Source: Eledone cirrhosa (taxonomy: Eukaryota). Taken from it: DNA of 64,000 bases. The notes beneath the pieces are model-generated. The model saw only the letters and a program-made list of their open reading frames with translations, was not told the DNA's origin and ran no database searches. Shown here one piece after another: positions 1 through 64,000 of the stretch. The DNA is taken from contig OZ024740.1 of the NCBI GenBank assembly GCA_964016885.1, positions 35,278,001-35,342,000 on the forward strand, in the 5' to 3' direction. Each line of letters begins with the position of its first letter. Position 1 is the first letter of the stretch. The translations under genes and the position numbers were made by a program.

Positions 1-3000
1 AGGCAAGCAGTGAGAGTTAAGGTCTTGGTTAATATTGTTGATAGGTGAGGATGAGATAGAGGCAAGCAGTGACAGTTAAGGTCTTGGTTAATATTGTTGA
101 TAGGCGAGGACGAGTTAGAGGCAAGCAGTGACAGTTAAGGTCTTGGTTAATATTATTGATAGGTGAGGACGAGATAGAGGCAAGCAGTGACAGTTAAGGT
201 CTTGGTTAATATTGTTGATAGGTGAGGACGAGATAGAGGCAAGCAGTGACAGTTAAGGTCTTGGTTAATATTATTGATAGGTGAGGACGAGATAGTGGCA
301 AGAAATGACAGTTAAGGTCTTGGTTAATATTGTTGATAGGTGAGGACGAGCTAAAGGCCAGCAGTGACAGTTAAGGTCTTGCTTAATATTATTGACAGGT
401 GAGGACGAGATAGAGGCAAGCAGTGACATTTAAGGTCTTGGTTAATATTGTTGATATGTGAGGACGAGAAAGAGGCAAGCAGTGACAGTTAAGGTATTGG
501 TTAATATTTTTGATAGGTGAGGACGAGATGGAGTCAAGCAGTGACAGTTAAGGTCTTGGTATTATTATTGATAGGTGAGGACGAGATAGAAGCAAGCAGT
601 GACAGTTAAGGTCTTGGTTAATATTATTGATAGGTTAGGACGAGATAGAGGTAAGCAGTGACAGTCAAGGTCTTGGTTAATATTATTGATAGGTGAGGAC
701 GAGATAGAGGCAAGCAGTGACAGTTAAGGTCTTGGTTAATATTGTTGATAGATCAGGACGGGATAGAGGTAAGCAGTTACAGTTAAGGTCTTGGTTAATA
801 TTATTGATAGGTGAGGACGAGATAGAGGCAAGCAGTGACAGTTAAGGTCTTGGTTAATATTGTTGATAGGTGAGGACGATATTGAGGTAAGCAATGACAG
901 TTAAGGTCTTGGTTAATATTGTTGATAGGTGAGAACGAGATAGAGGTAAGCAGTGACAGTTAAGGTCTTGATTAATATTGTTGATAGGTGAGGACGAGAT
1001 AGAGGCAAGCAGTGACAGTTAAGGTCTTGGTTAATATTGTTGATAGGTGAGGACGAGATAGAGGGAAGTAGTGACAGTTAAGGTCTTGGTTAATATTGTT
1101 GATAGGTGTGGACGAGATAGAGGCAATCAGTGACAGTTAAGGTCTTGGTTAATATTATGGATAGGTGAGGACGAGATAGAGGCAAGCAGTGACAGTTAAG
1201 GTCTTGGTTAATATTATTGATAATTGAGGACGTGATAGAGGCAAGCAGTGACAGTTAAGGTCTTGGTTAATATTATTGATAGGTGAGGACGAGATAGAGG
1301 CAAGCAGTGACAGTTAAGGTCTTGGTTAATATTATTGATAATTGAGGACGAGATAGAGGCAAGCAGTGACATTTAAGGTCTTGGTTAATATTATTGATAA
1401 TTGAGGACGAGATAGAGGCAAGCAGTGACAGTTAAGGTCTTGGTTAATATTGTTCATAATTGAGGACGAGATAGAGGCAAGCAGTGACAGTTAAGGTCTT
1501 GGTTAACATTATTGATAGGTGAGGACTAGATAGAGGTAAGCAGTGACAGTTAAGGTCTTGGTTAATATTATTGATAGGTGAGGACGAGATAGAGGGAAGC
1601 AGTGACAGTTAAGGTCTTGGTTAATATTATTGATAGGTGGGGACGAGATAGAGGTAAGCAGTGACAGTTAAGGTCTTGGTTAATATTATTGATAGGTGAG
1701 GACGAGATAGAGGAAAGCAGTGACAGTTAAGGTCTTGGTTAATATTATTGATAGGTGAGGACGAGATAGAGGTAAGCAGTGACAGTTAAGGTCTTGGTTA
1801 ATATTATTGATAGGTGAGGACGAGATAGAGGGAAGCAGTGACAGTTAAGGTCTTGGTTAACATTATTGATAGGTGAGGACGAGATAGAGGTAAGCAGTGA
1901 CAGTTAAGGTCTTGGTTAATATTATTGATAGGTGAGGACGAGATAGAGGAAAGCAGTGACAGTTAATGTCTTGGTTAATATTATTGATAGGTGGGGACGA
2001 GATAGAGGCAAGCAGTCACAGTTAAGGTCTTAGTTAATATTGTTGATAGGTGGGGACGAGATAGAGGCAAGCAGTGACAGTTAAGGTCTTAGTTAATATT
2101 GTTGATAGGTGGGGACGAGATAGAGGCAAGCAGTGACAGTTAAGGTCTTGGTTAATATTGTTGATAGGTGAGGACGAGATAGAGGCAAGCAGTGACAGTT
2201 AAGGTCTTGGTTAATATTGTTGATAGGTGAGGACGAGATAGAGGCAGCAGTGACAGTTAAGGTCTTGGTTAATATTGTTGATAGGTGAGGACGAGATAGA
2301 GGCAAGCAGTGACAGTTAAGGTCTTAGTTAATATTGTTGATAGGTGGGGATGAGATAGAGGCAAGCAGTGACAGTTGAGGTCTTGGTTAATATTGTTGAT
2401 AAGTGAGGACGAGATAGAGGTAAACAGTGACAGTTAAGGTCTTGGTTAATATTGTTGATAGGTGAGGACGAGTTAGAGGCAAGCAGTGACAGTTAAGGTC
2501 TTGGTTAATATTATTGATAGGTGAGGACGAGATAGAGGCAAGCAGTGACAGTTAAGGTCTTGGTTAATATTATTGATAGGTGAGGACGAGATAGAGCAAA
2601 GCAGTGACAGTTAAGGTCTTAGTTAATATTGTTGATAGGTGAGGACGAGATAGAGGCAAGCAGTGAGAGTTAAGGTCTTGGTTAATATTGTTGATAGGTG
2701 AGGATGAGATAGAGGCAAGCAGTGACAGTTAAGGTCTTGGTTAATATTGTTGATAGGCGAGGACGAGTTAGAGGCAAGCAGTGACAGTTAAGGTCTTGGT
2801 TAATATTATTGATAGGTGAGGACGAGATAGAGGCAAGCAGTGACAGTTAAGGTCTTGGTTAATATTGTTGATAGGTGAGGACGAGATAGAGGCAAGCAGT
2901 GACAGTTAAGGTCTTGGTTAATATTATTGATAGGTGAGGACGAGATAGAGGCAAGCAGTGACAGTTAAGGTCTTGGTTAATATTGTTGATAGGTGAGGAC

Positions 3001-4331
3001 GAGATAGAGGTAAGCAGTGACAGTTAAGGTCTTGGTTAAAATTGTTGATAGGTGAGGACGAGTTAGAGGCAAGCAGTGACAGTTAAGGTCTTGGTTAATA
3101 TTATTGATAGGTGAGGACTAGATAGAGGTAAGCAGTGACAGATAAGGTCTTGGTTAATGTTGTTGATAGGTGAGGACGAGCTAGAGGCAAGCAGGGACAG
3201 TTAAGGTCTTGGTTAATATTATTGATAGGTGGGGACGTGATAGAGTCAAGTAGTGACAGTTAAGGTCTTGGTTAATATTGTTGATAGGTGAGGACGAGAT
3301 AGAGGCAAGCAGTGACAGTTAAGGTCTTGGTTAATATTGTTGATAGGTGAGGACGAGATAGAGGCAAGCAGTGACTGTTAAGGTCTTGGTTAATATTATT
3401 GATAGGTGAGGACGAGATAGAGGCAAGCAGTGACAGTTAAGGTCTTGGTTAATATTATTGATAGGTGAGGACGAGATAGAGGCAAGCAGTGACAGTTAAG
3501 GTCTTGTTTAATATTATTGATAATTGAGGACGTGATAGAGGCAAGCAGTGACAGTTAAGGTCTTGGTTAATATTATTGATAGGTGAGGACGAGATAGAGG
3601 CAAGCAGTGACAGTTAAGGTCTTGGTTAATATTATTGATAATTGAGGACGAGATAGAGGCAAGCAGTGACATTTAAGGTCTTGGTTAATATTATTGATAA
3701 TTGAGGACGAGATAGAGGTAAACAGTGACAGTTAAGGTCTTGGTTAATATTGTTGATAGGTGAGGACGAGATAGAGGCAAGCAGTGACAGTTAACGTCTT
3801 GGTTAATATTGTTGATAGGTGAGGACGAGATAGAGGCAAGCAGTGACAGTTAAGGTCTTGGTTAATATTGTTGATAGGTGAGGACGAGATAGAGGCAAGC
3901 AGTGACAGTTAACGTCTTGGTTAATATTGTTGATAGGTGAGGACGAGATAGAGGCAAGCAGTGACAGTTAAGGTCTTGGTTAATATTGTTGATAGGTGAG
4001 GACGAGATAGAGGCAAGCAGTGACAGTTAACGTCTTGGTTAATATTGTTGATAGGTGAGGACGAGATAGAGGCAAGCAGTGACAGTTAAGGTCTTGGTTA
4101 ATATTATTGATAGGCGAGGACGAGATAGAGGTAAACAGTGACAGTTAAGGTCTTGGTTAATATTGTTGATAGGTGAGGACGAGATAGAGGCAAGCAGTGA
4201 CAGTTAAGGTCTTGGTTAATATTATTGATAGGCGAGGACGAGATAGAGACAAGCAGTGACAGTTAACGTCTTGGTTAATATTATTGATAGGCGAGGACGA
4301 GATAGAAGCAAATCAGTGACAGTTAAGGTCT
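1..4331. repeat. 59-bp tandem satellite, ~73 units (AGGCAAGCAGTGACAGTTAAGGTCTTGGTTAATATT[G/A]TTGATAGGTGAGGACGAGATAG)
   Basis: Unit counted directly; the array runs off the left edge and stops abruptly at ...AAGGTC|TTATTATTA, the tail of an R4/Dong element. Confidence 0.97.
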
Positions 4332-4342
4332 TATTATTATTA

Positions 4343-7300
4343 CAGCTGCATTTATCTTGCTTTATGTTCATTCGAGTTATCACCAAGTCACAACCAGTGA
4401 CCTCAAGAGACAACAAGGTCCGCAATGTTTCAAGAAAGAACATACATACTGACACATGCATCTTTAGGTGTTTAGACTTGTGATGTACTTATATTGACAG
4501 AATCTTCCTTAGTATATGGGCAGTTCCCATTAGTACTATCTTTTGTATTTCTCCTATACGCGGGTTTCCTGGGATTTGCGATAAGTAATCATTAGACCCC
4601 TTAGGTATCATTCCTAGAGCGCCTACAACCACTGGTATTTTTTTAGTTCTCAATTTCCACATTTTTCCAATTTCTATCTCCAGGTCCTTATACTTGCTCA
4701 ATTTTTCAAACGTTTTTATAGATAGATTCTTGTCTATTGGAACAGACATATCAGTTAGCAGGCATACCCTCTTTTTAAAGTCCTTCAATATTATATCAGG
4801 TCTATTTGCATCTATGTGTCGGTCTGTTTGGATGCTAAAGTTCCACAAAATTGAGATGTGATCTTCTTCAAGTATGGGAGGTGGTTGATGCTCCCACCAA
4901 TTCTTTTGATGGGGCAGGTCAAAATGATTACACATTATCCAATGTATGTATTGTGCAGCTCTGTCATGCCTGTTTAGGTATTCGGTTGGAGCTATAGAAC
5001 TGCACATTGAAATTATATGGTCAATGATCTCTGGTTGTTTTTTGCATACACGGCATAATGGGCTGCATCCATTTTTTATTATGTTGGCTTGGTAATTTTT
5101 TGTTGGCAGACACTGATCTTGTGCTGATATAATCAGTCCTTCAGTCTCCGATTTCAGTCCAGAGGATGCCAACCACTGATGGGTTAAAGTTTTGTCAACA
5201 TCAGGATTGTTTGCTAGCTCTGGGTATTTTCCATACAGAGGCTTTTTTTGCCATTTCTTAGCCAGTTTCTGTAGCAGTTCTTTCTTTGCAGTTACTCTTA
5301 CCTGCTTTGCTTTTTCTGTGTTTTCCATTTCAGCAGTAAATGGGACTTCTGAAATTTGTAGTCCATTACTGTATCTTTGTGCATCTTTTGTGATGGAATA
5401 TGATCTTTTGATGCTTTCGTGTTTCAAAACGAGTTTGATCATCCAATCATGTGATTCCCTTAGATATGTAGATAATCCAATTGTTGCAGTTTTCAACGCA
5501 ATGTCTAACTGGATTAACCCACGTCCTCCTTCTTTCCTAGGGAGATATATTCTATCTATATCTGCCTTAGGGTGATGCATTCCGTCTCCTTCACAAACAC
5601 CTAGATATTTGTAAGTTTTTTCTTGATCAAGTTCTCTTATCACGTTCCCCCGATCAAGATTAATGCCTGAACTCTTCAGCAGCTTTCCTCTGGTGAACGT
5701 TGCTTTGGCGCATTTATCTAGTCCAAACTCCATTTTAATGTCATCACTGAACTGCTCCACAGTGGATAATAGCCCTTGCAATTGTTCATCATTTTTTGCA
5801 AATAGTTTCAGGTCATCCATGTAGAACAAGTGATTAATGGTTTTGTCATAGACTTTATATCCATGTTTTGTTTCATTGAGCATTTTACTTAATGGTATAA
5901 GTGCGATGCAGAATAAAAGCGGTGATAAAGAGTCGCCCTCAAAAATTCCACAATTAATATTAACTTCTGCAGCTTCCAGTGATTTTGTTTCACTATTCAA
6001 AAGGAGTGTCTTTTTCCACGTCTTCATACTGAATGACAAAAACCTCCTGACAACGGGGGATATTTTGAAAATCTCTAAACATTTTTCAATCCAACTGTGT
6101 GGCAAACTATCGAATGCTTTTTTATAATCTATCCAAGCAATCGATAGATTTTTGTGTCTATTATGACAATCTTCCTGTATCATTTTGTTAACCAGAAGCT
6201 GATACTTACAGCCATATGAGCCTCGTTTACACCCTTTCTGCTCAATGGGAAATAGGTCATTTGTTATCAGGTGGTCATATGTGTATTCAGTTAGGACTGA
6301 TGTTAAAATTTTATACATTGTGGTCAAGCAAGTTATCGGTCTGTAATTTTTGGGATTGTTTGTCTCATCATTCTTCGGAAGCAGGAATGTAATGCCGTTA
6401 ACTAGCCATGATGGTATCTTTTCTGGCTCCTTAACTATTTCATTGTAAAGTTGGGCTAACAGCTCATGAGACTCTGTGAAGGCATTTATCCAAAAGTTTT
6501 GTATTTTATCTTTTCCTGGGGATTTCCATTTGCTGATTTTTCTTAGAGCCAAGCGCAACTGTTCAACTGTTATATTTTCCCATATTTGTTCCTCAAGGTG
6601 AGCTGTATCTTTCATTTGTCTGTCTATCCATGGGGCATGTATGTTATGAACTTTTTCTTCGGCCCAGATCTTTTCCCAGAATTCTTGCACTTCCTTCTTG
6701 GGTGGTATTGATTTAGCAGTTATTGTTGACTTACCAATTTTTCTGTAGAAGTTTCTTTGGTTGTTTTTGAACATATTATTGTCCTTATAGAATCTAGATC
6801 GTTTTTCAAAGCGCCTTATACGAGCAGCTTTGGCCGATACCTTTTGCTTGATTATTTCTATCAGCATGTCTATGTCACATGTTGATTATATACTGTACTT
6901 TTTTTTCAATTTTCTAAGTTTAGTTTGTTTAACATGTTCACCTACTTTATAGTTTGTTAATATTTCTATGTCAGATCGGAGAAGGTTTATTTGGCGATTG
7001 ATGTTCTCTTGCCAAGTAGATTTCTTGTGGGAATTCCTTTGTTTTTTCATCTTCACTCCACATAAGTGAGTGGTGACTTTAGCCGATGCATAATAGAGAT
7101 GATTTAAATCAGTAATGTTTAGTTTGTTTGTGATGATAATGTTTTTGAGAATTATGTTAGTCTTGTGTATTATATTTTGGTTCTGTTTGGAGTTCTGGAT
7201 CTTAGGGAGGGTGTCTCGTTGCCCCATGTCAGATTCTTTCATTTTCATCCATTCGATCATAATTTCATCCTTCAAGTTGGCAAGTTCATTCTCATTCATT

Positions 7301-8161
7301 TCTTTATCATTTACGATCTCATTATTTTCATTTGGAGTTTCATCCTGAGCATGCACTCCCTCCACTTTTTCGGTCCTTTCTTTAATTTTTTCTGTTGCCA
7401 GTGATTCCGCCCCAACCCTGGGATCCGAAGTGTTACAGTTTACCTCGTTTTCACTGACACATGTTTCATTTTCCCTTCGCTGACTTTGTGCTAATAGCTT
7501 GATCTGATCAATTTCTATATCAGTTAGTAACTTTTTTCTTACAATATTTCTTCGTATATTGGCTAGTTTGTTACTGTCAATATAGCCCCTGTTTTCGGGA
7601 TGTTTCTTTTTCCAGTTGATATATGTCTGTTCTGTATTCGATGTATTTGATGGGTAGTACATGGCAGTGTAGAAAGCCTCAAGGACTTCTTTATTATCTT
7701 CACTTGACCATTTTTCTCTCTTTTTCTTTGGATTTCTTGGTGGTGAGCATGGAGGGCCAACAGTAGGAGTATTCCGGTTATGGGAGGTCTCCAGCTCCGA
7801 AGTGATGGGAAGGTTTGAACCATTAGCTGATTTTTCGACCCCAGTCTGGTTCCTCTCTGAGGGACGCGGCCCTTTTTTACCCGGGTGACGGCCGATCCGG
7901 TATGAGATTTTATCATTAGACATTTACTTTATTTTGTCGCGTTTTATCCTTATCCGCCAAGGGGTAATCATTTCGTGTTACCACTTCTAGAAGGAGTGTC
8001 AACCAAGACTAGAGGGGTCGTTCTCCCCTAGAGACACGGCTATTCCCCGCCGGCCGCCATTCCGGTATTTCTTGGTCACGGGGTTTTCTTTTTGTTGTTT
8101 TTTTAAATCGTTATTATCATGAGTGGTTCCTTAATGTGAGCATTGCGTGGCTTAAGAATGA
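4343..8161 (-). mobile_element. R4/Dong-clade RLE non-LTR retrotransposon, copy 1 (near full length, defective)
   Basis: RT motifs (NYRPITCL, WIDYKKAFDS, HLFYMDDLKL), CCHC finger (CRVC..HIISMC) and RLE (RPDII..D..K.SKY..PVVVGALG). (TAA)n tail at 4331-4342. Both ends match copy 2 at 17293-20130. Confidence 0.9.
4489..7923 (-). pseudogene. Single R4/Dong ORF (N-terminal domain + RT + CCHC + RLE) split by an in-frame TAA at 6886-6888, with a 216-bp in-frame deletion
   Basis: ORFs 6886-7923 and 4489-6867 are in the same frame; 72 aa present in copy 2 (IKHSTMR...LTMHR) are missing here. Confidence 0.88.
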
Positions 8162-8169
8162 AATTATTA

Positions 8170-9069
8170 ATAATTGTCTCCCCTCCAGGCACAAGGCCAG
8201 CAATCACCCAGTGCATTACAATATTATAATATAGTTTTTGCTGAAGTTGCCTGTTATTGTTGTTGGCTATGTCGGTGGTGGTGCCGGGGCTTTTTATATT
8301 GTTGGTGAGGAAGGGGTGAGCCAGCAGTCCCATAGTTGTTGATGTTGACGTTTGGCCGGTGGCCAGGTCACTAAGTCAATCTATTTATATCTTTTGCTAG
8401 CCTCTCCCTTGTCTAGTGATACCGCCACCTTCCCCTTTCTCTCTCAAGTTAACAGGGGAATAGTGGTGGTAGCAATGAAGGAGTAGTGGCGGTGGTGATG
8501 GGATAGTGGTAGCAATGATGGATGGGGTGGTAGCGGCGGTGGCGTTGTCGTTACTGAGTTTTGTGATATGTAGTATCTATGAGTTTGTGTTCGTATGTTT
8601 AATATATATTGTGTTGACATATTCCCGTAAAATTGGAATTAAACATTTTGTTAAAACTTGAGACAATAATAATAGTAACTATTATTATGATGCTGGGATT
8701 GATGGTGGTGGTGATGAAATTGCCGTTATCTGGCTGTTATATTTAGTGTGATGGGATAGGTGTTGTATCAAGTTTCTGGTGTTGGTGAAATTGCTGTTAT
8801 TTGGCTGTTCTATATAGTGTAGACAGAGGGTGTTTTCTTCCATTTATAACCATTTTCTTTTTTTGAATACAAAATATATAATACAAAATTGAATATTTGA
8901 GCGATATAACAATATAATATGGATCCGAAATTTTATGGGACTTGATTCGGTGGTTTATGCAACATTTGTACTAAGAATTGTAATTTCACAATTGATTTAA
9001 ATATGTTAAAAATCAAAAACTAACGGGAGCGATTTCATGACCTTCTACCACCTCGTGCGTCTTCTTCCC

Positions 9070-9070
<1 letters not shown>
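8170..9070 (-). repeat. Unclassified repeat, possibly the 5' end of another retroelement; partly repeated at ~17091-17245
   Basis: 8466-8646 resembles 17091-17245 (GTGGTAGCAATGAAGGAG...GTGTTGACATA...TTGGAATTAAACATT); abuts (TTA)n at 9070. Confidence 0.45.

Positions 9071-9142
<72 letters not shown>
9070..9142. repeat. (TTA)n microsatellite at the 5' junction of Tx1-like copy 1
   Basis: Seen directly. Confidence 0.97.
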
Positions 9143-9352
9143 GGCGACCTACGTAGTAAATCGTATCATCGTGAGCTCCGCAAAGGTTTGTTATTTCCGT
9201 TTGTTAAAAATTGCCATTTATGGAAAAATTTTATTGTTAACTATATATAAGTGCACATACATTGTTTTCCGAAAAGGACACCCAAAAAGATTGGGGCCTT
9301 GTGCCCAAAATTTAAACTTTTATGATTATCCAAAAATTTCTTTGAAAAAAAA

Positions 9353-11347
9353 ATGGCTAATTCACCACTGCACCAAGCAGCTGAAAGCCTTTCTCACAAA
9401 TTAACACCTCACACCGACACCACCATTGTAAATGATATTACGTCTGCCAACACACACAATTTAAGCACTAGCAATATTTTAAATTTGTCTCAGGCAGACA
9501 TTCATTTCCCGCCATTACCAATGACTGCAGGTGTTAAAGCCGCCACCAGGACCACCACCGCGACAACCACCACCACCACCACCACCACCACCACCACCGC
9601 GACAACAGAAACAAAAGGAAAAAATAAATCAACTCGTGATGTCGAAATATTTTCCAAAATGGACTCTCCCAAACAGAATTTCACTGACGTCACCACCACC
9701 ACAACTAAAACTAAAATTAATAATAACAAAAATAACGATAGCAACAACAACAACAATGACATAAAAAAAACCACCCTCAGTTTTGCCAGAGTAGCAAAAC
9801 AGTTCGAAGCATATACGGTAACTCAGGAGGATTTAGAAAATGCCAAACAAATGGTAAAGAAAGATGGGTACAGGGTCAGCCTCACCCCGCCACCTAATAA
9901 AATGGAGCATCGGCGCCTATGCACTGTGTCGTATCGAACAATAAATGTAAAATCGTGCCGAGTGGAACGAGCATCCGAGTCCCAAATCCAAAAAGCTTTG
10001 GGACATGTGTGGGCAAGAAAAACCCACATCAGACGTGGGCAGAAGTATGGAACCGTGGACGTGTTCTTTGAAACACCAGAGGAGGCTAGAGAACACTCCA
10101 TGGCCCCATTAAGAAGTGACGATTTCACACTGGTCCCAAGCTATTGTGGCCAGAGACTCGTAAAGATCAGGGTGACCCACGTTCCACCGGCCATCGAAAT
10201 TCCCTGGCTAATAGCGGCCGTCCTCGCCGGCATCGAAGCCAACACAAAAATAATAGCAATAGCAAAAGAAAAGCAGGAGAACTGGTCCGTATCTGGGATG
10301 GAGCTCCTGATCCAAGCGGACCCAAAAAACATTGAGGAGATCCCAGAGGTAATAGACCTCACTGACGGCAACCACCTCACCGTAATTGTCGAGGGCAGAA
10401 GACCTAGGTGTGTCGTTTGTGGTGAAGGAACCCACCTAAGGGCTTTCTGCCCTCAGGCTAAAAGGTTGAGGCCACCTCTCCTACCCACCCCAGTGACACA
10501 ACCATCAACACCACCAGTAGCAGAGATGGCAGCAACAACTGTAGCAGCAACAACAGAAGCAACTATAACAGCAACAACCCCAGCAACAGTAGCAAAACCA
10601 ACACCACCACCACAAGCAAAACCAACACCACCACCACCCAACGCTTCAGAACTAGCACCAGCGCCTACACCATCCACCACGCCACAACCAAAACTAACGC
10701 CTGTGGAGGATTTTCCACTCCCCGGCCTATCACAACTGGAGACAGATTGTGACGACGAGGAGTGGGAAACGGTATCAGGAAAAAAAAAAAGAAACCAAAA
10801 AAGAAAAAATTCTCAACCTTCCCCCTCCAAAAACAAAATACAGAGGGAAACAAATAAATTAACAAACAAAAAAGTTAGGACAGATATGCCACCATCCACA
10901 CCAGCATCACCAACCCCATCAACCCAAACACCAACACCATCACCATCATTAACCCCAACACCACCATCACCTACACCACAAAAGTCACCAAAATGCGAAA
11001 CAGGAACAAACCCATAACAAACGCAAACAAAACAAAACAACCAAAACGATACACATTACACAGCATTAAATTTGAACAACAAGCAATTATTACACTACAT
11101 CCAACACAACACCAGCATCACAGAAAAAGACTACACAACAACCCCAAAATTCACACCACCTCCACACATACAAATCACTCGCATCACACAGAAAACGTAC
11201 ATGACACTAAAACAAAAATTCCCCAAAGACATCGGAGACTTCCGACAAGCACTCTCCAGGAGGATTTATAAGGACATCCTTCCTGAGGAGGCCACAAGCA
11301 ATGAAAAGAATGGAAAAACCGTCGTTCCTCTACGAGAAGTAAGGTAA
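9353..11347 (+). pseudogene. ORF1 (gag-like, CX2CX4HX4C knuckle, T/P-rich), ~664 codons, premature TAA at 11015-11017
   Basis: Knuckle CVVCGEGTHLRAFC; ORF 11072-11347 is in the same frame; the other copies have CAA at this stop position. Confidence 0.85.
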
Positions 11348-11381
11348 GTGGTCTTTCCCATCTTTTCCACTCCTTTTCTAC

Positions 11382-14300
11382 ATGACCTCACTCAGAATAG
11401 GCAGCATAAATGCGCGTGGCTTGGGGTCGTCATGGAAGCAGGGCCACCTGCTCAACGACCTCAGGTCACTAAACATAGATGTAGTGGCCATCAGCGAGAC
11501 CAGAATCTCCGAAGCACGGGCCTTCGCACCGATCTTCGGCGGCTACGATGTGTACGCATCACCCAGCCGTCCGAGATCGGGGGGAGGAGTTGCTGTGCTT
11601 TTTCGGAGAGGTTTGGATCTTGCCATACGGGCCATCTTCCTGGACCCAGAAGGTAAGTTGGTGGTGCTAGACGTGACCAGCGGAGACGGGCAAGCTTTCA
11701 GGTTAGTGGCCGTCTATGCCCTGACAGGAGCAGGGCGGCCTGATTTCTTCCGGCGTCTGGAGACCTTTCTTGGAACGTCTCGCTCTTTAGTGTTAGTGGG
11801 CGACTAGAACGGGATCTTAGATGCACGCTGGGATTGTGTGGGATTAGTGGATAGGGAAGGAGGGTGCAAGAGTCTCACCAACCTGCTCAGGCGTTTTGAA
11901 CTGTCTGACAGGTACCGAATGGATTTCCCGAATGTACCAATGTGGACTTGGACAAATCGCATAGGGTCATCCAGATCATATCTAGATAGAGTATTTTGTA
12001 GGGAAATAGATAGGTCTAGCATAGGCTGTCCACAATTCAAGATAGTCAGCTACACGGACCACAAATTCGTGATCTGTGTGCTTGACTTAGATAGGCTTCA
12101 TAGACGAGGACCCGGCTACTGGAAGCTAAACGCGTCCTTACCAGCACGCAAGGCCTACAGAGACCGAATTAGCGAACTAGTTAAGCGGGCGTTGACGGGG
12201 GCCATCGTCAACAACAAGTGGTGGTTTGCTCTGAAAAGAGCAATTAGAATAGAGTCCATTAGGTTTAGTAAGACTTTAGCAATAGAGAAAAATAGAGCAG
12301 AGGGAGAATTAGTTAGAAAATTAGGTGAGGCGCTTAGTAAAGGCATCGCGACCGACGTACTTGCGGCGAAATTGGCCCTTGACCAATTCTTCAATGCAAA
12401 GCACGAAGGCTGCGTTGTCAGAGCTAGGGTGCGTGCTCTCAGATACGAGGGGACGAAAGCCGTTCAATGGGCCCGAGTGGCGGAGGCGCGTCGTGGCAAC
12501 AAAGCCACGATCCGGTCTTTGGTGGACCACGACGGGCGCATGCTAATCGATCCGGGGCAAATGTGTGAAGCTTTTCAGCGACACTTCGCTCAACTGTTCG
12601 GGGGTAGTGGCGGGCCGGATCGAGGGATGGACTTTAGTGTCTACCTCGACGGACTGCCGCGGCTTTCGGCCACTGAGGCGGAGTGTTGCGAAAAGCCGAT
12701 AACAACCGCTGAAGTACGGGATGCAATGACTAGTTGCACAAGGGGTAAATCGCCTGGTTTGGATGGTCTGCCCTATGAACTTTACGTACAAATGCCAAAC
12801 TTGTTCGGAGGCCTCTTGGCGGACGTCTACTGCAACTGGCAACAGAACGGGAGAATTCCCAGCTCTGTGAGCCGAGGAGCGGTGGCGCTGCTGAGAAAGG
12901 ATCCGAACAAGGGGGATAACATAGATAATTTTAGGCCCATAACTCTGCTAAACACAGAGTTCAAGATTTTGGCCAAGGTGCTAGCAAAGAGGTTGGCGCT
13001 TGTCGTTGGTGGTCTGGTGGGAGAGGCGCAGACATGCGCCATTCCCGACAGATCCATCCACGACAACCTCCACCTCATGCGATACATCGTAGAGAGGGTA
13101 GCTAGGGAACCTGGCACGGGTGGGTCTTTGATCAATTTAGATCAGTCGAAAGCCTTCGATAGGGTCGACCATCGTTACCTAGCGGCAGTCCTGAGGGCGG
13201 CTGGCTTTGGGCCCGTCTTCAGAGGCTGGATCGCTGCCATGCACAGCGACATATGCTCTGTAGTGAGAGTAAACGGTCACCTTTCGGAACCGTTCAACAT
13301 CATGCGCTCGGTCCGCCAAGGATGTCCCCTCTCGTCCCTATTGTACGTATTGACTCTAGAGCCATTACTGCACAAACTGGAGACGTTGAGGGGGTTCCCG
13401 CGCGAACTAGGATGCGCAAGATCCGTGTCAGCATATGCCGACGATGTCACCGTGGTGGTGTCGAACGCCAAACACATCGAGGCGATCGGCACTACACTAA
13501 GAGAATACGAAGCGGTGACAGGAGCAATGATCAACCAGGAAAAGTCAGTGGGCCTGCAGCTCGGCACCTGGATAGGCAGGTCCATGCCGTCCAACAGCGT
13601 CGTCGGGCGCTGGACGGACGGACCGGTTAAATTGCTAGGGGTCTGGTTCGGTCCAGACCTCCAGACGGACAAAAACTGGGACGAGGTGACGAGCAGGGTG
13701 GCTTCTCTCACCCAGAAATGGGCCGAGAGGAAGCTATCCCTGAAAGGTCGAGCGGAGGTGGCGAATGCGTACATCTCGTCCGTCATCTACTACCGCCTGA
13801 CCGTCGTACCTTGTCCTAAGCCCCGCCTGACTGCGCTGGAGCGTTTGCTCTTTCGCTTCTTGTGGAAGGGACGCGCTCCGATGGTCAGGCGGTCCATCTG
13901 CTGTCAACACCCGCTACGTGGAGGGCTGGGCATGCCGTGGCTGATGATGCGCAGACACGCGCTCAGGCTACGACATCTCCACCTCTTCCTCGACGGTGAT
14001 CAGGTGTGTTCGCCGTTTGCAAGACACGTTTTTCCCCAGCTCGTCTCCTTGACGGAGCTGCAGTCCTGGGTCAAGCGAAGACCGAGTGGGAGCGCTTGGA
14101 GACTGGAATGTCTTCAGGCGCTCACAGCCCTCGACCAATCGGGCAATGTGATCGGTGGAAACTCCACCTTGGCGTTCTATAGGGGATTAGTGGAGGGGAA
14201 GAGCGACGACGTACTTGGAGAAACTCTAGGCGTCGACGAAAATCAACTAGCCAATCTCTTCGGAAGGACTTTCGGGCCGGAGCCTATGGACAATTTCCAG

Positions 14301-14801
14301 AAATCCCTGGCCTGGCAGTGCTACCGGGGTGCTTTGCCAGTTCGGGATAAACTCTACAGGCATGGAGGTGCCGTCAGCCGGGCATGTCCGAGATGCGAAC
14401 AGGGCGACGAAACCGTCCTGCACGCACTCGTCCAGTGTCCGAGCATTGCTGACTTGTGGTTTTATGTCGAACACCTGCTGTCACGTGTAGGACGGATCCA
14501 GCTATCAGCTGAGTCCATCGTGAGGATTGCCCCGCCCTTTTACTTTAGCCGGGAAGGGCAGGCAGTTTTTATCTGTCTGGTGGCCATGGCGAAAGAGATA
14601 GTATGGTGGACACGTTTGAAAGGGCTGAAGACGAGCACTTACCTCTTCGGTGATGCCCTGATTAACTTTTTCAAATTTCATTTGAAAAGGAAAATCAGGG
14701 TAGAGAGGGAAGTGCTCTCTTCCCAACATTTTCTTGAAAGATGGGTGAGAGAAACAAGTATGGCCCGAATGAATGGGCCTTCTCTGAGTATGTGTCTGTA
14801 A
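11382..14801 (+). pseudogene. ORF2: APE endonuclease + reverse transcriptase + CCHC, one in-frame TAG (11805-11807, TGG in copies 2 and 3)
   Basis: SINARGL, ISETR, LVGD[W]N, YLDRVF, YTDHK; RPITLLN, LDQSKAFD, RQGCPLS, AYADD; CPRC..ETVLHALVQC. Confidence 0.92.
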
Positions 14802-15043
14802 ATTAAAGGTGGAAAACTGGGAGAGGGCACTTGCCCTGGTGGTCAGGGCCACTGTGGTCTTTTAATGGGCTTTCTCCACAAATGTCCCTTGGAAGTCTCC
14901 CCCCTATTGGGGAATTTTTCTTTGTTATTTTATTTCAACCTCTGTTTTTTTACACGCAGAAATGCCCATTTGTACCGTCCTGTATTGTCCTGTACTGTCC
15001 TTAATGTCTACTTTATGTGAACCCTTGTGGTTAATAAAGAAAA

Positions 15044-15044
<1 letters not shown>

Positions 15045-15127
<83 letters not shown>
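15045..15127. repeat. (TTA)n tract after Tx1-like copy 1
   Basis: Seen directly. Confidence 0.97.
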
Positions 15128-15142
15128 CAATAATAATAATAT

Positions 15143-16640
15143 TATCCCCATTACCATCTTATCAATAAGTAACTGGTCCTTTGTACCACGTGACTTCTTT
15201 CGGCATCCTTTCTGTTCATCCTTCAGTTGGTTAGTTTTTTGGATTGCCCCTAAAGAGTTTCAACTGTGATACTCAAATCAGTTTATTGGTGTGCCTGCTC
15301 ACCGATCTCCCTCTGTACTGTCTCAATCCACCCTGGTCATTATGTCTAACATCCTGCTCCCATATTCCTCTCCAGAATATTTTAGTTTGTTCCGCCTCGG
15401 GGATCAAGTCGTTGCCTCTTTCTTTCCCCTCAAGCTGTCCAAACAGCATCTTCTGGTTGTTGTCGAACATGCGGTTCTGTTTATACTGACTGACTCTGTT
15501 CTCGTATCGCCTGATTTTTGCACTCTTTGCTACAATGCGTTGCTTCAGTTCCTCTATGATAATATTTAGCTTTTTCCTCCTAGTTTTGTACTTTATTTCC
15601 AGTCTATTTTTAGTGCCTATGTTTTTTAGTGTCCCATTCAGTAGTGACTCAAGTTTTCCAATGTCATTTCTCATTTCCCTGATTTGACCACTCAGTCGTT
15701 TCTTCCACCAAGGCTCTGCTCTTTCTTGTCTGTTGTTTCCACTCGCTTTTATACCAAGTAGTTTCCTCACCGTATTTGCTGTTGCTTTGAGGATATTGTT
15801 GCACTGGTGAAGGCTCCTCGCCTCAAGGTATGGGATGACTTTGTTTACCTTAGCTGTTGTTTCTTTTAACTTTTTCCTGTCTACAAATCTTAGGTTCATA
15901 GGTCTCCCACTATCATTGTTCAATTCATCTACCACTAAATTTAGGATGTCAACCGAATCTTGTCCTAGCCCGTCAGCATTCATCTCCTCAGTGGCCGTAT
16001 CTCTGTTCCAGGTATTATTTATCTCAGTATTCAGATCATTGTCTGCTTCGGGTGGTTCCTCCATTCTCTCGACCTCTTCACGTTCATTTCCCACTGGTTC
16101 GTTTGCCTGGCATACTCCACCCTCCATCTCCAAGCTAATCTCTCTGCTCAGTTCCTCCAGTTCCAGCTCGCTTATCCACCTATTAGTTCTTATTACCTGA
16201 GCCTGCCCGGCCAATTTTTGTTCATCTAATTTAAATAGACCAATCTCGTTCCAGATGTTATGCATCCGTCTCCTATAGCCCCTCTCCTTGAGGTTATTTT
16301 TCAGGTAACATTGCATAACAGTTCTATTCAATTCTTTCGTCCAGTTGGTTCTGGTCCCTTTCCTTCTTCTTCCTCCGACACCAGCAGTATTTGGTTGACA
16401 GCCAGGTTCCTGCTGCTGAGCCAGGGAGCACCTGTTGGGTGAGATTCTGTCACATGACGTTCTAGTCTCAATTTCACCGTTATTCGAACTGTTTAGGTTC
16501 GATATTTAAACACTCTTATCGAGGATTGGCGAATGTATGGTTACATAACCATCTGTGGATTCACCGTCTCCGGTGGTTGCGTCGCTCCACTTGGCTCTTG
16601 TGTGGCATTATCACCACGCTGTAGACGAACACAAATAAAC
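15143..16640 (-). mobile_element. Second, divergent R4/Dong-type element; 5' part only, internally deleted and 3'-truncated
   Basis: ORF 15273-16331 has an R4-type N-terminus (GYRRRMHNIW..DEQKLAGQAQVI..ELELEEL; ELKQRIVAKSAKIRRY); the remnant EQKGCRKKSRGTKDQLLIDKMV lies just before the (TTA)n tract; the 5' boundary is approximate. Confidence 0.8.
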
Positions 16641-17242
16641 AAACAAACAAACAGGCAGAAAAAACCCAAAAATGAATAAGCATAAGTTTCATTGTAATGT
16701 AGTGTTCGGATGTCTGACTTAGTTTTTCCCTTCTCTTCTCTGTCCGTCCGCTTGTTTCTCCATTCTTATTTTCTTTACGTTTTTTTTTGTTTTTGTTTTT
16801 CTCTGTTTGTTTTTTTTTGTTATTTTTGTTGTTGTTGTTGTTGTTGCTGTGCTGCTTTGGTTTTGATTTTTGTTTTTTCTTTTGAGTCTATCTATATATT
16901 TTGATGCCTTCCTCTTTTTTAGTAGGAATTCTATAATGTGGTAGCAGTGCTGTGCTAGCAGCAACTAACAGGAAGCAATGGGAGAGAATAGCGGCGGTAG
17001 CGATACTGAGACAGTGGTGGTGGTGATGTCGATACTGAGGCAGTGGTGGTGGTGATGTGATCGTATTACTGTACTGATGGTGTTGTAGCGGTGGTAGCAA
17101 TGAAGGAGTGGTGGCGGCGGTGATGGGATAGTGGTAGTAATGATGGATGGGCGGCGTTGTCGTTACTGATGTCCGTTCGGTGAATCTATGGGGTTAGTCG
17201 CGTACATGTGTTGACATAAATTCCCTTAATGTTGGAATTAAA

Positions 17243-17292
<50 letters not shown>

Positions 17293-17293
<1 letters not shown>

Positions 17294-20130
17294 AGTTGCA
17301 TTTATCTTGCTTTATGTTCATACGAGTTATCACCAAGTCACAACCAGTGACCTCAAGAGACAACAAGGTCCGCCATGTTCAAGAAAGAACATACATATTC
17401 ACACATGCATCTTTAGTGTTTAGACTTGTGATGTACTTATATTGACAGAATCTTCCTTAGTATATGGGCAGTTCCCATTAGTACTATCTTTTGTATTTCT
17501 CCTATACGCGGGTTTACTGGGATTTGCGATATGTAATCATTAGACCCCTTAGGTATCATCCCCAGAGCGCCTACAACCACTGGTATTGTTGTAGTTCTGA
17601 ATTTCCACATTTTTCCAATTTCTATCTCCAGGTCCTTATACTTGCTCAATTTTTCAAATGTTTTTATAGATACATTCTTGTCTATTGGAACAGACATATC
17701 AATTAGCAGGCATACCCTCTTTTGAAAGTCCTTCAATATTATATCAGGTCTGTTTGCATCTATTTTTCGGTCTGTTTGGATGCTAAAGTTCCACAAGATT
17801 GAGATGTGATCTTTTTCAAGTATGGGAGGTGGTTGATGCTCCCACCAATTCTTTTGATGGGGCAGGTCAAAATGCTTACACATTATCCAATGTATGTATT
17901 GTGCAGCTCTGTCATACCTGTTTAGGTATTCGGTTGGAGCTATAGGACTGCACATTGAAATTATATGGTCAATGGTCTCTGGTTGTTTTTTGCATACACG
18001 GCATAATGGGCTGCACCCATTTTTTATTATGTTGGCTTGGTAATTTTTTGTTGGCAGACACTGATCTTGTGCCGATATAATCAGTCCTTCAGTCTCCGAT
18101 TTCAGTCCAGAGGATACCAACCACTGATGGGTTAAAGTTTTGTCAACATCAGGATTGTTAGCTCGCTCTGGGTATTTTCCATACAGAGGCTTTTCTTGCC
18201 ATTTCTTAGCCAGTGTCTGTAGCAGTTCTTTCTTTGCAGTTACTTTTACCTGCTTTGCTTTTTCTGTGTTTTCCATTTCAGCAGTAAATGGGACTTCTGA
18301 AATTTGTAGTCCATTACTGTATCTTTGTGCATCTTTTGTGATGGAATATGATCTTTTGATGCTTTCGTGTTTCAAAACGAGTTTGATCATCCAATCATGT
18401 GATTCCCTTAGATATGTAGATAATCCAATTGTTGCAGTTTTCAACGCAATGTCTAACTGGATTAACCCACGTCCTCCTTCTTTCCTAGGGAGATATATTC
18501 TATATATATCTGCTTTAGGGTGATGCATTCTGTGCATGGTTAAGAATTTTCGAATTTTTGTATCGAGCCTACGGATCTCTGTGCTTGACCAGTTGATGAC
18601 ATTGTAACTGTAGGTTACTACTGGTATGGCAAGCGTGTTTATGGCATCGATCCTATTCCTTGCATTCAATTCCGTTTTTAAGATTACTCTCACTCTGCGG
18701 TAACATTCCTTCCTTATCCTTTCCCTCATTGTCGAGTGCTTGATTCCGTCTCCTTCACAAACACCTAGATATTTGTAAGTTTTTTCTTGATCAAGTTCTC
18801 TTATCACGTTCCCCCGATCAAGATTAATGTCTGAACTCTTCAGCAGTTTTCCTCTGGTGAACGTTGCTTTGGCGCATTTATCTAGTCCAAACTCCATTTT
18901 AATGTCATCACTGAACTGCTTCACAGTGGATAATAGCCCTTGCAATTGTTCATAATTTTTTGCAAATAGTTTCAGGTCATCCATGTAGAACAGGTGATTA
19001 ATGGTTTTGTCATAGACTTTATATCCATGTTTTGTTTCATTGAGCATTTTACTTAATGGTATAAGTGCGATGCAGAATAAAAGCGGTGATAAAGAGTCAC
19101 CCTGAAAAATTCCACACTTAATATTAACTTCTCCAGCTTCCAGTGATTTTGTTTCACTATTCAAAAGGAGTGTCGTTTTCCATGTCTTCATACTGAATGA
19201 CAAAAACCTCCTGACAACGGGGGATACTTTGAAAATCTCTAAACATTTTTCAATCCAACTGTGTGGCAAACTATCAAATGCTTTTTTATAATCTATCCAA
19301 GCAATCGATAGATTTTTGTGTCTATTATGACAATCTTCCAGTATCATTTTGTTAACCAGAAGCTGATCCTTACAGCCATATGAGCCTCGTTTACACCCTT
19401 TCTGCTCAATGGGAAATAGGTCATTTGTTATCAGGTGGTCATATGTGTATTCAGTTAGGACTGATGTTAAAATTTTATACATTGTGGTCAAGCAAGTTAT
19501 CGGTCTGTAATTTTTGGGATTGTTTGTCTCATCATTCTTCGGAAGCAGGAATGTAATGCCGTTAACTAGCCATGAAGGTATCTTTTCTGGCTCCTTAACT
19601 ATTTCATTGTAAAGTTGGGCTAACAGCTCATGAGACTCTGTGAAGGCATTTATCCAAAAGTTTTGTATTTTGTCTTTTCCTGGGGATTTCCATTTGCTGG
19701 TTTTTCTTAGAGCCAAGCGCAACTGTTCAACTGTTATATTTTCCCATGTTTGTTCCTCAAGGTGAGGAAGTGATGGGAAGGTTTGAACCATTAGCTGATT
19801 TTTCGACCCCAGTCTGGTTCCTCTCTAAGGGACGCGTCCCTTTTTTACCCGGGTGACGGCCGATCCGATGTGAGATTTTATCATTAGACATTTACTTTAT
19901 TTTGTCGCGTTTTATCCTTATCCGCCAAGGGGTAATCATTTCGTGTTACCACTTCTAGAAGGAGTGTCAACCAAGACTAGAGGGGTCGTTCTCCCCTAGA
20001 GACACGGCTATTCCTCACCGGCCGCCATCCCGGTATTTCTTGGTCGCGGGGTTTTCTTTTTGTTGTTTTTTTAAATCGTTATTATCATGAGTGGTTCCTT
20101 AATGTGAGCATTGCGTGGCTTAAGAATGAA
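17293..20130 (-). mobile_element. R4/Dong-clade element, copy 2 (~1.2-kb internal deletion; RT-RLE frame 17437-19791 uninterrupted)
   Basis: Near identical to 4343-8161; the junction at ~19766 joins copy-1 position 6602 to 7799; (TTA)n on both sides (17244-17292, 20131-20156). Confidence 0.92.
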
Positions 20131-20156
20131 TTATTATTATTATTATTATTATTATT

Positions 20157-23100
20157 GGCGACCTACGTAGGAAATCGTATTATCGTGAGCTCCGCAAAGG
20201 TTTGTTATTTCCGTTTGTTTAAAAATTGCCATTTATGGAACATTTTATTGTAAACTGTTTATAAGCACACATACATTGTTTTCCGAAAAGGACACCCAAA
20301 AAGATTGGGGCCTTGTGCCCAAAATTTTAACTTTTATTATTATCCAAAAATTTCTTTGAAAAAAAATGGCTAATTCCCCTGTGCACGAAGCAGCTGAAAG
20401 CCTTCCTCACAAAATAACACCTCACACCGACACCTCCATTGTAAATGTTACTACGTTTGCCAACACAAAAAAAAAATATAAGCAGTAGCAATATTTTAAA
20501 TTTGTCTCAGGCAGACATTCATTTCCCGCCATTACCAATGACTGCAGGTGTTAAACCCTCCACCACCACCACCACCGCGACAACCACCACCACCACCACC
20601 ACCACCGCGACAACAGAAACAAAAGAAGAAAAAAATAAATTAACTCGTGACGTCGAAATGAAATCAAGCAAAATGGACTCTTCCCCACCAAAGACGACTG
20701 ACGTCACCACCACCACAACTGAAAATAAAATTAATATTAACGATAGCAACAACAACAACAATGACATTATAAAACCGACCCTCAGTTTCGCCATCGTAGC
20801 AAAACAATTCGAAGCGTTCACGGTAACTCAAGAAGATTTAAAAAATGCCAAACAAATGGTAAAGAAAGATGGGTACAGGGTCAGCCTCACCCCCCCACCT
20901 AATAAAATGGAGCATCGGCGCCTGTGCACCGTGTCGTATAGAACAATAAATGTAAAATCGCGCCGAGTGGAACGGGCATCCGAGTCCCAAATCCAAAAAG
21001 CTTTGGGACATGTGTGGGCAAGAAAAACCCATATCAGACGTGGGCAAAAGTATGGAACCGTGGATGTGTTCTTTGAAACACCAGAGGAGGCTAGAGAACA
21101 CTCCATGGCCCCATTAAAAAGTGACGACCTCACACTCGTCCCAAGCTATTGTGGCCAGAGACTCGTAAAGATCAGGGTGACCCACGTTCCACCGGCCATC
21201 GAAATTCCCTGGCTAATAGCGGCTGTCCTCGCCGGCATCGAAGCCAACACGAAAATAATAGCAGTAGCAAAAGAAAAGCAGGAAAACTGGTCCGGATCTG
21301 GGATGGAGTTCCTGATCCAAGCGGACCAAAAAAGCATTGAGGAGATCCCAGAGGTAATAGACCTCACTGACGGCAGCCACCTCACGGTAATTGTCGAGGG
21401 CAGAAGACCTAGGTGTGTCGTTTGTGGTGAAGGAACCCACCTAAGGGCTTTCTGCCCTCAGGCTAAAAGGTTGAGGCCACCTCTCCTACCCACCCCAGTG
21501 ACACAACCATCAACACCACCAGTAGCAGAGATGGCAGCAACAACTGTAGCAGCAACAACAGAAGCAACTATAACAGCAACAACCCCAGCAACAGTAGCAA
21601 AACCAACACCACTACCACCACCAGCAAAACCAACACCACCACCACCCAACGCTTCAGAACTAGCACCAGCGCCTACACCATCCACCACACCACAACCAAA
21701 ACTAACGGCTGTGGAGGATTTTCCACTCCCCGGCTTATCACAACTGGAGACAGATTGTGACGACGAGGAGTGGGAAACGATATCCGGAAAAAAAAAAGAA
21801 ACCAAAAAAGAAAAAATTCTCTTCCTTCCCCCTCCAAAAACAAAATACAGAGGGAAACAAATAAACTAAGAAACAAAAAAGTTAGGACAGATATGCCACC
21901 ATCCACACCAGCATCACCAACCCCATCAACTCAAACACCAACACAATCACCATCATTATCCCCAACACCACCATCACCTACACCACAAAAGTCACCAAAA
22001 TGCGAAACAGAAACAAACCCACAACAAACGTAAACAAAACAAAACAACCAAAACGATACACACTACACAGCATTAAATTTGAACAACAAGCAATTATTAC
22101 ACTACATCCAACACAACACCAGCATCACAGAAAAAGACTACACAACAACCCCAAAATTCACACCACCTCCACACATACAAATCACTCGCATCACACAGAA
22201 AACGTACATGACACTAAAACAAAAATTCCCCAAAGACATCGGAGACTTCCGACAAGCACTCTCCAGGAGGATTTATAAGGACATCCTTCCTGAGGAGGCC
22301 ACAAGCAGTGAAAAGGATGGAAAAGCCGTCCTTCCCCTACGAGAAGTAAGGTAAGTGGTCTTTCCCATCTTTTCCACTCCTTTTCAACATGACCTCACTC
22401 AGAATAGGCAGCATAAATGCGCGTGGCTTGGGGTCGTCATGGAAGCAGGGCCACCTGCTCAACGACCTCAGGTCACTAAACATAGATGTAGTGGCCATCA
22501 GCGAGACCAGAATCTCCGAAGCACGGGCTTTCGCACCGATCTTCGGCGGCTACGATGTGTACGCATCTCTAAGCCGTCCGGGATCGGGGGGAGGAGTTGC
22601 TGTGCTTTTTCGGAGAGGTTTGGATCTTGCCATACGGGCCATCTTCCTGGACCCAGAAGGTAAGTTGGTGGTGCTGGACGTGACCAGCGGAGACGGGCAA
22701 GCTTTCAGGTTAGTGGCCGTCTATGCCCCGACAGGAGCAGGGCGGCCTGATTTCTTCAGGCGTCTGGAGACCTTTCTTGGAACGTCCCGCTCTTTAGTGT
22801 TAGTGGGCGACTGGAACGGGATCTTAGATGCACGCTGGGATTGTGTGGGATTAGTGGATAGGGAAGGAGGGTGCAAGAGTCTCACCAACCTGCTCAGACG
22901 TTTTGAACTGTCTGACAGGTACCGAATGGATTTCCCGAATGTACCAATGTGGACTTGGACAAATCGCATAGGGTCATCCAGATCATATCTAGATAGAGTA
23001 TTTTGTAGGGAAATAGATAGGTCTAGCATAGGCTGTCCACAATTCAAGATAGTCAGCTACACGGACCACAAATTCGTGATCTGTGTGCTTGACTTAGATA

Positions 23101-26049
23101 GGCTTCATAGACGAGGACCCGGCTACTGGAAGCTAAACGCGTCCTTACCAGCGCGCAAGGCCTACAGAGACCGGATTAGCGAACTAGTTAAGCGGGCGTT
23201 GACGGGGGCCATCGTCAACAACAAGTGGTGGTTTGCTCTGAAAAGAGCAATTAGAATAGAGTCCATTATGTTTAGTAAGACTTTAGCAATAGAGAAAAAT
23301 AGAGCAGAGGGAGAATTAGTTAGAAAATTAGGTGAGGCGCTTAGCAAAGGCATCGCGACCGACGTACTTGCGGCGAAATTGGCCCTTGACCAATTCTTCA
23401 AAGCAAAGCACGAAGGCTGCGTTGTCAGAGCTAGGGTGCGTGCTCTCAGACACGAGGGGACGAAAGCCGTTCAATGGGCCCGAGTGGCGGAGGCGCGTCG
23501 TGGCAACAAAGCCACGATCCGGTCTTTGGTGGACCACGACGGGCGCATGCTACTCGATCCCGGGTAAATGTGTGAAGCTTTTCAGCGACACTTCGCTCGA
23601 CTGTTCGGGGGCAGTGGCGGGCCGGATCGAGGGATGGACTTTAGTGTCTACCTCGACGGACTACCGCGGCTTTCGGCCACTGAGGCGGAGTGTTGCGAAA
23701 AGCCGATAACAACCGCTGAAGTACGGGATGCAATGACTAGTTGCACAAGGGGTAAATCGCCTGGTTTGGATGGTATGCCCTATGAACTTTACGTACAAAT
23801 GCCAAACTTGTTCGGAGGCCTCTTGGCGGACGTCTACTGCAACTGGCAACAGAACGGGAGAATTCCCAGCTCTGTGAGCCGAGGAGCGGTGGCGCTGCTG
23901 AGAAAGGATCCGAACAAGGGGGATAACATAGATAATTTTAGGCCCATAACTCTGCTAAACACAGAGTTCAAGATTTTGGCCAAGGTGCTAGCAAAGAGGT
24001 TGGCGCTTGTCGTTGGTGGTCTGGTGGGAGAGGCACAGACATGCGCCATTCCCGACAGATCCATCCACGACAACCTCCACCTCATGCGATACATCGTAGA
24101 GAGGGTAGCTAGGGAACCTGGCACGGGTGGGTCTTTGATCAATTTAGATCAGTCGAAAGTCTTCGATAGGGTCGACCATCGTTACCTAACGGCAGTCCTG
24201 AGGGCGGCTGGCTTTGGGCCCGTCTTCAGAGGCTGGATCGCTGCCATGCACAGCGACATCTGCTCTGTAGTGAGAGTGAACGGTCACCTTTCGGAACCGT
24301 TCAACATCATGCGCTCGGTCCGCCAAGGATGTCCCCTCTCGTCCCTATTGTACGTATTGACTCTCGAGCCATTACTGCACAAACTGGAGACGTTGAGGTG
24401 GGTCCCGCGCGAACTAGGATGCGCAAGATCCGTGTCAGCATATGCCGACGATGTCACCGTAGTGGTGTCGAACGCCAAACACATCGAGGCGATCGGCACT
24501 ACACTAAGAGAATACGAAGCGGTGACAGGAGCAATGATCAACCAGGAAAAGTCAGTGGGCCTGCAGCTCGGCACCTGGAGAGGCAGGTCCATGCCGTACA
24601 ACAGCGTCGTCGGGCGCTGGACGGACGGACCGGTTAAATTGCTAGGGGTCTGGTTCGGTCCAGACCTCCAGACGGACAAAAACTGGGACGAGGTGACGAG
24701 CAGGGTGGCTTCTCTCACCCAGAAATGGGCCGAGAGGAAGCTATCCCTGAAAGGTCGAGCAGAGGTGGCGAATGCGTACATCGCATCCGTCATCTACTAC
24801 CGCCTGACCGTCGTACCTTGTCCTAAGCCCCGCCTGACTGCGCTGGAGCGTTTGCTCTTTCGCTTCTTGTGGAAGGGACGCGCTCCGATGGTCAGGCGGT
24901 CCATCTGCTGTCAACACCCGCTACGTGGAGGGCTGGGCATGCCGTGGCTGATGATGCGCAGACGCGCGCTAAGGCTACGACATCTCCACCTCTTCCTCGA
25001 CGGTGATCAGGTGTGGTCGCCGTTTGCAAGACACGTTTTTCCCCAGCTCGTCTCCTTGACGGAGCTGCAGTCCTGGGTCAAGCGAAGACCGAGAGGGAGC
25101 GCTTGGAGACTGGAATGTCTTCAGGCGCTCACAGCCCTCGACCAATCGGGCAATGTGATCGGTGGAAACTCCACCTTGGCGTTCTATAGGGGATTAGTGG
25201 AGGGGAAGAGCGACAACGTACTTGGAGAAACTCTAGGCGTCGACGAAAATCAACTAGCCAATCTCTTCGGAAGGACTTTCGGGCCGGGGCCTATGGACAA
25301 CTTCCAGAAATCCCTGGCCTGGCAGTGCTACCGAGGAGCTTTGCCAGTTCGGGATAAACTCTACAGGCATGGATGTGCCGTCAGCCGGGCATGTCCGAGA
25401 TGCGCGCAGGGCGACGAAACCGTCCTGCACGCACTCGTCCAGTGTCCGAGCATTGCTGACTTGTGGGTTTATGTCGAACACCTGCTGTCACGTGTAGGAC
25501 CTATCCGGCTATCAGCTGAGTCCATCGTGAGGATTGCCCCGCCCCCTTCCTTTAGCCTGGAAGGGCAGGCAGTTTTTATCTGTCTGGTGGCCATGGCGAA
25601 AGAGATAGTATGGTGGACACGTTTGAAAGGGCTGAAGACGAGCACTTACCTCTTCGGTGATGCCCTGATTAACTTTTTCAAATTTCATTTGAAAAGGAAA
25701 ATCAGGGTAGAGAGGGAAGTGCTCTCTTCCCAGCATTTTGTTGAAAGATGGGTGAGAGAAGCAAGTATGGCCCGAATGAATGGGCCTTCTCTGAGTATGT
25801 GTCTGTAAATTAAAGGTGGAAAACTGGGAGAGGGCACTTGCCCTGGTGGTCAGGGCCACTGTGGTCTTTTAATGGGCTTTCTCCACAAATGTCCCTTGGA
25901 ACTCTTCCCCCTATTGGGGAATTTTTCTTTGTTATTTTATTTCAACCTCTGTTTTTTACACGCAGAAATGCCCATTTGTACCGTCCTGTATTGTCCTGTA
26001 CTGTCCTTAATGTCTACTTTATGTGAACCCTTGTGGTTAATAAAGAAAA

Positions 26050-26050
<1 letters not shown>
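20157..26050 (+). mobile_element. Tx1/L1-clade family A copy 2 (full length)
   Basis: Same termini as copy 1. ORF1 ~20366-22354 has frameshifts and a TAA at 22031-22033; ORF2 22389-25808 has one in-frame TAA at 23565-23567. Confidence 0.93.
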
Positions 26051-26113
<63 letters not shown>

Positions 26114-29100
26114 GGCGACCTACGTAGTAAATCGTATCATCGTGAGCTCCGCAAAGGTTTGTTATTTTCAGTTATTTAAAATTGCCATTTATGTAAAATT
26201 TTTATTGTTAACTATATATAAGTACACATACATTGATTTCTGAAAAGGACACTCAAAAATATTGGGGCCTTGAGCCCAAAATTTAAACTTTTTATAATTA
26301 TCAAACAAAAAATTTTTTCTTTGAAAAATAATGGATGACTCAGATTCACTCCTTCCTCACAATCCAACACCTCACACCGACACCACCATTGTAAACATTG
26401 CTACGTTTGCCAACACTGGAATTGTAAGCAGTAGCAATATTTTAAATTTGTCTCAGGCAGACGTTCATTTCCCGCCATTACCAATGACTGCAGGTGTTAA
26501 AGCTGCCACCACCACGCCACCACCACAGCGACAACCACCACCCCCACCACTACCACAGCGACAACTGAAACAAAAGAAAAAAAAATTAACTCATGATATC
26601 GAAATAAATTCAACCAAAATGAACTATTCCACACCGAACACCACTGACGCCACCACCACCACCACAACTGAAACTAAAATTAACAATAGCAAAAATAACG
26701 ATAATAACAACAGCAACAATGAAATTAAGAAAACTACCCTGAGTTTTGCCAGAGTAGCAAAAACGTGCGAAGCGATTCAGGTAACTCAGGAAGAATTAGA
26801 CGAAGCCAAAAAAATGGTAAAACCTCACCCCCCACCTAATAAAATGGAGCAACGTCGCCTATGCACCGTGTCTTATCGGACAATAAACATAAAATCGCGC
26901 CGAGTGGAACGGGCATCTGAGTCCCAAATCCAAAAAGCTTTGGGACATGTGTGGGCAAAAAACCCCCACATCATACGTGGGCAGAAGTATGGAACCGTGG
27001 ACGTGTTCTTTGAAACACCACAGGAGGCCAGAGAACACTCCATGGCCCCATTAAGAAGTGAAGACTTCACACTCATCCCAAGCTATTGTGGCCAGAGACT
27101 TGTGAAGATCAGGGTGACCCACGTTCCACCGGCCATCGAAATTCCCTGGCTAATGGCGGCCGTCCTCGCCGGCATCGAGGCAAACACCAAAATAATAGAA
27201 ATAGCAAAAGAAAAGCAGGAGAACTGGTCCGGATCTGGGATGGAGCTCCTGATCCAAGCGGACCATAAAAGCATTGAAGAGATCCCAGCGGTAATAGACC
27301 TCACTGACGGCAGCCACCTCACCGTAATCGTCGAGGGCAGAAGACCTAGGTGTGTCGTTTGTGGTGAAGGGACCCACCTAAGGGCTTTCTGCCCTCAGGC
27401 TAAAAGGTTGAGGCCACCTCTCTTACCCACCCCAGTGACTCAACCATCAACACCACCAGCAGCAGAAATAGCAGCAACAACTGTAGCAGCGACAACAGAA
27501 GCAACTGTAACAGCAACAACCCCAGCAACAGTAGCAAAACCAACACCACCACCACCCAACACCCCAGAACTAGCACCAGCGCCTACACCATCCACCACGC
27601 CTCAACCAAAACCAACGCCTGTGGAGGATTTTCCACTCCCCGGCTTATCGCAACTGGAGACAGATTGTGACGACGAGGAGTGGGAAACGGTATCAAGAAA
27701 AAAGAAAAAAAAAAGAAACCAAAAAACAAAAAATTCTCTTCCTTCCCCCTCAAAAAACAAAATACAGAGGGAAACAAATAAATTATCGAACAAGAAAGTT
27801 AAGACAGATATGCCACCATCCACACCAGCATCACCAACCCCATCACCACAAACACCAACACCATCACCATCATTAACCCCAACACCACCATCACCAACAC
27901 CACAAAAGTCACCAAAAAGCGTAACAGAAACAAACCCACAACAAACGCAAACAAAACAAAACAACCAAAACGATACACACTACACAGCATTAAATTTGAA
28001 CAACAACCAATTATTACACTACATCTAACACAACACCAGCATCACAGAAAAAGACTACACAACAACCCAAATGTTCACACCACATCCACACATACAAATC
28101 ACTCGCATCACACAGAAAACGTACACGACACTAAAACAAAAATTCCCCAAAGACATCGGAGACTTCCGACAAATACTCTCCAGGAGGATTTATAAGGACA
28201 TCCTTCCGGAGGAGGCCACAAGCAGTGAAAAGGATGGACAAACCATCCTTCCTTTACGAGAAGTAAGGTAAGTGGTCTTTCCCATCTTTTCCACTCCATT
28301 TCAACATGACCTCACTCAGAATAGGCAGCATAAATGCGCGTGGCTTGGGGTCGTCATGGAAGCAGGGCCACCTGCTCAACGACCTCAGGTCACTAAACAT
28401 AGATGTAGTGGCCATCAGCGAGACCAGAATCTCTGAAGCACGGGCCTTCGCACCGATCTTCGGCGGCTACGATGTGTTCGCATCTCCCAGCCGTCCTGGA
28501 TCGGGGGGTGGAGTTGCTGTGCTTTTTTGGAGAGGTTTGATCTCGCCATACGAGCCATCTTCCTGGACCCAGAAGGTAAGTTGGTGGTGCTGGACGTGAC
28601 CAGCGGAGACGGGCAAGCTTTCAGGCTAGTGGCCGTCTATGCCCCGACAGGAGCAGGGCGGCCTGATTTCTTCCGGCGTCTGGAGACCTTTCTTGGAACG
28701 TCCCGCTCTTTAGTGTTAGTGGGCGACTGGAACGGGATCTTAAATGCACGCTGGGACTGTGTGGGATTAGCGGATATCGGAGGAGGGTGCAAGAGTCTCA
28801 CCAACCTGCTCAGGCGTTTTGAAATGTCTGACAGGTACCGATTGGATTCCCGAATGTGCCAATGTGGACTTGGACAAATCGCATAGGGTCATCCAGATCA
28901 TATCTAGATAGAGTATTTTGTAGAGAAATAGATAGGTCTAGCATAGGCTGTCCACAATTCAAGATAGTCAGCTACACAGACCACAAATTCATGATCTGTG
29001 TACTTGACTTAGATAAGGCTTCATAGACGAGGACCCGGCTACTGGAAGCTAAACGCGTCCTTACCAGCGCGCAAGGCCTACAGAGACCGGATTAGCGAAC

Positions 29101-31899
29101 TAGTTAAGCGGGCGTTGATGGGGGCCAAGTGGTGATTTTCTCTGAAAAGAGCAATTAGAATAGAGTCCATTAGGTTTAGTAAGGCTTTAGCAATAGAGAA
29201 AAATAGAGCAGAGGGAGAATTAGTTAGAAAATTAGACGATGCGCTTTGCAAAGGCATCGCGACCGACGTGCTTGCGGCAAAATTGGCCCTTGACCAATTC
29301 TTCAATGCAAAGCACGAAGGCTGCGTTGTCAGAGCTAGGGTGCGTGCTCTCAGATACGAGGGGACGAAAGCCGTTCAATGGGCCCGAGTGGCGGAGGCGC
29401 GTCGTGGCAACAAAGCCACGATCCGGTCTTTGGTGGACCACGACTGGCGCATGCTACTCGATCCCGGGCAAATGTGTGAAGCTTTTCAGAGACACTTCGT
29501 TCAGTGGTTCGGGGGCAGCGGCGGGCCGGATCGAGGGATGGACTTTAGTATCTACATCGACGGACTGCCGCGGCTCTCGGCCACTGAGGCGGAGTGTTGC
29601 GAAAAGCCGATAACAGCCGCTGAAGTACGGGAGGCAATGACTAGCTGCACAAGGGGTAAATCGCGTGGTTTTGGATGGTCTGCCCTATGAACTTTACGTA
29701 CAGATGCCAGACTTGTTCAGAGGCCTCTTGGCGGACGTCTACTGCAACTGGCAACAGAACGAGAGAATTTCAAGCTCTGTGAGCCGAGGAGCTGTGGCGC
29801 TGCTGAGAAAGGATCCGAACAAGGGGGATAACAGATAATTTTAGGCCCATAACTCAGCTAAACACAGAGTTCAAGATTTTGGCCAAGGTGCTAGCAAAGA
29901 GTTTGGTGCTTGTCGCTGGTGGTCTGGTGGGAGAGGCGCAGACATGCGCCATTCCCGACAGATCCATCCACGACAACCTCCACCTCATGCGATACATCGT
30001 AGAGAGGGTAGCTAGGGAACCTGGCACGGGTGGGTCCTTGATCAATTTAGATCAGTCGAAAGCTTCCTATAGGGTCGACCATCATTACCTAGCGGCAGTC
30101 CTGAGGGCGGCTGGCTTTGGCCCGTCTTCAGAGGCTGGATCGCTGCCATGCACAGCAACATCTGCTCTGTGGTGAGAGTGAACGGTCACCTTTCGGAACC
30201 GTTCAACATCATGCACTCGGTCCGCCAAAGATGTCCCCTCTCGTCCCTCTTGTACGTATTGACTCTCGAGCCATTACTGCACAAACTGGAGACGTTGAGG
30301 GGCGTCCCGCGCGAACTAGGATGCGCAAGATCCGTGTCAGCATATGCGGACGATGTCACCGTAGTGGTGTCGAACGCCAAACACATCGAGGCGATCGGCA
30401 CTACACTAAGAGAATACGAAACGGTGACAGGAGCAATGATCAACCAGGAAAAGTCAGTGGGCCTGCAGCTCGGCACCTGGATAGGCAGGTCCATGCCGTC
30501 CAACAGCGTCGTCGGGCGCTGGACGGACGGACCTGTTAAATTGCTCGGGGTCTGGTTCGGTCCGGACCTCCAGACGGACAAAAACTGGGACGAGGTGACG
30601 AGCAGGGTGGCTTCTCTCACCCAGAAATGGGCCGAGAGGAAGCTATCCCTGAAAGGTCGAGCGGAGGTGGCTAACGCGTATATCACGTCCGTCATCTACT
30701 ACCGCCTGACCGTCGTACCTTGTCCTAAGCCCCGCCTGACTGCGCTGGAGCGTTTGCTCTTTCGCTTTTTGTGGAATGGACGCGCTCCGATGGTCAGGCA
30801 GTCCATCTGCTGTCAACACCCGCTACGTGGAGAGCTGGGCATGCCGTGGCTGATGATGCGCAGACACGCGCTCAGGATACGACATCTCCAGCTCGTCTCC
30901 TTGACGGAGCTGCAGTCCTGGGTCAAGCGAAGACCGAGAAGGAGCGCTTGGAGTCTGGAATGTCTTCAGGCGCTCACAGCCCTCGACCAATCGGGCAATG
31001 TGATCGGTGGAAACTCTACCTTGGCGTTCTATAGAGGATTAGTGGAGGGGAAAAGCGTCGACGTACTTCGAGAAACTCTAGGCGTCGACGAAAATCAACT
31101 AGCCAATCTCTTCGGAAGGACTTTCGGCCGGGGCCTATGGACAACTTCCAGAAATCCCTGGCCTGTCAGTGCTACCGGGAGCTTTGCCAGGTCGAGATAA
31201 ACTCTACAGGCATGGAGGTGCCGTCAGCCGGGCATGTCCGAGATGCGCGCAGGGCGACGAAACCGTCCTGCACGCACTCGTCCAGTGTTCGAGCATTGCT
31301 GACTTGTGGGTTTATGTCGAACACCTGCTGTCGCGTGTGGAACGGATCCAGCTAACAGCTGAGTCCATCGTGAGGATTGCCCCGCCCTCTTCCTTTAGCC
31401 GGGAAGGGCAGGCAGTTTTTATCTGTCTGGTGGCCATGGCGAAAGAGATAGTATGGTGGACACGTTTGAAAGGGCTGAAGACGAGCACTTACCTCTTCGA
31501 TGATGCCCTGATTAACTTTTTCAAATTTCATTTGAAAAGGAAAATCAGGGTAGAAAGAGAAGTGCTCTCTTCCCAGCATTTTGTTGAAAGATGGGTGAGA
31601 GAGGCAAGAATGGTCCGAGTGAATGGGCCTACTCTGAGTATGTGTCTGTAAATTAAAGGTGGAAAACTGGGAGAGGGCACTTGCCCTGGTGGTCAGGGTC
31701 ACTGTGGCTTTTTAATGGGCTTTCTCCACCAATGTCCCTCGGAAGTCTCCCCCCTATTGGGGAATTTTTTTCATTGTTCTATTATTACATCCTCTGTTTC
31801 CTTTTTTTACACGCAGAAATGCCCATTTGTACCGCCCTGTATTGTCCTGTACTGTCCTTAATGTCTACTTTATGTAAACCCTTGTGGTTAATAAAGAAA
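26114..31899 (+). mobile_element. Tx1/L1-clade family A copy 3 (full length, most decayed)
   Basis: Directly tandem to copy 2 through (TTA)n at 26051-26113. ORF1 26331-28271 has a TAA at 28026-28028; ORF2 28306-31651 has several frameshifts and small deletions; degenerate TTA tail to ~31937. Confidence 0.92.
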
Positions 31900-32043
31900 T
31901 AATAATTATTATTATTATTATTTTTATTATTATTATCATATATATATATCTAGTGTAGGTAGTACGGTGAAATACTGGTGTTGGTACCAAATCAAGCACT
32001 CTATGCACAGGTAGAGTGTATATAATACAAAAAAACAATGAAA

Positions 32044-32316
32044 TTTCGTTTACATATGAACAATATTTATGCGTATCGACCTGTTACGCGCGTTTCGCAG
32101 AGGATTGACTCAAGGTGACTCATAGGAGTTATGGACCCGACTCCAATATCGATCTGCTCCTCAGACTAGTGATGCGACAAAAGATATCACCAATCTGAGG
32201 AGCGGATTGATATTGGAGTCGGGTACATAACTCCTATGGGTCACCTTGAGCCAATCCTCTGTGAAACGAGCGTAACAGGTCGATACGCAATAAATATTTT
32301 ACATATGTAAACGAAA
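32044..32316. repeat. ~120-bp-arm inverted repeat (32044-32165 / 32194-32316), probably from a Penelope-like pLTR
   Basis: Arms are imperfect reverse complements around a ~28-nt spacer; each has hammerhead core boxes. Confidence 0.85.
32079..32170 (-). ncRNA. Hammerhead-ribozyme-like motif (type I, palindromic stem III); mirror copy on + at 32195-32280
   Basis: Minus strand reads ACTAGT-CTGAGGA-GCAGA...TCTGC-GAAA-CGCGCG-TA-ACAGGT; stem I is imperfect. Confidence 0.6.
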
Positions 32317-33383
32317 CTTCCTCAGACTAGCAACTGCTAATTTTTGACCGCCTTCTCGCCTTGGGCATTTCTCTCTGCTTTTCAGCCCCATGGATTGTGT
32401 CTATGATTATATTCCTTTGTTAAATTTCGAATACCTGATGCTGTCACCAGATTCATACTGAACCCGGTCATTGAAATGTTCATAGTATAATAAATCTTTA
32501 AGGAATTCCACCAGTCCAGCCTCCTGTTATTTTATAATAAATAACTCCGTACTCGCACCACCACCACACAAACGAAGACGGGTGAGTTGCTGCTTGACCC
32601 TCTGACCACTTCTCTGCACACACAGACACGCACCCCTCTCCACCTGTCATTCTCCTCTACCCTCCTCCTGCCTTGACCCTCTGACCACTTCCTGTTGCGC
32701 GCGCACCCCCACATCTCCCCTCTTACGACCAACACAATCACGGATTACACACCATTGGTCATCGTTCCCACCATCAACTCCATCACAAGGAAAATATCCG
32801 GCAGCTCACCACATCCTCTACGGAACTACCTTAGGAACTTATCCACGGACATACACTCACAAACATTTTTTTCGAACCACGCCACCTACATCCACAATAC
32901 GTATAAATTGGTCATACATGGGTTTTAATATTGATAGTGATTGGTCATACAAGGTCTTAATATTGATAGTGATTGGTCTTACAGATGTTAGATGTAATAG
33001 GATCGAATCTTTGAAATTTGTGACTGACAAAAAATAAAGTACTAAATAAAGAACGTATGTTTAGAAAAGTTTGATCGGAATTTGAAAATTGAATTAGAAG
33101 ATATCACCGCGACTCTGACTAAATAAAATCCAATCCAATTCAGAGCCTTCTCATTCCTGTTGAAGGAACCCCTCCCTGGTTGACCTCTACGGCTCTCTGT
33201 TTGGCTTTGGCCATGTCAGGGGTGTAGCCATACTTATTACGCTTGGCCAATTGCGGGTTGGTGAGGTTATTTAACTCATAGTTGGGGTGGAAGGTACCAT
33301 GTAACCCACTACAATCTGTTTCGTGGTCTGGTGATGATGGTAAGTGGAACCCAAGCAGTTTATAAATATTATTATATTTCGTG

Positions 33384-33705
33384 ATGGTCATTTTGCGAAT
33401 TTTGCCAATAAAAACACACGGGCTATTCTATTTTCACTTCATCTTTATTATTAGTTTTTAATTAATTCGTCAAAGCTTTGACGAATTAATTAATAACTTA
33501 TAATAAAGCTGAAGTGAAAACCGAATAGTGCGCGTGTATTTATTGGCAAAATGACCATCCTCAAATACCAGTTTTATTATGAGTTATTAATTAGTTTGTC
33601 AAAGATTTGATGAATTAACCAAAAACTAATAATAAAGCTGAAGACAAAACCGAATAGTCCATGTGTTTTTATTGACAAAATTGGGGAAATGACCATCTTC
33701 AAATA
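33384..33705. repeat. Small fold-back/MITE-like palindrome centred on CGTCAAAG|CTTTGACG (33475/33476) plus a second partial copy; mirrored at ~41770-42090
   Basis: ATGGTCATTTTGC...GGCAAAATGACCAT arms with no central spacer. Confidence 0.8.
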
Positions 33706-33773
33706 CAACATTATCTATTTCAACATATCAAGAATCTTGCAAAAAAAATACATAAACGTAGCAGATTATAAAA

Positions 33774-33912
33774 CTAGTAAGAAAGTGCAGTATTTTAAAT
33801 GTTGTAAAGCTAGTAAGAAAGTGCAGTATTTTAAATGTTGTAAAGCTAGTAAGAAAATGTAATATTTTAAATGTTGTAAAGCTAGTAAGAAAATGTAAAA
33901 TTTTAAATGTAA
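33774..33912. repeat. 36-bp minisatellite, ~4 units (mirrored at ~41560-41700)
   Basis: CTAGTAAGAAAGTGCAGTATTTTAAATGTTGTAAAG repeats. Confidence 0.9.
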
Positions 33913-34493
33913 AACTGTCTGGAGTAGGAATCAAATTTATAACATGGTTTATCCATATCAATGTAAATTCCCGATATAATTGTTATTTCCTAATCAATTC
34001 TATTACCTGTTCCAGCCGACAGGCTGAGACCATGATAGAATAAGGATATTTTTTTAATAAAGTTATATACTATTTTAAAGGATATTTTTCAATTATATAT
34101 ATTCAAATACAATTTTTAAAAAAACCAAACCATAAAAAATTACCTTCAGCAAATGGGTTTGACGGATCGTCTGCCATTGTTAGTGTTCCTTTCTTATATG
34201 TTTGTTAATGCAATGTAATGCGACAGTTTAAATTTATTTTTTCTCCTAAGAAATTCTTCAGATTTTCAATATATTTCAGTACATTTGCTCCTATCGCTCT
34301 CAGTTCAAAAAGTATCAATATCGTTTATTGGTACATTTTACATTTCTAATTTAATATGCTAATACATATAATTAGAAGGGTTTTCCCTATTTCTATACCT
34401 TTTTAAATATATCAGAATATCAATCAATAATTTTCTGTACTTCATAATTATATATTAGTTCATAAAATTGTGTGTATCTATATGTATATGGAT

Positions 34494-34528
<35 letters not shown>

Positions 34529-35181
34529 GGATTGTACATATATGTATGATGTGTGTGTGTGTGTATAGGGATTGTACATATATGTATGTATGATGCGTGT
34601 ATGTGTTCGTATGTATAGGGATTGTACATATGTGTGATGTGTGTGTGTGTTTATTTGTATGTCACATATATATATATATATATGTGTCTGTTTGCATGTA
34701 CGTATATATATTCATGTGTGTGTGTGTACGTGGATGTGTAATATACTAGCACGTGTATATGAGAGAATGCGGGAGATAATTAATTAGTTTATGAGAGAGA
34801 GGTGGGAGATAATATATGTATGAGAGAAGGGGGAGATAATTGTTGTATGAGAGAGAGAGGGAGGTAATTAGTGCAACAGCAGTGCATAATATTTCGAACT
34901 TTTATTTCTATAGAAAAAAAAATGTTTTTAATCAATATATAGTTTTAATTGTAATTAGCATTATATATTCACCTCCAATGTCCTTATATATTTATTTCAA
35001 CAGTCATTTGTGTGCGGAGGGCGTATACGTGTGTGGATGTGTATATAAGTATGCGTGTGTCTATGTGCGTGTATACAGGAGGTAAAAATATTTTACAATT
35101 TTCTTTCCTTCAACACCCTGTCCCCAAATCTCGTTAACCACTCCTTACATAACAAGCAAGTACATATACATTATATATATA

Positions 35182-35460
35182 TGGTAAAGGGTAAAGACCC
35201 CCTTCGATTACGAATGACCATGGGATTTGCACCTAGAAAGCTCTCCTTGAAGAACAGCAAACACCCATGTATACCAGTCCTGCCTCGCCACGTCACCGAT
35301 GTTGTCCAAGGGAAAGGCTAAGTCCCATACAGCTTGGAACCAGTGACGTCGCAACTCATTTCTACAGCTGAGTGAATTGGAGCGACGTGCTATAAAGCGT
35401 CTTGTTCAAGGACCAACCACACGATTGCAAGCCCAACGCTCTAACCACTAAACCATATGC
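35182..35460 (-). mobile_element. SINE-like repeat (mirrored at ~39995-40272)
   Basis: tRNA-like head (TGGTTTAGTGGTTAGAGCG) and a body related to the repeats at 43778 and 45531. Confidence 0.55.
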
Positions 35461-35484
35461 ATTTACTAAATAAATATGTCGATG

Positions 35485-36180
35485 AGTGTGGGGCTGAGAA
35501 TGAATGAGATTAAGACGAAGTATCTGGTTGAGAATATTAAGAAGCCAGAGAAGATTACTCATGTAGGCGGGAAGCCGCTAGAATTGGTTGAGGACTTCCT
35601 GTACTTGGGAGCAAAGATTGGGAATACGGAAGATGATGTGGTCGAGAGGAAGAGCAAAGCCTGGGCGACGTGCTACAGCTTCAGATCGGTGTGGAAGTCG
35701 GACCTTCGTAAAAGACCTGAAGATCCGCCTCTTCGTTGCTGTAGTCTGTGCTGTTGTATGGGTCTCAGACTTGGACACTGACCAAGAAACTCACTCAAAT
35801 GGTGAATGGATGCTACACGAAAATGCTGTGGATGGCTCTGAATATTAATCAGTATACACTGAGGATGAAGAACTCAGAGCTGTACGGGAGCCTCCCAAAT
35901 GTCAGCTCCAGAGTAGCACAGAGGAGACTGAGGTTAGCTGGACATGCTCACCGACATCCAGAGTTGACACTGCACTCAGTGCTCCTGTAGGAACCCCTGC
36001 ATGGACACACTGGAAGAGGAAGACCGAGGTTAACATATGTTGATGCCCTAAGGACATACACTGGTATCTTGGAGATGCAGGACATGGCAGCGATAATGAG
36101 GGACAGAGACAGCTGAAGAGAACTCGTCCATGGATCTCGGGAATCTTACCCGCCCTAGACATAGACCACATATGACTCCG
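35485..36180 (+). mobile_element. RTE-clade LINE 3' fragment, frameshifted (mirrored at ~39275-39970 on -)
   Basis: GLRMNEIKTKYL, VEDFLYLG, LKIRLF, LLYGSQTWTLTK..GCYTKMLWMAL. Confidence 0.75.
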
Positions 36181-36253
36181 TTAATTTATTTTCATATATA
36201 TATATATATATATATAATATAAGATCAAAAGATGGTTAAAGGAGTTCCATATA

Positions 36254-36320
36254 TTTTATTATGCGCATTTCAAAAACAAACATCATCATGCAATAATATT
36301 TGTGTTTTCATCAGATAAAA
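36254..36320 (-). ncRNA. Hammerhead ribozyme, inverted duplicate of 39134-39200
   Basis: Reverse complement of the + strand motif. Confidence 0.75.
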
Positions 36321-36857
36321 CAGGAGAACATGATATGAAGGCTAAAAAACACTTGTGGATAGTGCAGTTTTAAATCAACATATGAAAAGTGGTTTTAGAT
36401 TGATGTGTGATATTGGGAAAAATATTTTATTTAGAGAGGGGGGGTGGAAAGGATGAAAAGGGAAGGAGATGAGAGGGAGAGATGGGTGATAGAGAGAAAG
36501 AGATAGTTTTTATAACTGAGAGGAGATATATTTTTTACATAGAGAGGTTGAAAACCGTTGGAAGATACTGTATAAATTAAAAATTTTGAAAATTAACGAA
36601 GGGAGGATATGTGCGAGGAAAAAATATTTTATTTAGGGGGGGGGGAAGGATGAAAAAAAGGGGGAGGAGATGAGAGTGAAGGTGGAGAGGGAGAGATGGG
36701 TGATAGAGAGAAAGAGATAGTTTTTATAACTGAGAAAATGATATATTGTTTTAACATAGAGAGGTTGGGAACCGTTGGAAGATAATGTATAAATTAAAGG
36801 AATTTGAAAATTAACAAAGGGAAATTATGTATGAAGATAGAGAGAAAAAAATAATAA

Positions 36858-38129
36858 TTGTGGATGAATATTCTAACGTCAAAAAATAACCTAAAAATTG
36901 AATTTGATAATAGTATCAAACTAGCTAATTTCTTGGATGTATCTCTTAATCTTGACACTGGCCTATATTACCCTTACCATAAAAACAATGAGAACCTTAA
37001 TTATGTTAACTTTAAATCTAACCATCCTACCAATATCAAGAATGCTATAGTTAATAATATTGGAAATAGAATATCTAACATATCTTCTAATAAAAACATC
37101 TTTGATGCTAACGCCAATTACTATAATAACGCACTTTCTAAAGCCGGCTATCCAGATAAAATCAAATATAATAAAGAAACAAATTCTAGAAAAACTTACA
37201 GTAGAATAATTAATCATGACCATTCCAATAATTTTAATAAAAGACCTAGATACAAAAACATAATCTGGTATAATGCTCCTTTCTCCATCTCTATTAATAA
37301 CAATATTCCTAAATTATTTTTTAGTGCCTTAAATAAATGCTTCCCTCCCTCACATATCTATAGTAAAATATTTAACAAACACACCATCAAATTTTCGTAT
37401 TCTACATCCTCCAATATTTCCAACATCATCTCTAAACACAACAATAAAATACTAAATACTAAATTTCTTCCTTCCAATATTGAATTTCATAATAACAGTA
37501 ATAGTACTCCCGACGTCATTGTAAACCCTAGGCTAACTTCTGTAAACCCAAATACAACGTCAAACACAACTTCGCTAAATGTTCATAATCCAACTCTAAA
37601 TCAAGAAACTATTATTCCTATTATTCCTATCGCAAACAACTTCTCCAATCCAATTCCTTCTATAGATAACACTAGATCACTCATTAATAATCTCTCTAAT
37701 TGCAACTGCCGCATTAAAAATAAATGTCCTCTCAACAACCATTGTCTCGATAAAAACTTAATTTATGAATGTAAAATTATAACTAGCACCAATTCCTTCA
37801 CCTATTTTGGCTCCACTTCCACCTCTTTTAAAGCTCGTCTCTATAATCATCATTCATCTTTCAAATACAAACTTAAAAGAACTAACACTGCTCTCTCAGA
37901 ACTCATATGGTCCTTAAAAGACAAAAACATTAAATATACCATCTTTTGGAAGAAGATTTCTTCTGCATCCTCATACTTGAACAGCTCTCTATCTAAAATC
38001 TGTAATCTCTGCCTAAATGAAAAATTTACCATTATCTCTAACCTAGATTCTATAATAAATAGACGCACAGATTTGTTTTCTATCTGCCTGCATAAATTCC
38101 ATAGAACTTTTCACAAAGTATACAGTTAA
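36858..38129 (+). CDS. Uninterrupted C-terminal part of the PLE RT/GIY-YIG ORF; the first ~10 codons come from the inverted arm and the RT catalytic core is absent
   Basis: 423-aa open frame with a GIY-YIG-like LIY...YFG motif. Confidence 0.8.
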   Translation: MWMNILTSKNNLKIEFDNSIKLANFLDVSLNLDTGLYYPYHKNNENLNYVNFKSNHPTNIKNAIVNNIGNRISNISSNKNIFDANANYYNNALSKAGYPDKIKYNKETNSRKTYSRIINHDHSNNFNKRPRYKNIIWYNAPFSISINNNIPKLFFSALNKCFPPSHIYSKIFNKHTIKFSYSTSSNISNIISKHNNKILNTKFLPSNIEFHNNSNSTPDVIVNPRLTSVNPNTTSNTTSLNVHNPTLNQETIIPIIPIANNFSNPIPSIDNTRSLINNLSNCNCRIKNKCPLNNHCLDKNLIYECKIITSTNSFTYFGSTSTSFKARLYNHHSSFKYKLKRTNTALSELIWSLKDKNIKYTIFWKKISSASSYLNSSLSKICNLCLNEKFTIISNLDSIINRRTDLFSICLHKFHRTFHKVYS

Positions 38130-39236
38130 TATTCAATTCTTTATCAATTTAGAATCTTTTCTCAAAGGCACATATACATACACCTCTTTAAAATATACCC
38201 ATCTACCTTACTTTAAAGGGCATTATACACTCTATAATACTTGTTTACTCATTACCCTCATTCTATCTTCTCCTTGTAAAATCATAACATTTGTTTTGAC
38301 GTTAGAATATTCATCCGCAATCATTATTATTTTTTCTCTCTATCATAAATCTTTTTAATCTCAATTTCATCCTTAATTTATTATTATTTTTTTCTCCCCA
38401 TCAACGAACTCATTATTAATACATATTAACTCTTTATTCGCATATATTATCAATTCAATCAATATACAAACTTTAACTTCACATTATTTTTCTCAAATCC
38501 TTCTACACACAAACCTTAATAATTTTTCTCTTCGTTAATTTTGAAATTGCCACAATACATACATTTCTTTTTTGACGTTAGAATATTCATCCACAATTAT
38601 TATTTTTTTCTCTCTATCTTCATACAAAATTTCCCTTCGTTAATTTTCAAATTCCTTTAATTTATACATTATCTTCCAACGGTTCCCAACCTCTCTATGT
38701 TAAAACAATATATCTTTTTCTCAGTTATAAAAACTATCTCTTTCTCTCTATCACCCATCTCTCCCTCTCCACCTTCACTCTCATCTCCTCCCCCTTTTTT
38801 TCATCCTTCCCCCCCCCCTAAATAAAATATTTTTTCCTCGCACATATCCTCCCTTCGTTAATTTTCAAAATTTTTAATTTATACAGTATCTTCCAACGGT
38901 TTTCAACCTCTCTATGTAAAAAATATATCTCCTCTCAGTTATAAAAACTATCTCTTTCTCTCTATCACCCATCTCTCCCTCTCATCTCCTTCCCTTTTCA
39001 TCCTTTCCACCCCCCCTCTCTAAATAAAATATTTTTCCCAATATCACACATCAATCTAAAACCACTTTTCATATGTTGATTTAAAACTGCACTATCCACA
39101 AGTGTTTTTTAGCCTTCATATCATGTTCTCCTGTTTTATCTGATGAAAACACAAATATTATTGCATGATGATGTTTGTTTTTGAAATGCGCATAATAAAA
39201 TATATGGAACTCCTTTAACCATCTTTTGATCTTATA
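36887..39236 (+). mobile_element. Penelope-like element (Neptune-type), 5'-truncated: RT C-terminus, Cys-rich linker, GIY-YIG endonuclease, long 3' region with hammerhead, ending at (TA)n
   Basis: FLDVSL..YHK..YVNFKSNHP..IKNAI; CNCR..CPL..C..LIYECKI..YFGST..FKARLYNH..CNLCLNEK; stop at 38129. Confidence 0.88.
39134..39200 (+). ncRNA. Type I hammerhead ribozyme in the PLE 3' region
   Basis: TTTTAT-CTGATGA-[stem II AAACACAAATAT...ATGTTTGTTTTT]-GAAA-TGCGCA-TA-ATAAAA; perfect 6-bp stem I and palindromic stem III, as described for PLE hammerheads. Confidence 0.8.
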
Positions 39237-40943
39237 TTATATATATATATATATATATATGAAAATAAATTAACGGAGTCATATGTGGTCTATGTCTAGG
39301 GCGGGTAAGATTCCCGAGATCCATGGACGAGTTCTCTTCAGCTGTCTCTGTCCCTCATTATCGCTGCCATGTCCTGCATCTCCAAGATACCAGTGTATGT
39401 CCTTAGGGCATCAACATATGTTAACCTCGGTCTTCCTCTTCCAGTGTGTCCATGCAGGGGTTCCTACAGGAGCACTGAGTGCAGTGTCAACTCTGGATGT
39501 CGGTGAGCATGTCCAGCTAACCTCAGTCTCCTCTGTGCTACTCTGGAGCTGACATTTGGGAGGCTCCCGTACAGCTCTGAGTTCTTCATCCTCAGTGTAT
39601 ACTGATTAATATTCAGAGCCATCCACAGCATTTTCGTGTAGCATCCATTCACCATTTGAGTGAGTTTCTTGGTCAGTGTCCAAGTCTGAGACCCATACAA
39701 CAGCACAGACTACAGCAACGAAGAGGCGGATCTTCAGGTCTTTTACGAAGGTCCGACTTCCACACCGATCTGAAGCTGTAGCACGTCGCCCAGGCTTTGC
39801 TCTTCCTCTCGACCACATCATCTTCCGTATTCCCAATCTTTGCTCCCAAGTACAGGAAGTCCTCAACCAATTCTAGCGGCTTCCCGCCTACATGAGTAAT
39901 CTTCTCTGGCTTCTTAATATTCTCAACCAGATACTTCGTCTTAATCTCATTCATTCTCAGCCCCACACTCATCGACATATTTATTTAGTAAATGCATATG
40001 GTTTAGTGGTTAGAGCGTTGGGCTTGCAATCGTGTGGTTGGTCCTTGAACAAGACGCTTTATAGCACGTCGCTCCAATTCACTCAGCTGTAGAAATGAGT
40101 TGCGACGTCACTGGTTCCAAGCTGTATGGGACTTAGCCTTTCCCTTGGACAACATCGGTGACGTGGCGAGGCAGGACTGGTATACATGGGTGTTTGCTGT
40201 TCTTCAAGGAGAGCTTTCTAGGTGCAAATCCCATGGTCATTCGTAATCGAAGGGGGTCTTTACCCTTTACCATATATATATAATGTATATGTACTTGCTT
40301 GTTATGTAAGGAGTGGTTAACGAGATTTGGGGACAGGGTGTTGAAGGAAAGAAAATTGTAAAATAATTTTACCTCCTGTATACACGCACATAGACACACG
40401 CATACTTATATACACATCCACACACGTATACGCCCTCCGCACACAAATGGCTGTTGAAATAAATATATAAGGACATTGGAGGTGAATATATAATGCTAAT
40501 TACAATTAAAACTATATATTGATTAAAAACATTTTTTTTTCTATAGAAATAAAAGTTCGAAATATTATGCACTGCTGTTGCACTAATTACCTCCCTCTCT
40601 CTCTCATACAACAATTATCTCCCCCTTCTCTCATACATATATTATCTCCCACCTCTCTCTCATAAACTAATTAATTATCTCCCGCATTCTCTCATATACA
40701 CGTGCTAGTATATTACACATCCACGTACACACACACACATGAATATATATACGTACATGCAAACAGACACATATATATATATATATATATATATATGTGA
40801 CATACAAATAAACACACACACACATCACACATATGTACAATCCCTATACATACGAACACATACACGCATCATACATACATATATGTACAATCCCTATACA
40901 CACACACACACACACACACACATCATACATATATGTACAATCC

Positions 40944-40978
<35 letters not shown>

Positions 40979-41294
40979 ATCCATATACATATAGATACAC
41001 ACAATTTTATGAACTAATATATAATTATGAAGTACAGAAAATTATTGATTGATATTCTGATATATTTAAAAAGGTATAGAAATAGGGAAAACCCTTCTAA
41101 TTATATGTATTAGCATATTAAATTAGAAATGTAAAATGTACCAATAAACGATATTGATACTTTTTGAACTGAGAGCGATAGGAGCAAATGTACTGAAATA
41201 TATGGAAAATCTGAAGAATTTCTTAGGAGAAAAAATAAATTTAAACTGTCGCATTACATTGCATTAACAAACATATAAGAAAGGAACACTAACA

Positions 41295-41328
41295 ATGGCA
41301 GACGATCCGTCAAACCCATTTGCTGAAG
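41295..41328 (+). other. Candidate first coding exon (MADDPSNPFAE-) followed by a GTAATT donor; mirrored at 34144-34177 (-)
   Basis: ACAATGG start context, GC-richer island in AT-rich DNA, AAG|GTAATT donor; no further exons confidently linked. Confidence 0.3.
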
Positions 41329-42493
41329 GTAATTTTTTATGGTTTGGTTTTTTTAAAAATTGTATTTGAATATATATAATTGAAAAATATCCTTTAAAAT
41401 AGTATATAACTTTATTAAAAAAATATCCTTATTCTATCATGGTCTCAGTCTGTCGGCTGGAACAGGTAATAGAATTGATTAGGAAATAACAATTATATCG
41501 GGAATTTACATTGATATGGATAAACCATGTTATAAATTTGATTCCTACTCCAGACAGTTTTACATTTAAAATTTTACATTTTCTTACTAGCTTTACAACA
41601 TTTAAAATATTACATTTTCTTACTAGCTTTACAACATTTAAAATACTGCACTTTCTTACTAGCTTTACAACATTTAAAATACTGCACTTTCTTACTAGTT
41701 TTATAATCTGCTACGTTTATGTATTTTTTTTGCAAGATTCTTGATATGTTGAAATAGATAATGTTGTATTTGAAGATGGTCATTTCCCCAATTTTGTCAA
41801 TAAAAACACATGGACTATTCGGTTTTGTCTTCAGCTTTATTATTAGTTTTTGGTTAATTCATCAAATCTTTGACAAACTAATTAATAACTCATAATAAAA
41901 CTGGTATTTGAGGATGGTCATTTTGCCAATAAATACACGCGCACTATTCGGTTTTCACTTCAGCTTTATTATAAGTTATTAATTAATTCGTCAAAGCTTT
42001 GACGAATTAATTAAAAACTAATAATAAAGATGAAGTGAAAATAGAATAGCCCGTGTGTTTTTATTGGCAAAATTCGCAAAATGACCATCACGAAATATAA
42101 TAATATTTATAAACTGCTTGGGTTCCACTTACCATCATCACCAGACCACGAAACAGATTGTAGTGGGTTACATGGTACCTTCCACCCCAACTATGAGTTA
42201 AATAACCTCACCAACCCGCAATTGGCCAAGCGTAATAAGTATGGCTACACCCCTGACATGGCCAAAGCCAAACAGAGAGCCGTAGAGGTCAACCAGGGAG
42301 GGGTTCCTTCAACAGGAATGAGAAGGCTCTGAATTGGATTGGATTTTATTTAGTCAGAGTCGCGGTGATATCTTCTAATTCAATTTTCAAATTCCGATCA
42401 AACTTTTCTAAACATACGTTCTTTATTTAGTACTTTATTTTTTGTCAGTCACAAATTTCAAAGATTCGATCCTATTACATCTAACATCTGTAA

Positions 42494-43032
42494 GACCAAT
42501 CACTATCAATATTAAGACCTTGTATGACCAATCACTATCAATATTAAGACCTTGTATGACCAATCACTATCAATATTAAAACCCATATATGACCAATCAC
42601 TGTTATTATTAAGATCGGTCAATGGCCAGTCACTGCCAATATTAAGACACATTAAGACCAATCATTGCGAATATTAAGATATATGTATGACCAATGATTG
42701 CCATTATTAAGACCTTTGTATGACCAATCATTGCCAATATTAAGACCTTGTATGACCAATATCTTCCATTATTAAGACCCATGTACGACCAAACCCTGAC
42801 ATTATTAAGACCTTATATGACTAGTCATTGTTATTGTTAAGATCTGTGTATGACCAATCACTTTACCAATATTAAGACCTTATATGACCAGTCACTTCCA
42901 TAATTAATACCAATGTATGACCAATCAATGACAATATTAAGACCTCTATATGACCAATAAATGCCTATGTAAGGTAAATCAATGCCAGTATTAAAAACCT
43001 TCTATGACCAATTACTGTTCTTATTAAGACCT
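42494..43032. repeat. Degenerate ~32-bp minisatellite (GACCAATCACTATCAATATTAAGACCTTGTAT)
   Basis: About 16 diverging units; the palindrome's outer breakpoint lies inside it. Confidence 0.88.
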
Positions 43033-43777
43033 GTGCAGTTACAATTATTATTTCTTTTTTTACCTAATGCTACCATATTTTGTTTTGTTAACTGTTGTAG
43101 AAGTGAGACATTTATTGCTGAGAAGATTTTGTTGTGTTATCAATTTATTTGATAAATATCTTGTTTGCTATTGTAACGACATTACATTTGTTTTGGCTAA
43201 ACTCTATAGGTCAAATTTTCTTCCAGAAAGCAACTCAAAATATTTTACAAGTTTTGAGCAGCTTTCATTAGTTCGGATCCTACTGAGGATATTTGAGTTG
43301 TTGATAAACAAATTGCAGCAGGAACGAGCATGAAAAAGTGAAAATTATATCAAACAAATTCTTGGGACAATTTCATGGTTCTGGATAATACACAACTCCT
43401 ATGCTTTTGTTGGATAGAATTTTTTAAATCGATTTTGAGGTTCTTCGGCTACAAATTTAATTGTTTCTAATAACGTTTTTAATAGCTGACATTTTCAATT
43501 GCTTTGTAGAAACTTAGAAATATGTTGTCTATCTACACTCCTTGGTTCAGTATACGTGCCAATATGTTTGCAAAGGATATGAACTACAATCTACATGATC
43601 TCTACTGTGTTAGTTTCCGTTGACTATCCGTTAGTAAGCCATAGGAAGAAACATTGACCATTGTGCTGCTATAGATGATAAATATCCTTATCTTTTAGGC
43701 GATATGTGTCATGGATATTGTTTTCTGTCAGGTTTTTGTTTTTGAAAGATCGGAAAAATAGTTGGTTATTGTATACT

Positions 43778-43892
43778 GGAGCAACGTGAAATGAAGTGTT
43801 TTGCCTAAGAACACAACACGCAACCCAGGAATCGAACCCACGACATTATGATCGTAAGTCCAACTCCCTTACCACTAAGCCACTTGCCTCCA
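43778..43892 (-). mobile_element. tRNA-derived SINE fragment
   Basis: Minus strand has A-box-like TGGCTTAGTGG and B-box GGTTCGATTCC; related to 45531-45650. Confidence 0.65.
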
Positions 43893-44694
43893 CTATCTAA
43901 TGATATATAGGAGATAAATATTTAACGAGGCATTGGCTGTTAATTATTTTTGGAATTGACTGCTTGCGTGTCAACTTTGTGATCATTTTCATATCGATTT
44001 TTAGTTTTTTTAATTAGTTTTATGAGTTTCATTTTTGCTACACAAATTAGCACTCGGCAGTTTTTATTTCTTTTACTTATGTTAAAAATGAAGAATTTCT
44101 TAAGGCTATCTCTTACTTATGTTTCTACCGTGGCGTGGAAAACATTCCAATTAATTTACTGAGACGCTGTTTTCTTCCTTCACAAGGACCAACTTTCTTT
44201 ATTCACTTAAAGTCCTATCTCCCAGACATCAACACAGAAAGAGAAAAATAATAAAATTAAGAAGGAATTAAAGATTTCTCCATTAGTCATGAAAATATTT
44301 GTTCACTTGGTATATTTTTCATTTAGCTGTTGATTTTATTTTTTCCTCTGTTTTTTTTTTTTTTATAAAAAAAAATGTTCTTCCACTTCCATATAAAATA
44401 GCTCACCTGTGTTATTCTACGATTATTACATGTGACACTGGCGATTATCACAGTTTTTAGTGCTGTTCTAGTCTGAGAAATGATAGGATTGTATTGAGTA
44501 TAGACAAACATTTAACTAGTTGTTTTTTGTTGTTCGGTTCCCTATCGAACAGACATTACAACTATAGCCATCTTGATTTCAGACATAATATGTCTGGGAC
44601 TTAGTTATCAACGTGTCTTGCCTTTTTTAGAAGGAAGGGTGAGATTTGAGGAACATTTGGCTACTATTTCTAGAAGGCTGAATCCCCTCATTGG

Positions 44695-44785
44695 CTGTGA
44701 TCGGTGGGTCATGTGATCGGTGTGTCATGTGATCGGTTGGTCATACAATCGATTGGTCATGTGATCGGTGGTTCATGTGATCGTA
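44695..44785. repeat. ~16-bp minisatellite (TCATGTGATCGGTNNG)
   Basis: About 6 units seen. Confidence 0.75.
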
Positions 44786-45530
44786 TGCAAACAAACGTAT
44801 ACGTAGCCGGATGTTTGTTGACATCTAAAAGCTGTGATTCAGCTAATTTAAGACAGTAAGAGTTGTCACGATCCTGTGGTTTAATGTTTTAAAACGTCCA
44901 GCCGGTATCTGGGAGATTTGGTATTCGATTCCTCAGAGCGGTCCATGGCAACTTCTTTTTCCGTATTTACGGGTCTTCTCTCTATTTTATAGCATTGTCG
45001 AGCACGAGCACATCATTCTTTATCATCTCAGTGCTTTGTAAAAGTCCGAGAGATCGGCTACGCATACACCGTATTTCACTTAGTTATTCACCCTTTACTG
45101 CAATAGTGAAAATTCCAATAAGGGTTGGCTGTTGGAGAATCTCTATGCTGCTGCTTGAGCTACAAAAAACAGTAGCCAACTCTCTTACAAATCTTTCCCT
45201 ACCATCTTAAAAAAGAGACACATTAGATAATATAGGCATTGCTATAAAAACAGAAGTGATGGTCACGGCTTGAATGACTTTCGATCACAGATCTTCTCAA
45301 TCAGGGCTGACCGGAGGCTAAACAACTACCACCACCAATCCCCACTACATACACATCTCATCTCAACCTCTCTATATATAAGCTCCTCTTTTCTCTTTCC
45401 AACTCCTACATATTCCCTTTCCATAATGGACGTCCACAGTCTCTATATAAAATCCGTCTTTATGTTCTCTTCCGGTTTTATTCTTCTCCATTCTTTCCCA
45501 CCCTTTTCATTTCCTTTTATATATTGTGAA

Positions 45531-45650
45531 GGCGTGTGGTTGAGTGGTTAGAGAATTGTATTCACGATCTTGAGGCTGTGAGTTCGATTCCTGGACCGGG
45601 CGATGCGTTATGTCCTTGAGAAAGACACTTTATTTCACGTTGCTCCTTCT
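45531..45650 (+). mobile_element. tRNA-derived SINE fragment
   Basis: TGGTTGAGTGG (A box), GAGTTCGATTCC (B box), then CACTTTATTTCACGTTGCTCC. Confidence 0.65.
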
Positions 45651-45814
45651 ACCTGGAGTTGCGACCGATAGTTAGTATTAGCAATTGGAAAGACCAATGG
45701 AAACATTGTTTCATCGGTTCGATTTGACGAAAGTCGATCGTTCCTTTTTATATATTGTAGCGTTTTCATTTTTTGGAGATTTCTTTTGTGAAACATTCTT
45801 GTATGATAGAGCCA

Positions 45815-46402
45815 TGGATTGGCAGTATCGGTAGAGAGTCGGACACCATGCTTTCGAGCATAGTTACGTCCCTTTACGGTCTGAGTTCAAATCCCGTCAT
45901 GGTTAACTTTGCCTTTCATCCTTACGGGGTCGATAAAATAAAGTACCAGTAATGTACTGGGTAATTGCTGGCCTTGTGCCAAAAGTAGAAACAATTATTC
46001 TCGTGCCCATTTCTAAATTCTCTGTTTTATTTGCGAGACTTAAGGAGAAAAGCCCGGCCCTTTATTTAGAATTTATTTTAGTTTTGTGGAGTTTTACACG
46101 AAGGAATTTTGGTATTTTTTATGTATGATTCAAAGTACGCATCCCTCATAATTACTTTAGGCTGATACAGTTTTTACTCGTATTATTTGTCATTTTTAGG
46201 GCGGTGGAGTGTCGGATACCATGCTTTGCAGCATAGAGTTACGGCCCTTTACGGTCTGAGTTCAAATCCCGTCGAGGTTAACTTTGCCTTTCATCCTTAC
46301 GGAGTCGATAAAATAAAGCACCAGTAACATACTGGGGTCGATTTAATTGACTTCCTCTCCCCCCCAAATTACTGGCCTTGTGCCTAAACTAGAAATCATT
46401 AT
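45815..46402 (+). mobile_element. Two copies of a second SINE family (~45815-45998 and ~46200-46402)
   Basis: GAGTTCAAATCCCG..TTAACTTTGCCTTTCATCCTTACGGGGTCGATAAAATAAAGTACCAG..CTGGCCTTGTGCC; further copies at ~56090-56250 (+) and ~57040-57160 (-). Confidence 0.7.
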
Positions 46403-46547
46403 TTGTCCTTTTTGAGTGTGGTAGTGGTGAACCGGACGAAATTGGTCAGGTGTTGATATGAACCGAGTTCCAAGAGTAAGTTGATACGTAATATGGCATC
46501 AGCGAATGGAAGACACCAAATAGGTGTTAAGCGTATTACTCATGCAG

Positions 46548-46909
46548 TCTTCTTCTTCTTCTTCTTCTTCTTCTTCTTCTTCTTCTTCTTCTCCTCCTCC
46601 TTCTTATTCTCCTCCTCCTCCTCCTCCTTCTCCTCCTCCTCCTCCTCCTCCTTCTCCTTCTTCTTCTCCTTCTTCTCCTCCTCCCCCTCCCCCTCCTCCT
46701 CCTCCTCATCATCATCATCCTCCTCCTCATCCTTCTTCTTCTTCTTCTTCTTCTTCTTCTTCTTCTTCTTCTTCTTCTTCTTCTTCTTCTCCTTCTTCTT
46801 CTTCTTCTTCTTCTTCTTCTTCTTCTTCTTCTTCTTCTTCTTCTTCTTCTTCTTCTTCTTCTTCTTCTTCTTCTTCTTCTTCTTCTTCTTCTTCTCCTTC
46901 TTCTTCTTC
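46548..46909. repeat. Compound (TTC)n/(TCC)n microsatellite
   Basis: Seen directly; fully polypyrimidine on + apart from a few A. Confidence 0.97.
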
Positions 46910-48270
46910 AAATCGTTGCTGTACCGCATGGCCTGTAACCTTGCATCAATTCCGATTCTATTTACACAGTCCTCAAAACTGTCCGATATACATCCCAATG
47001 CTCCAATCACCACTGGAATCACTAAAACCTTCTTCATTCCCCACAACTTCCCAACCTCCTCCTTCAGTGGCTCATACTTCTTTATCTTCTCATGCTCTTT
47101 ATGTTTCACTCTATTTTCTTCTAGGACATATCTATCGATAATTTGGGCCTCTTTTTTCTTCTTGTTCACAAAATATCTGGCCTTCTTGCCTCAATCATTC
47201 TATCGTATTGAATGGCGAAGTCCCACAAAAGCTTAAATTCGACATTCGCTCATACTCCTTCTGGTCTCTGCTCATACCATTTAGTTGCACTGACTAACCC
47301 ATATTTCTCAATGTATATATCTGGCAACATTATCATGATGCTTAATGTAGTTAGTTGGAAGAGCCTGCTCCTGGGAGCTGTACACCAGAGGTTCAGTGCA
47401 TCCTTTCAGATTGCCATTTTTATGCCACGACCAACTCTTTTCCCATTCAAAGCCTATTTTATCTTTTGTGTACTGTCCATACATAAGTTTATCCTTCCAT
47501 TCCTTTTCAAGTTCATTTTTTACTTTCTTCCTACATTCATTGGGTGCTACTACATCAGCAGATTTCTGTGTGTCGAAGTCTCTTACTTTTGACATGATGT
47601 AACCCTTTACATTTTTAAGGTACCAACGTAGGTTGTTCGCTTTTAACACAATTTTTCACAACTTATCAGTCTTCTACCTCCGTTCTTTCTTCCAATATAA
47701 ACTCTCGCGACATCACTCTTTGGGTGGAATTCGTTATGCATTGTCATCAATTCCCTAGTTTTCCTATCAATACTTTCCAATTAAACCTTCCACCATTTAA
47801 TAACTCCTGCCCCATAGCGCATGAGAGACACAGTCCATGTATTTTTTTTACCTTGATCTTATTCCTTCCATTCAATTTAGATGACATTACAAGTCTCATT
47901 CGCTTGATGTATTCTTTTTTAAATATCTCCTTCATTTCTTTCTCTTTCTCCCACTTTTTTTAATAGTCTGGCCATTTACAAGCTTAATCCCTCTATTCTG
48001 TGTTAGTTTTCTACGTTTCAGAGTTACAACACCATATTTTTTTTATCCCACACTCCATCCCAATATCCTGACTAATCAGGTTTACAATAGATGTTAAGCT
48101 ATCAATTCAAATAACTTCAAATCATCCATGAATAATAGATGGTTGATCTTAATACCATCTAACACATATCACATTTTCCCTTTTCTAAGGATTTCGGTCA
48201 TGAGGATCATACAGTGACAAATAAGAGTGGTGATAACCTGTTTCTCCGAAATATGCCGCTTCGTATGTTA
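46910..48270 (-). mobile_element. Old, decayed R4/Dong-type RT-RLE remnant
   Basis: HEKIKKYEPLKEEVGKLWGMKKVLVIPVVIGALG; KEYIKRMRLVMSSKLNGRNKI; INHLLFMDD encoded near 48120-48150. Confidence 0.8.
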
Positions 48271-48539
48271 ACAGAGCGTAACTGTTAACATACTAACAGC
48301 TATAAAACGGTGATAGCAAACACAACAATTATAACAATGAAAACACGACAACAACAACATCAACAATAACAACAATAGCTATAAAAACAATAACAGCAAC
48401 AAGAACGAGTCACCTAGCAAACCAGTCAAAAATGTCAGCACTAGTGGTAAGATATCTGTCGCTAATGCTATGAAATCTTTCTTCCACTAAGTTACTTACT
48501 CTGAGGAAGAAGTACAAAACAAATGGCTGATGGAAAGAG

Positions 48540-50120
48540 CTGGCCCTACTGTCAAACTCAACACTTGTTAACACCACCCAAAATATAGTCTGTTGCACGG
48601 TGACGTACTGTGTTATTGGTTTAAAAAAGGAAGGAAGAGAGAACAGAGGCTCAAATACAAATGGCTTTAGGTTCCATATGGAAGTTGAGGTGAAATTTGT
48701 GACAGAAGAGAAAGCAAGATCTCTGTATGAGGCTCTAGAACCATTCTGCGAATTCACTGACAGCACCGAGACACTAGAAGGAGTTGAGAAATATGTGAAG
48801 CGAACGGAACTGATATTCACTATACAAGATGTAATCACTGATGTTAAAAAGAAACATCTGATACAGATATGGGGTGGGGTGATGATCCCATGACTTTTCT
48901 ATCATACAGGTAAAGTCAAAACAGAAGATTCATTCATCCAAACCGCGAAAAACACCAAGGATTGTTTGAAAGCAGCAATGAATCAAGTATATCCCATATA
49001 CAAACACTTCCGTGTCATTCCTCAGGGTAACAAGACGTTTCAGACAGGTATCCTCAGGTTTTAGAGCAAGTAATGAGATATCCACTAGGTAATTCTACAC
49101 TAGTACCTGCAGTCAGAGATGCCACCGCCATGCAAGCTTCAAGCTCCTTTCGCATTCGGAAAAAAGCCATCCAGAAGGACCTGTTTATGAAACACTGGTT
49201 ATACTTGGGTTTACTCGTGAGACAACTGACAAGCAAGCGAAGGCTGTACATTCCATTAAGACACCTCATGAGACTCACGACAAGAGAGCTATCTGTGATA
49301 AATGTGGGTCTGAGGAAAAAGGCTTATCTAAGTGGATCATGTCCAGCCAAAGGTAAAAAATGTGGAGTTTGTGGGGAAAGAGGATATTTCCCGAAAGCTG
49401 AGGTTTGCAGTCGGAAAAGAAACGACTAGTCCGTTATCAGACATAAAGGCTCCTGTTCGGGATAACAGAAGTTGAGATTTCAGCGAGAGCAGCGTAGACA
49501 ATGATGTTGGTTGTGTAGTTGTGTGATTTGTAGCCACAGATAAGTGACGATGAAATTGTGAAAGTCTAAGTCTTCATAAATGGTAAGGAGACATTCAAAC
49601 AAGTTGATTATGACTGTAGTAAGACTGATTAGCAACAATGAGTTCAAGAAACTGAATTGTGGCAGTAAATTTTGTTCAATCAATGCCAAGTTCACATTTT
49701 ATGGCACAAAACAACTGCTCCTAATCAAAGGTCGTGCCAAATTAACACTAGGTTCGGTAGGTGGTTCAAAACTAGTCTCATGGATTTACATATAGATGAT
49801 AAAAGTAAATCCTTGTTCGGTTTTGAAGATGCACTTAGCATTTTGCCAACTAACCCAGAAGCCATTGTTGTCAACGCTAACAACGCAACACTATCGAGCT
49901 CCACAGAAAAGATACTCCAAGAAGTTGATCACATATTTGATAGAATTGGATCATTCAATGGTTTAAGATAGATAGGTATGTTACACCAGTAGTTCAAAAA
50001 TATAATCCTATTCCTCTGACGTACAGAGATAGAGTTGATAAACATAGATGAACTTTTAGCTAATGATATTATTGAAGGACCCTTGGGCTCTAAAGAAGAT
50101 TTACAATGGATATCTAAATG
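48540..50120 (+). mobile_element. Decayed Ty3/Gypsy-like gag-pol fragment
   Basis: Knuckle-like CPAKGKKCGVCGERGYFPKAEVC; RT-start-like ELLANDIIEGP..WIS; many stops; no LTR identified. Confidence 0.55.
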
Positions 50121-50529
50121 AAATATGTTTAGAAACATTACTGCAACTGTAAATCTAAATCCACTAACTTGAATACAATTCTGATTATAATTATTTTCCT
50201 TTTTGCAAATTCTGTATCTGTATCTGATTGTTCAAATATACAGAATAAAATATCAACGCATAAAGTTCCATTAGCCGAAAATGTTTCCCGTTTGCTGAAA
50301 ATTGTTATTACTATATTCATTTGTTTAATATTATTATAGCTTAAGAATTATTATCATTAAATTTCATTAAACCTTTATTAAATTAGTCAATATGACTCGT
50401 TGTCAGGCTATTGAATGCTGAAGATAAGGAGAGCTTCAGGCCTTCGCTCATTAGTTAGTTGGCAGTACTTCACGGAGGATATAAACAGCAGAACCTAGAA
50501 ACACCAAACAATGGAGAGTATTTATTTCG

Positions 50530-50745
50530 TACTCTCCAAGTACCGGTCGCTCTCCGACAGGTTCGTGGTCGTCGCCTTGGCAGGGGAGACTTCTGGTGTC
50601 CTTGGCCCTAGGGCTACTTCTCTACTCACCTCCATAGGCGCTGAGCTGGCCAGCCGCAGGTGTGAACCTCGCGAGCTGGAAAAGCTCTTCCAGTGCAGCT
50701 CCCTTACCATCCTCCGTGGAAACGCCTTCTCCATTCTGTCCGCCG
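50530..50745 (+). mobile_element. CRE-like non-LTR RLE C-terminal fragment
   Basis: SKYRSLSDRF..ETSGVLGPRA..IG..EPRE..LFQ..LTILRGNA. Confidence 0.65.
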
Positions 50746-50941
50746 GGGCTGTGGGGAGGCCAGCACGTGGGAGCCCATTTGCTCACCATACAGAGAGATG
50801 GGGAGGGCGAGAGAGATGGAGGCGATGACAGTGGGAGTTCGGATCTTCCACGTTCGGACCATATCCTTGTGATTGTTTCATTAAGTAGTTAATGTCTCGC
50901 AGATCGATATCCATATTCACCCATTCCTCTTTCCTGACGTC

Positions 50942-52888
50942 TGGCTTCGGTGGAGCCCTGATCAACTTGGATCAGTCTAAGGCTTTCGATAGGGTGGACC
51001 ATCGTTACCTGGATGCGGTGCTCGAGGCGGCAGGCTTCGGACCCGTGTTCAGGGGCTGGATTGCTGAAATGCACAGCAGCAACATCTGCTCAAGGGTCAA
51101 GGTGAACGGCTACCTCTCGGAGCCGTTCCATATCACGCGATCCATCCGACAGGGATGCCCTCTTTCCTCCCTTCTGTACGTACTGACTCTCGAGCCACTA
51201 CTGCGGAAGTTGAAGCTGTTGCAGGGCATCCCTTTGGAACCGGGACTGCGAAAAGCGGCGTCGGCCTACGCCGACGACGTGTCAGTAATGGTGTCGAGCA
51301 TCTCACAAATCGAGGAAGTCGGCACCTTACTGAAGGAATACGAAAGGTTCACAGGAGCGAAGATGAACCGGGACAAATCCGTCGGTTTGCAACTCGGAAC
51401 GTGGAGAGGCAAACCGATATCTTCCGATGGCGTCGTCGGACGCTGGACAGAAGGACCGGTAAAGCTGCTCCGTGTCTGGTTTGGTCCGGACCTCCAGGTG
51501 GAGAAGAACTGGAAGGAGGTGACGGCCAAGGTGTTTGCACTCACCCAGAAGTGGGCCGAGTGCAAACTATACTTGAAAGGTCGAGCGGAGGTGGCGAACA
51601 CTTTTATAGCGTCCGTCATCTACTACCGCTTGACCGTCGTGCCTTGTCCAGCCAAAGCGCTCACCAAAATGGAGCGCGTGCTCTTCCAATTCCTTTGGAA
51701 GAAGCAGGCTCCTTTGGTGAGAAGATTCATCTGCTGCCAACACCCTTCAAACGGAGGGCTGGGGATGCCGTGGCTGACGATGCGCAAACACGCGCTCAGG
51801 CTGCGGTACCTCCACGTATTCCTCACCGGACAACCGGTGTGGGCCCCGTTCGTGAGGCGAGCCTTCCCACGACTCGTCTCGCTGACCGAGCTGCAGTCCT
51901 GGGTCAAGCAAAGACCGAGGAAAACGGGCGACTGGCACATCGAATGTGCTCAGGCGCTCACAGCCCTCTGGCAAACGGACCCGGCGATCAGTGGAGACTC
52001 CACTTCGTCATTCTATAGAGGGTTGGTCTGCAGCAAGTGCGACGACGTGCTCGGAGAAACGCTGGGCGTAGAGGAGGACGAACTGGCCAGTCTGTTCGGT
52101 AGGACCTTCCGCCCGGGACCGATGGACAACATTCCAAAAGTCCCTGGCCTGGTAGTGCTACCGAGGAGCTCTACCAGTTCGAGACAAGCTCTACAGACAT
52201 GGGCGCCTGGGCAGGGACTCTGCAAAAAAGATCTGTCCGAGATGCGTGCTCGACGAAGAAACCGTCGCGCACGCATTCATACAGTGCCCGGGCGTCACTG
52301 ACCTGTGGGACTATGTAGAACGACTATTGTCACGGGTGGGACCAATCCAGTTGACCACCGAGTCCATTGTCATGATCAAACCGCCACCCTCCTTCAAAAA
52401 CGAAGGAGAGGCGGTTTTCCTTTGTGTGATAGCTATGGCGAAATAGGTTGTATGGTGGACAAGGTTGAAAGGGCTGAGGTCAGATACCTTTCTCTCCGGC
52501 CAACAACTGATTCTTTTTTTAAAATACCACTTTGGAAGAAGAATCAGGATGGAGAGAGAGGTGCTGTATCCCAGCAAGTTTTATGAAAGTTGGGTGAAAG
52601 TGGCGAGAATGGCCCGAGTGAATGGGCCTTCTCTCTATATCAGCCTGTAGGTTGAGGAAAAGGAGGGTGAGAGGAAAGGAGTACAAACTCTTCGTACTCC
52701 TGGAGATGAGGGTTGCACATTTTTTCGGGGGTATGTGTTACCCATATAAACTGTCTCCCTCTATTGGGGAAAATCGACTAACTTTTTAAATTCCATTTGT
52801 GATAACATTTTACACGTTTTTATTGTATGTAAACTTCCCCCTCTGTATTTGTCCCCTTCTTTTGTGCCCCTGTGGCTAATAAAGAAAC
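50942..52888 (+). mobile_element. Tx1/L1-clade family B, 5'-truncated copy 1, followed by (ATCT)n at 52891-52966
   Basis: RT/CCHC homologous to family A (LINLDQSKAFDRVDHRYL, SAYADD); ends GTGGCTAATAAAGAAAC. Confidence 0.9.
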
Positions 52889-52889
52889 A

Positions 52890-52967
<78 letters not shown>

Positions 52968-52979
52968 GTTAATCTGTCT

Positions 52980-55900
52980 ACAAATGTTCATGGTTGCCTA
53001 TTCAGATCACAAATTAGTGACCTGCTTAGTCAACTTTGACAAAACCCATAGACAGGGACTCGGCTACTGGAAGCTGAACTTGTCGTTACCGACATGCAAA
53101 GCCTACAGTAGGCGGATTAGCACTTTAGTTAAGCAGCACTTGACGGGGGCCATTGTCAACAACAGATGGTGGTACTCTCTCAAAAGGGCAGTTAGATTAG
53201 ACTCGATAGGTTTTAGTAAAGAATTAGTGTTAGATAGAAATAAGACCAAAAAGGAACTGGTAGATAAAGTAGAAGAGGCACTTAGGAGTGGCAACGTAGC
53301 CAGCGTGTTAGCGACGAGAACGGCCTTGGACCAGTTCTTCGACGCAAAGCATGAAGGCTGCGTTGTCAGAAGCAAAATACGTGCTCTGGGAAACGAGGGA
53401 GCCAAAGCTGTTAGCTGGGCCCGAGTGACGGAGGCGAAAAGTGGCAACAAGTCCACGATTCGGTCTTTGAAGGACCAAGACGGATGCGTGATACGTGAGC
53501 CGAAGCAAATGTGCGCGGCCTTCAGCGGCACTTTGCTCAACTGTTCGGGAAGGGTGGCGCGCCGGGAGGGGCTATGTATTTCGGTTCATACCTCGACGGC
53601 CTACCGCGACTCTCAGACAGCGAGGCGAAGTTCTGCGAAAGGCCGATTTCGGCCGCTGAGATAGGGGACGCGCTGAGCCAATGCGGCAAACGCAAATCTC
53701 CAGGTCTCGACGGTCTCCCCTACGAATTTTACGTAGCAATTTCGGACTTGTTCTCCGGTCTCCTGGAAGCGGTCTACTGCAACTGGCGGCAAAACGGGAG
53801 AATTCCCTGTTCTGTGACCAAGGGCGTAATCACGTTAGTCAGGAAGGACAAGAACAAGGGGGATGACATAGGCAACTTCCGGCCCACAACTCTGCTCAAC
53901 ACAGAGGTACAGATTTTGGCCAAGGTGTTGGCAAAGAGGCTGGGGCTTGTCGTCGAAAACCTGGTGGGAGAAGCGCAGACATGAGCAATCCCGACCAGGT
54001 CCATACACGACAAACTCCACCTCATGCGATACATCATAGAGAGGGTAGGGTGTAAACCCGGCTTCGGTGGGGCCCTGATCAACTTGGATCAGTCTAAGGC
54101 TTTCGATAGGGTTGACCATCGTTATGCGGTGCTCGAGGCGGCAGGCTTCGGTCCCGTGTTCAGGAGCTGGATTGCTGAAATGAACAACAGCGACATCAGC
54201 TCAAGAGTCAAGGTGAACGGCTACCTCTCGGAGCCGTTCCATATCACGCGATCCATCCGACAGGGATACCCTCTCTCCTCCCTTCTGTATGTACTGACTG
54301 TCGAGCCACTACTGCGGAAGTTGAAGCTATTGCAGGGCATCCCTTTGTAACCGGGACTGCGAAAAGCGGCGTCGGCCTACGCCGACGACGTGTCAGTAAT
54401 GGTGTCGAGCACCTTCGAAATCGGGGAGGTCGGCACCTTACCGAAGGAATACAAAAGGTTCACAGGAGCGAAGATGAACCGGGACAAATCCGTCGGTTTG
54501 CAACTCGGAACGTGGAGAGGCATACCGATGCCTTCCGATGACGTCGTCTGACGCTGGACAGAAGGACCGGTAAAGCTGCTCGGTGTCTGGTTTGGTCCTG
54601 ACCTCCAGGTGGAGAAGAACTGGAACGAGGTGACGGCCAAGGTGTTTGCGCTCACCCAGAAGTGGGCCGAGTGCAAACTATCCTTGAAAGGTCGAGCGGA
54701 GGTGGTGAACACTTTTATAGCGTGCGTCATCTACTGCCGCTTGACCGTTGTGCCTTGTCCAGCCAAAACGCTCACCAAAATGGAGCGCGCGCTCTTCCAA
54801 TTCCTTTGGAAGAAGCAGGCTCCTTTGGTGAGAAGATTCATCTGCTGCCAACACCCTTCAAACGGAGGGCTGGGGATGCCGTGGTTGACGATGCGCAAAC
54901 ACGCGCTCAGGCTGCGGCACCTCCACGTATTCCTCACCGGACAACCGGTGTGGGCCCGTTCGTGAGGCGAGCCTTCCCACGACTCGTCTCGCTGACCGAG
55001 CTGCAGTCCTGGGTCAAGCAAAGACCGAGGAAAATGGGCGACTGGCACATCGAATGTGCTCAGGCACTCACAGTCTTCTGGCAAACGGACCCGGCGGTCA
55101 GTGGAGGCTCCACTTCAACATTCTATAGAGGGTTGGTCCTCAGCAAGTGCGACGACACGCTCGGAGAAACTCTAGGCGTAGAGGAGGACGAACTGGCCAG
55201 TCTGTTCGGTAGGACCTTCCGCCCTGGACCAATGGACAACTTCCAAAAGTCCTTGGCCTGGCAGTGCTACCGAGGAGCTCTACCAGTTCGAGACAAGCTC
55301 TACAGACACGGGCGCCCGGGCAGGGACCCTTCGAAAAAGATCTGTCCGAGATGCGTGCTCGACGAGGAAACCGTCGCACACGCATTTGTACACTGTCCAG
55401 GCGTTACCGACCTGTGGGGCTATGTAGAACGATTATTGTCGCGGGTGGGACCAATCCAGTTGACCACCGAGTCCATTGTCATGATCAAACCGCCAGCCTC
55501 CTTCAAAAACGAGGGAGAGGCGGTTTTTCTATGTGTTATGGCTATGGTGAAAGAGGTTATATGGTGGACGAGGTTAAAAGGGCTGAGGTCAGACACCTTT
55601 CTCTCCGGCGAACAACTGATTCGTTTTTTCAAATATCATTTTGGAAGAAGAATCAGGATGGAGAGAGAGGTGCTGTACCCCAGCAAATTTTATAAAAGGT
55701 GGTGAATGTGGCAAAGATGGCCCGAGTGGTTGGGCCTTCTCTCTATATAAGCCTATAGGTTGAGGAAAAAGAGGAAGAGAGGAAGGGAGTACTCACTGTT
55801 GGTGCTCCTGGAGATGAGGGTTGTACATTTTTTAGGGGTGTGTACAACCCCTGTGTAAAACCTTCCCCCTATTGGGGATTTCAATTGTTATTTGTTATTG

Positions 55901-55988
55901 TATTAATAGTTTTATTTTCATATACCTGTATGTAAACTCTCCATTTGTATTTGTCCCCTTCTTTTGTGCCATTGTGGCTAATAAAGAA
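52980..55988 (+). mobile_element. Tx1/L1-clade family B, 5'-truncated copy 2, followed by (ATCT)n at 55989-56026
   Basis: Begins at the end of the APE domain (YSDHKLV) just after the (ATCT)n tract; has stops and frameshifts; ends GTGGCTAATAAAGAA. Confidence 0.9.
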
Positions 55989-56026
<38 letters not shown>

Positions 56027-57184
56027 AAAACAAATGACCTATGTTGCAACAAGTATCCCACGCTAAACATGCTTTACTTCATATAGTTACGGCTCTTTTC
56101 CTTCTGAGTTCAAATCCCACCGAAGTCAGCTTTGTATTTTAATCTCACAGGGTCGATGAAATAATGTACCAGTAACGCACTGGATCGATTTAATCGACTT
56201 TCCCTTTGCCCCCAAATTGCTGACATTGAGCCAATATTAGAAATAATTATTTTTGCAATCATTCATTAATTGAACAATTTCTATAATTGTTGAATAACGT
56301 TTATTACTTTACCTCACGATACCGTCTCAATGAGGTCACTCGATCTGCTAAAGATCACAGCCAAATCTCCCTAATATTCTTATTTTAAACAACAAAAGTC
56401 GATTCCAGAAAATCACAACCTCGCATCTTAAACAACAACAACAACAATCTAATATAAAATGATTGGAGAAATGCGAGACTGTGTCAGGGATATTTTTTCT
56501 GAACACGTTATGAAGATAAGTTGGATTACTTTGAATAAATCATGGATGAATATTATGTAATTTATCTACTAAATTTCGTAGCTCTTGATTAAACATAAAT
56601 ATTCTTATATATAATGTATTGCTTATTCTAAGACTCACTTCTTTTAAAATGTTCAAATGTTAACACTTCCGGTTAGCGTCCGTTATATCTTAACACTTCG
56701 CCGTACGCTACATAAAATCGTTTATATAAACGTTCATGTATTTGCATTGTTATATGACGTTTATATTTCAGTCGCTAATTTTCTCCTTTTTCGTTTTCAT
56801 AACATTTCAGCGTAATGCAGTTTATATATAATATCGACTTTTTAAAATGATTCGTGGATTACTTTACTGATTACAGAAGAGAGTGTAACACAGTCTCTCT
56901 TCAATTTCTGTGCATATTCCCAATTTAATTTTCATTTGACGTATCATATCTACATGCATAGATATTTGCGTATAATATCAATATGCATACTATATATGCC
57001 AGCAGAAAACCACCCGAAGGGTGGTTTATCTGCTAGTAGTAATAATTGTTTCTACTTTTGGCACAAGGCCAGCAATTACCCAGTACATTACTGGTACTTT
57101 ATTTTATCGACCCCGTAAGGATGAAAGGCAAAGTTAACCTCGGCGGGATTTGAACTCAGAATGGCAAGTAGTAATAATGATAAT

Positions 57185-58210
57185 GTCTTTATTATTAGCC
57201 ACAAGGGCTGAACATATAGGACAATACAACCACGGAAAATGGGGTTTTACATAAGATCGTGCAAAAAACAATGCAATAAAAGCAATTAACAATACAATAA
57301 AAACAACAGAATTCCCAAATATGGGGCATATCACCCAGGGGTGACGTTAGGAACCCCACAAATTCTAACCCACCTTAATCGTCAAGAGTACCATAGGAAG
57401 GTGCCCCTCCCTTTTTTAAACCCTTCAGCCTACAGGCACATAGTCAGAGTAGGCCCACTCACACGGGCCATCCTCGCAACATTTACCCACCTTTTCACAA
57501 ATGTACGGGTGGGTGGGGGTTGGGGTGGGGGTGGGGGGTGGTCGCAGCAGCACTTCCCTCTCCACCCTCACCTCCCTTTCCAAGTGGAACATGAAAAATT
57601 GATGGGGGATGGGTCGGAGAGAAAAGTGTCTGTCTTCAGTCGTTTCAGCCTGGTTCACCACACAACCTCTTTCGCTACCGTCACCATACAGACGAGAACT
57701 GCCCGTCCTTCCCAGCCAAAAGAAAGCGGCGGGTCGATCTTCACTATGGATTCGGTTGACAGCTAGATCCGTACTACACGAGATAACAGCTGTTCGACGT
57801 AACTCCACAAGTCAGTAATGCACGGACACTGGATGAGTGCCTGCAGAACGGCCTCGTCGCTCTGAGCGCACTTCCGTGCCTATAGAGTTTATCTCGAACC
57901 GGCAGTGCCCACCGGTAGCACTGCTAAGCGAGAGACTTCTGGAAATTGTTCATAGAACTCGGCTGATATATCTATGTAAAGCTCGTAGGGTAGACCATCC
58001 CAACTGGGTGACTTGCACCTGCTTCAGCGGACTAGAGCCTCCCGAATTTTAGCTGAAGTTATTGGCTTTTCGCAGCGCTCAGCATCGGCTGGCGAGAGAC
58101 GCGTTAGGCCGTCGATGTAGCAACTGAAATCTGCTATTGTCTCCAACCCATCATTCCTCCCGAACAGCTGAGCAAAGTGTTGGCAAAAGGTCTCACACAT
58201 CTGCCTGGAA
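57185..58210 (-). mobile_element. Tx1-like family C remnant, internally deleted, next to a SINE
   Basis: KEVVW*TRLKRLKTDTFLS..LEREVRVEREVL; minus strand ends CTTGTGGCTAATAATAAAGAC then ATTATCATTATTAC. Confidence 0.75.
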
Positions 58211-58754
58211 TCGTTCAGCTCGCGTTCGTCTTGGTCGGAATTGTGGTTTTGTTACCATGCCGTGCCTGACACGCAGAACCATCGAACAGTTTTTGTTCTG
58301 TCGTTTCTTGGAGCACGCGCCCTCTGGAACGTCTCGCCCATTACAATTAGTAAATTGCTTTTCTTTGTTGATTTTTTTTATTGCTTTGTAATTGAATCGG
58401 ATCATTTGGAAAAGCTGAATATTTTAAAATTAGGTAATATCATTCCCACACATGTAATGTGGCTACGTAAGAGATTTGTCTGGTGTTTTCATCACAGATT
58501 TGTTGGTGGTGTATGCATTCCCGTCTATCCTATGTAATTTTGAAAACCCTAATCCATGTAATAACATGTTGCAGGTGAAATTTTCTTTTAAATTACACCC
58601 CACCACATAAGTGAACTAGAAGATTATCCGGCATGGCTCAGGAAATAGGAAAAAAACTGTTGATAGCCTATTTATATGAATTTCTTATTTCAAACACAAT
58701 ATTTATATTTTTTGTAACAGACATACAGGTTTTTTTATTTTTTTTATTTTACAG

Positions 58755-59395
58755 ACACCACATACACGCCCCTCCCACACCCCTACACAACACACACGTA
58801 CCTCACATCCACCCACCACACCCACACCTCACACCCACCCAAGGCACCCACGCCTCACACCCACCCAACACACACACACCTCACACCCACCCAACACACA
58901 CACACCTCACACCCACCCAACACACACCTCACACCCACCCAACACATACACACACACCTCATACCCACCCAACACACACACACACACCTCACACCCACCC
59001 AACACACACACATACATACCCACCCACACCCACCCACGACCCACCACACAACCACAAACGCACCACACACACACCTCATACCCACCCAACACACACATAC
59101 ACACACCTCACACACACCTCAACGACACCTCGCACACACCCAACACCCACCGACCCACATCCACCCACACCCACCCACAACCACACCACACCCACACCTC
59201 ACATCCACCCAACACCCACCACACCCAACACACACCACATACCCACAAACACACCGCGCATACACCCCACACCCACCCAACACCCACACACCTTACACAC
59301 GCCCCACACCCACACTACACACACATACACCTCACACACACCCAATACACAGACACACCTCACACCACCCAACACACACACACCTCACACCACCC

Positions 59396-59486
<91 letters not shown>

Positions 59487-60604
59487 CTCACACACACCCA
59501 ATACCCACCCAAAACCCCAACATACATCAAACCCACACACCCACCTCACACCCACCCAACACACACACACACCTCACACACTCAATACACACACACCTCA
59601 CACCCACCCAACACATACACACATACCCCACACCCACCCAACACACAATCACACCTCAAACACGCCCAATACACACACACACCTCACACACACCCAATAC
59701 ACACACACACCTCACACCCACCCACCACATACACACACACCCCACACCCACCCAACATACACACACACACCTCAAACACACCCAATACACACACACACCT
59801 CACACACACTTCACACCGACCCAACACACACACACACACCTCAAACACACCCAATACACACACACACCTCACACCCACCCAACGTACACTCAGACACCTC
59901 ACACACACCCAAAACAAACACACACCTCACACACCCAATACATACACACACCTCACACCACCCAACACACAGACACACACACACGCACACACATACACAC
60001 ACACACACCTCACACACACCCAATACCCCCACCCCCAACCCCAACACACAGCCAACCCACGCACCCACCTCACACCCACCAAACACACACACACACCTCA
60101 CACACACCCAATACACACACACCTCACACCCACCCAACACATACACACACAGCCCACACCCACCCAACACACACACACACCTCAAACACACCCAATACAC
60201 ACACACACCTCACACACACCCAATACACACACACACCTCACACACACCCACCACATACACAAACACCCCACACCCACCCAACATTCACACACACACCTCA
60301 AACACACCCAATACACACACCACACCTCACACACACCTCACACCCACCCAACACACACACACACACACACACACATCTCAAACACACCCAATACACATAC
60401 ACACCTCACAACCACCCAACGTACACTCAGACACCTCACACACACCCAAAACATACACACACCTCACACCCACCCAACACACACACACACACCTCAGACA
60501 CACCCAACACACACACCCACCCAACACCTCATACTCACCCAACACCTCACACCCACCCTACAAACACAAACACACCCACCCAACATCACAAACACACACA
60601 CACA
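58755..60604. repeat. CA-rich cryptic tandem repeat (ACACCTCACACCCACCCAACAC variants and (CA)n)
   Basis: Almost only A/C on the + strand. Confidence 0.92.
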
Positions 60605-60632
60605 TATATCAGGCATATCAACTTTCCCGCAT

Positions 60633-63600
60633 TGAACCTCAAGAAACTTCATTTTTGTCAAGTGTAGCCCCTCAACTCCTAGAACCTCAAGAAACTTCAT
60701 TTTTGTCAAGTGTAGCCCCCCAACTTCTAGAACCTCAAGAAACATCATATTTGTCAAGTGTAACCCCCAACTCCTAGAACCTCAAGAAACTTCATTTTTG
60801 TCAAGTGTAGCCCCCCCCCCGGCTCCTAGAACCTCAAGAAGCTTCATTTTTGTCAAGTGTAGCCCCCAACTACTAGAACGTCAAGAAACTTGATTTTTGT
60901 CAGGTATAGCTCCCAACTCCTAGAACCTCAAGAAACTTGATTTTGGTCAAGTGTAACTCCCAAATCCTAGAACGTCAAGAAACTTCATTTTTGTCAAGTG
61001 TAGCCCAACACCTAGAACTTCAAGAAACTTCATTTTGGTCAAGTGTAACTCCCAAATCCTAGAACCTCAAGAATCTTCATTTTTGTCAAGTGTAGACCCC
61101 CGACTCCTAGAACCTTAAGAAACTTCACTTTTGTCAAGTGTAGCCCCCGACAACTAGAACCTCAAGAAACTTCATTTTTGACAAGTGTAGACCCCAACTT
61201 CTAGAACCTCAAGAAACTTCATATTTGTCAAGTGTAACCCCCAACTCCTAGAACCTCAAGAAGCTTCATTTTTGTCAAGTGTAGCCCCAACTACTAGAAC
61301 GTCAAGAAACTTCATTTTTGTCAAGTGTAGCCTCCAACTCCTAGAACCTCAAGAAACTTCATTTTTGACAAGTGTAGCCCCCCGACTCCTAGAACCTCAA
61401 GAAACTTGATTTTGGTCAAGTGTAACACCCAAATCCTATAACCTCAAGAAACTTCATTTTTGTCAAGTGTAGCCCCCAACTCCTAGAACTTCAAGAAACT
61501 TCACTTTTGTCAAGTGTAGCCCCCGACAACTAGAACCTCAAGAAACTTCATTTTTGTCAAGTGTAGACCCCAACTCCTAGAACGTCAAGAAACTTCATTT
61601 TTGTCAAGTGTAGCCCAACACCTAGAACCTCAAGAATCTTCATATTTGTCAAGTGTAGATCCCAACTTCTAGAACCTCAAGAAACCTCATATTTGTCAAG
61701 TGTAATCCCCAACTCCTAGAACCTCAAGAAACTTCATTTTTGTCAAGTGTAGCCCCCCCCCCCCCCGGCTCCTAGAACCTAAAGAAGCTTCATTTTTGTC
61801 AAGTGTAGCCTCCAACTACTAGAACGTCAAGAAACTTGATTTTTGTCAGGTGTAGCTCCCAAATCCTAGAACCTCAAGAAACTTCATATTTGTCAAGTGT
61901 AACCCCCAACTCCTAGAACCTCAAGAAGCTTCATTTTTGTCAAGTGTAGCCCCAACTACTAGAACGTCAAGAAACTTCATTTTTGTCAAGTGTAGCCTCC
62001 AACTCCTAGAACCTCAAGAAACTTCATTTTTGACAAGTGTAGCCCCCCGACTCCTAGAACCTCAAGAAACTTGATTTTGGTCAAGTGTAACACCCAAATC
62101 CTATAACCTCAAGAAACTTCATTTTTGTCAAGTGTAGCCCCCAACTCCTAGAACTTCAAGAAACTTCACTTTTGTCAAGTGTAGCCCCCGACAACTAGAA
62201 CCTCAAGAAACTTCATTTTTGTCAAGTGTAGACCCCAACTCCTAGAACGTCAAGAAACTTCATTTTTGTCAAGTGTAGCCCAACACCTAGAACCTCAAGA
62301 ATCTTCATATTTGTCAAGTGTAGATCCCAACTTCTAGAACCTCAAGAAACCTCATATTTGTCAAGTGTAATCCCCAACTCCTAGAACCTCAAGAAACTTC
62401 ATTTTTGTCAAGTGTAGCCCCCCCCCCCGGCTCCTAGAACCTAAAGAAGCTTCATTTTTGTCAAGTGTAGCCTCCAACTACTAGAACGTCAAGAAACTTG
62501 ATTTTTGTCAGGTGTAGCTCCCAAATCCTAGAACCTCAAGAAACTTCATTTTTGTCAAGTGTAGCCCCCGACTCCTAGAACCTCAAGAAACTTGATTTTG
62601 GTCAAGTGTAACTCCCAAATCCTAGAACCTCAAGAATCTTCATTTTTGTCAAGTGTAGACCCCCGACTCCTAGAACCTCAAGAAACTTCACATTTGTCAA
62701 GTGTAGCCCCCGACAACTAGAACCTAAAGAAGCTTCATTTTTGTCAAGTGTAGCCTCCAACTACTAGAACGTCAAGAAACTTGATTTTTGTCAGGTGTAG
62801 CTCCCAAATCCTAGAACCTCAAGAAACTTCATTTTTGTCAAGTGTAGCCCACAACTCCTAGAACCTCAAGAAACTTCATTTTTGTCAAGTGTAGCCCCCC
62901 GACTCCTAGAACCTCAAGAAACTTGATTTTGGTCAAGTGTAACTCCCAAATCCTAGAACCTCAAGAAACTTCATTTTTGTCAAGTGTAGCCCCCAACTCC
63001 TAGAATGTCAAGAAACTTCATTTTTGTCAAGTGTAGCCCAACACCTAGAACCTCAAGAATCTTCATTTTTGTCAAGTGTAGCCCAACACCTAGAACCTCA
63101 AGAAACTTCATTTTTCAAACTTCAAGTGTAGACCCCCGACTCCTAGAACCTCAAGAAACTTCACATTTGTCAAGTGTAGCCCCCGACAACTAGAACCTGA
63201 AGAAACTTCATTTTTGTCAAGTGTAGCCCAACACCTAGAACCTCAAGAAACTTCATTTTTGTCAAGTGTAGACCGCCCCCCGACTATTGGAACCTCAAGA
63301 AACTTAATTTTGTCAATTATAGCCCCAACTCCTAGAACGTCAAGAAACTTCATTTTTGTCAAGTGTAGCCCCCCAAAACCTAGAACCTCAAGAAACTTCA
63401 TTCTTGTCAAGTGTAGCCCCTCCCGGCTCCTAGAACCTCAAGAAGCTTCATTTTTGTCAAGTGTAGCACCCCAACTGCTAGAAGCCCAAGAAAATTTATT
63501 TTTGTCAAGTGTAGGCCCCAACTCCTAGATCTCAAGAAACTTCATTTTTGTCAAGTATAGCACCCCGACTTCTAGAACCTCAAGAAACTTCATTTTTATC

Positions 63601-64000
63601 AAGTGTTGCCTCCAACTGCTAGAACCCCAAGAAAGTTCATTTTTGTCAAGTGTAGCCCCCTCCTCAACTCCTAGAACCTCAAGAAACTTCATTTTTGTCA
63701 AGTGTAGCCCCAACTCCTAGAATCTCAAGAAACTTCATTTTTGTCAAGTGTAGCCCCAACACCTAGAACCTCAAGAATCTTCATTTTTGTCAAGTGTAGA
63801 CCCCCGACTCCTAGAACCTCAAGAAACTTCACTTTTGTCAAGTGTAGCTCCCCGACTCCTAGAACCTCAAGAAACTTCATTTTTGTCAAGTGTAGCCCCG
63901 ACTCCTAGAACCTCAAGAAACTTCATTTTTATCAAGTGTAGCCTCCAACTCCTAGAACCCCAAGAAAGTTCATTTTTGTCAAGTGTAGCCCCCCCCCAAC
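60633..64000. repeat. ~46-48-bp satellite (GAACCTCAAGAAACTTCATTTTTGTCAAGTGTAGCCCCCAACTCCTA), ~70 units, runs off the right edge
   Basis: Seen directly; unit length varies in the C run. Confidence 0.97.

Follow-up and report, generated by a model that had tools for sequence, protein, structure and literature searches.

The locus examined here raises the question of how two kinds of non-LTR retrotransposon came to share one run of TTA repeats, each kind in a fixed orientation. We analyzed a window of 64,000 nt from Eledone cirrhosa (GCA_964016885.1, contig OZ024740.1, positions 35,278,001-35,342,000 of the forward strand). TRF and direct reading resolved a block of approximately 27 kb, in which six non-LTR elements were parted by seven (TTA)n tracts (Table 1). 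Orientation within the array was fixed by type, with the three L1/Tx1-like copies on the + strand and the three Dong-like pieces on the - strand. An array of this layout had been claimed in a preliminary description and was borne out, except that the last tract starts at 31905 instead of 31900. Outside this block, in the other 36 kb of the window, TRF listed no ATT-type tracts. We consider it very probable that the block arose when a single (TAA)n/(TTA)n microsatellite received six independent insertions, and that both types are likely aimed there by their own, unrelated endonucleases.

Table 1. Positions of the repeat tracts and retroelement copies in the window.
Feature	Position	Strand	Remarks
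(TTA)4	4331-4342	.	separates the 59-bp satellite (1-4332) from the 3' end of RLE copy 1
RLE (Dong-like) copy 1	4343-9069	-	full length by termini; 5' GGGAAGAAGACG..., 3' ...GCAGCTG
(TAT)24	9070-9142 (73 bp)	.	joins the 5' end of RLE copy 1 to the 5' end of Tx1-like copy 1
L1/Tx1-like copy 1	9143-15044	+	5,902 bp; ORF1 9326-11017; ORF2 11343-14801
Compound tract, ~33 units	15045-15145	.	(ATT)27 then ATCAATAATAATAATATTAT
Fragment of a second Dong-like family	15146-17243	-	N-terminal pre-RT coding region only; ORF 15273-16505
(ATT)16	17244-17292	.	TRF and direct reading
RLE (Dong-like) copy 2	17293-20129	-	5'-truncated at ~position 901; internal deletion 1272-2467; 212-bp segment kept
(ATT)9	20130-20156 (27 bp)	.	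TRF and direct reading
L1/Tx1-like copy 2	20157-26050	+	full length; 25 private substitutions, fewest of the three
(ATT)21	26051-26113	.	TRF and direct reading
L1/Tx1-like copy 3	26114-31904	+	full length, most decayed; 128 private substitutions; 92% identity to copy 1
(ATT)10 (approximate unit count)	31905-31936	.	right edge of the array
TATC family piece a	50943-52889	+	5'-truncated at element position 3894; ends ...CTGTGGCTAATAAAGAAACA
(TATC)19	52890-52966	.	between TATC family pieces a and b
TATC family piece b	52967-55988	+	5'-truncated at position 2800
(ATCT)9.5	55989-56026	.	directly after TATC family piece b

The three copies on the + strand share their junctions. At the 5' end, a repeat reading ...TTATT is followed by GGCGACCTACGTAG, and at the 3' end ...AATAAAGAAA(AC/TA) passes at once into (ATT)n, with no poly(A); in copy 1, AATAAA stands immediately ahead of the 3' end. 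ORF2 of copy 1 comprises APE, RT and zf-RVT and carries one stop. Pfam detected Exo_endo_phos, RVT_1 and zf-RVT not only in the + copies but also in an ORF2 elsewhere in the genome that is open over 1,152 codons. Direct reading and Pfam thus agree with the earlier statement that three APE copies lie on the + strand with a shared 5' junction and without poly(A). The solved structure nearest to the RT was human L1 ORF2p (E 1.3e-44, with R2 at 9e-22), a coarse comparison in which only L1 and R2 structures were represented, and that nearest to the nuclease was L1 EN. The 702-codon ORF1 of this family had no Pfam match and includes a CCHC zinc knuckle, CVVCGEGTHLRAFC. A CCHC zinc knuckle in ORF1 is typical of Tx1 and plant L1 elements. 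The nearest named homologues were from cephalopods (Argonauta hians, 68%; Acanthosepion pharaonis, 37%), in homologue lists that were mostly unlabelled, and a protein atlas returned generic names only for both the Tx1-like and the RLE protein. A metagenome scan with the ORF2 profile yielded 80 loci at 24-43% identity; repeats were looked for in 17 of these, of which one ended in poly(A) and none contained a TTA tract.

Some sequencing data touch the 3' junction of copy 1. Contigs of four runs compared with positions 14300-15060 gave short repeat fragments only, and one contig of run X6 continued as TTA repeats past 15049; both are weak data.

On the - strand, RLE copies 1 and 2 belong to one family. 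Copy 1 has one in-frame stop and is without a segment of ~212 bp that is present in copy 2 and in most genomic copies. When a 20-sequence profile of this family was compared with the R2 protein, a single alignment (E 9e-56) ran through the RT, CCHC and PD..D..K nuclease motifs, and a single sequence of the family gave the same arrangement of RT, CCHC and restriction-like endonuclease. The earlier claim of two element types with different nucleases is therefore upheld by Pfam, by the solved structures and by the profile comparison with R2, according to which the APE and the restriction-like endonuclease are unrelated. The accompanying claim of three RLE pieces, all on the - strand, held for the strand of all three and for the nuclease of two; the piece at 15146-17243 belongs to another Dong-like family, and neither an RT nor an RLE domain was found in it. 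Its matches amounted to 36% identity over 77 aa (E 5e-14) and, in a colinear alignment, to 22% over 281 aa (E 4e-4). The 3' part of this fragment is absent, a loss that simple target-primed insertion does not produce. The possibility that the fragment marks a site of internal insertion was considered but rejected, since the missing 3' part was not found on the far side of the array. The main RLE family has at least two other Dong-like families as companions in the tract here. The names "Tx1-type" and "R4/Dong-type" are provisional, resting on domain architecture, nearest solved structures, behavior and the labels of octopus repeat papers rather than on a phylogeny of reference elements.

The RLE-TTA-Tx1 order occurs twice in the window, as would be expected if the array had arisen from one such pair through local segmental duplication or unequal crossing-over. 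Further, on contig 28 four RLE 5' ends are spaced exactly 4,955 bp apart, which could reflect tandem duplication. However, in a tree of 23 full-length copies, the three Tx1-like copies of the window fell into three separate clades, with 49, 25 and 128 private substitutions in copies 1, 2 and 3, respectively. Of these, A>G changes made up 2, 2 and 12, respectively, which gives no excess of the kind that RNA editing would leave. Copy 1 is no nearer to copy 2 (96.6% identity) than to copies on other chromosomes (~96-97%). The two RLE copies also differ in 5' end, internal deletion and the 212-bp segment, and the tracts between the paired elements are of unequal length (73 and 27 bp). The placement in three clades indicates that the array grew through independent insertions and not by duplication. 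Segmental duplication, named in the preliminary description as a competing origin, is thus excluded for this window by the tree and by the differing truncations and deletions of the copies, and we regard it as highly improbable.

We next consider the flanks of copies across the genome, counting every terminus found in the window and in loci L001-L094. The sampled copies were the best-scoring 20-40 of ~750-1,900 first-look candidates per query and are biased toward young copies. (ATT)n lay directly upstream of all 56 Tx1-like 5' ends, and an ATT-type repeat lay downstream of all 57 Tx1-like 3' ends. For the RLE family, (TAA)n followed the 3' end in 29/29 cases and preceded the 5' end in 26/31; in the remaining five, (GAA)n stood between the element and the TAA tract. 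By sample, the counts were 20/20, 20/20, 18/18 (full-length copies), 20/20 and 20/20. No terminus in the opposite orientation was found in the window or in L001-L094: at the sampled loci, the sense strand of the Tx1-like elements was always on the ATT strand and that of the Dong-like elements always on the TAA strand.

A repeat that ends every copy could also be a 3' tail encoded by the element itself, of the sort that many CR1, L2 and RTE elements have, and carried to random insertion sites. The 5' flanks counted above speak against this, being the same repeat in both families. Further, the repeat was found directly upstream of copies truncated at the 5' end, namely in two of the three Tx1-like copies judged (L011 and L017, but not L034) and in 11 of 17 RLE copies, being absent in the other six. 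At several loci (for example, L022, L027, L029 and L039), the DNA beyond the tract was unique and non-repeat in both directions. Because the repeat precedes most truncated copies as well, it is a target and not merely a tail. Thus, the tabulation of flanks and orientations proposed earlier favors a target, with the repeat on both sides and a fixed strand, and the upstream repeat at truncated copies excludes an encoded tail with random 5' flanks, an explanation to which we assign next to no probability.

A sister Tx1-like family that uses (TATC)n is present in the same window and is new here. Its ORF2 is 68% identical to that of the (ATT)n family over 801 aa (APE, 63%; RT, 77%). (TATC)n followed the 3' end in 20/20 copies, and a TATC-type tract lay ahead of six of seven full-length and seven of ten truncated copies. 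The sister family keeps its own flanking repeat; thus, the repeat goes with the family.

Insertion may proceed as follows. In the Tx1-like family, nicking by the APE would occur on the (AAT)n strand, with reverse transcription primed on (AUU)n at the 3' end of the RNA; an AATAAA just upstream would leave this (AUU)n stretch within the transcript. For the RLE, the nick would fall on the other, (TTA)n strand, and priming would take place on a (UAA)n RNA tail. The tract would be split by every insertion, which would probably also add RNA-templated repeats on its 3' side. In this way both strands would go on offering target to the two families, allowing mixed arrays, head-to-tail and opposite-facing, to build up. 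From the repeats on both sides of every insertion, we infer that the landing pad is "self-renewing", as the preliminary description termed it. No empty site or polymorphic insertion was seen, and the state before integration is likewise inferred.

Alternatively, both nucleases might nick A+T-rich DNA loosely, and the pairing of repeat-tailed RNA, (AUU)n or (UAA)n, with the nicked strand might select the sites, in which case what looks like target specificity would stem from the RNA 3' end and not from the nuclease. The adjoining repeat does match the phase and strand of each family's own 3' end, and the sister family has other 3' terminal bases as well as another repeat after them. Moreover, L1-type nucleases prefer T^A steps, which (TAA)n offers. 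Against this, the TATC-family copy L175 lies outside any microsatellite and is flanked by a 12-bp duplication beginning with a single TATC, suggesting that a very short motif is recognized at the nick. The 5' junctions of full-length Tx1-like copies were also in one repeat phase in 37 of the 38 sampled, a regularity that pairing could explain too. Taken together, the observations are compatible with both readings; we judge selection by the RNA tail unlikely and retain targeting by the two endonucleases as the preferred explanation.

The background frequency of long tracts of this kind can be estimated. Perfect (ATT)15 gave ~83,700 overlapping matches in 3.0 Gb, and the 100 matches listed corresponded to 17 tracts; a rough extrapolation from these 100 gives ~14,000 tracts genome-wide, or about one per 200 kb. 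Against that background, the array holds four tracts of at least 16 units inside 27 kb. We took the first 17 tracts of at least 15 ATT units, in positional order, on contig 1. At least one flank was a repeat known from other TTA loci in 15 of the 17, and both flanks were in 12.

On a broader reading of these results our judgment is evenly balanced. It holds that the long (TAA)n microsatellites of this genome are for the most part made and inhabited by a retroelement guild, composed of several Tx1-like subfamilies, a SINE with a 3' end mimicking theirs and no fewer than three Dong-like families, with two unrelated nucleases acting on opposite strands, and that Tx1-like sisters 32% apart in ORF2 switched between (ATT)n and (TATC)n. 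If this is true, the sister families are a natural pair in which to trace the features that determine where an APE-type nuclease cuts; the use of different repeats by families 68% identical narrows the search for target-setting residues or RNA features. The convergence of APE and RLE elements on opposite strands of one simple repeat makes the same recognition problem comparable within one genome. Target-specific LINEs are models for programmable site-directed insertion and for mobile DNA that spares its host. Further, that most of the long TTA tracts sampled on contig 1 adjoin recurrent repeats bears on the origin of microsatellites, and the role of TTA tracts as retroelement junctions in a 3-Gb genome bears on the difficulty of assembling and annotating such regions.

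For elements like Dong, (TTA)n is a known target; for L1/Tx1-like elements, it appears not to have been described. The literature searched held no description of a (TAA)n-targeting Tx1 element; Repbase and Dfam entries, which lay outside that search, may hold one. Dong is described as inserting into (TAA)n (PMC3812793), and octopus repeat papers count "Dong-R4" among the LINEs that are abundant and were recently active (PMC13282606, PMC8967140). Like Dong (Bombyx mori Dong, DongAg and DongBg), the - family combines RT, CCHC and a restriction-like endonuclease and is bordered at either end by (TAA)n, as read on its sense strand. According to the account in PMC3774820, Bombyx Dong carries an HDV-like 5' ribozyme that cuts just after the upstream TAA repeats. 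In contrast, no such ribozyme was detected in the - family: Rfam gave no match in positions 4000-32500 of the window at E up to 1, such ribozymes being hard to find by sequence, and no P1 helix was seen by eye in the first 60 bases of the RLE element. E. cirrhosa also differs in that the other Dong-like families noted above occupy the tract as well.

Kibi, Koshi and the crocodilian Tx1 families are described as APE LINEs aimed at (TC)n, (TTC)n and (TTCC)n/(TTTC)n microsatellites (PMC4494074). As far as that description goes, the families reported here resemble them as APE LINEs on microsatellites in which related families use different repeats. They differ in the repeats themselves, (ATT)n and (TATC)n, in having a mollusc and not a vertebrate host, and in that the (ATT)n target also serves an RLE family, on the opposite strand. 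Keno (Tx1 clade, APE) and Utopia (RLE) are reported to have evolved specificity for U2 snRNA genes in parallel (PMC4640811), and they too represent an APE and an RLE element converging on the same target. In that account, theirs is a single site in a gene, whereas here the target is a microsatellite used on opposite strands. Unlike at the Keno/Utopia site, each insertion here would leave target on both sides, so that arrays form.

TRAS and SART are two LINE families that occupy one insect telomeric short tandem repeat in opposite, fixed orientations, and both are APE elements of the R1 clade. The E. cirrhosa array likewise has two LINE families in opposite, fixed orientations in one short repeat; in contrast to TRAS and SART, it brings together two unrelated machineries.

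Seven period-3 TTA/ATT tracts had been claimed in the preliminary description, and TRF together with direct reading bore them out at window positions 4331-31936; the TRF listing for the remainder of the window contained no ATT-type tract. Six elements, three on each strand, occupied the spaces between the tracts. Within the tract at 15045-15145, (ATT)27 gave way to ATC(AAT)4ATTAT, so that one strand carries the repeat and then its complement; this suggests a rearrangement between tracts. The switch adjoined a 3'-truncated Dong-like fragment.

Features of the window and of the (TTA)n array
Feature	Position	Strand	Remark
59-bp satellite, 73 copies	1-4332		abuts array on left
RLE-family piece (RLE copy 1)	4343-9069	-	same family as 17293-20129
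Tx1-like copy	9143-15044	+	
Fragment of another Dong-like family	15146-17243	-	protein-level colinearity
RLE-family piece	17293-20129	-	same family as 4343-9069
Tx1-like copy	20157-26050	+	
Tx1-like copy	26114-31904	+	
Inverted arm	32921-36889		
Inverted arm	38565-42551		
(TCT)120	46548-46909		
TATC-family piece	50943-52889	+	5'-truncated
TATC-family piece	52967-55988	+	5'-truncated
CA-rich complex repeat	58791-60604		
47-bp satellite, 71 copies	60634-63993		

The three Tx1-like copies were 92-97% identical pairwise. All three shared one 5' junction, as first described, between ...TTATT and GGCGACCTACG. All three ended in AATAAAGAAA(AC/TA), followed immediately by (ATT)n without poly(A). Exo_endo_phos, RVT_1 and zf-RVT domains were present in the window copies and in an intact 1,152-codon ORF2 at another locus. 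Among solved structures only, the RT was nearest to human L1 ORF2p (E 1.3e-44, versus 9e-22 for R2) and the nuclease was nearest to L1 EN. Further, ORF1 carried a CCHC knuckle and had no match in Pfam, and the nearest homologues bearing names were cephalopod.

In the - family, Pfam detected RVT_1 only. A profile of 20 homologues matched the R2 protein (E 9e-56) in one stretch that comprised the RT, a CCHC motif and PD..D..K nuclease motifs. On the basis of these domain and profile matches, we concluded that the two families encode different types of nuclease, apurinic-like (APE) in the Tx1-like family and restriction-like (RLE) in the - family. All three - pieces had been described as R4/Dong-type (RLE); two of them belong to one RLE family. 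The third (15146-17243), in which RT and nuclease are absent, had no DNA-level match to this family, and its protein was colinear with the pre-RT N-terminal region of the family. The piece thus represents a fragment of a different Dong-like family.

Searches of the 3.0-Gb assembly that contains the window used 250-258 bases from each end of the two families as queries. There were at least 1,922 and at least 1,267 first-look candidates for the Tx1-like ends and at least 1,808 and at least 757 for the RLE ends; the best 40 were scored and 20 loci were fetched per query, the sampled copies being the best-scoring and hence younger ones. When every terminus in the window and in the fetched loci up to L094 was counted, ATT-type flanks adjoined all Tx1-like 5' ends (56/56) and 3' ends (57/57). 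TAA-type flanks adjoined 29/29 RLE 3' ends and 26/31 RLE 5' ends, and in the remaining five (GAA)n separated the element from the TAA tract. This set contained no reversed terminus, confirming the fixed orientation, and the 5' junction kept to a single repeat phase in 37 of the 38 full-length Tx1-like copies sampled. (GAA)n runs of this kind were found at the RLE 5' junctions of L063, L070, L073, L079 and L009; the RLE 5' end itself starts GGGAAGAAGA, and the runs look like slippage or untemplated extension.

Truncated copies provide the sharpest test because their upstream flank must be target. (ATT)n was directly upstream of two of the three judgeable 5'-truncated Tx1-like copies (L011 and L017, not L034), and (TAA)n was directly upstream of 11/17 5'-truncated RLE copies. 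Further, non-repeat unique DNA was present past the tracts on both sides at several loci. These observations, together with the 5' flanks, indicate therefore that the repeat is a target and not a tail alone; a tail with random 5' flanks is contradicted by the collected copies.

Segmental duplication of one insertion pair, the other alternative raised at the outset, was ruled out as the origin of the array. The Tx1-like window copies were placed in three separate clades by maximum-likelihood analysis of 23 full-length copies and carried 49, 25 and 128 private substitutions, and the RLE window copies were unlike in 5' end, internal deletion and a 212-bp segment. The unequal numbers of private substitutions show that the Tx1-like window copies are of different age. 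Because 5/23 copies kept the ORF2 frame of 1,146-1,152 codons, Tx1-like activity may be recent.

Two further arrangements were observed. In contig 28 of the assembly (G000, ~114443349-114458468), four RLE 5' ends had a spacing of exactly 4,955 bp; the RLE element forms a tandem array there, reflecting either repeated insertion or tandem duplication. The inverted arms of the window (~4 kb; pairs I1 and I2), given as 100% complementary, flank a centre of 1,675 bp with a 423-codon ORF that had no match in Pfam. The arms come either from an inverted duplication of very recent date or from a fold-back artefact of the assembly.

Perfect (ATT)15 had ~83,700 overlapping matches in the assembly. Among the first 17 distinct (ATT)15 tracts along contig 1, a positional and unselected sample, at least one flank was a repeat known from other TTA loci in 15, and both flanks were such repeats in 12. 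The tracts were bordered on the ATT strand by, among others, additional Tx1-like subfamilies together with a short tRNA-like SINE, and on the TAA strand by, among others, a second Dong-like family (...CAATGACTGAGACTCAAAG), the commonest neighbour in this sample (8/17 right flanks). Elements with this ending, followed by (AAT)n, were seen at L041, L046 and L048 and in the right flanks of L082, L084, L086, L089, L092 and L093. The SINE has a tRNA-like B-box stretch, and its 3' end (..CCTTGTGCCTAAAGTAGAAACA) is similar to that of the Tx1-like family. Like that family, it is followed by (ATT)n and faces the same way; it is likely a non-autonomous partner of the Tx1-like family. SINE-like elements were found at L081 (549-682) and in the flanks of L008, L035, L036, L025 and L028. 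The L081 element and RLE copy 1 (positions 851-883; window ~8187-8219) shared 31-33 bases at 97% identity, in the RLE sense.

The TATC family is a Tx1-like sister family. (TATC)19 lies between its two pieces in the window, and (ATCT)9.5 runs on from the second piece to 56026. Its ORF2 was 68% identical to that of the TTA family over 801 aa (APE 63%, RT 77%), and the 3' ends of the two families (TATC, ...CCCCTGTGGCTAATAAAGAAACA; TTA, ...CCCTTGTGGTTAATAAAGAAAAC) were homologous, that of the TATC family being followed by (TATC)n. TATC units followed the 3' end in 20/20 fetched copies, one of which had a single unit only. All seven full-length copies started AGACGTGTGT, downstream of a TATC-type tract in six and (TA)n in one, and 7/10 truncated copies had a TATC tract upstream. 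Thus, genome-wide, the repeat goes with the family, as in Kibi and Koshi. A 5'-truncated copy outside any microsatellite (L175) had a 12-bp direct duplication, TATCTGTAACAG, beginning TATC, which hints that one TATC can serve as a nick site.

Strands, flanks and domains are shown for both families; we infer the insertion steps from target-primed reverse transcription, the established mechanism of both APE and RLE LINEs. In the Tx1-like family, the nick would be made by the APE in the (AAT)n strand, with reverse transcription beginning on (AUU)n close to the 3' end of the RNA. An AATAAA signal lies 8-13 bases upstream of the Tx1-like element end, a position that would direct RNA cleavage within the downstream repeat. 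In the RLE family, the nick would fall in the (TTA)n strand, with priming on (UAA)n. Next to 18 full-length copies, the pure repeat had a median length of 30 bases 5' of the element and 40.5 bases 3' of it, and the target therefore persists on both sides. Target specificity may be set either by the nuclease or by RNA-DNA pairing.

In the portions of the literature considered here, 'L1-Tx1' and 'Dong-R4' are among the recently active LINEs of octopus repeat papers (Dong-R4: PMC13282606, PMC8967140), which name no target for either in those portions. Our searches of published papers turned up no Tx1 family with (TAA)n or (TATC)n as its target. Other papers describe (TAA)n as the target of Dong elements (PMC3812793), (TC)n, (TTC)n and (TTCC)n/(TTTC)n as Tx1-clade targets (PMC4494074), and a single U2 site reached in parallel by Keno (APE) and Utopia (RLE) (PMC4640811). 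The (ATT)n and (TATC)n families resemble Kibi and Koshi in that a repeat is tied to each family.

Follow-up and report, generated by a model that had tools for sequence, protein, structure and literature searches.

We report a 9.7-kb palindrome centred on a Penelope-like element (PLE) in Eledone cirrhosa, in which the left arm is a copy of the right arm and its flank. The ancestral site had the order X-Y-(TA)n-flank; the PLE entered (TA)n, and Y was lost. We tentatively interpret the locus as a young inverted duplication with a ~555-bp deletion, in which a normal inverted PLE insertion was followed by an inter-arm template switch that copied the 3.3-kb flank, and we give this explanation slightly less than an even chance. 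Together with an empty paralog, the locus provides a base-resolved footprint of one PLE insertion gone wrong. The proposed route carries no implied function, and no gene is shown to be duplicated. All positions are those of the window, the 64,000-nucleotide stretch that was analysed.

Geometry and ancestral state of the locus

Self-BLAST returned one inverted pair (32907-36889 / 42564-38565; identity 99.275% over 4,001 columns), and the minisatellite lets the pairing register shift by one 33-bp unit, to 42597. This bears out a sequence-only reading that had placed arms at 32907-36886 and 38568-42597 around a 1.68-kb spacer and had called the mirror inexact, the arms differing in substitutions and repeat counts. 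The arms show 99.3% identity, and the spacer measures 1,681 bp. The inner ends are exact at 36886/38568. With the minisatellite excluded, we count seven arm-to-arm substitutions and two microsatellite length changes (10 nt and 8 nt); the order of minisatellite units is also unequal between the arms. Microhomology is 1 bp at the outer junction (32906/32907) and only 1 bp, exact, at the inner one.

The same reading had equated the inner breakpoint with the PLE truncation point (36887), rightly so, because longer copies continue differently from that point; one upstream context beyond the position matching 36887 is common to 33 of 42 matches. It was also correct that the spacer is purely PLE, with a stop-free frame to 38129 and matches to other copies, and that each arm holds the PLE 3' end, here 672 bp. 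The end is placed at (TA)n since other copies diverge there. Beyond it, the flank contains putative RTE and SINE fragments, labelled with the help of translation; a Pfam scan of these fragments gave no match. A scan for a host gene in the arm, covering 58 of 112 frames from 39260-58800, found LINE domains only. The region is rich in satellites and in segmental and tandem duplications.

Table 1. Features of the palindrome and its borders, in window coordinates
Feature	Position	Strand	Detail
Second, high-copy PLE family, 3' region	32593..32906	+	cut at 32906/32907
Left arm: new inverted copy	32907..36886	-	3.3 kb flank + 672 bp PLE end
33-bp minisatellite, left arm	32907..32983	-	2.4 units
Arm substitutions (left coordinates)	34023, 34268, 35004, 35088, 36739, 36816, 36827
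Inverted PLE 3' end	36215..36886	-	tail-less
Spacer	36887..38567	+	single-copy; 5'-truncated PLE body and first part of 3' UTR
Right-arm PLE 3' end	38568..39239	+	without tail
Minimal type I hammerhead-like motif	39134-39201	+	core motifs by eye; mirror 36253-36320
Native flank	39240..42597	+	(TA)11, LINE-like fragment, SINE-like repeat, microsatellites
Candidate exon	41295-41328		11 codons
Within native flank: 36-bp tandem		+
Within native flank: 357-bp fold-back	41754-42110	+
Within native flank: 33-bp minisatellite start		+
33-bp minisatellite, right side	42489..42965	+	~3 homogeneous units, then degenerate tail

An empty insertion site is present in a paralogous block 1.17 Mb away, where the 3.3-kb flank is in place. 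At full length, a 541-bp flank probe matches only three places in the whole genome, namely the two arms and the paralog, and the right arm is collinear onward for 17 kb. Relative to the paralog, ~555 bp are deleted to the left of the insertion; the earlier description of the locus holds except that it lacked this deletion. The second PLE family at the left border (3,873 candidates in the genome, with a GIY-YIG-like frame upstream in other copies) is here without its last ~555 bp and the left part of (TA)n, both intact in the paralog. The deleted sequence includes another hammerhead-like motif. The unit order of the left-arm minisatellite is that of the start of the paralog's ~10-kb array, unlike the present right-arm array, which would have shrunk from that length to ~3 homogeneous units and a degenerate tail if the paralog is taken as reference. 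Thus, the locus combines an inverted duplication with an adjacent deletion and a single-copy spacer, unlike canonical insertion, where the inversion stays within the element and the flanks are kept. We rejected the paralog as a misassembled haplotig: its similarity ends at satellites, at ~45 kb, and its flanks are unrelated, so that a segmental duplicate is likelier. In sample S1, paralog-type letters are absent from 34024-34467.

Private mutations number five in the left arm and two in the right. Polarised by the paralog, three of the four flank SNPs are derived on the left and one on the right; at the three PLE-end SNPs one state is common to all 68 of the 68 other arms, giving two derived on the left and one on the right. 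The spacer has 1 private substitution per 1,681 bp, against ~1.5 expected from arm divergence, and a count this near expectation makes insertion and duplication indistinguishable in age. That, together with an inner junction joining two PLE positions, upholds the earlier view linking the duplication to the PLE. Within the PLE-end arms, the inner 150 bp have three substitutions and the outer ~520 bp have no substitutions or indels. This cluster of 3 of the 7 SNPs has P ~0.002 under uniformity, for a window picked post hoc; taken across the full 672 bp, the SNP excess does not reach significance (P 0.10). All three clustered SNPs are private, and the PLE arms agree in every family variant and every homopolymer length, with 0 polymorphic differences and 0 gaps between them. 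Both PLE ends adjoin an equal (TA)11, and both arms have 11 differences from the paralog in common.

The element and its family

Judged by its sequence, the central element is probably a 5'-truncated, Neptune-like member of the EN+ Penelope-like elements. The spacer appears to encode the RT C-terminal part, an Asn-rich linker, a Cys motif and a GIY-YIG part with CCHH, ending at the stop at 38129; the RT- and GIY-YIG/CCHH-like motifs were recognised by eye. An open frame of 821 codons is present in three natural copies, and the PLE protein has 33 homologues at E<=1e-10. Pfam and PDB searches with this protein gave no match; among seven aligned members, Pfam returned a weak GIY-YIG match in one (E 0.012). 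A C-x-C ... CP ... C motif stands directly before the GIY-YIG part, and the available text of PMC8557442 gives a Cys-rich motif between RT and EN as a Neptune/Nematis feature. The family has pLTR ends, inverted 5' copies, a one-sided tail and a microsatellite target. An Rfam search found no ribozyme match at the locus, and the hammerhead-like motif folds no better than shuffles (z -0.87).

The family comprises thousands of copies (6,180 exact end matches), and their youth makes them useful for counting. Our survey of the family covered a sample of these ends. Inverted ends occurred in 24 of 40 sampled ends, three of these matches being shorter than 30 nt. In 63 of 72 inverted pairs, one end and not the other has an 85-nt tail, and of 27 pairs with unequal arms, 20 have it on the shorter one; by this tally a tailed short arm would be expected as partner here, and at this locus the tail is missing at both ends. 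Because the tail is mostly on the shorter arm, the survey points to normal inverted ends being made from two separate cDNAs, not by fold-back, a reading testable in the in vitro Poseidon system. The arms of normal pairs (n=26) differ at 0-21 columns, mostly at least 5, with indels, and ~1/3 of the differences are shared family variants. One normal pair, L078, has identical arms.

Flank inversion as a general PLE habit, which the sequence-only reading had suggested, did not survive the survey: 0 of 72 other inverted pairs run into the flank (by arithmetic, a 95% upper bound of ~4% of inverted pairs), and this locus is alone among the 700 ends listed. Several candidates were rejected, among them three cross-class outward neighbours (separate insertions, at distances of 14-20 kb), L154 (long TA runs instead), L158 (a 96% repeat pair, no inverted PLE end) and L074 (tail plus 15 nt); two further sites, C7:20.38 Mb and C9:44.7 Mb, showed no flank inversion. 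At L098, a 700-bp unique inverted copy abuts a 49-bp PLE stub starting at the predicted ribozyme cut.

Routes to the palindrome

In our preferred explanation, the PLE would give the break and the inverted homology, and host repair would do the copying. The usual insertion would come first: on the right a long cDNA without a tail, on the left a tailed cDNA of 672 nt that was made separately, the two meeting at their 5' ends. During or shortly after this insertion, a stalled fork or a break may have arisen in or beside the left arm, whose 3' end would anneal to the right arm, its homologue 2-3 kb off. Synthesis would then run outward through the tail-less end, (TA)n and flank, and halt in the third unit of the then-long 33-bp array; the new strand would be joined to X via 1 bp of microhomology with loss of the tail and Y, the right array shrinking later. 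The event was probably an isolated accident of repair at the inverted ends of the element itself, since no other inverted pair surveyed did likewise. In keeping with two steps, the inner 150 bp resembles an original independent arm and the remainder resembles a DNA copy. Against this, two events close in time are required, the inner SNP cluster consists of three sites found post hoc, all of them private where normal pairs have about a third of their differences at shared family variants, and the arms of L078 are identical; the intermediate, in which the tail and Y would still be in place, was not encountered.

A single event would be enough if one tail-less cDNA had snapped back at its truncation point onto 38568, primed itself, copied the element end and the attached 3.3-kb flank, and joined the resected left end. 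This would suit PLE arms that show no polymorphic differences or gaps, two tail-less ends with equal (TA)11, and the same age of insertion and duplication, and L1 cDNA self-annealing fold-backs are described in the available text of PMC11702581. We nevertheless consider it unlikely: exact microhomology at the inner junction is limited to 1 bp, the model leaves the inner SNP cluster unexplained, with one of its three SNPs on the right arm, and short arms of the family's usual kind are not copies made by fold-back. The sequence-only reading had invoked such a fold-back running on into the flank; the inverted flank duplication at the PLE stands, but its account of the normal inverted end is doubtful, the short arms being mostly tailed and the long arm not. 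Tail-less ends, equal TA length and equal age would also follow if the flank-side end of the endonuclease break were replicated and each sister primed a tail-less cDNA, with head-to-head joining of the two cDNAs, after which the palindromic chromatid would break in the minisatellite and be rejoined to X. For L1, the available text of PMC11702581 sets out this model as well, with an example whose fold-back junction holds two inverted RT products. Independent cDNAs should, however, differ over all 672 bp (three or fewer differences occur in 1 of 26 normal pairs), and a clean rejoin within 555 bp is demanded; we hold this route to be improbable. That the integration intermediate itself inverts kilobases of flank, by fold-back or sister-end tethering, as a rare but recurrent outcome with L098 as a second product, appears doubtful; if true, a family with thousands of young insertions would seed tens of host palindromes per genome.

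The PLE might instead be a bystander, a generic replication template switch having placed both inner breakpoints by chance in an older, longer copy. The satellite- and duplication-rich surroundings would suit this, and the available text of PMC3907307 and PMC12350158 shows that inverted duplications with short microhomology and kilobase spacers are frequent as a class. Yet the insertion shows no extra age and the junction resembles the family's ordinary head-to-head junctions, which leaves this quite improbable. An assembly artefact, from a fold-back read or merged haplotypes, is very improbable. In its favour, another sample's contigs show a single version of the flank, ancestral at 4 of 4 flank SNP sites. 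No bridge over 36886/36887 is among the contigs listed for samples S1 and S3. Against an artefact, each arm has private substitutions and microsatellite lengths have drifted, the spacer measures 1.68 kb, the junctions are exact to the base, the deletion matches, and N is absent; the 11 differences from the paralog common to both arms also mean that neither arm is a misplaced paralog piece. Transduction of the flank from a donor locus, also proposed earlier, is contradicted by the empty site and extremely improbable. PLEs can move host DNA between pLTRs (PMC3846280, available text), but the flank is native in the empty paralog, the right arm stays collinear, the probe finds the two arms and the paralog only, and the genome search for a donor PLE with the same flank found none. 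For genome evolution, the locus suggests that PLE insertions can, rarely, seed kilobase palindromes and local deletion.

Comparison with known systems

Canonical EN+ PLE insertion, as set out in the available text of PMC8557442, PMC3846280 and PMC11167929, leaves an adjacent inverted 5'-truncated copy and a one-sided tail; PMC8557442 names the formation of inverted ends an open question. Our locus shares the head-to-head ends, the (TA)n target and a hammerhead-like motif near the end, and the rest of the family shares the tail at one end, at 85 nt versus 30-40 in canonical PLEs. Two reverse-transcription start sites and both-strand priming in vitro, reported for canonical PLEs, fit two cDNAs. 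In contrast, both ends here are tail-less, the inversion reaches 3.3 kb into host flank, and the opposite side is deleted. The available text of these three descriptions contains no such case. Likewise, no PLE inversion extending into flank was found in literature titles and abstract openings, a coverage outside which the older Drosophila Penelope papers fall, and the available text of 10.64898/2026.07.22.740005 had no bearing on the question.

Outside PLEs, the likenesses are partial. L1 fold-back junctions (PMC11702581, available text) also have cDNA central to an inverted target duplication and little microhomology. They are somatic, often long-range and come from cell clones, whereas ours, at a PLE and in an assembled genome, is small and was healed within 555 bp. 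Human inverted duplications with adjacent deletion, as far as PMC3907307 and PMC10766186 are available, likewise combine deletion, inverted duplication and a kilobase spacer, and inverted LINE/SINE copies provide homology at 3 of 21 junctions; in our two-step explanation, the 672-bp arm pair would be the homology at the spacer edge. The human cases are megabase-sized, terminal and arise via dicentrics, unlike the interstitial, 4-kb event here, where the spacer is the element itself. In the available text on maize Ac/Ds alternative transposition (10.1101/2020.01.07.897926), a transposon also creates a hairpin-forming inverted duplication, there through DNA transposase chemistry and with siRNA shown.

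The palindrome, its element and the empty site

Self-comparison of the window recovers an inverted repeat, 32907-36889 against 42564-38565 (99.275% identity), around a 1,681-bp spacer that is a 5'-truncated Penelope-like element (PLE) with an open frame running to 38129. The aligned arms have their inner ends at 36886 and 38568; they differ by seven substitutions, not counting the minisatellite, and by the length of two microsatellites. The palindrome proposed by the sequence-only reading, with arms that are not an exact mirror, is thus borne out. No function is shown for it; no host domain was found in the arm in the 58 of 112 frames of 39260-58800 scanned, and the candidate exon there has 11 codons.

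A 471-bp element probe found 1,892 candidates across the 3.0-Gb genome, the best 40 of the 1,892 at about 100%, and a 34-mer from the element end has 6,180 exact matches. We set the element's 3' end at (TA)n because other copies diverge from the window there, at 39240-39260. Three natural copies carry an 821-codon frame, and the encoded protein has RT-like, Cys-linker and GIY-YIG/CCHH-like motifs. Pfam and PDB searches gave this protein no confirmation, so its putative place among Neptune-type PLEs is based on motifs, on architecture and on the accessible part of PMC8557442.

A probe from the 3.3-kb flank to the right of the PLE has three full-length genome matches: both arms and C1:34.148 Mb, where a probe from left of the palindrome also falls. 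Within the paralogous block (about 45 kb), X (the sequence left of the palindrome) is followed by Y, ~555 bp that form the end of a second PLE family; a (TA) run some 60 nt long comes next, then the flank, then the 33-bp unit arrayed over ~10 kb. This order shows that the PLE entered (TA)n, that the flank is native, that of the two arms the left one is new, and that Y was lost by deletion at the palindrome locus. Microhomology at the outer junction amounts to 1 bp. The left arm's 2.4 minisatellite units match the start of the paralog array exactly, and the right arm retains sequence matching its first and last two units; by parsimony, the right-arm array probably contracted after being copied.

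Features in the window and at comparison loci of the same genome
Feature	Position	Observation
59-bp satellite	1-4332	with the 47-bp satellite, flanks the ~45-kb block duplicated at C1:34.13-34.18 Mb
47-bp satellite	60634-63993	
LINE-like element, ~5-6 kb	9080-30907	three direct copies, (ATT)n borders, 92-97% alike; one in paralog
Fold-back elements, short, MITE-like	32040-32320; 41754-42110	281 bp; 357 bp
Second high-copy PLE family	32593-32906	ends in (TA)n, own hammerhead-like motif; young element inserted at its tail; other copies L038-L055
33-bp minisatellite	42489-42965	about 3 homogeneous units, vs ~10 kb in paralog (L058-L059); words in common with 59-bp satellite
Small normal PLE pair, then unique 700-bp stretch	L098:2571-6998 (G000:C1:82.697-82.701 Mb)	inverted copy of stretch 2.3 kb on, adjoining TA/GA run and PLE stub; stub start within 3 nt of predicted hammerhead cut
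Direct tandem copies	L125-L126 (C7:48.02 Mb); L179-L180 (C2:269.25 Mb)	period 3.3-3.7 kb, 95-97% alike; each contains PLE pair and flank
Two element ends, tail to tail	L127:4969-4982 (C11:1.64 Mb)	one TA run in common

Inverted ends and the origin of the left arm

Among 72 other pairs of outward-facing inverted PLE ends, an 85-nt tail is present at exactly one end in 63, at both in 3 and at neither in 6. It lies on the shorter arm in 20 of 27 unequal-arm, one-tail pairs (well mapped, hand-picked from 64 rows); fold-back copying of a long arm without a tail cannot yield a short arm that has one. At least one arm stops 166-175 nt from the element end in 24/64 pairs, probably marking the RNA 5' end, or transcript start. 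Stops of this kind (window position 39071; small pairs L079-L093, L140-L175) yield ~330-bp palindromic mini-insertions. In 26 normal pairs, the two arms disagree at 0-21 alignment columns. The tail and arm pattern is consistent with a pair of cDNAs that were primed on opposite strands and began at two start sites, in keeping with in vitro reports of extension on both strands and of two start sites (PMC11167929); the accessible part of that paper does not itself put forward this origin.

At the palindrome, both PLE ends lack the tail, and the PLE end shows no indels or polymorphic differences between arms, from which we conclude that the left arm, in at least its outer part, was copied as DNA from the right. 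The innermost 150 bp contain three of the seven SNPs (post hoc P about 0.002; 0.10 when tested over the whole 672 bp), a cluster taken as a remnant of an original independent arm. We tentatively favor a sequence in which the PLE would have inserted in normal inverted form, a switch would have occurred between its two arms, copying would have proceeded outward as far as the minisatellite, and end-joining to X would have cost the tail and Y. One-step fold-back requires fewer events and is a credible if unlikely rival, given that microhomology at the inner junction is limited to 1 bp and the inner SNP cluster is left unexplained. Tethering of sister ends is improbable. The PLE is the cause under switching after insertion, one-step fold-back and sister-end tethering alike; that it is a bystander is marginally less probable than tethering. 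The sequence-only reading had also offered 3' transduction, but the flank is already in place at the empty paralog, and transduction is extremely improbable.

Divergence, occurrence and known parallels

Polarized against the paralog, flank SNPs are derived in the left arm at 3/4 sites and in the right at 1/4. Over about 3,250 bp, one arm departs from the paralog at 14 sites and the other at 12, with 11 common to both. Three SNPs in the PLE end have one state in 68/68 other arms, two changes being private to the left and one to the right; no private change there is common to both arms. The per-arm rate predicts about 1.5 private substitutions in the spacer, which carries 1. The insertion and the duplication are not distinguishable in age.

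The sequence-only reading proposed looking in other individuals. Contigs of another sample contain the flank in a single version, ancestral at 4/4 flank SNP sites; that sample seems to be without the palindrome and so gives it no confirmation. An assembly artefact is a slightly poorer explanation than a bystander PLE, and we regard the locus as a real-looking, well-resolved, rare PLE-linked inverted duplication.

The same reading proposed that PLEs could generate large inverted duplications. This is not a habit of the family: none of the 72 other pairs (32 consecutive on C1, the rest from best matches and pattern lists; 5 with less than 600 bp of flank at one of the sides, about 3 paired too widely) has an inverted flank copy. 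Of 40 ends drawn from lists, within the set behind those pairs, 24 have an inverted end upstream; a contiguous inversion of the flank was seen at none of the 40. We also inspected by eye seven lists of ends in which the letters after the end were fixed, with the palindrome locus as positive control and sensitivity reduced by slippage of the TA run; among 700 of 1,236 matches listed, no outward pair of the same class other than that locus occurs within 20 kb. Counting against our conclusion, L098 has a unique 700-bp inverted copy (99.4% identity) next to a PLE stub of 49 bp, in geometry opposite to the palindrome, and is possibly a second PLE-linked flank inversion, with ends facing inward.

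Searches of the openly accessible literature listed no example of a PLE whose inversion takes in flanking DNA. The palindrome can be likened, from the accessible parts of these sources, to inverted element copies and one-sided tails, which are standard PLE features (PMC8557442, PMC3846280), to reported fold-back junctions containing L1 cDNA (PMC11702581), and to a known class of deletion plus inverted duplication with a kilobase spacer, sometimes formed via inverted repeats (PMC3907307).
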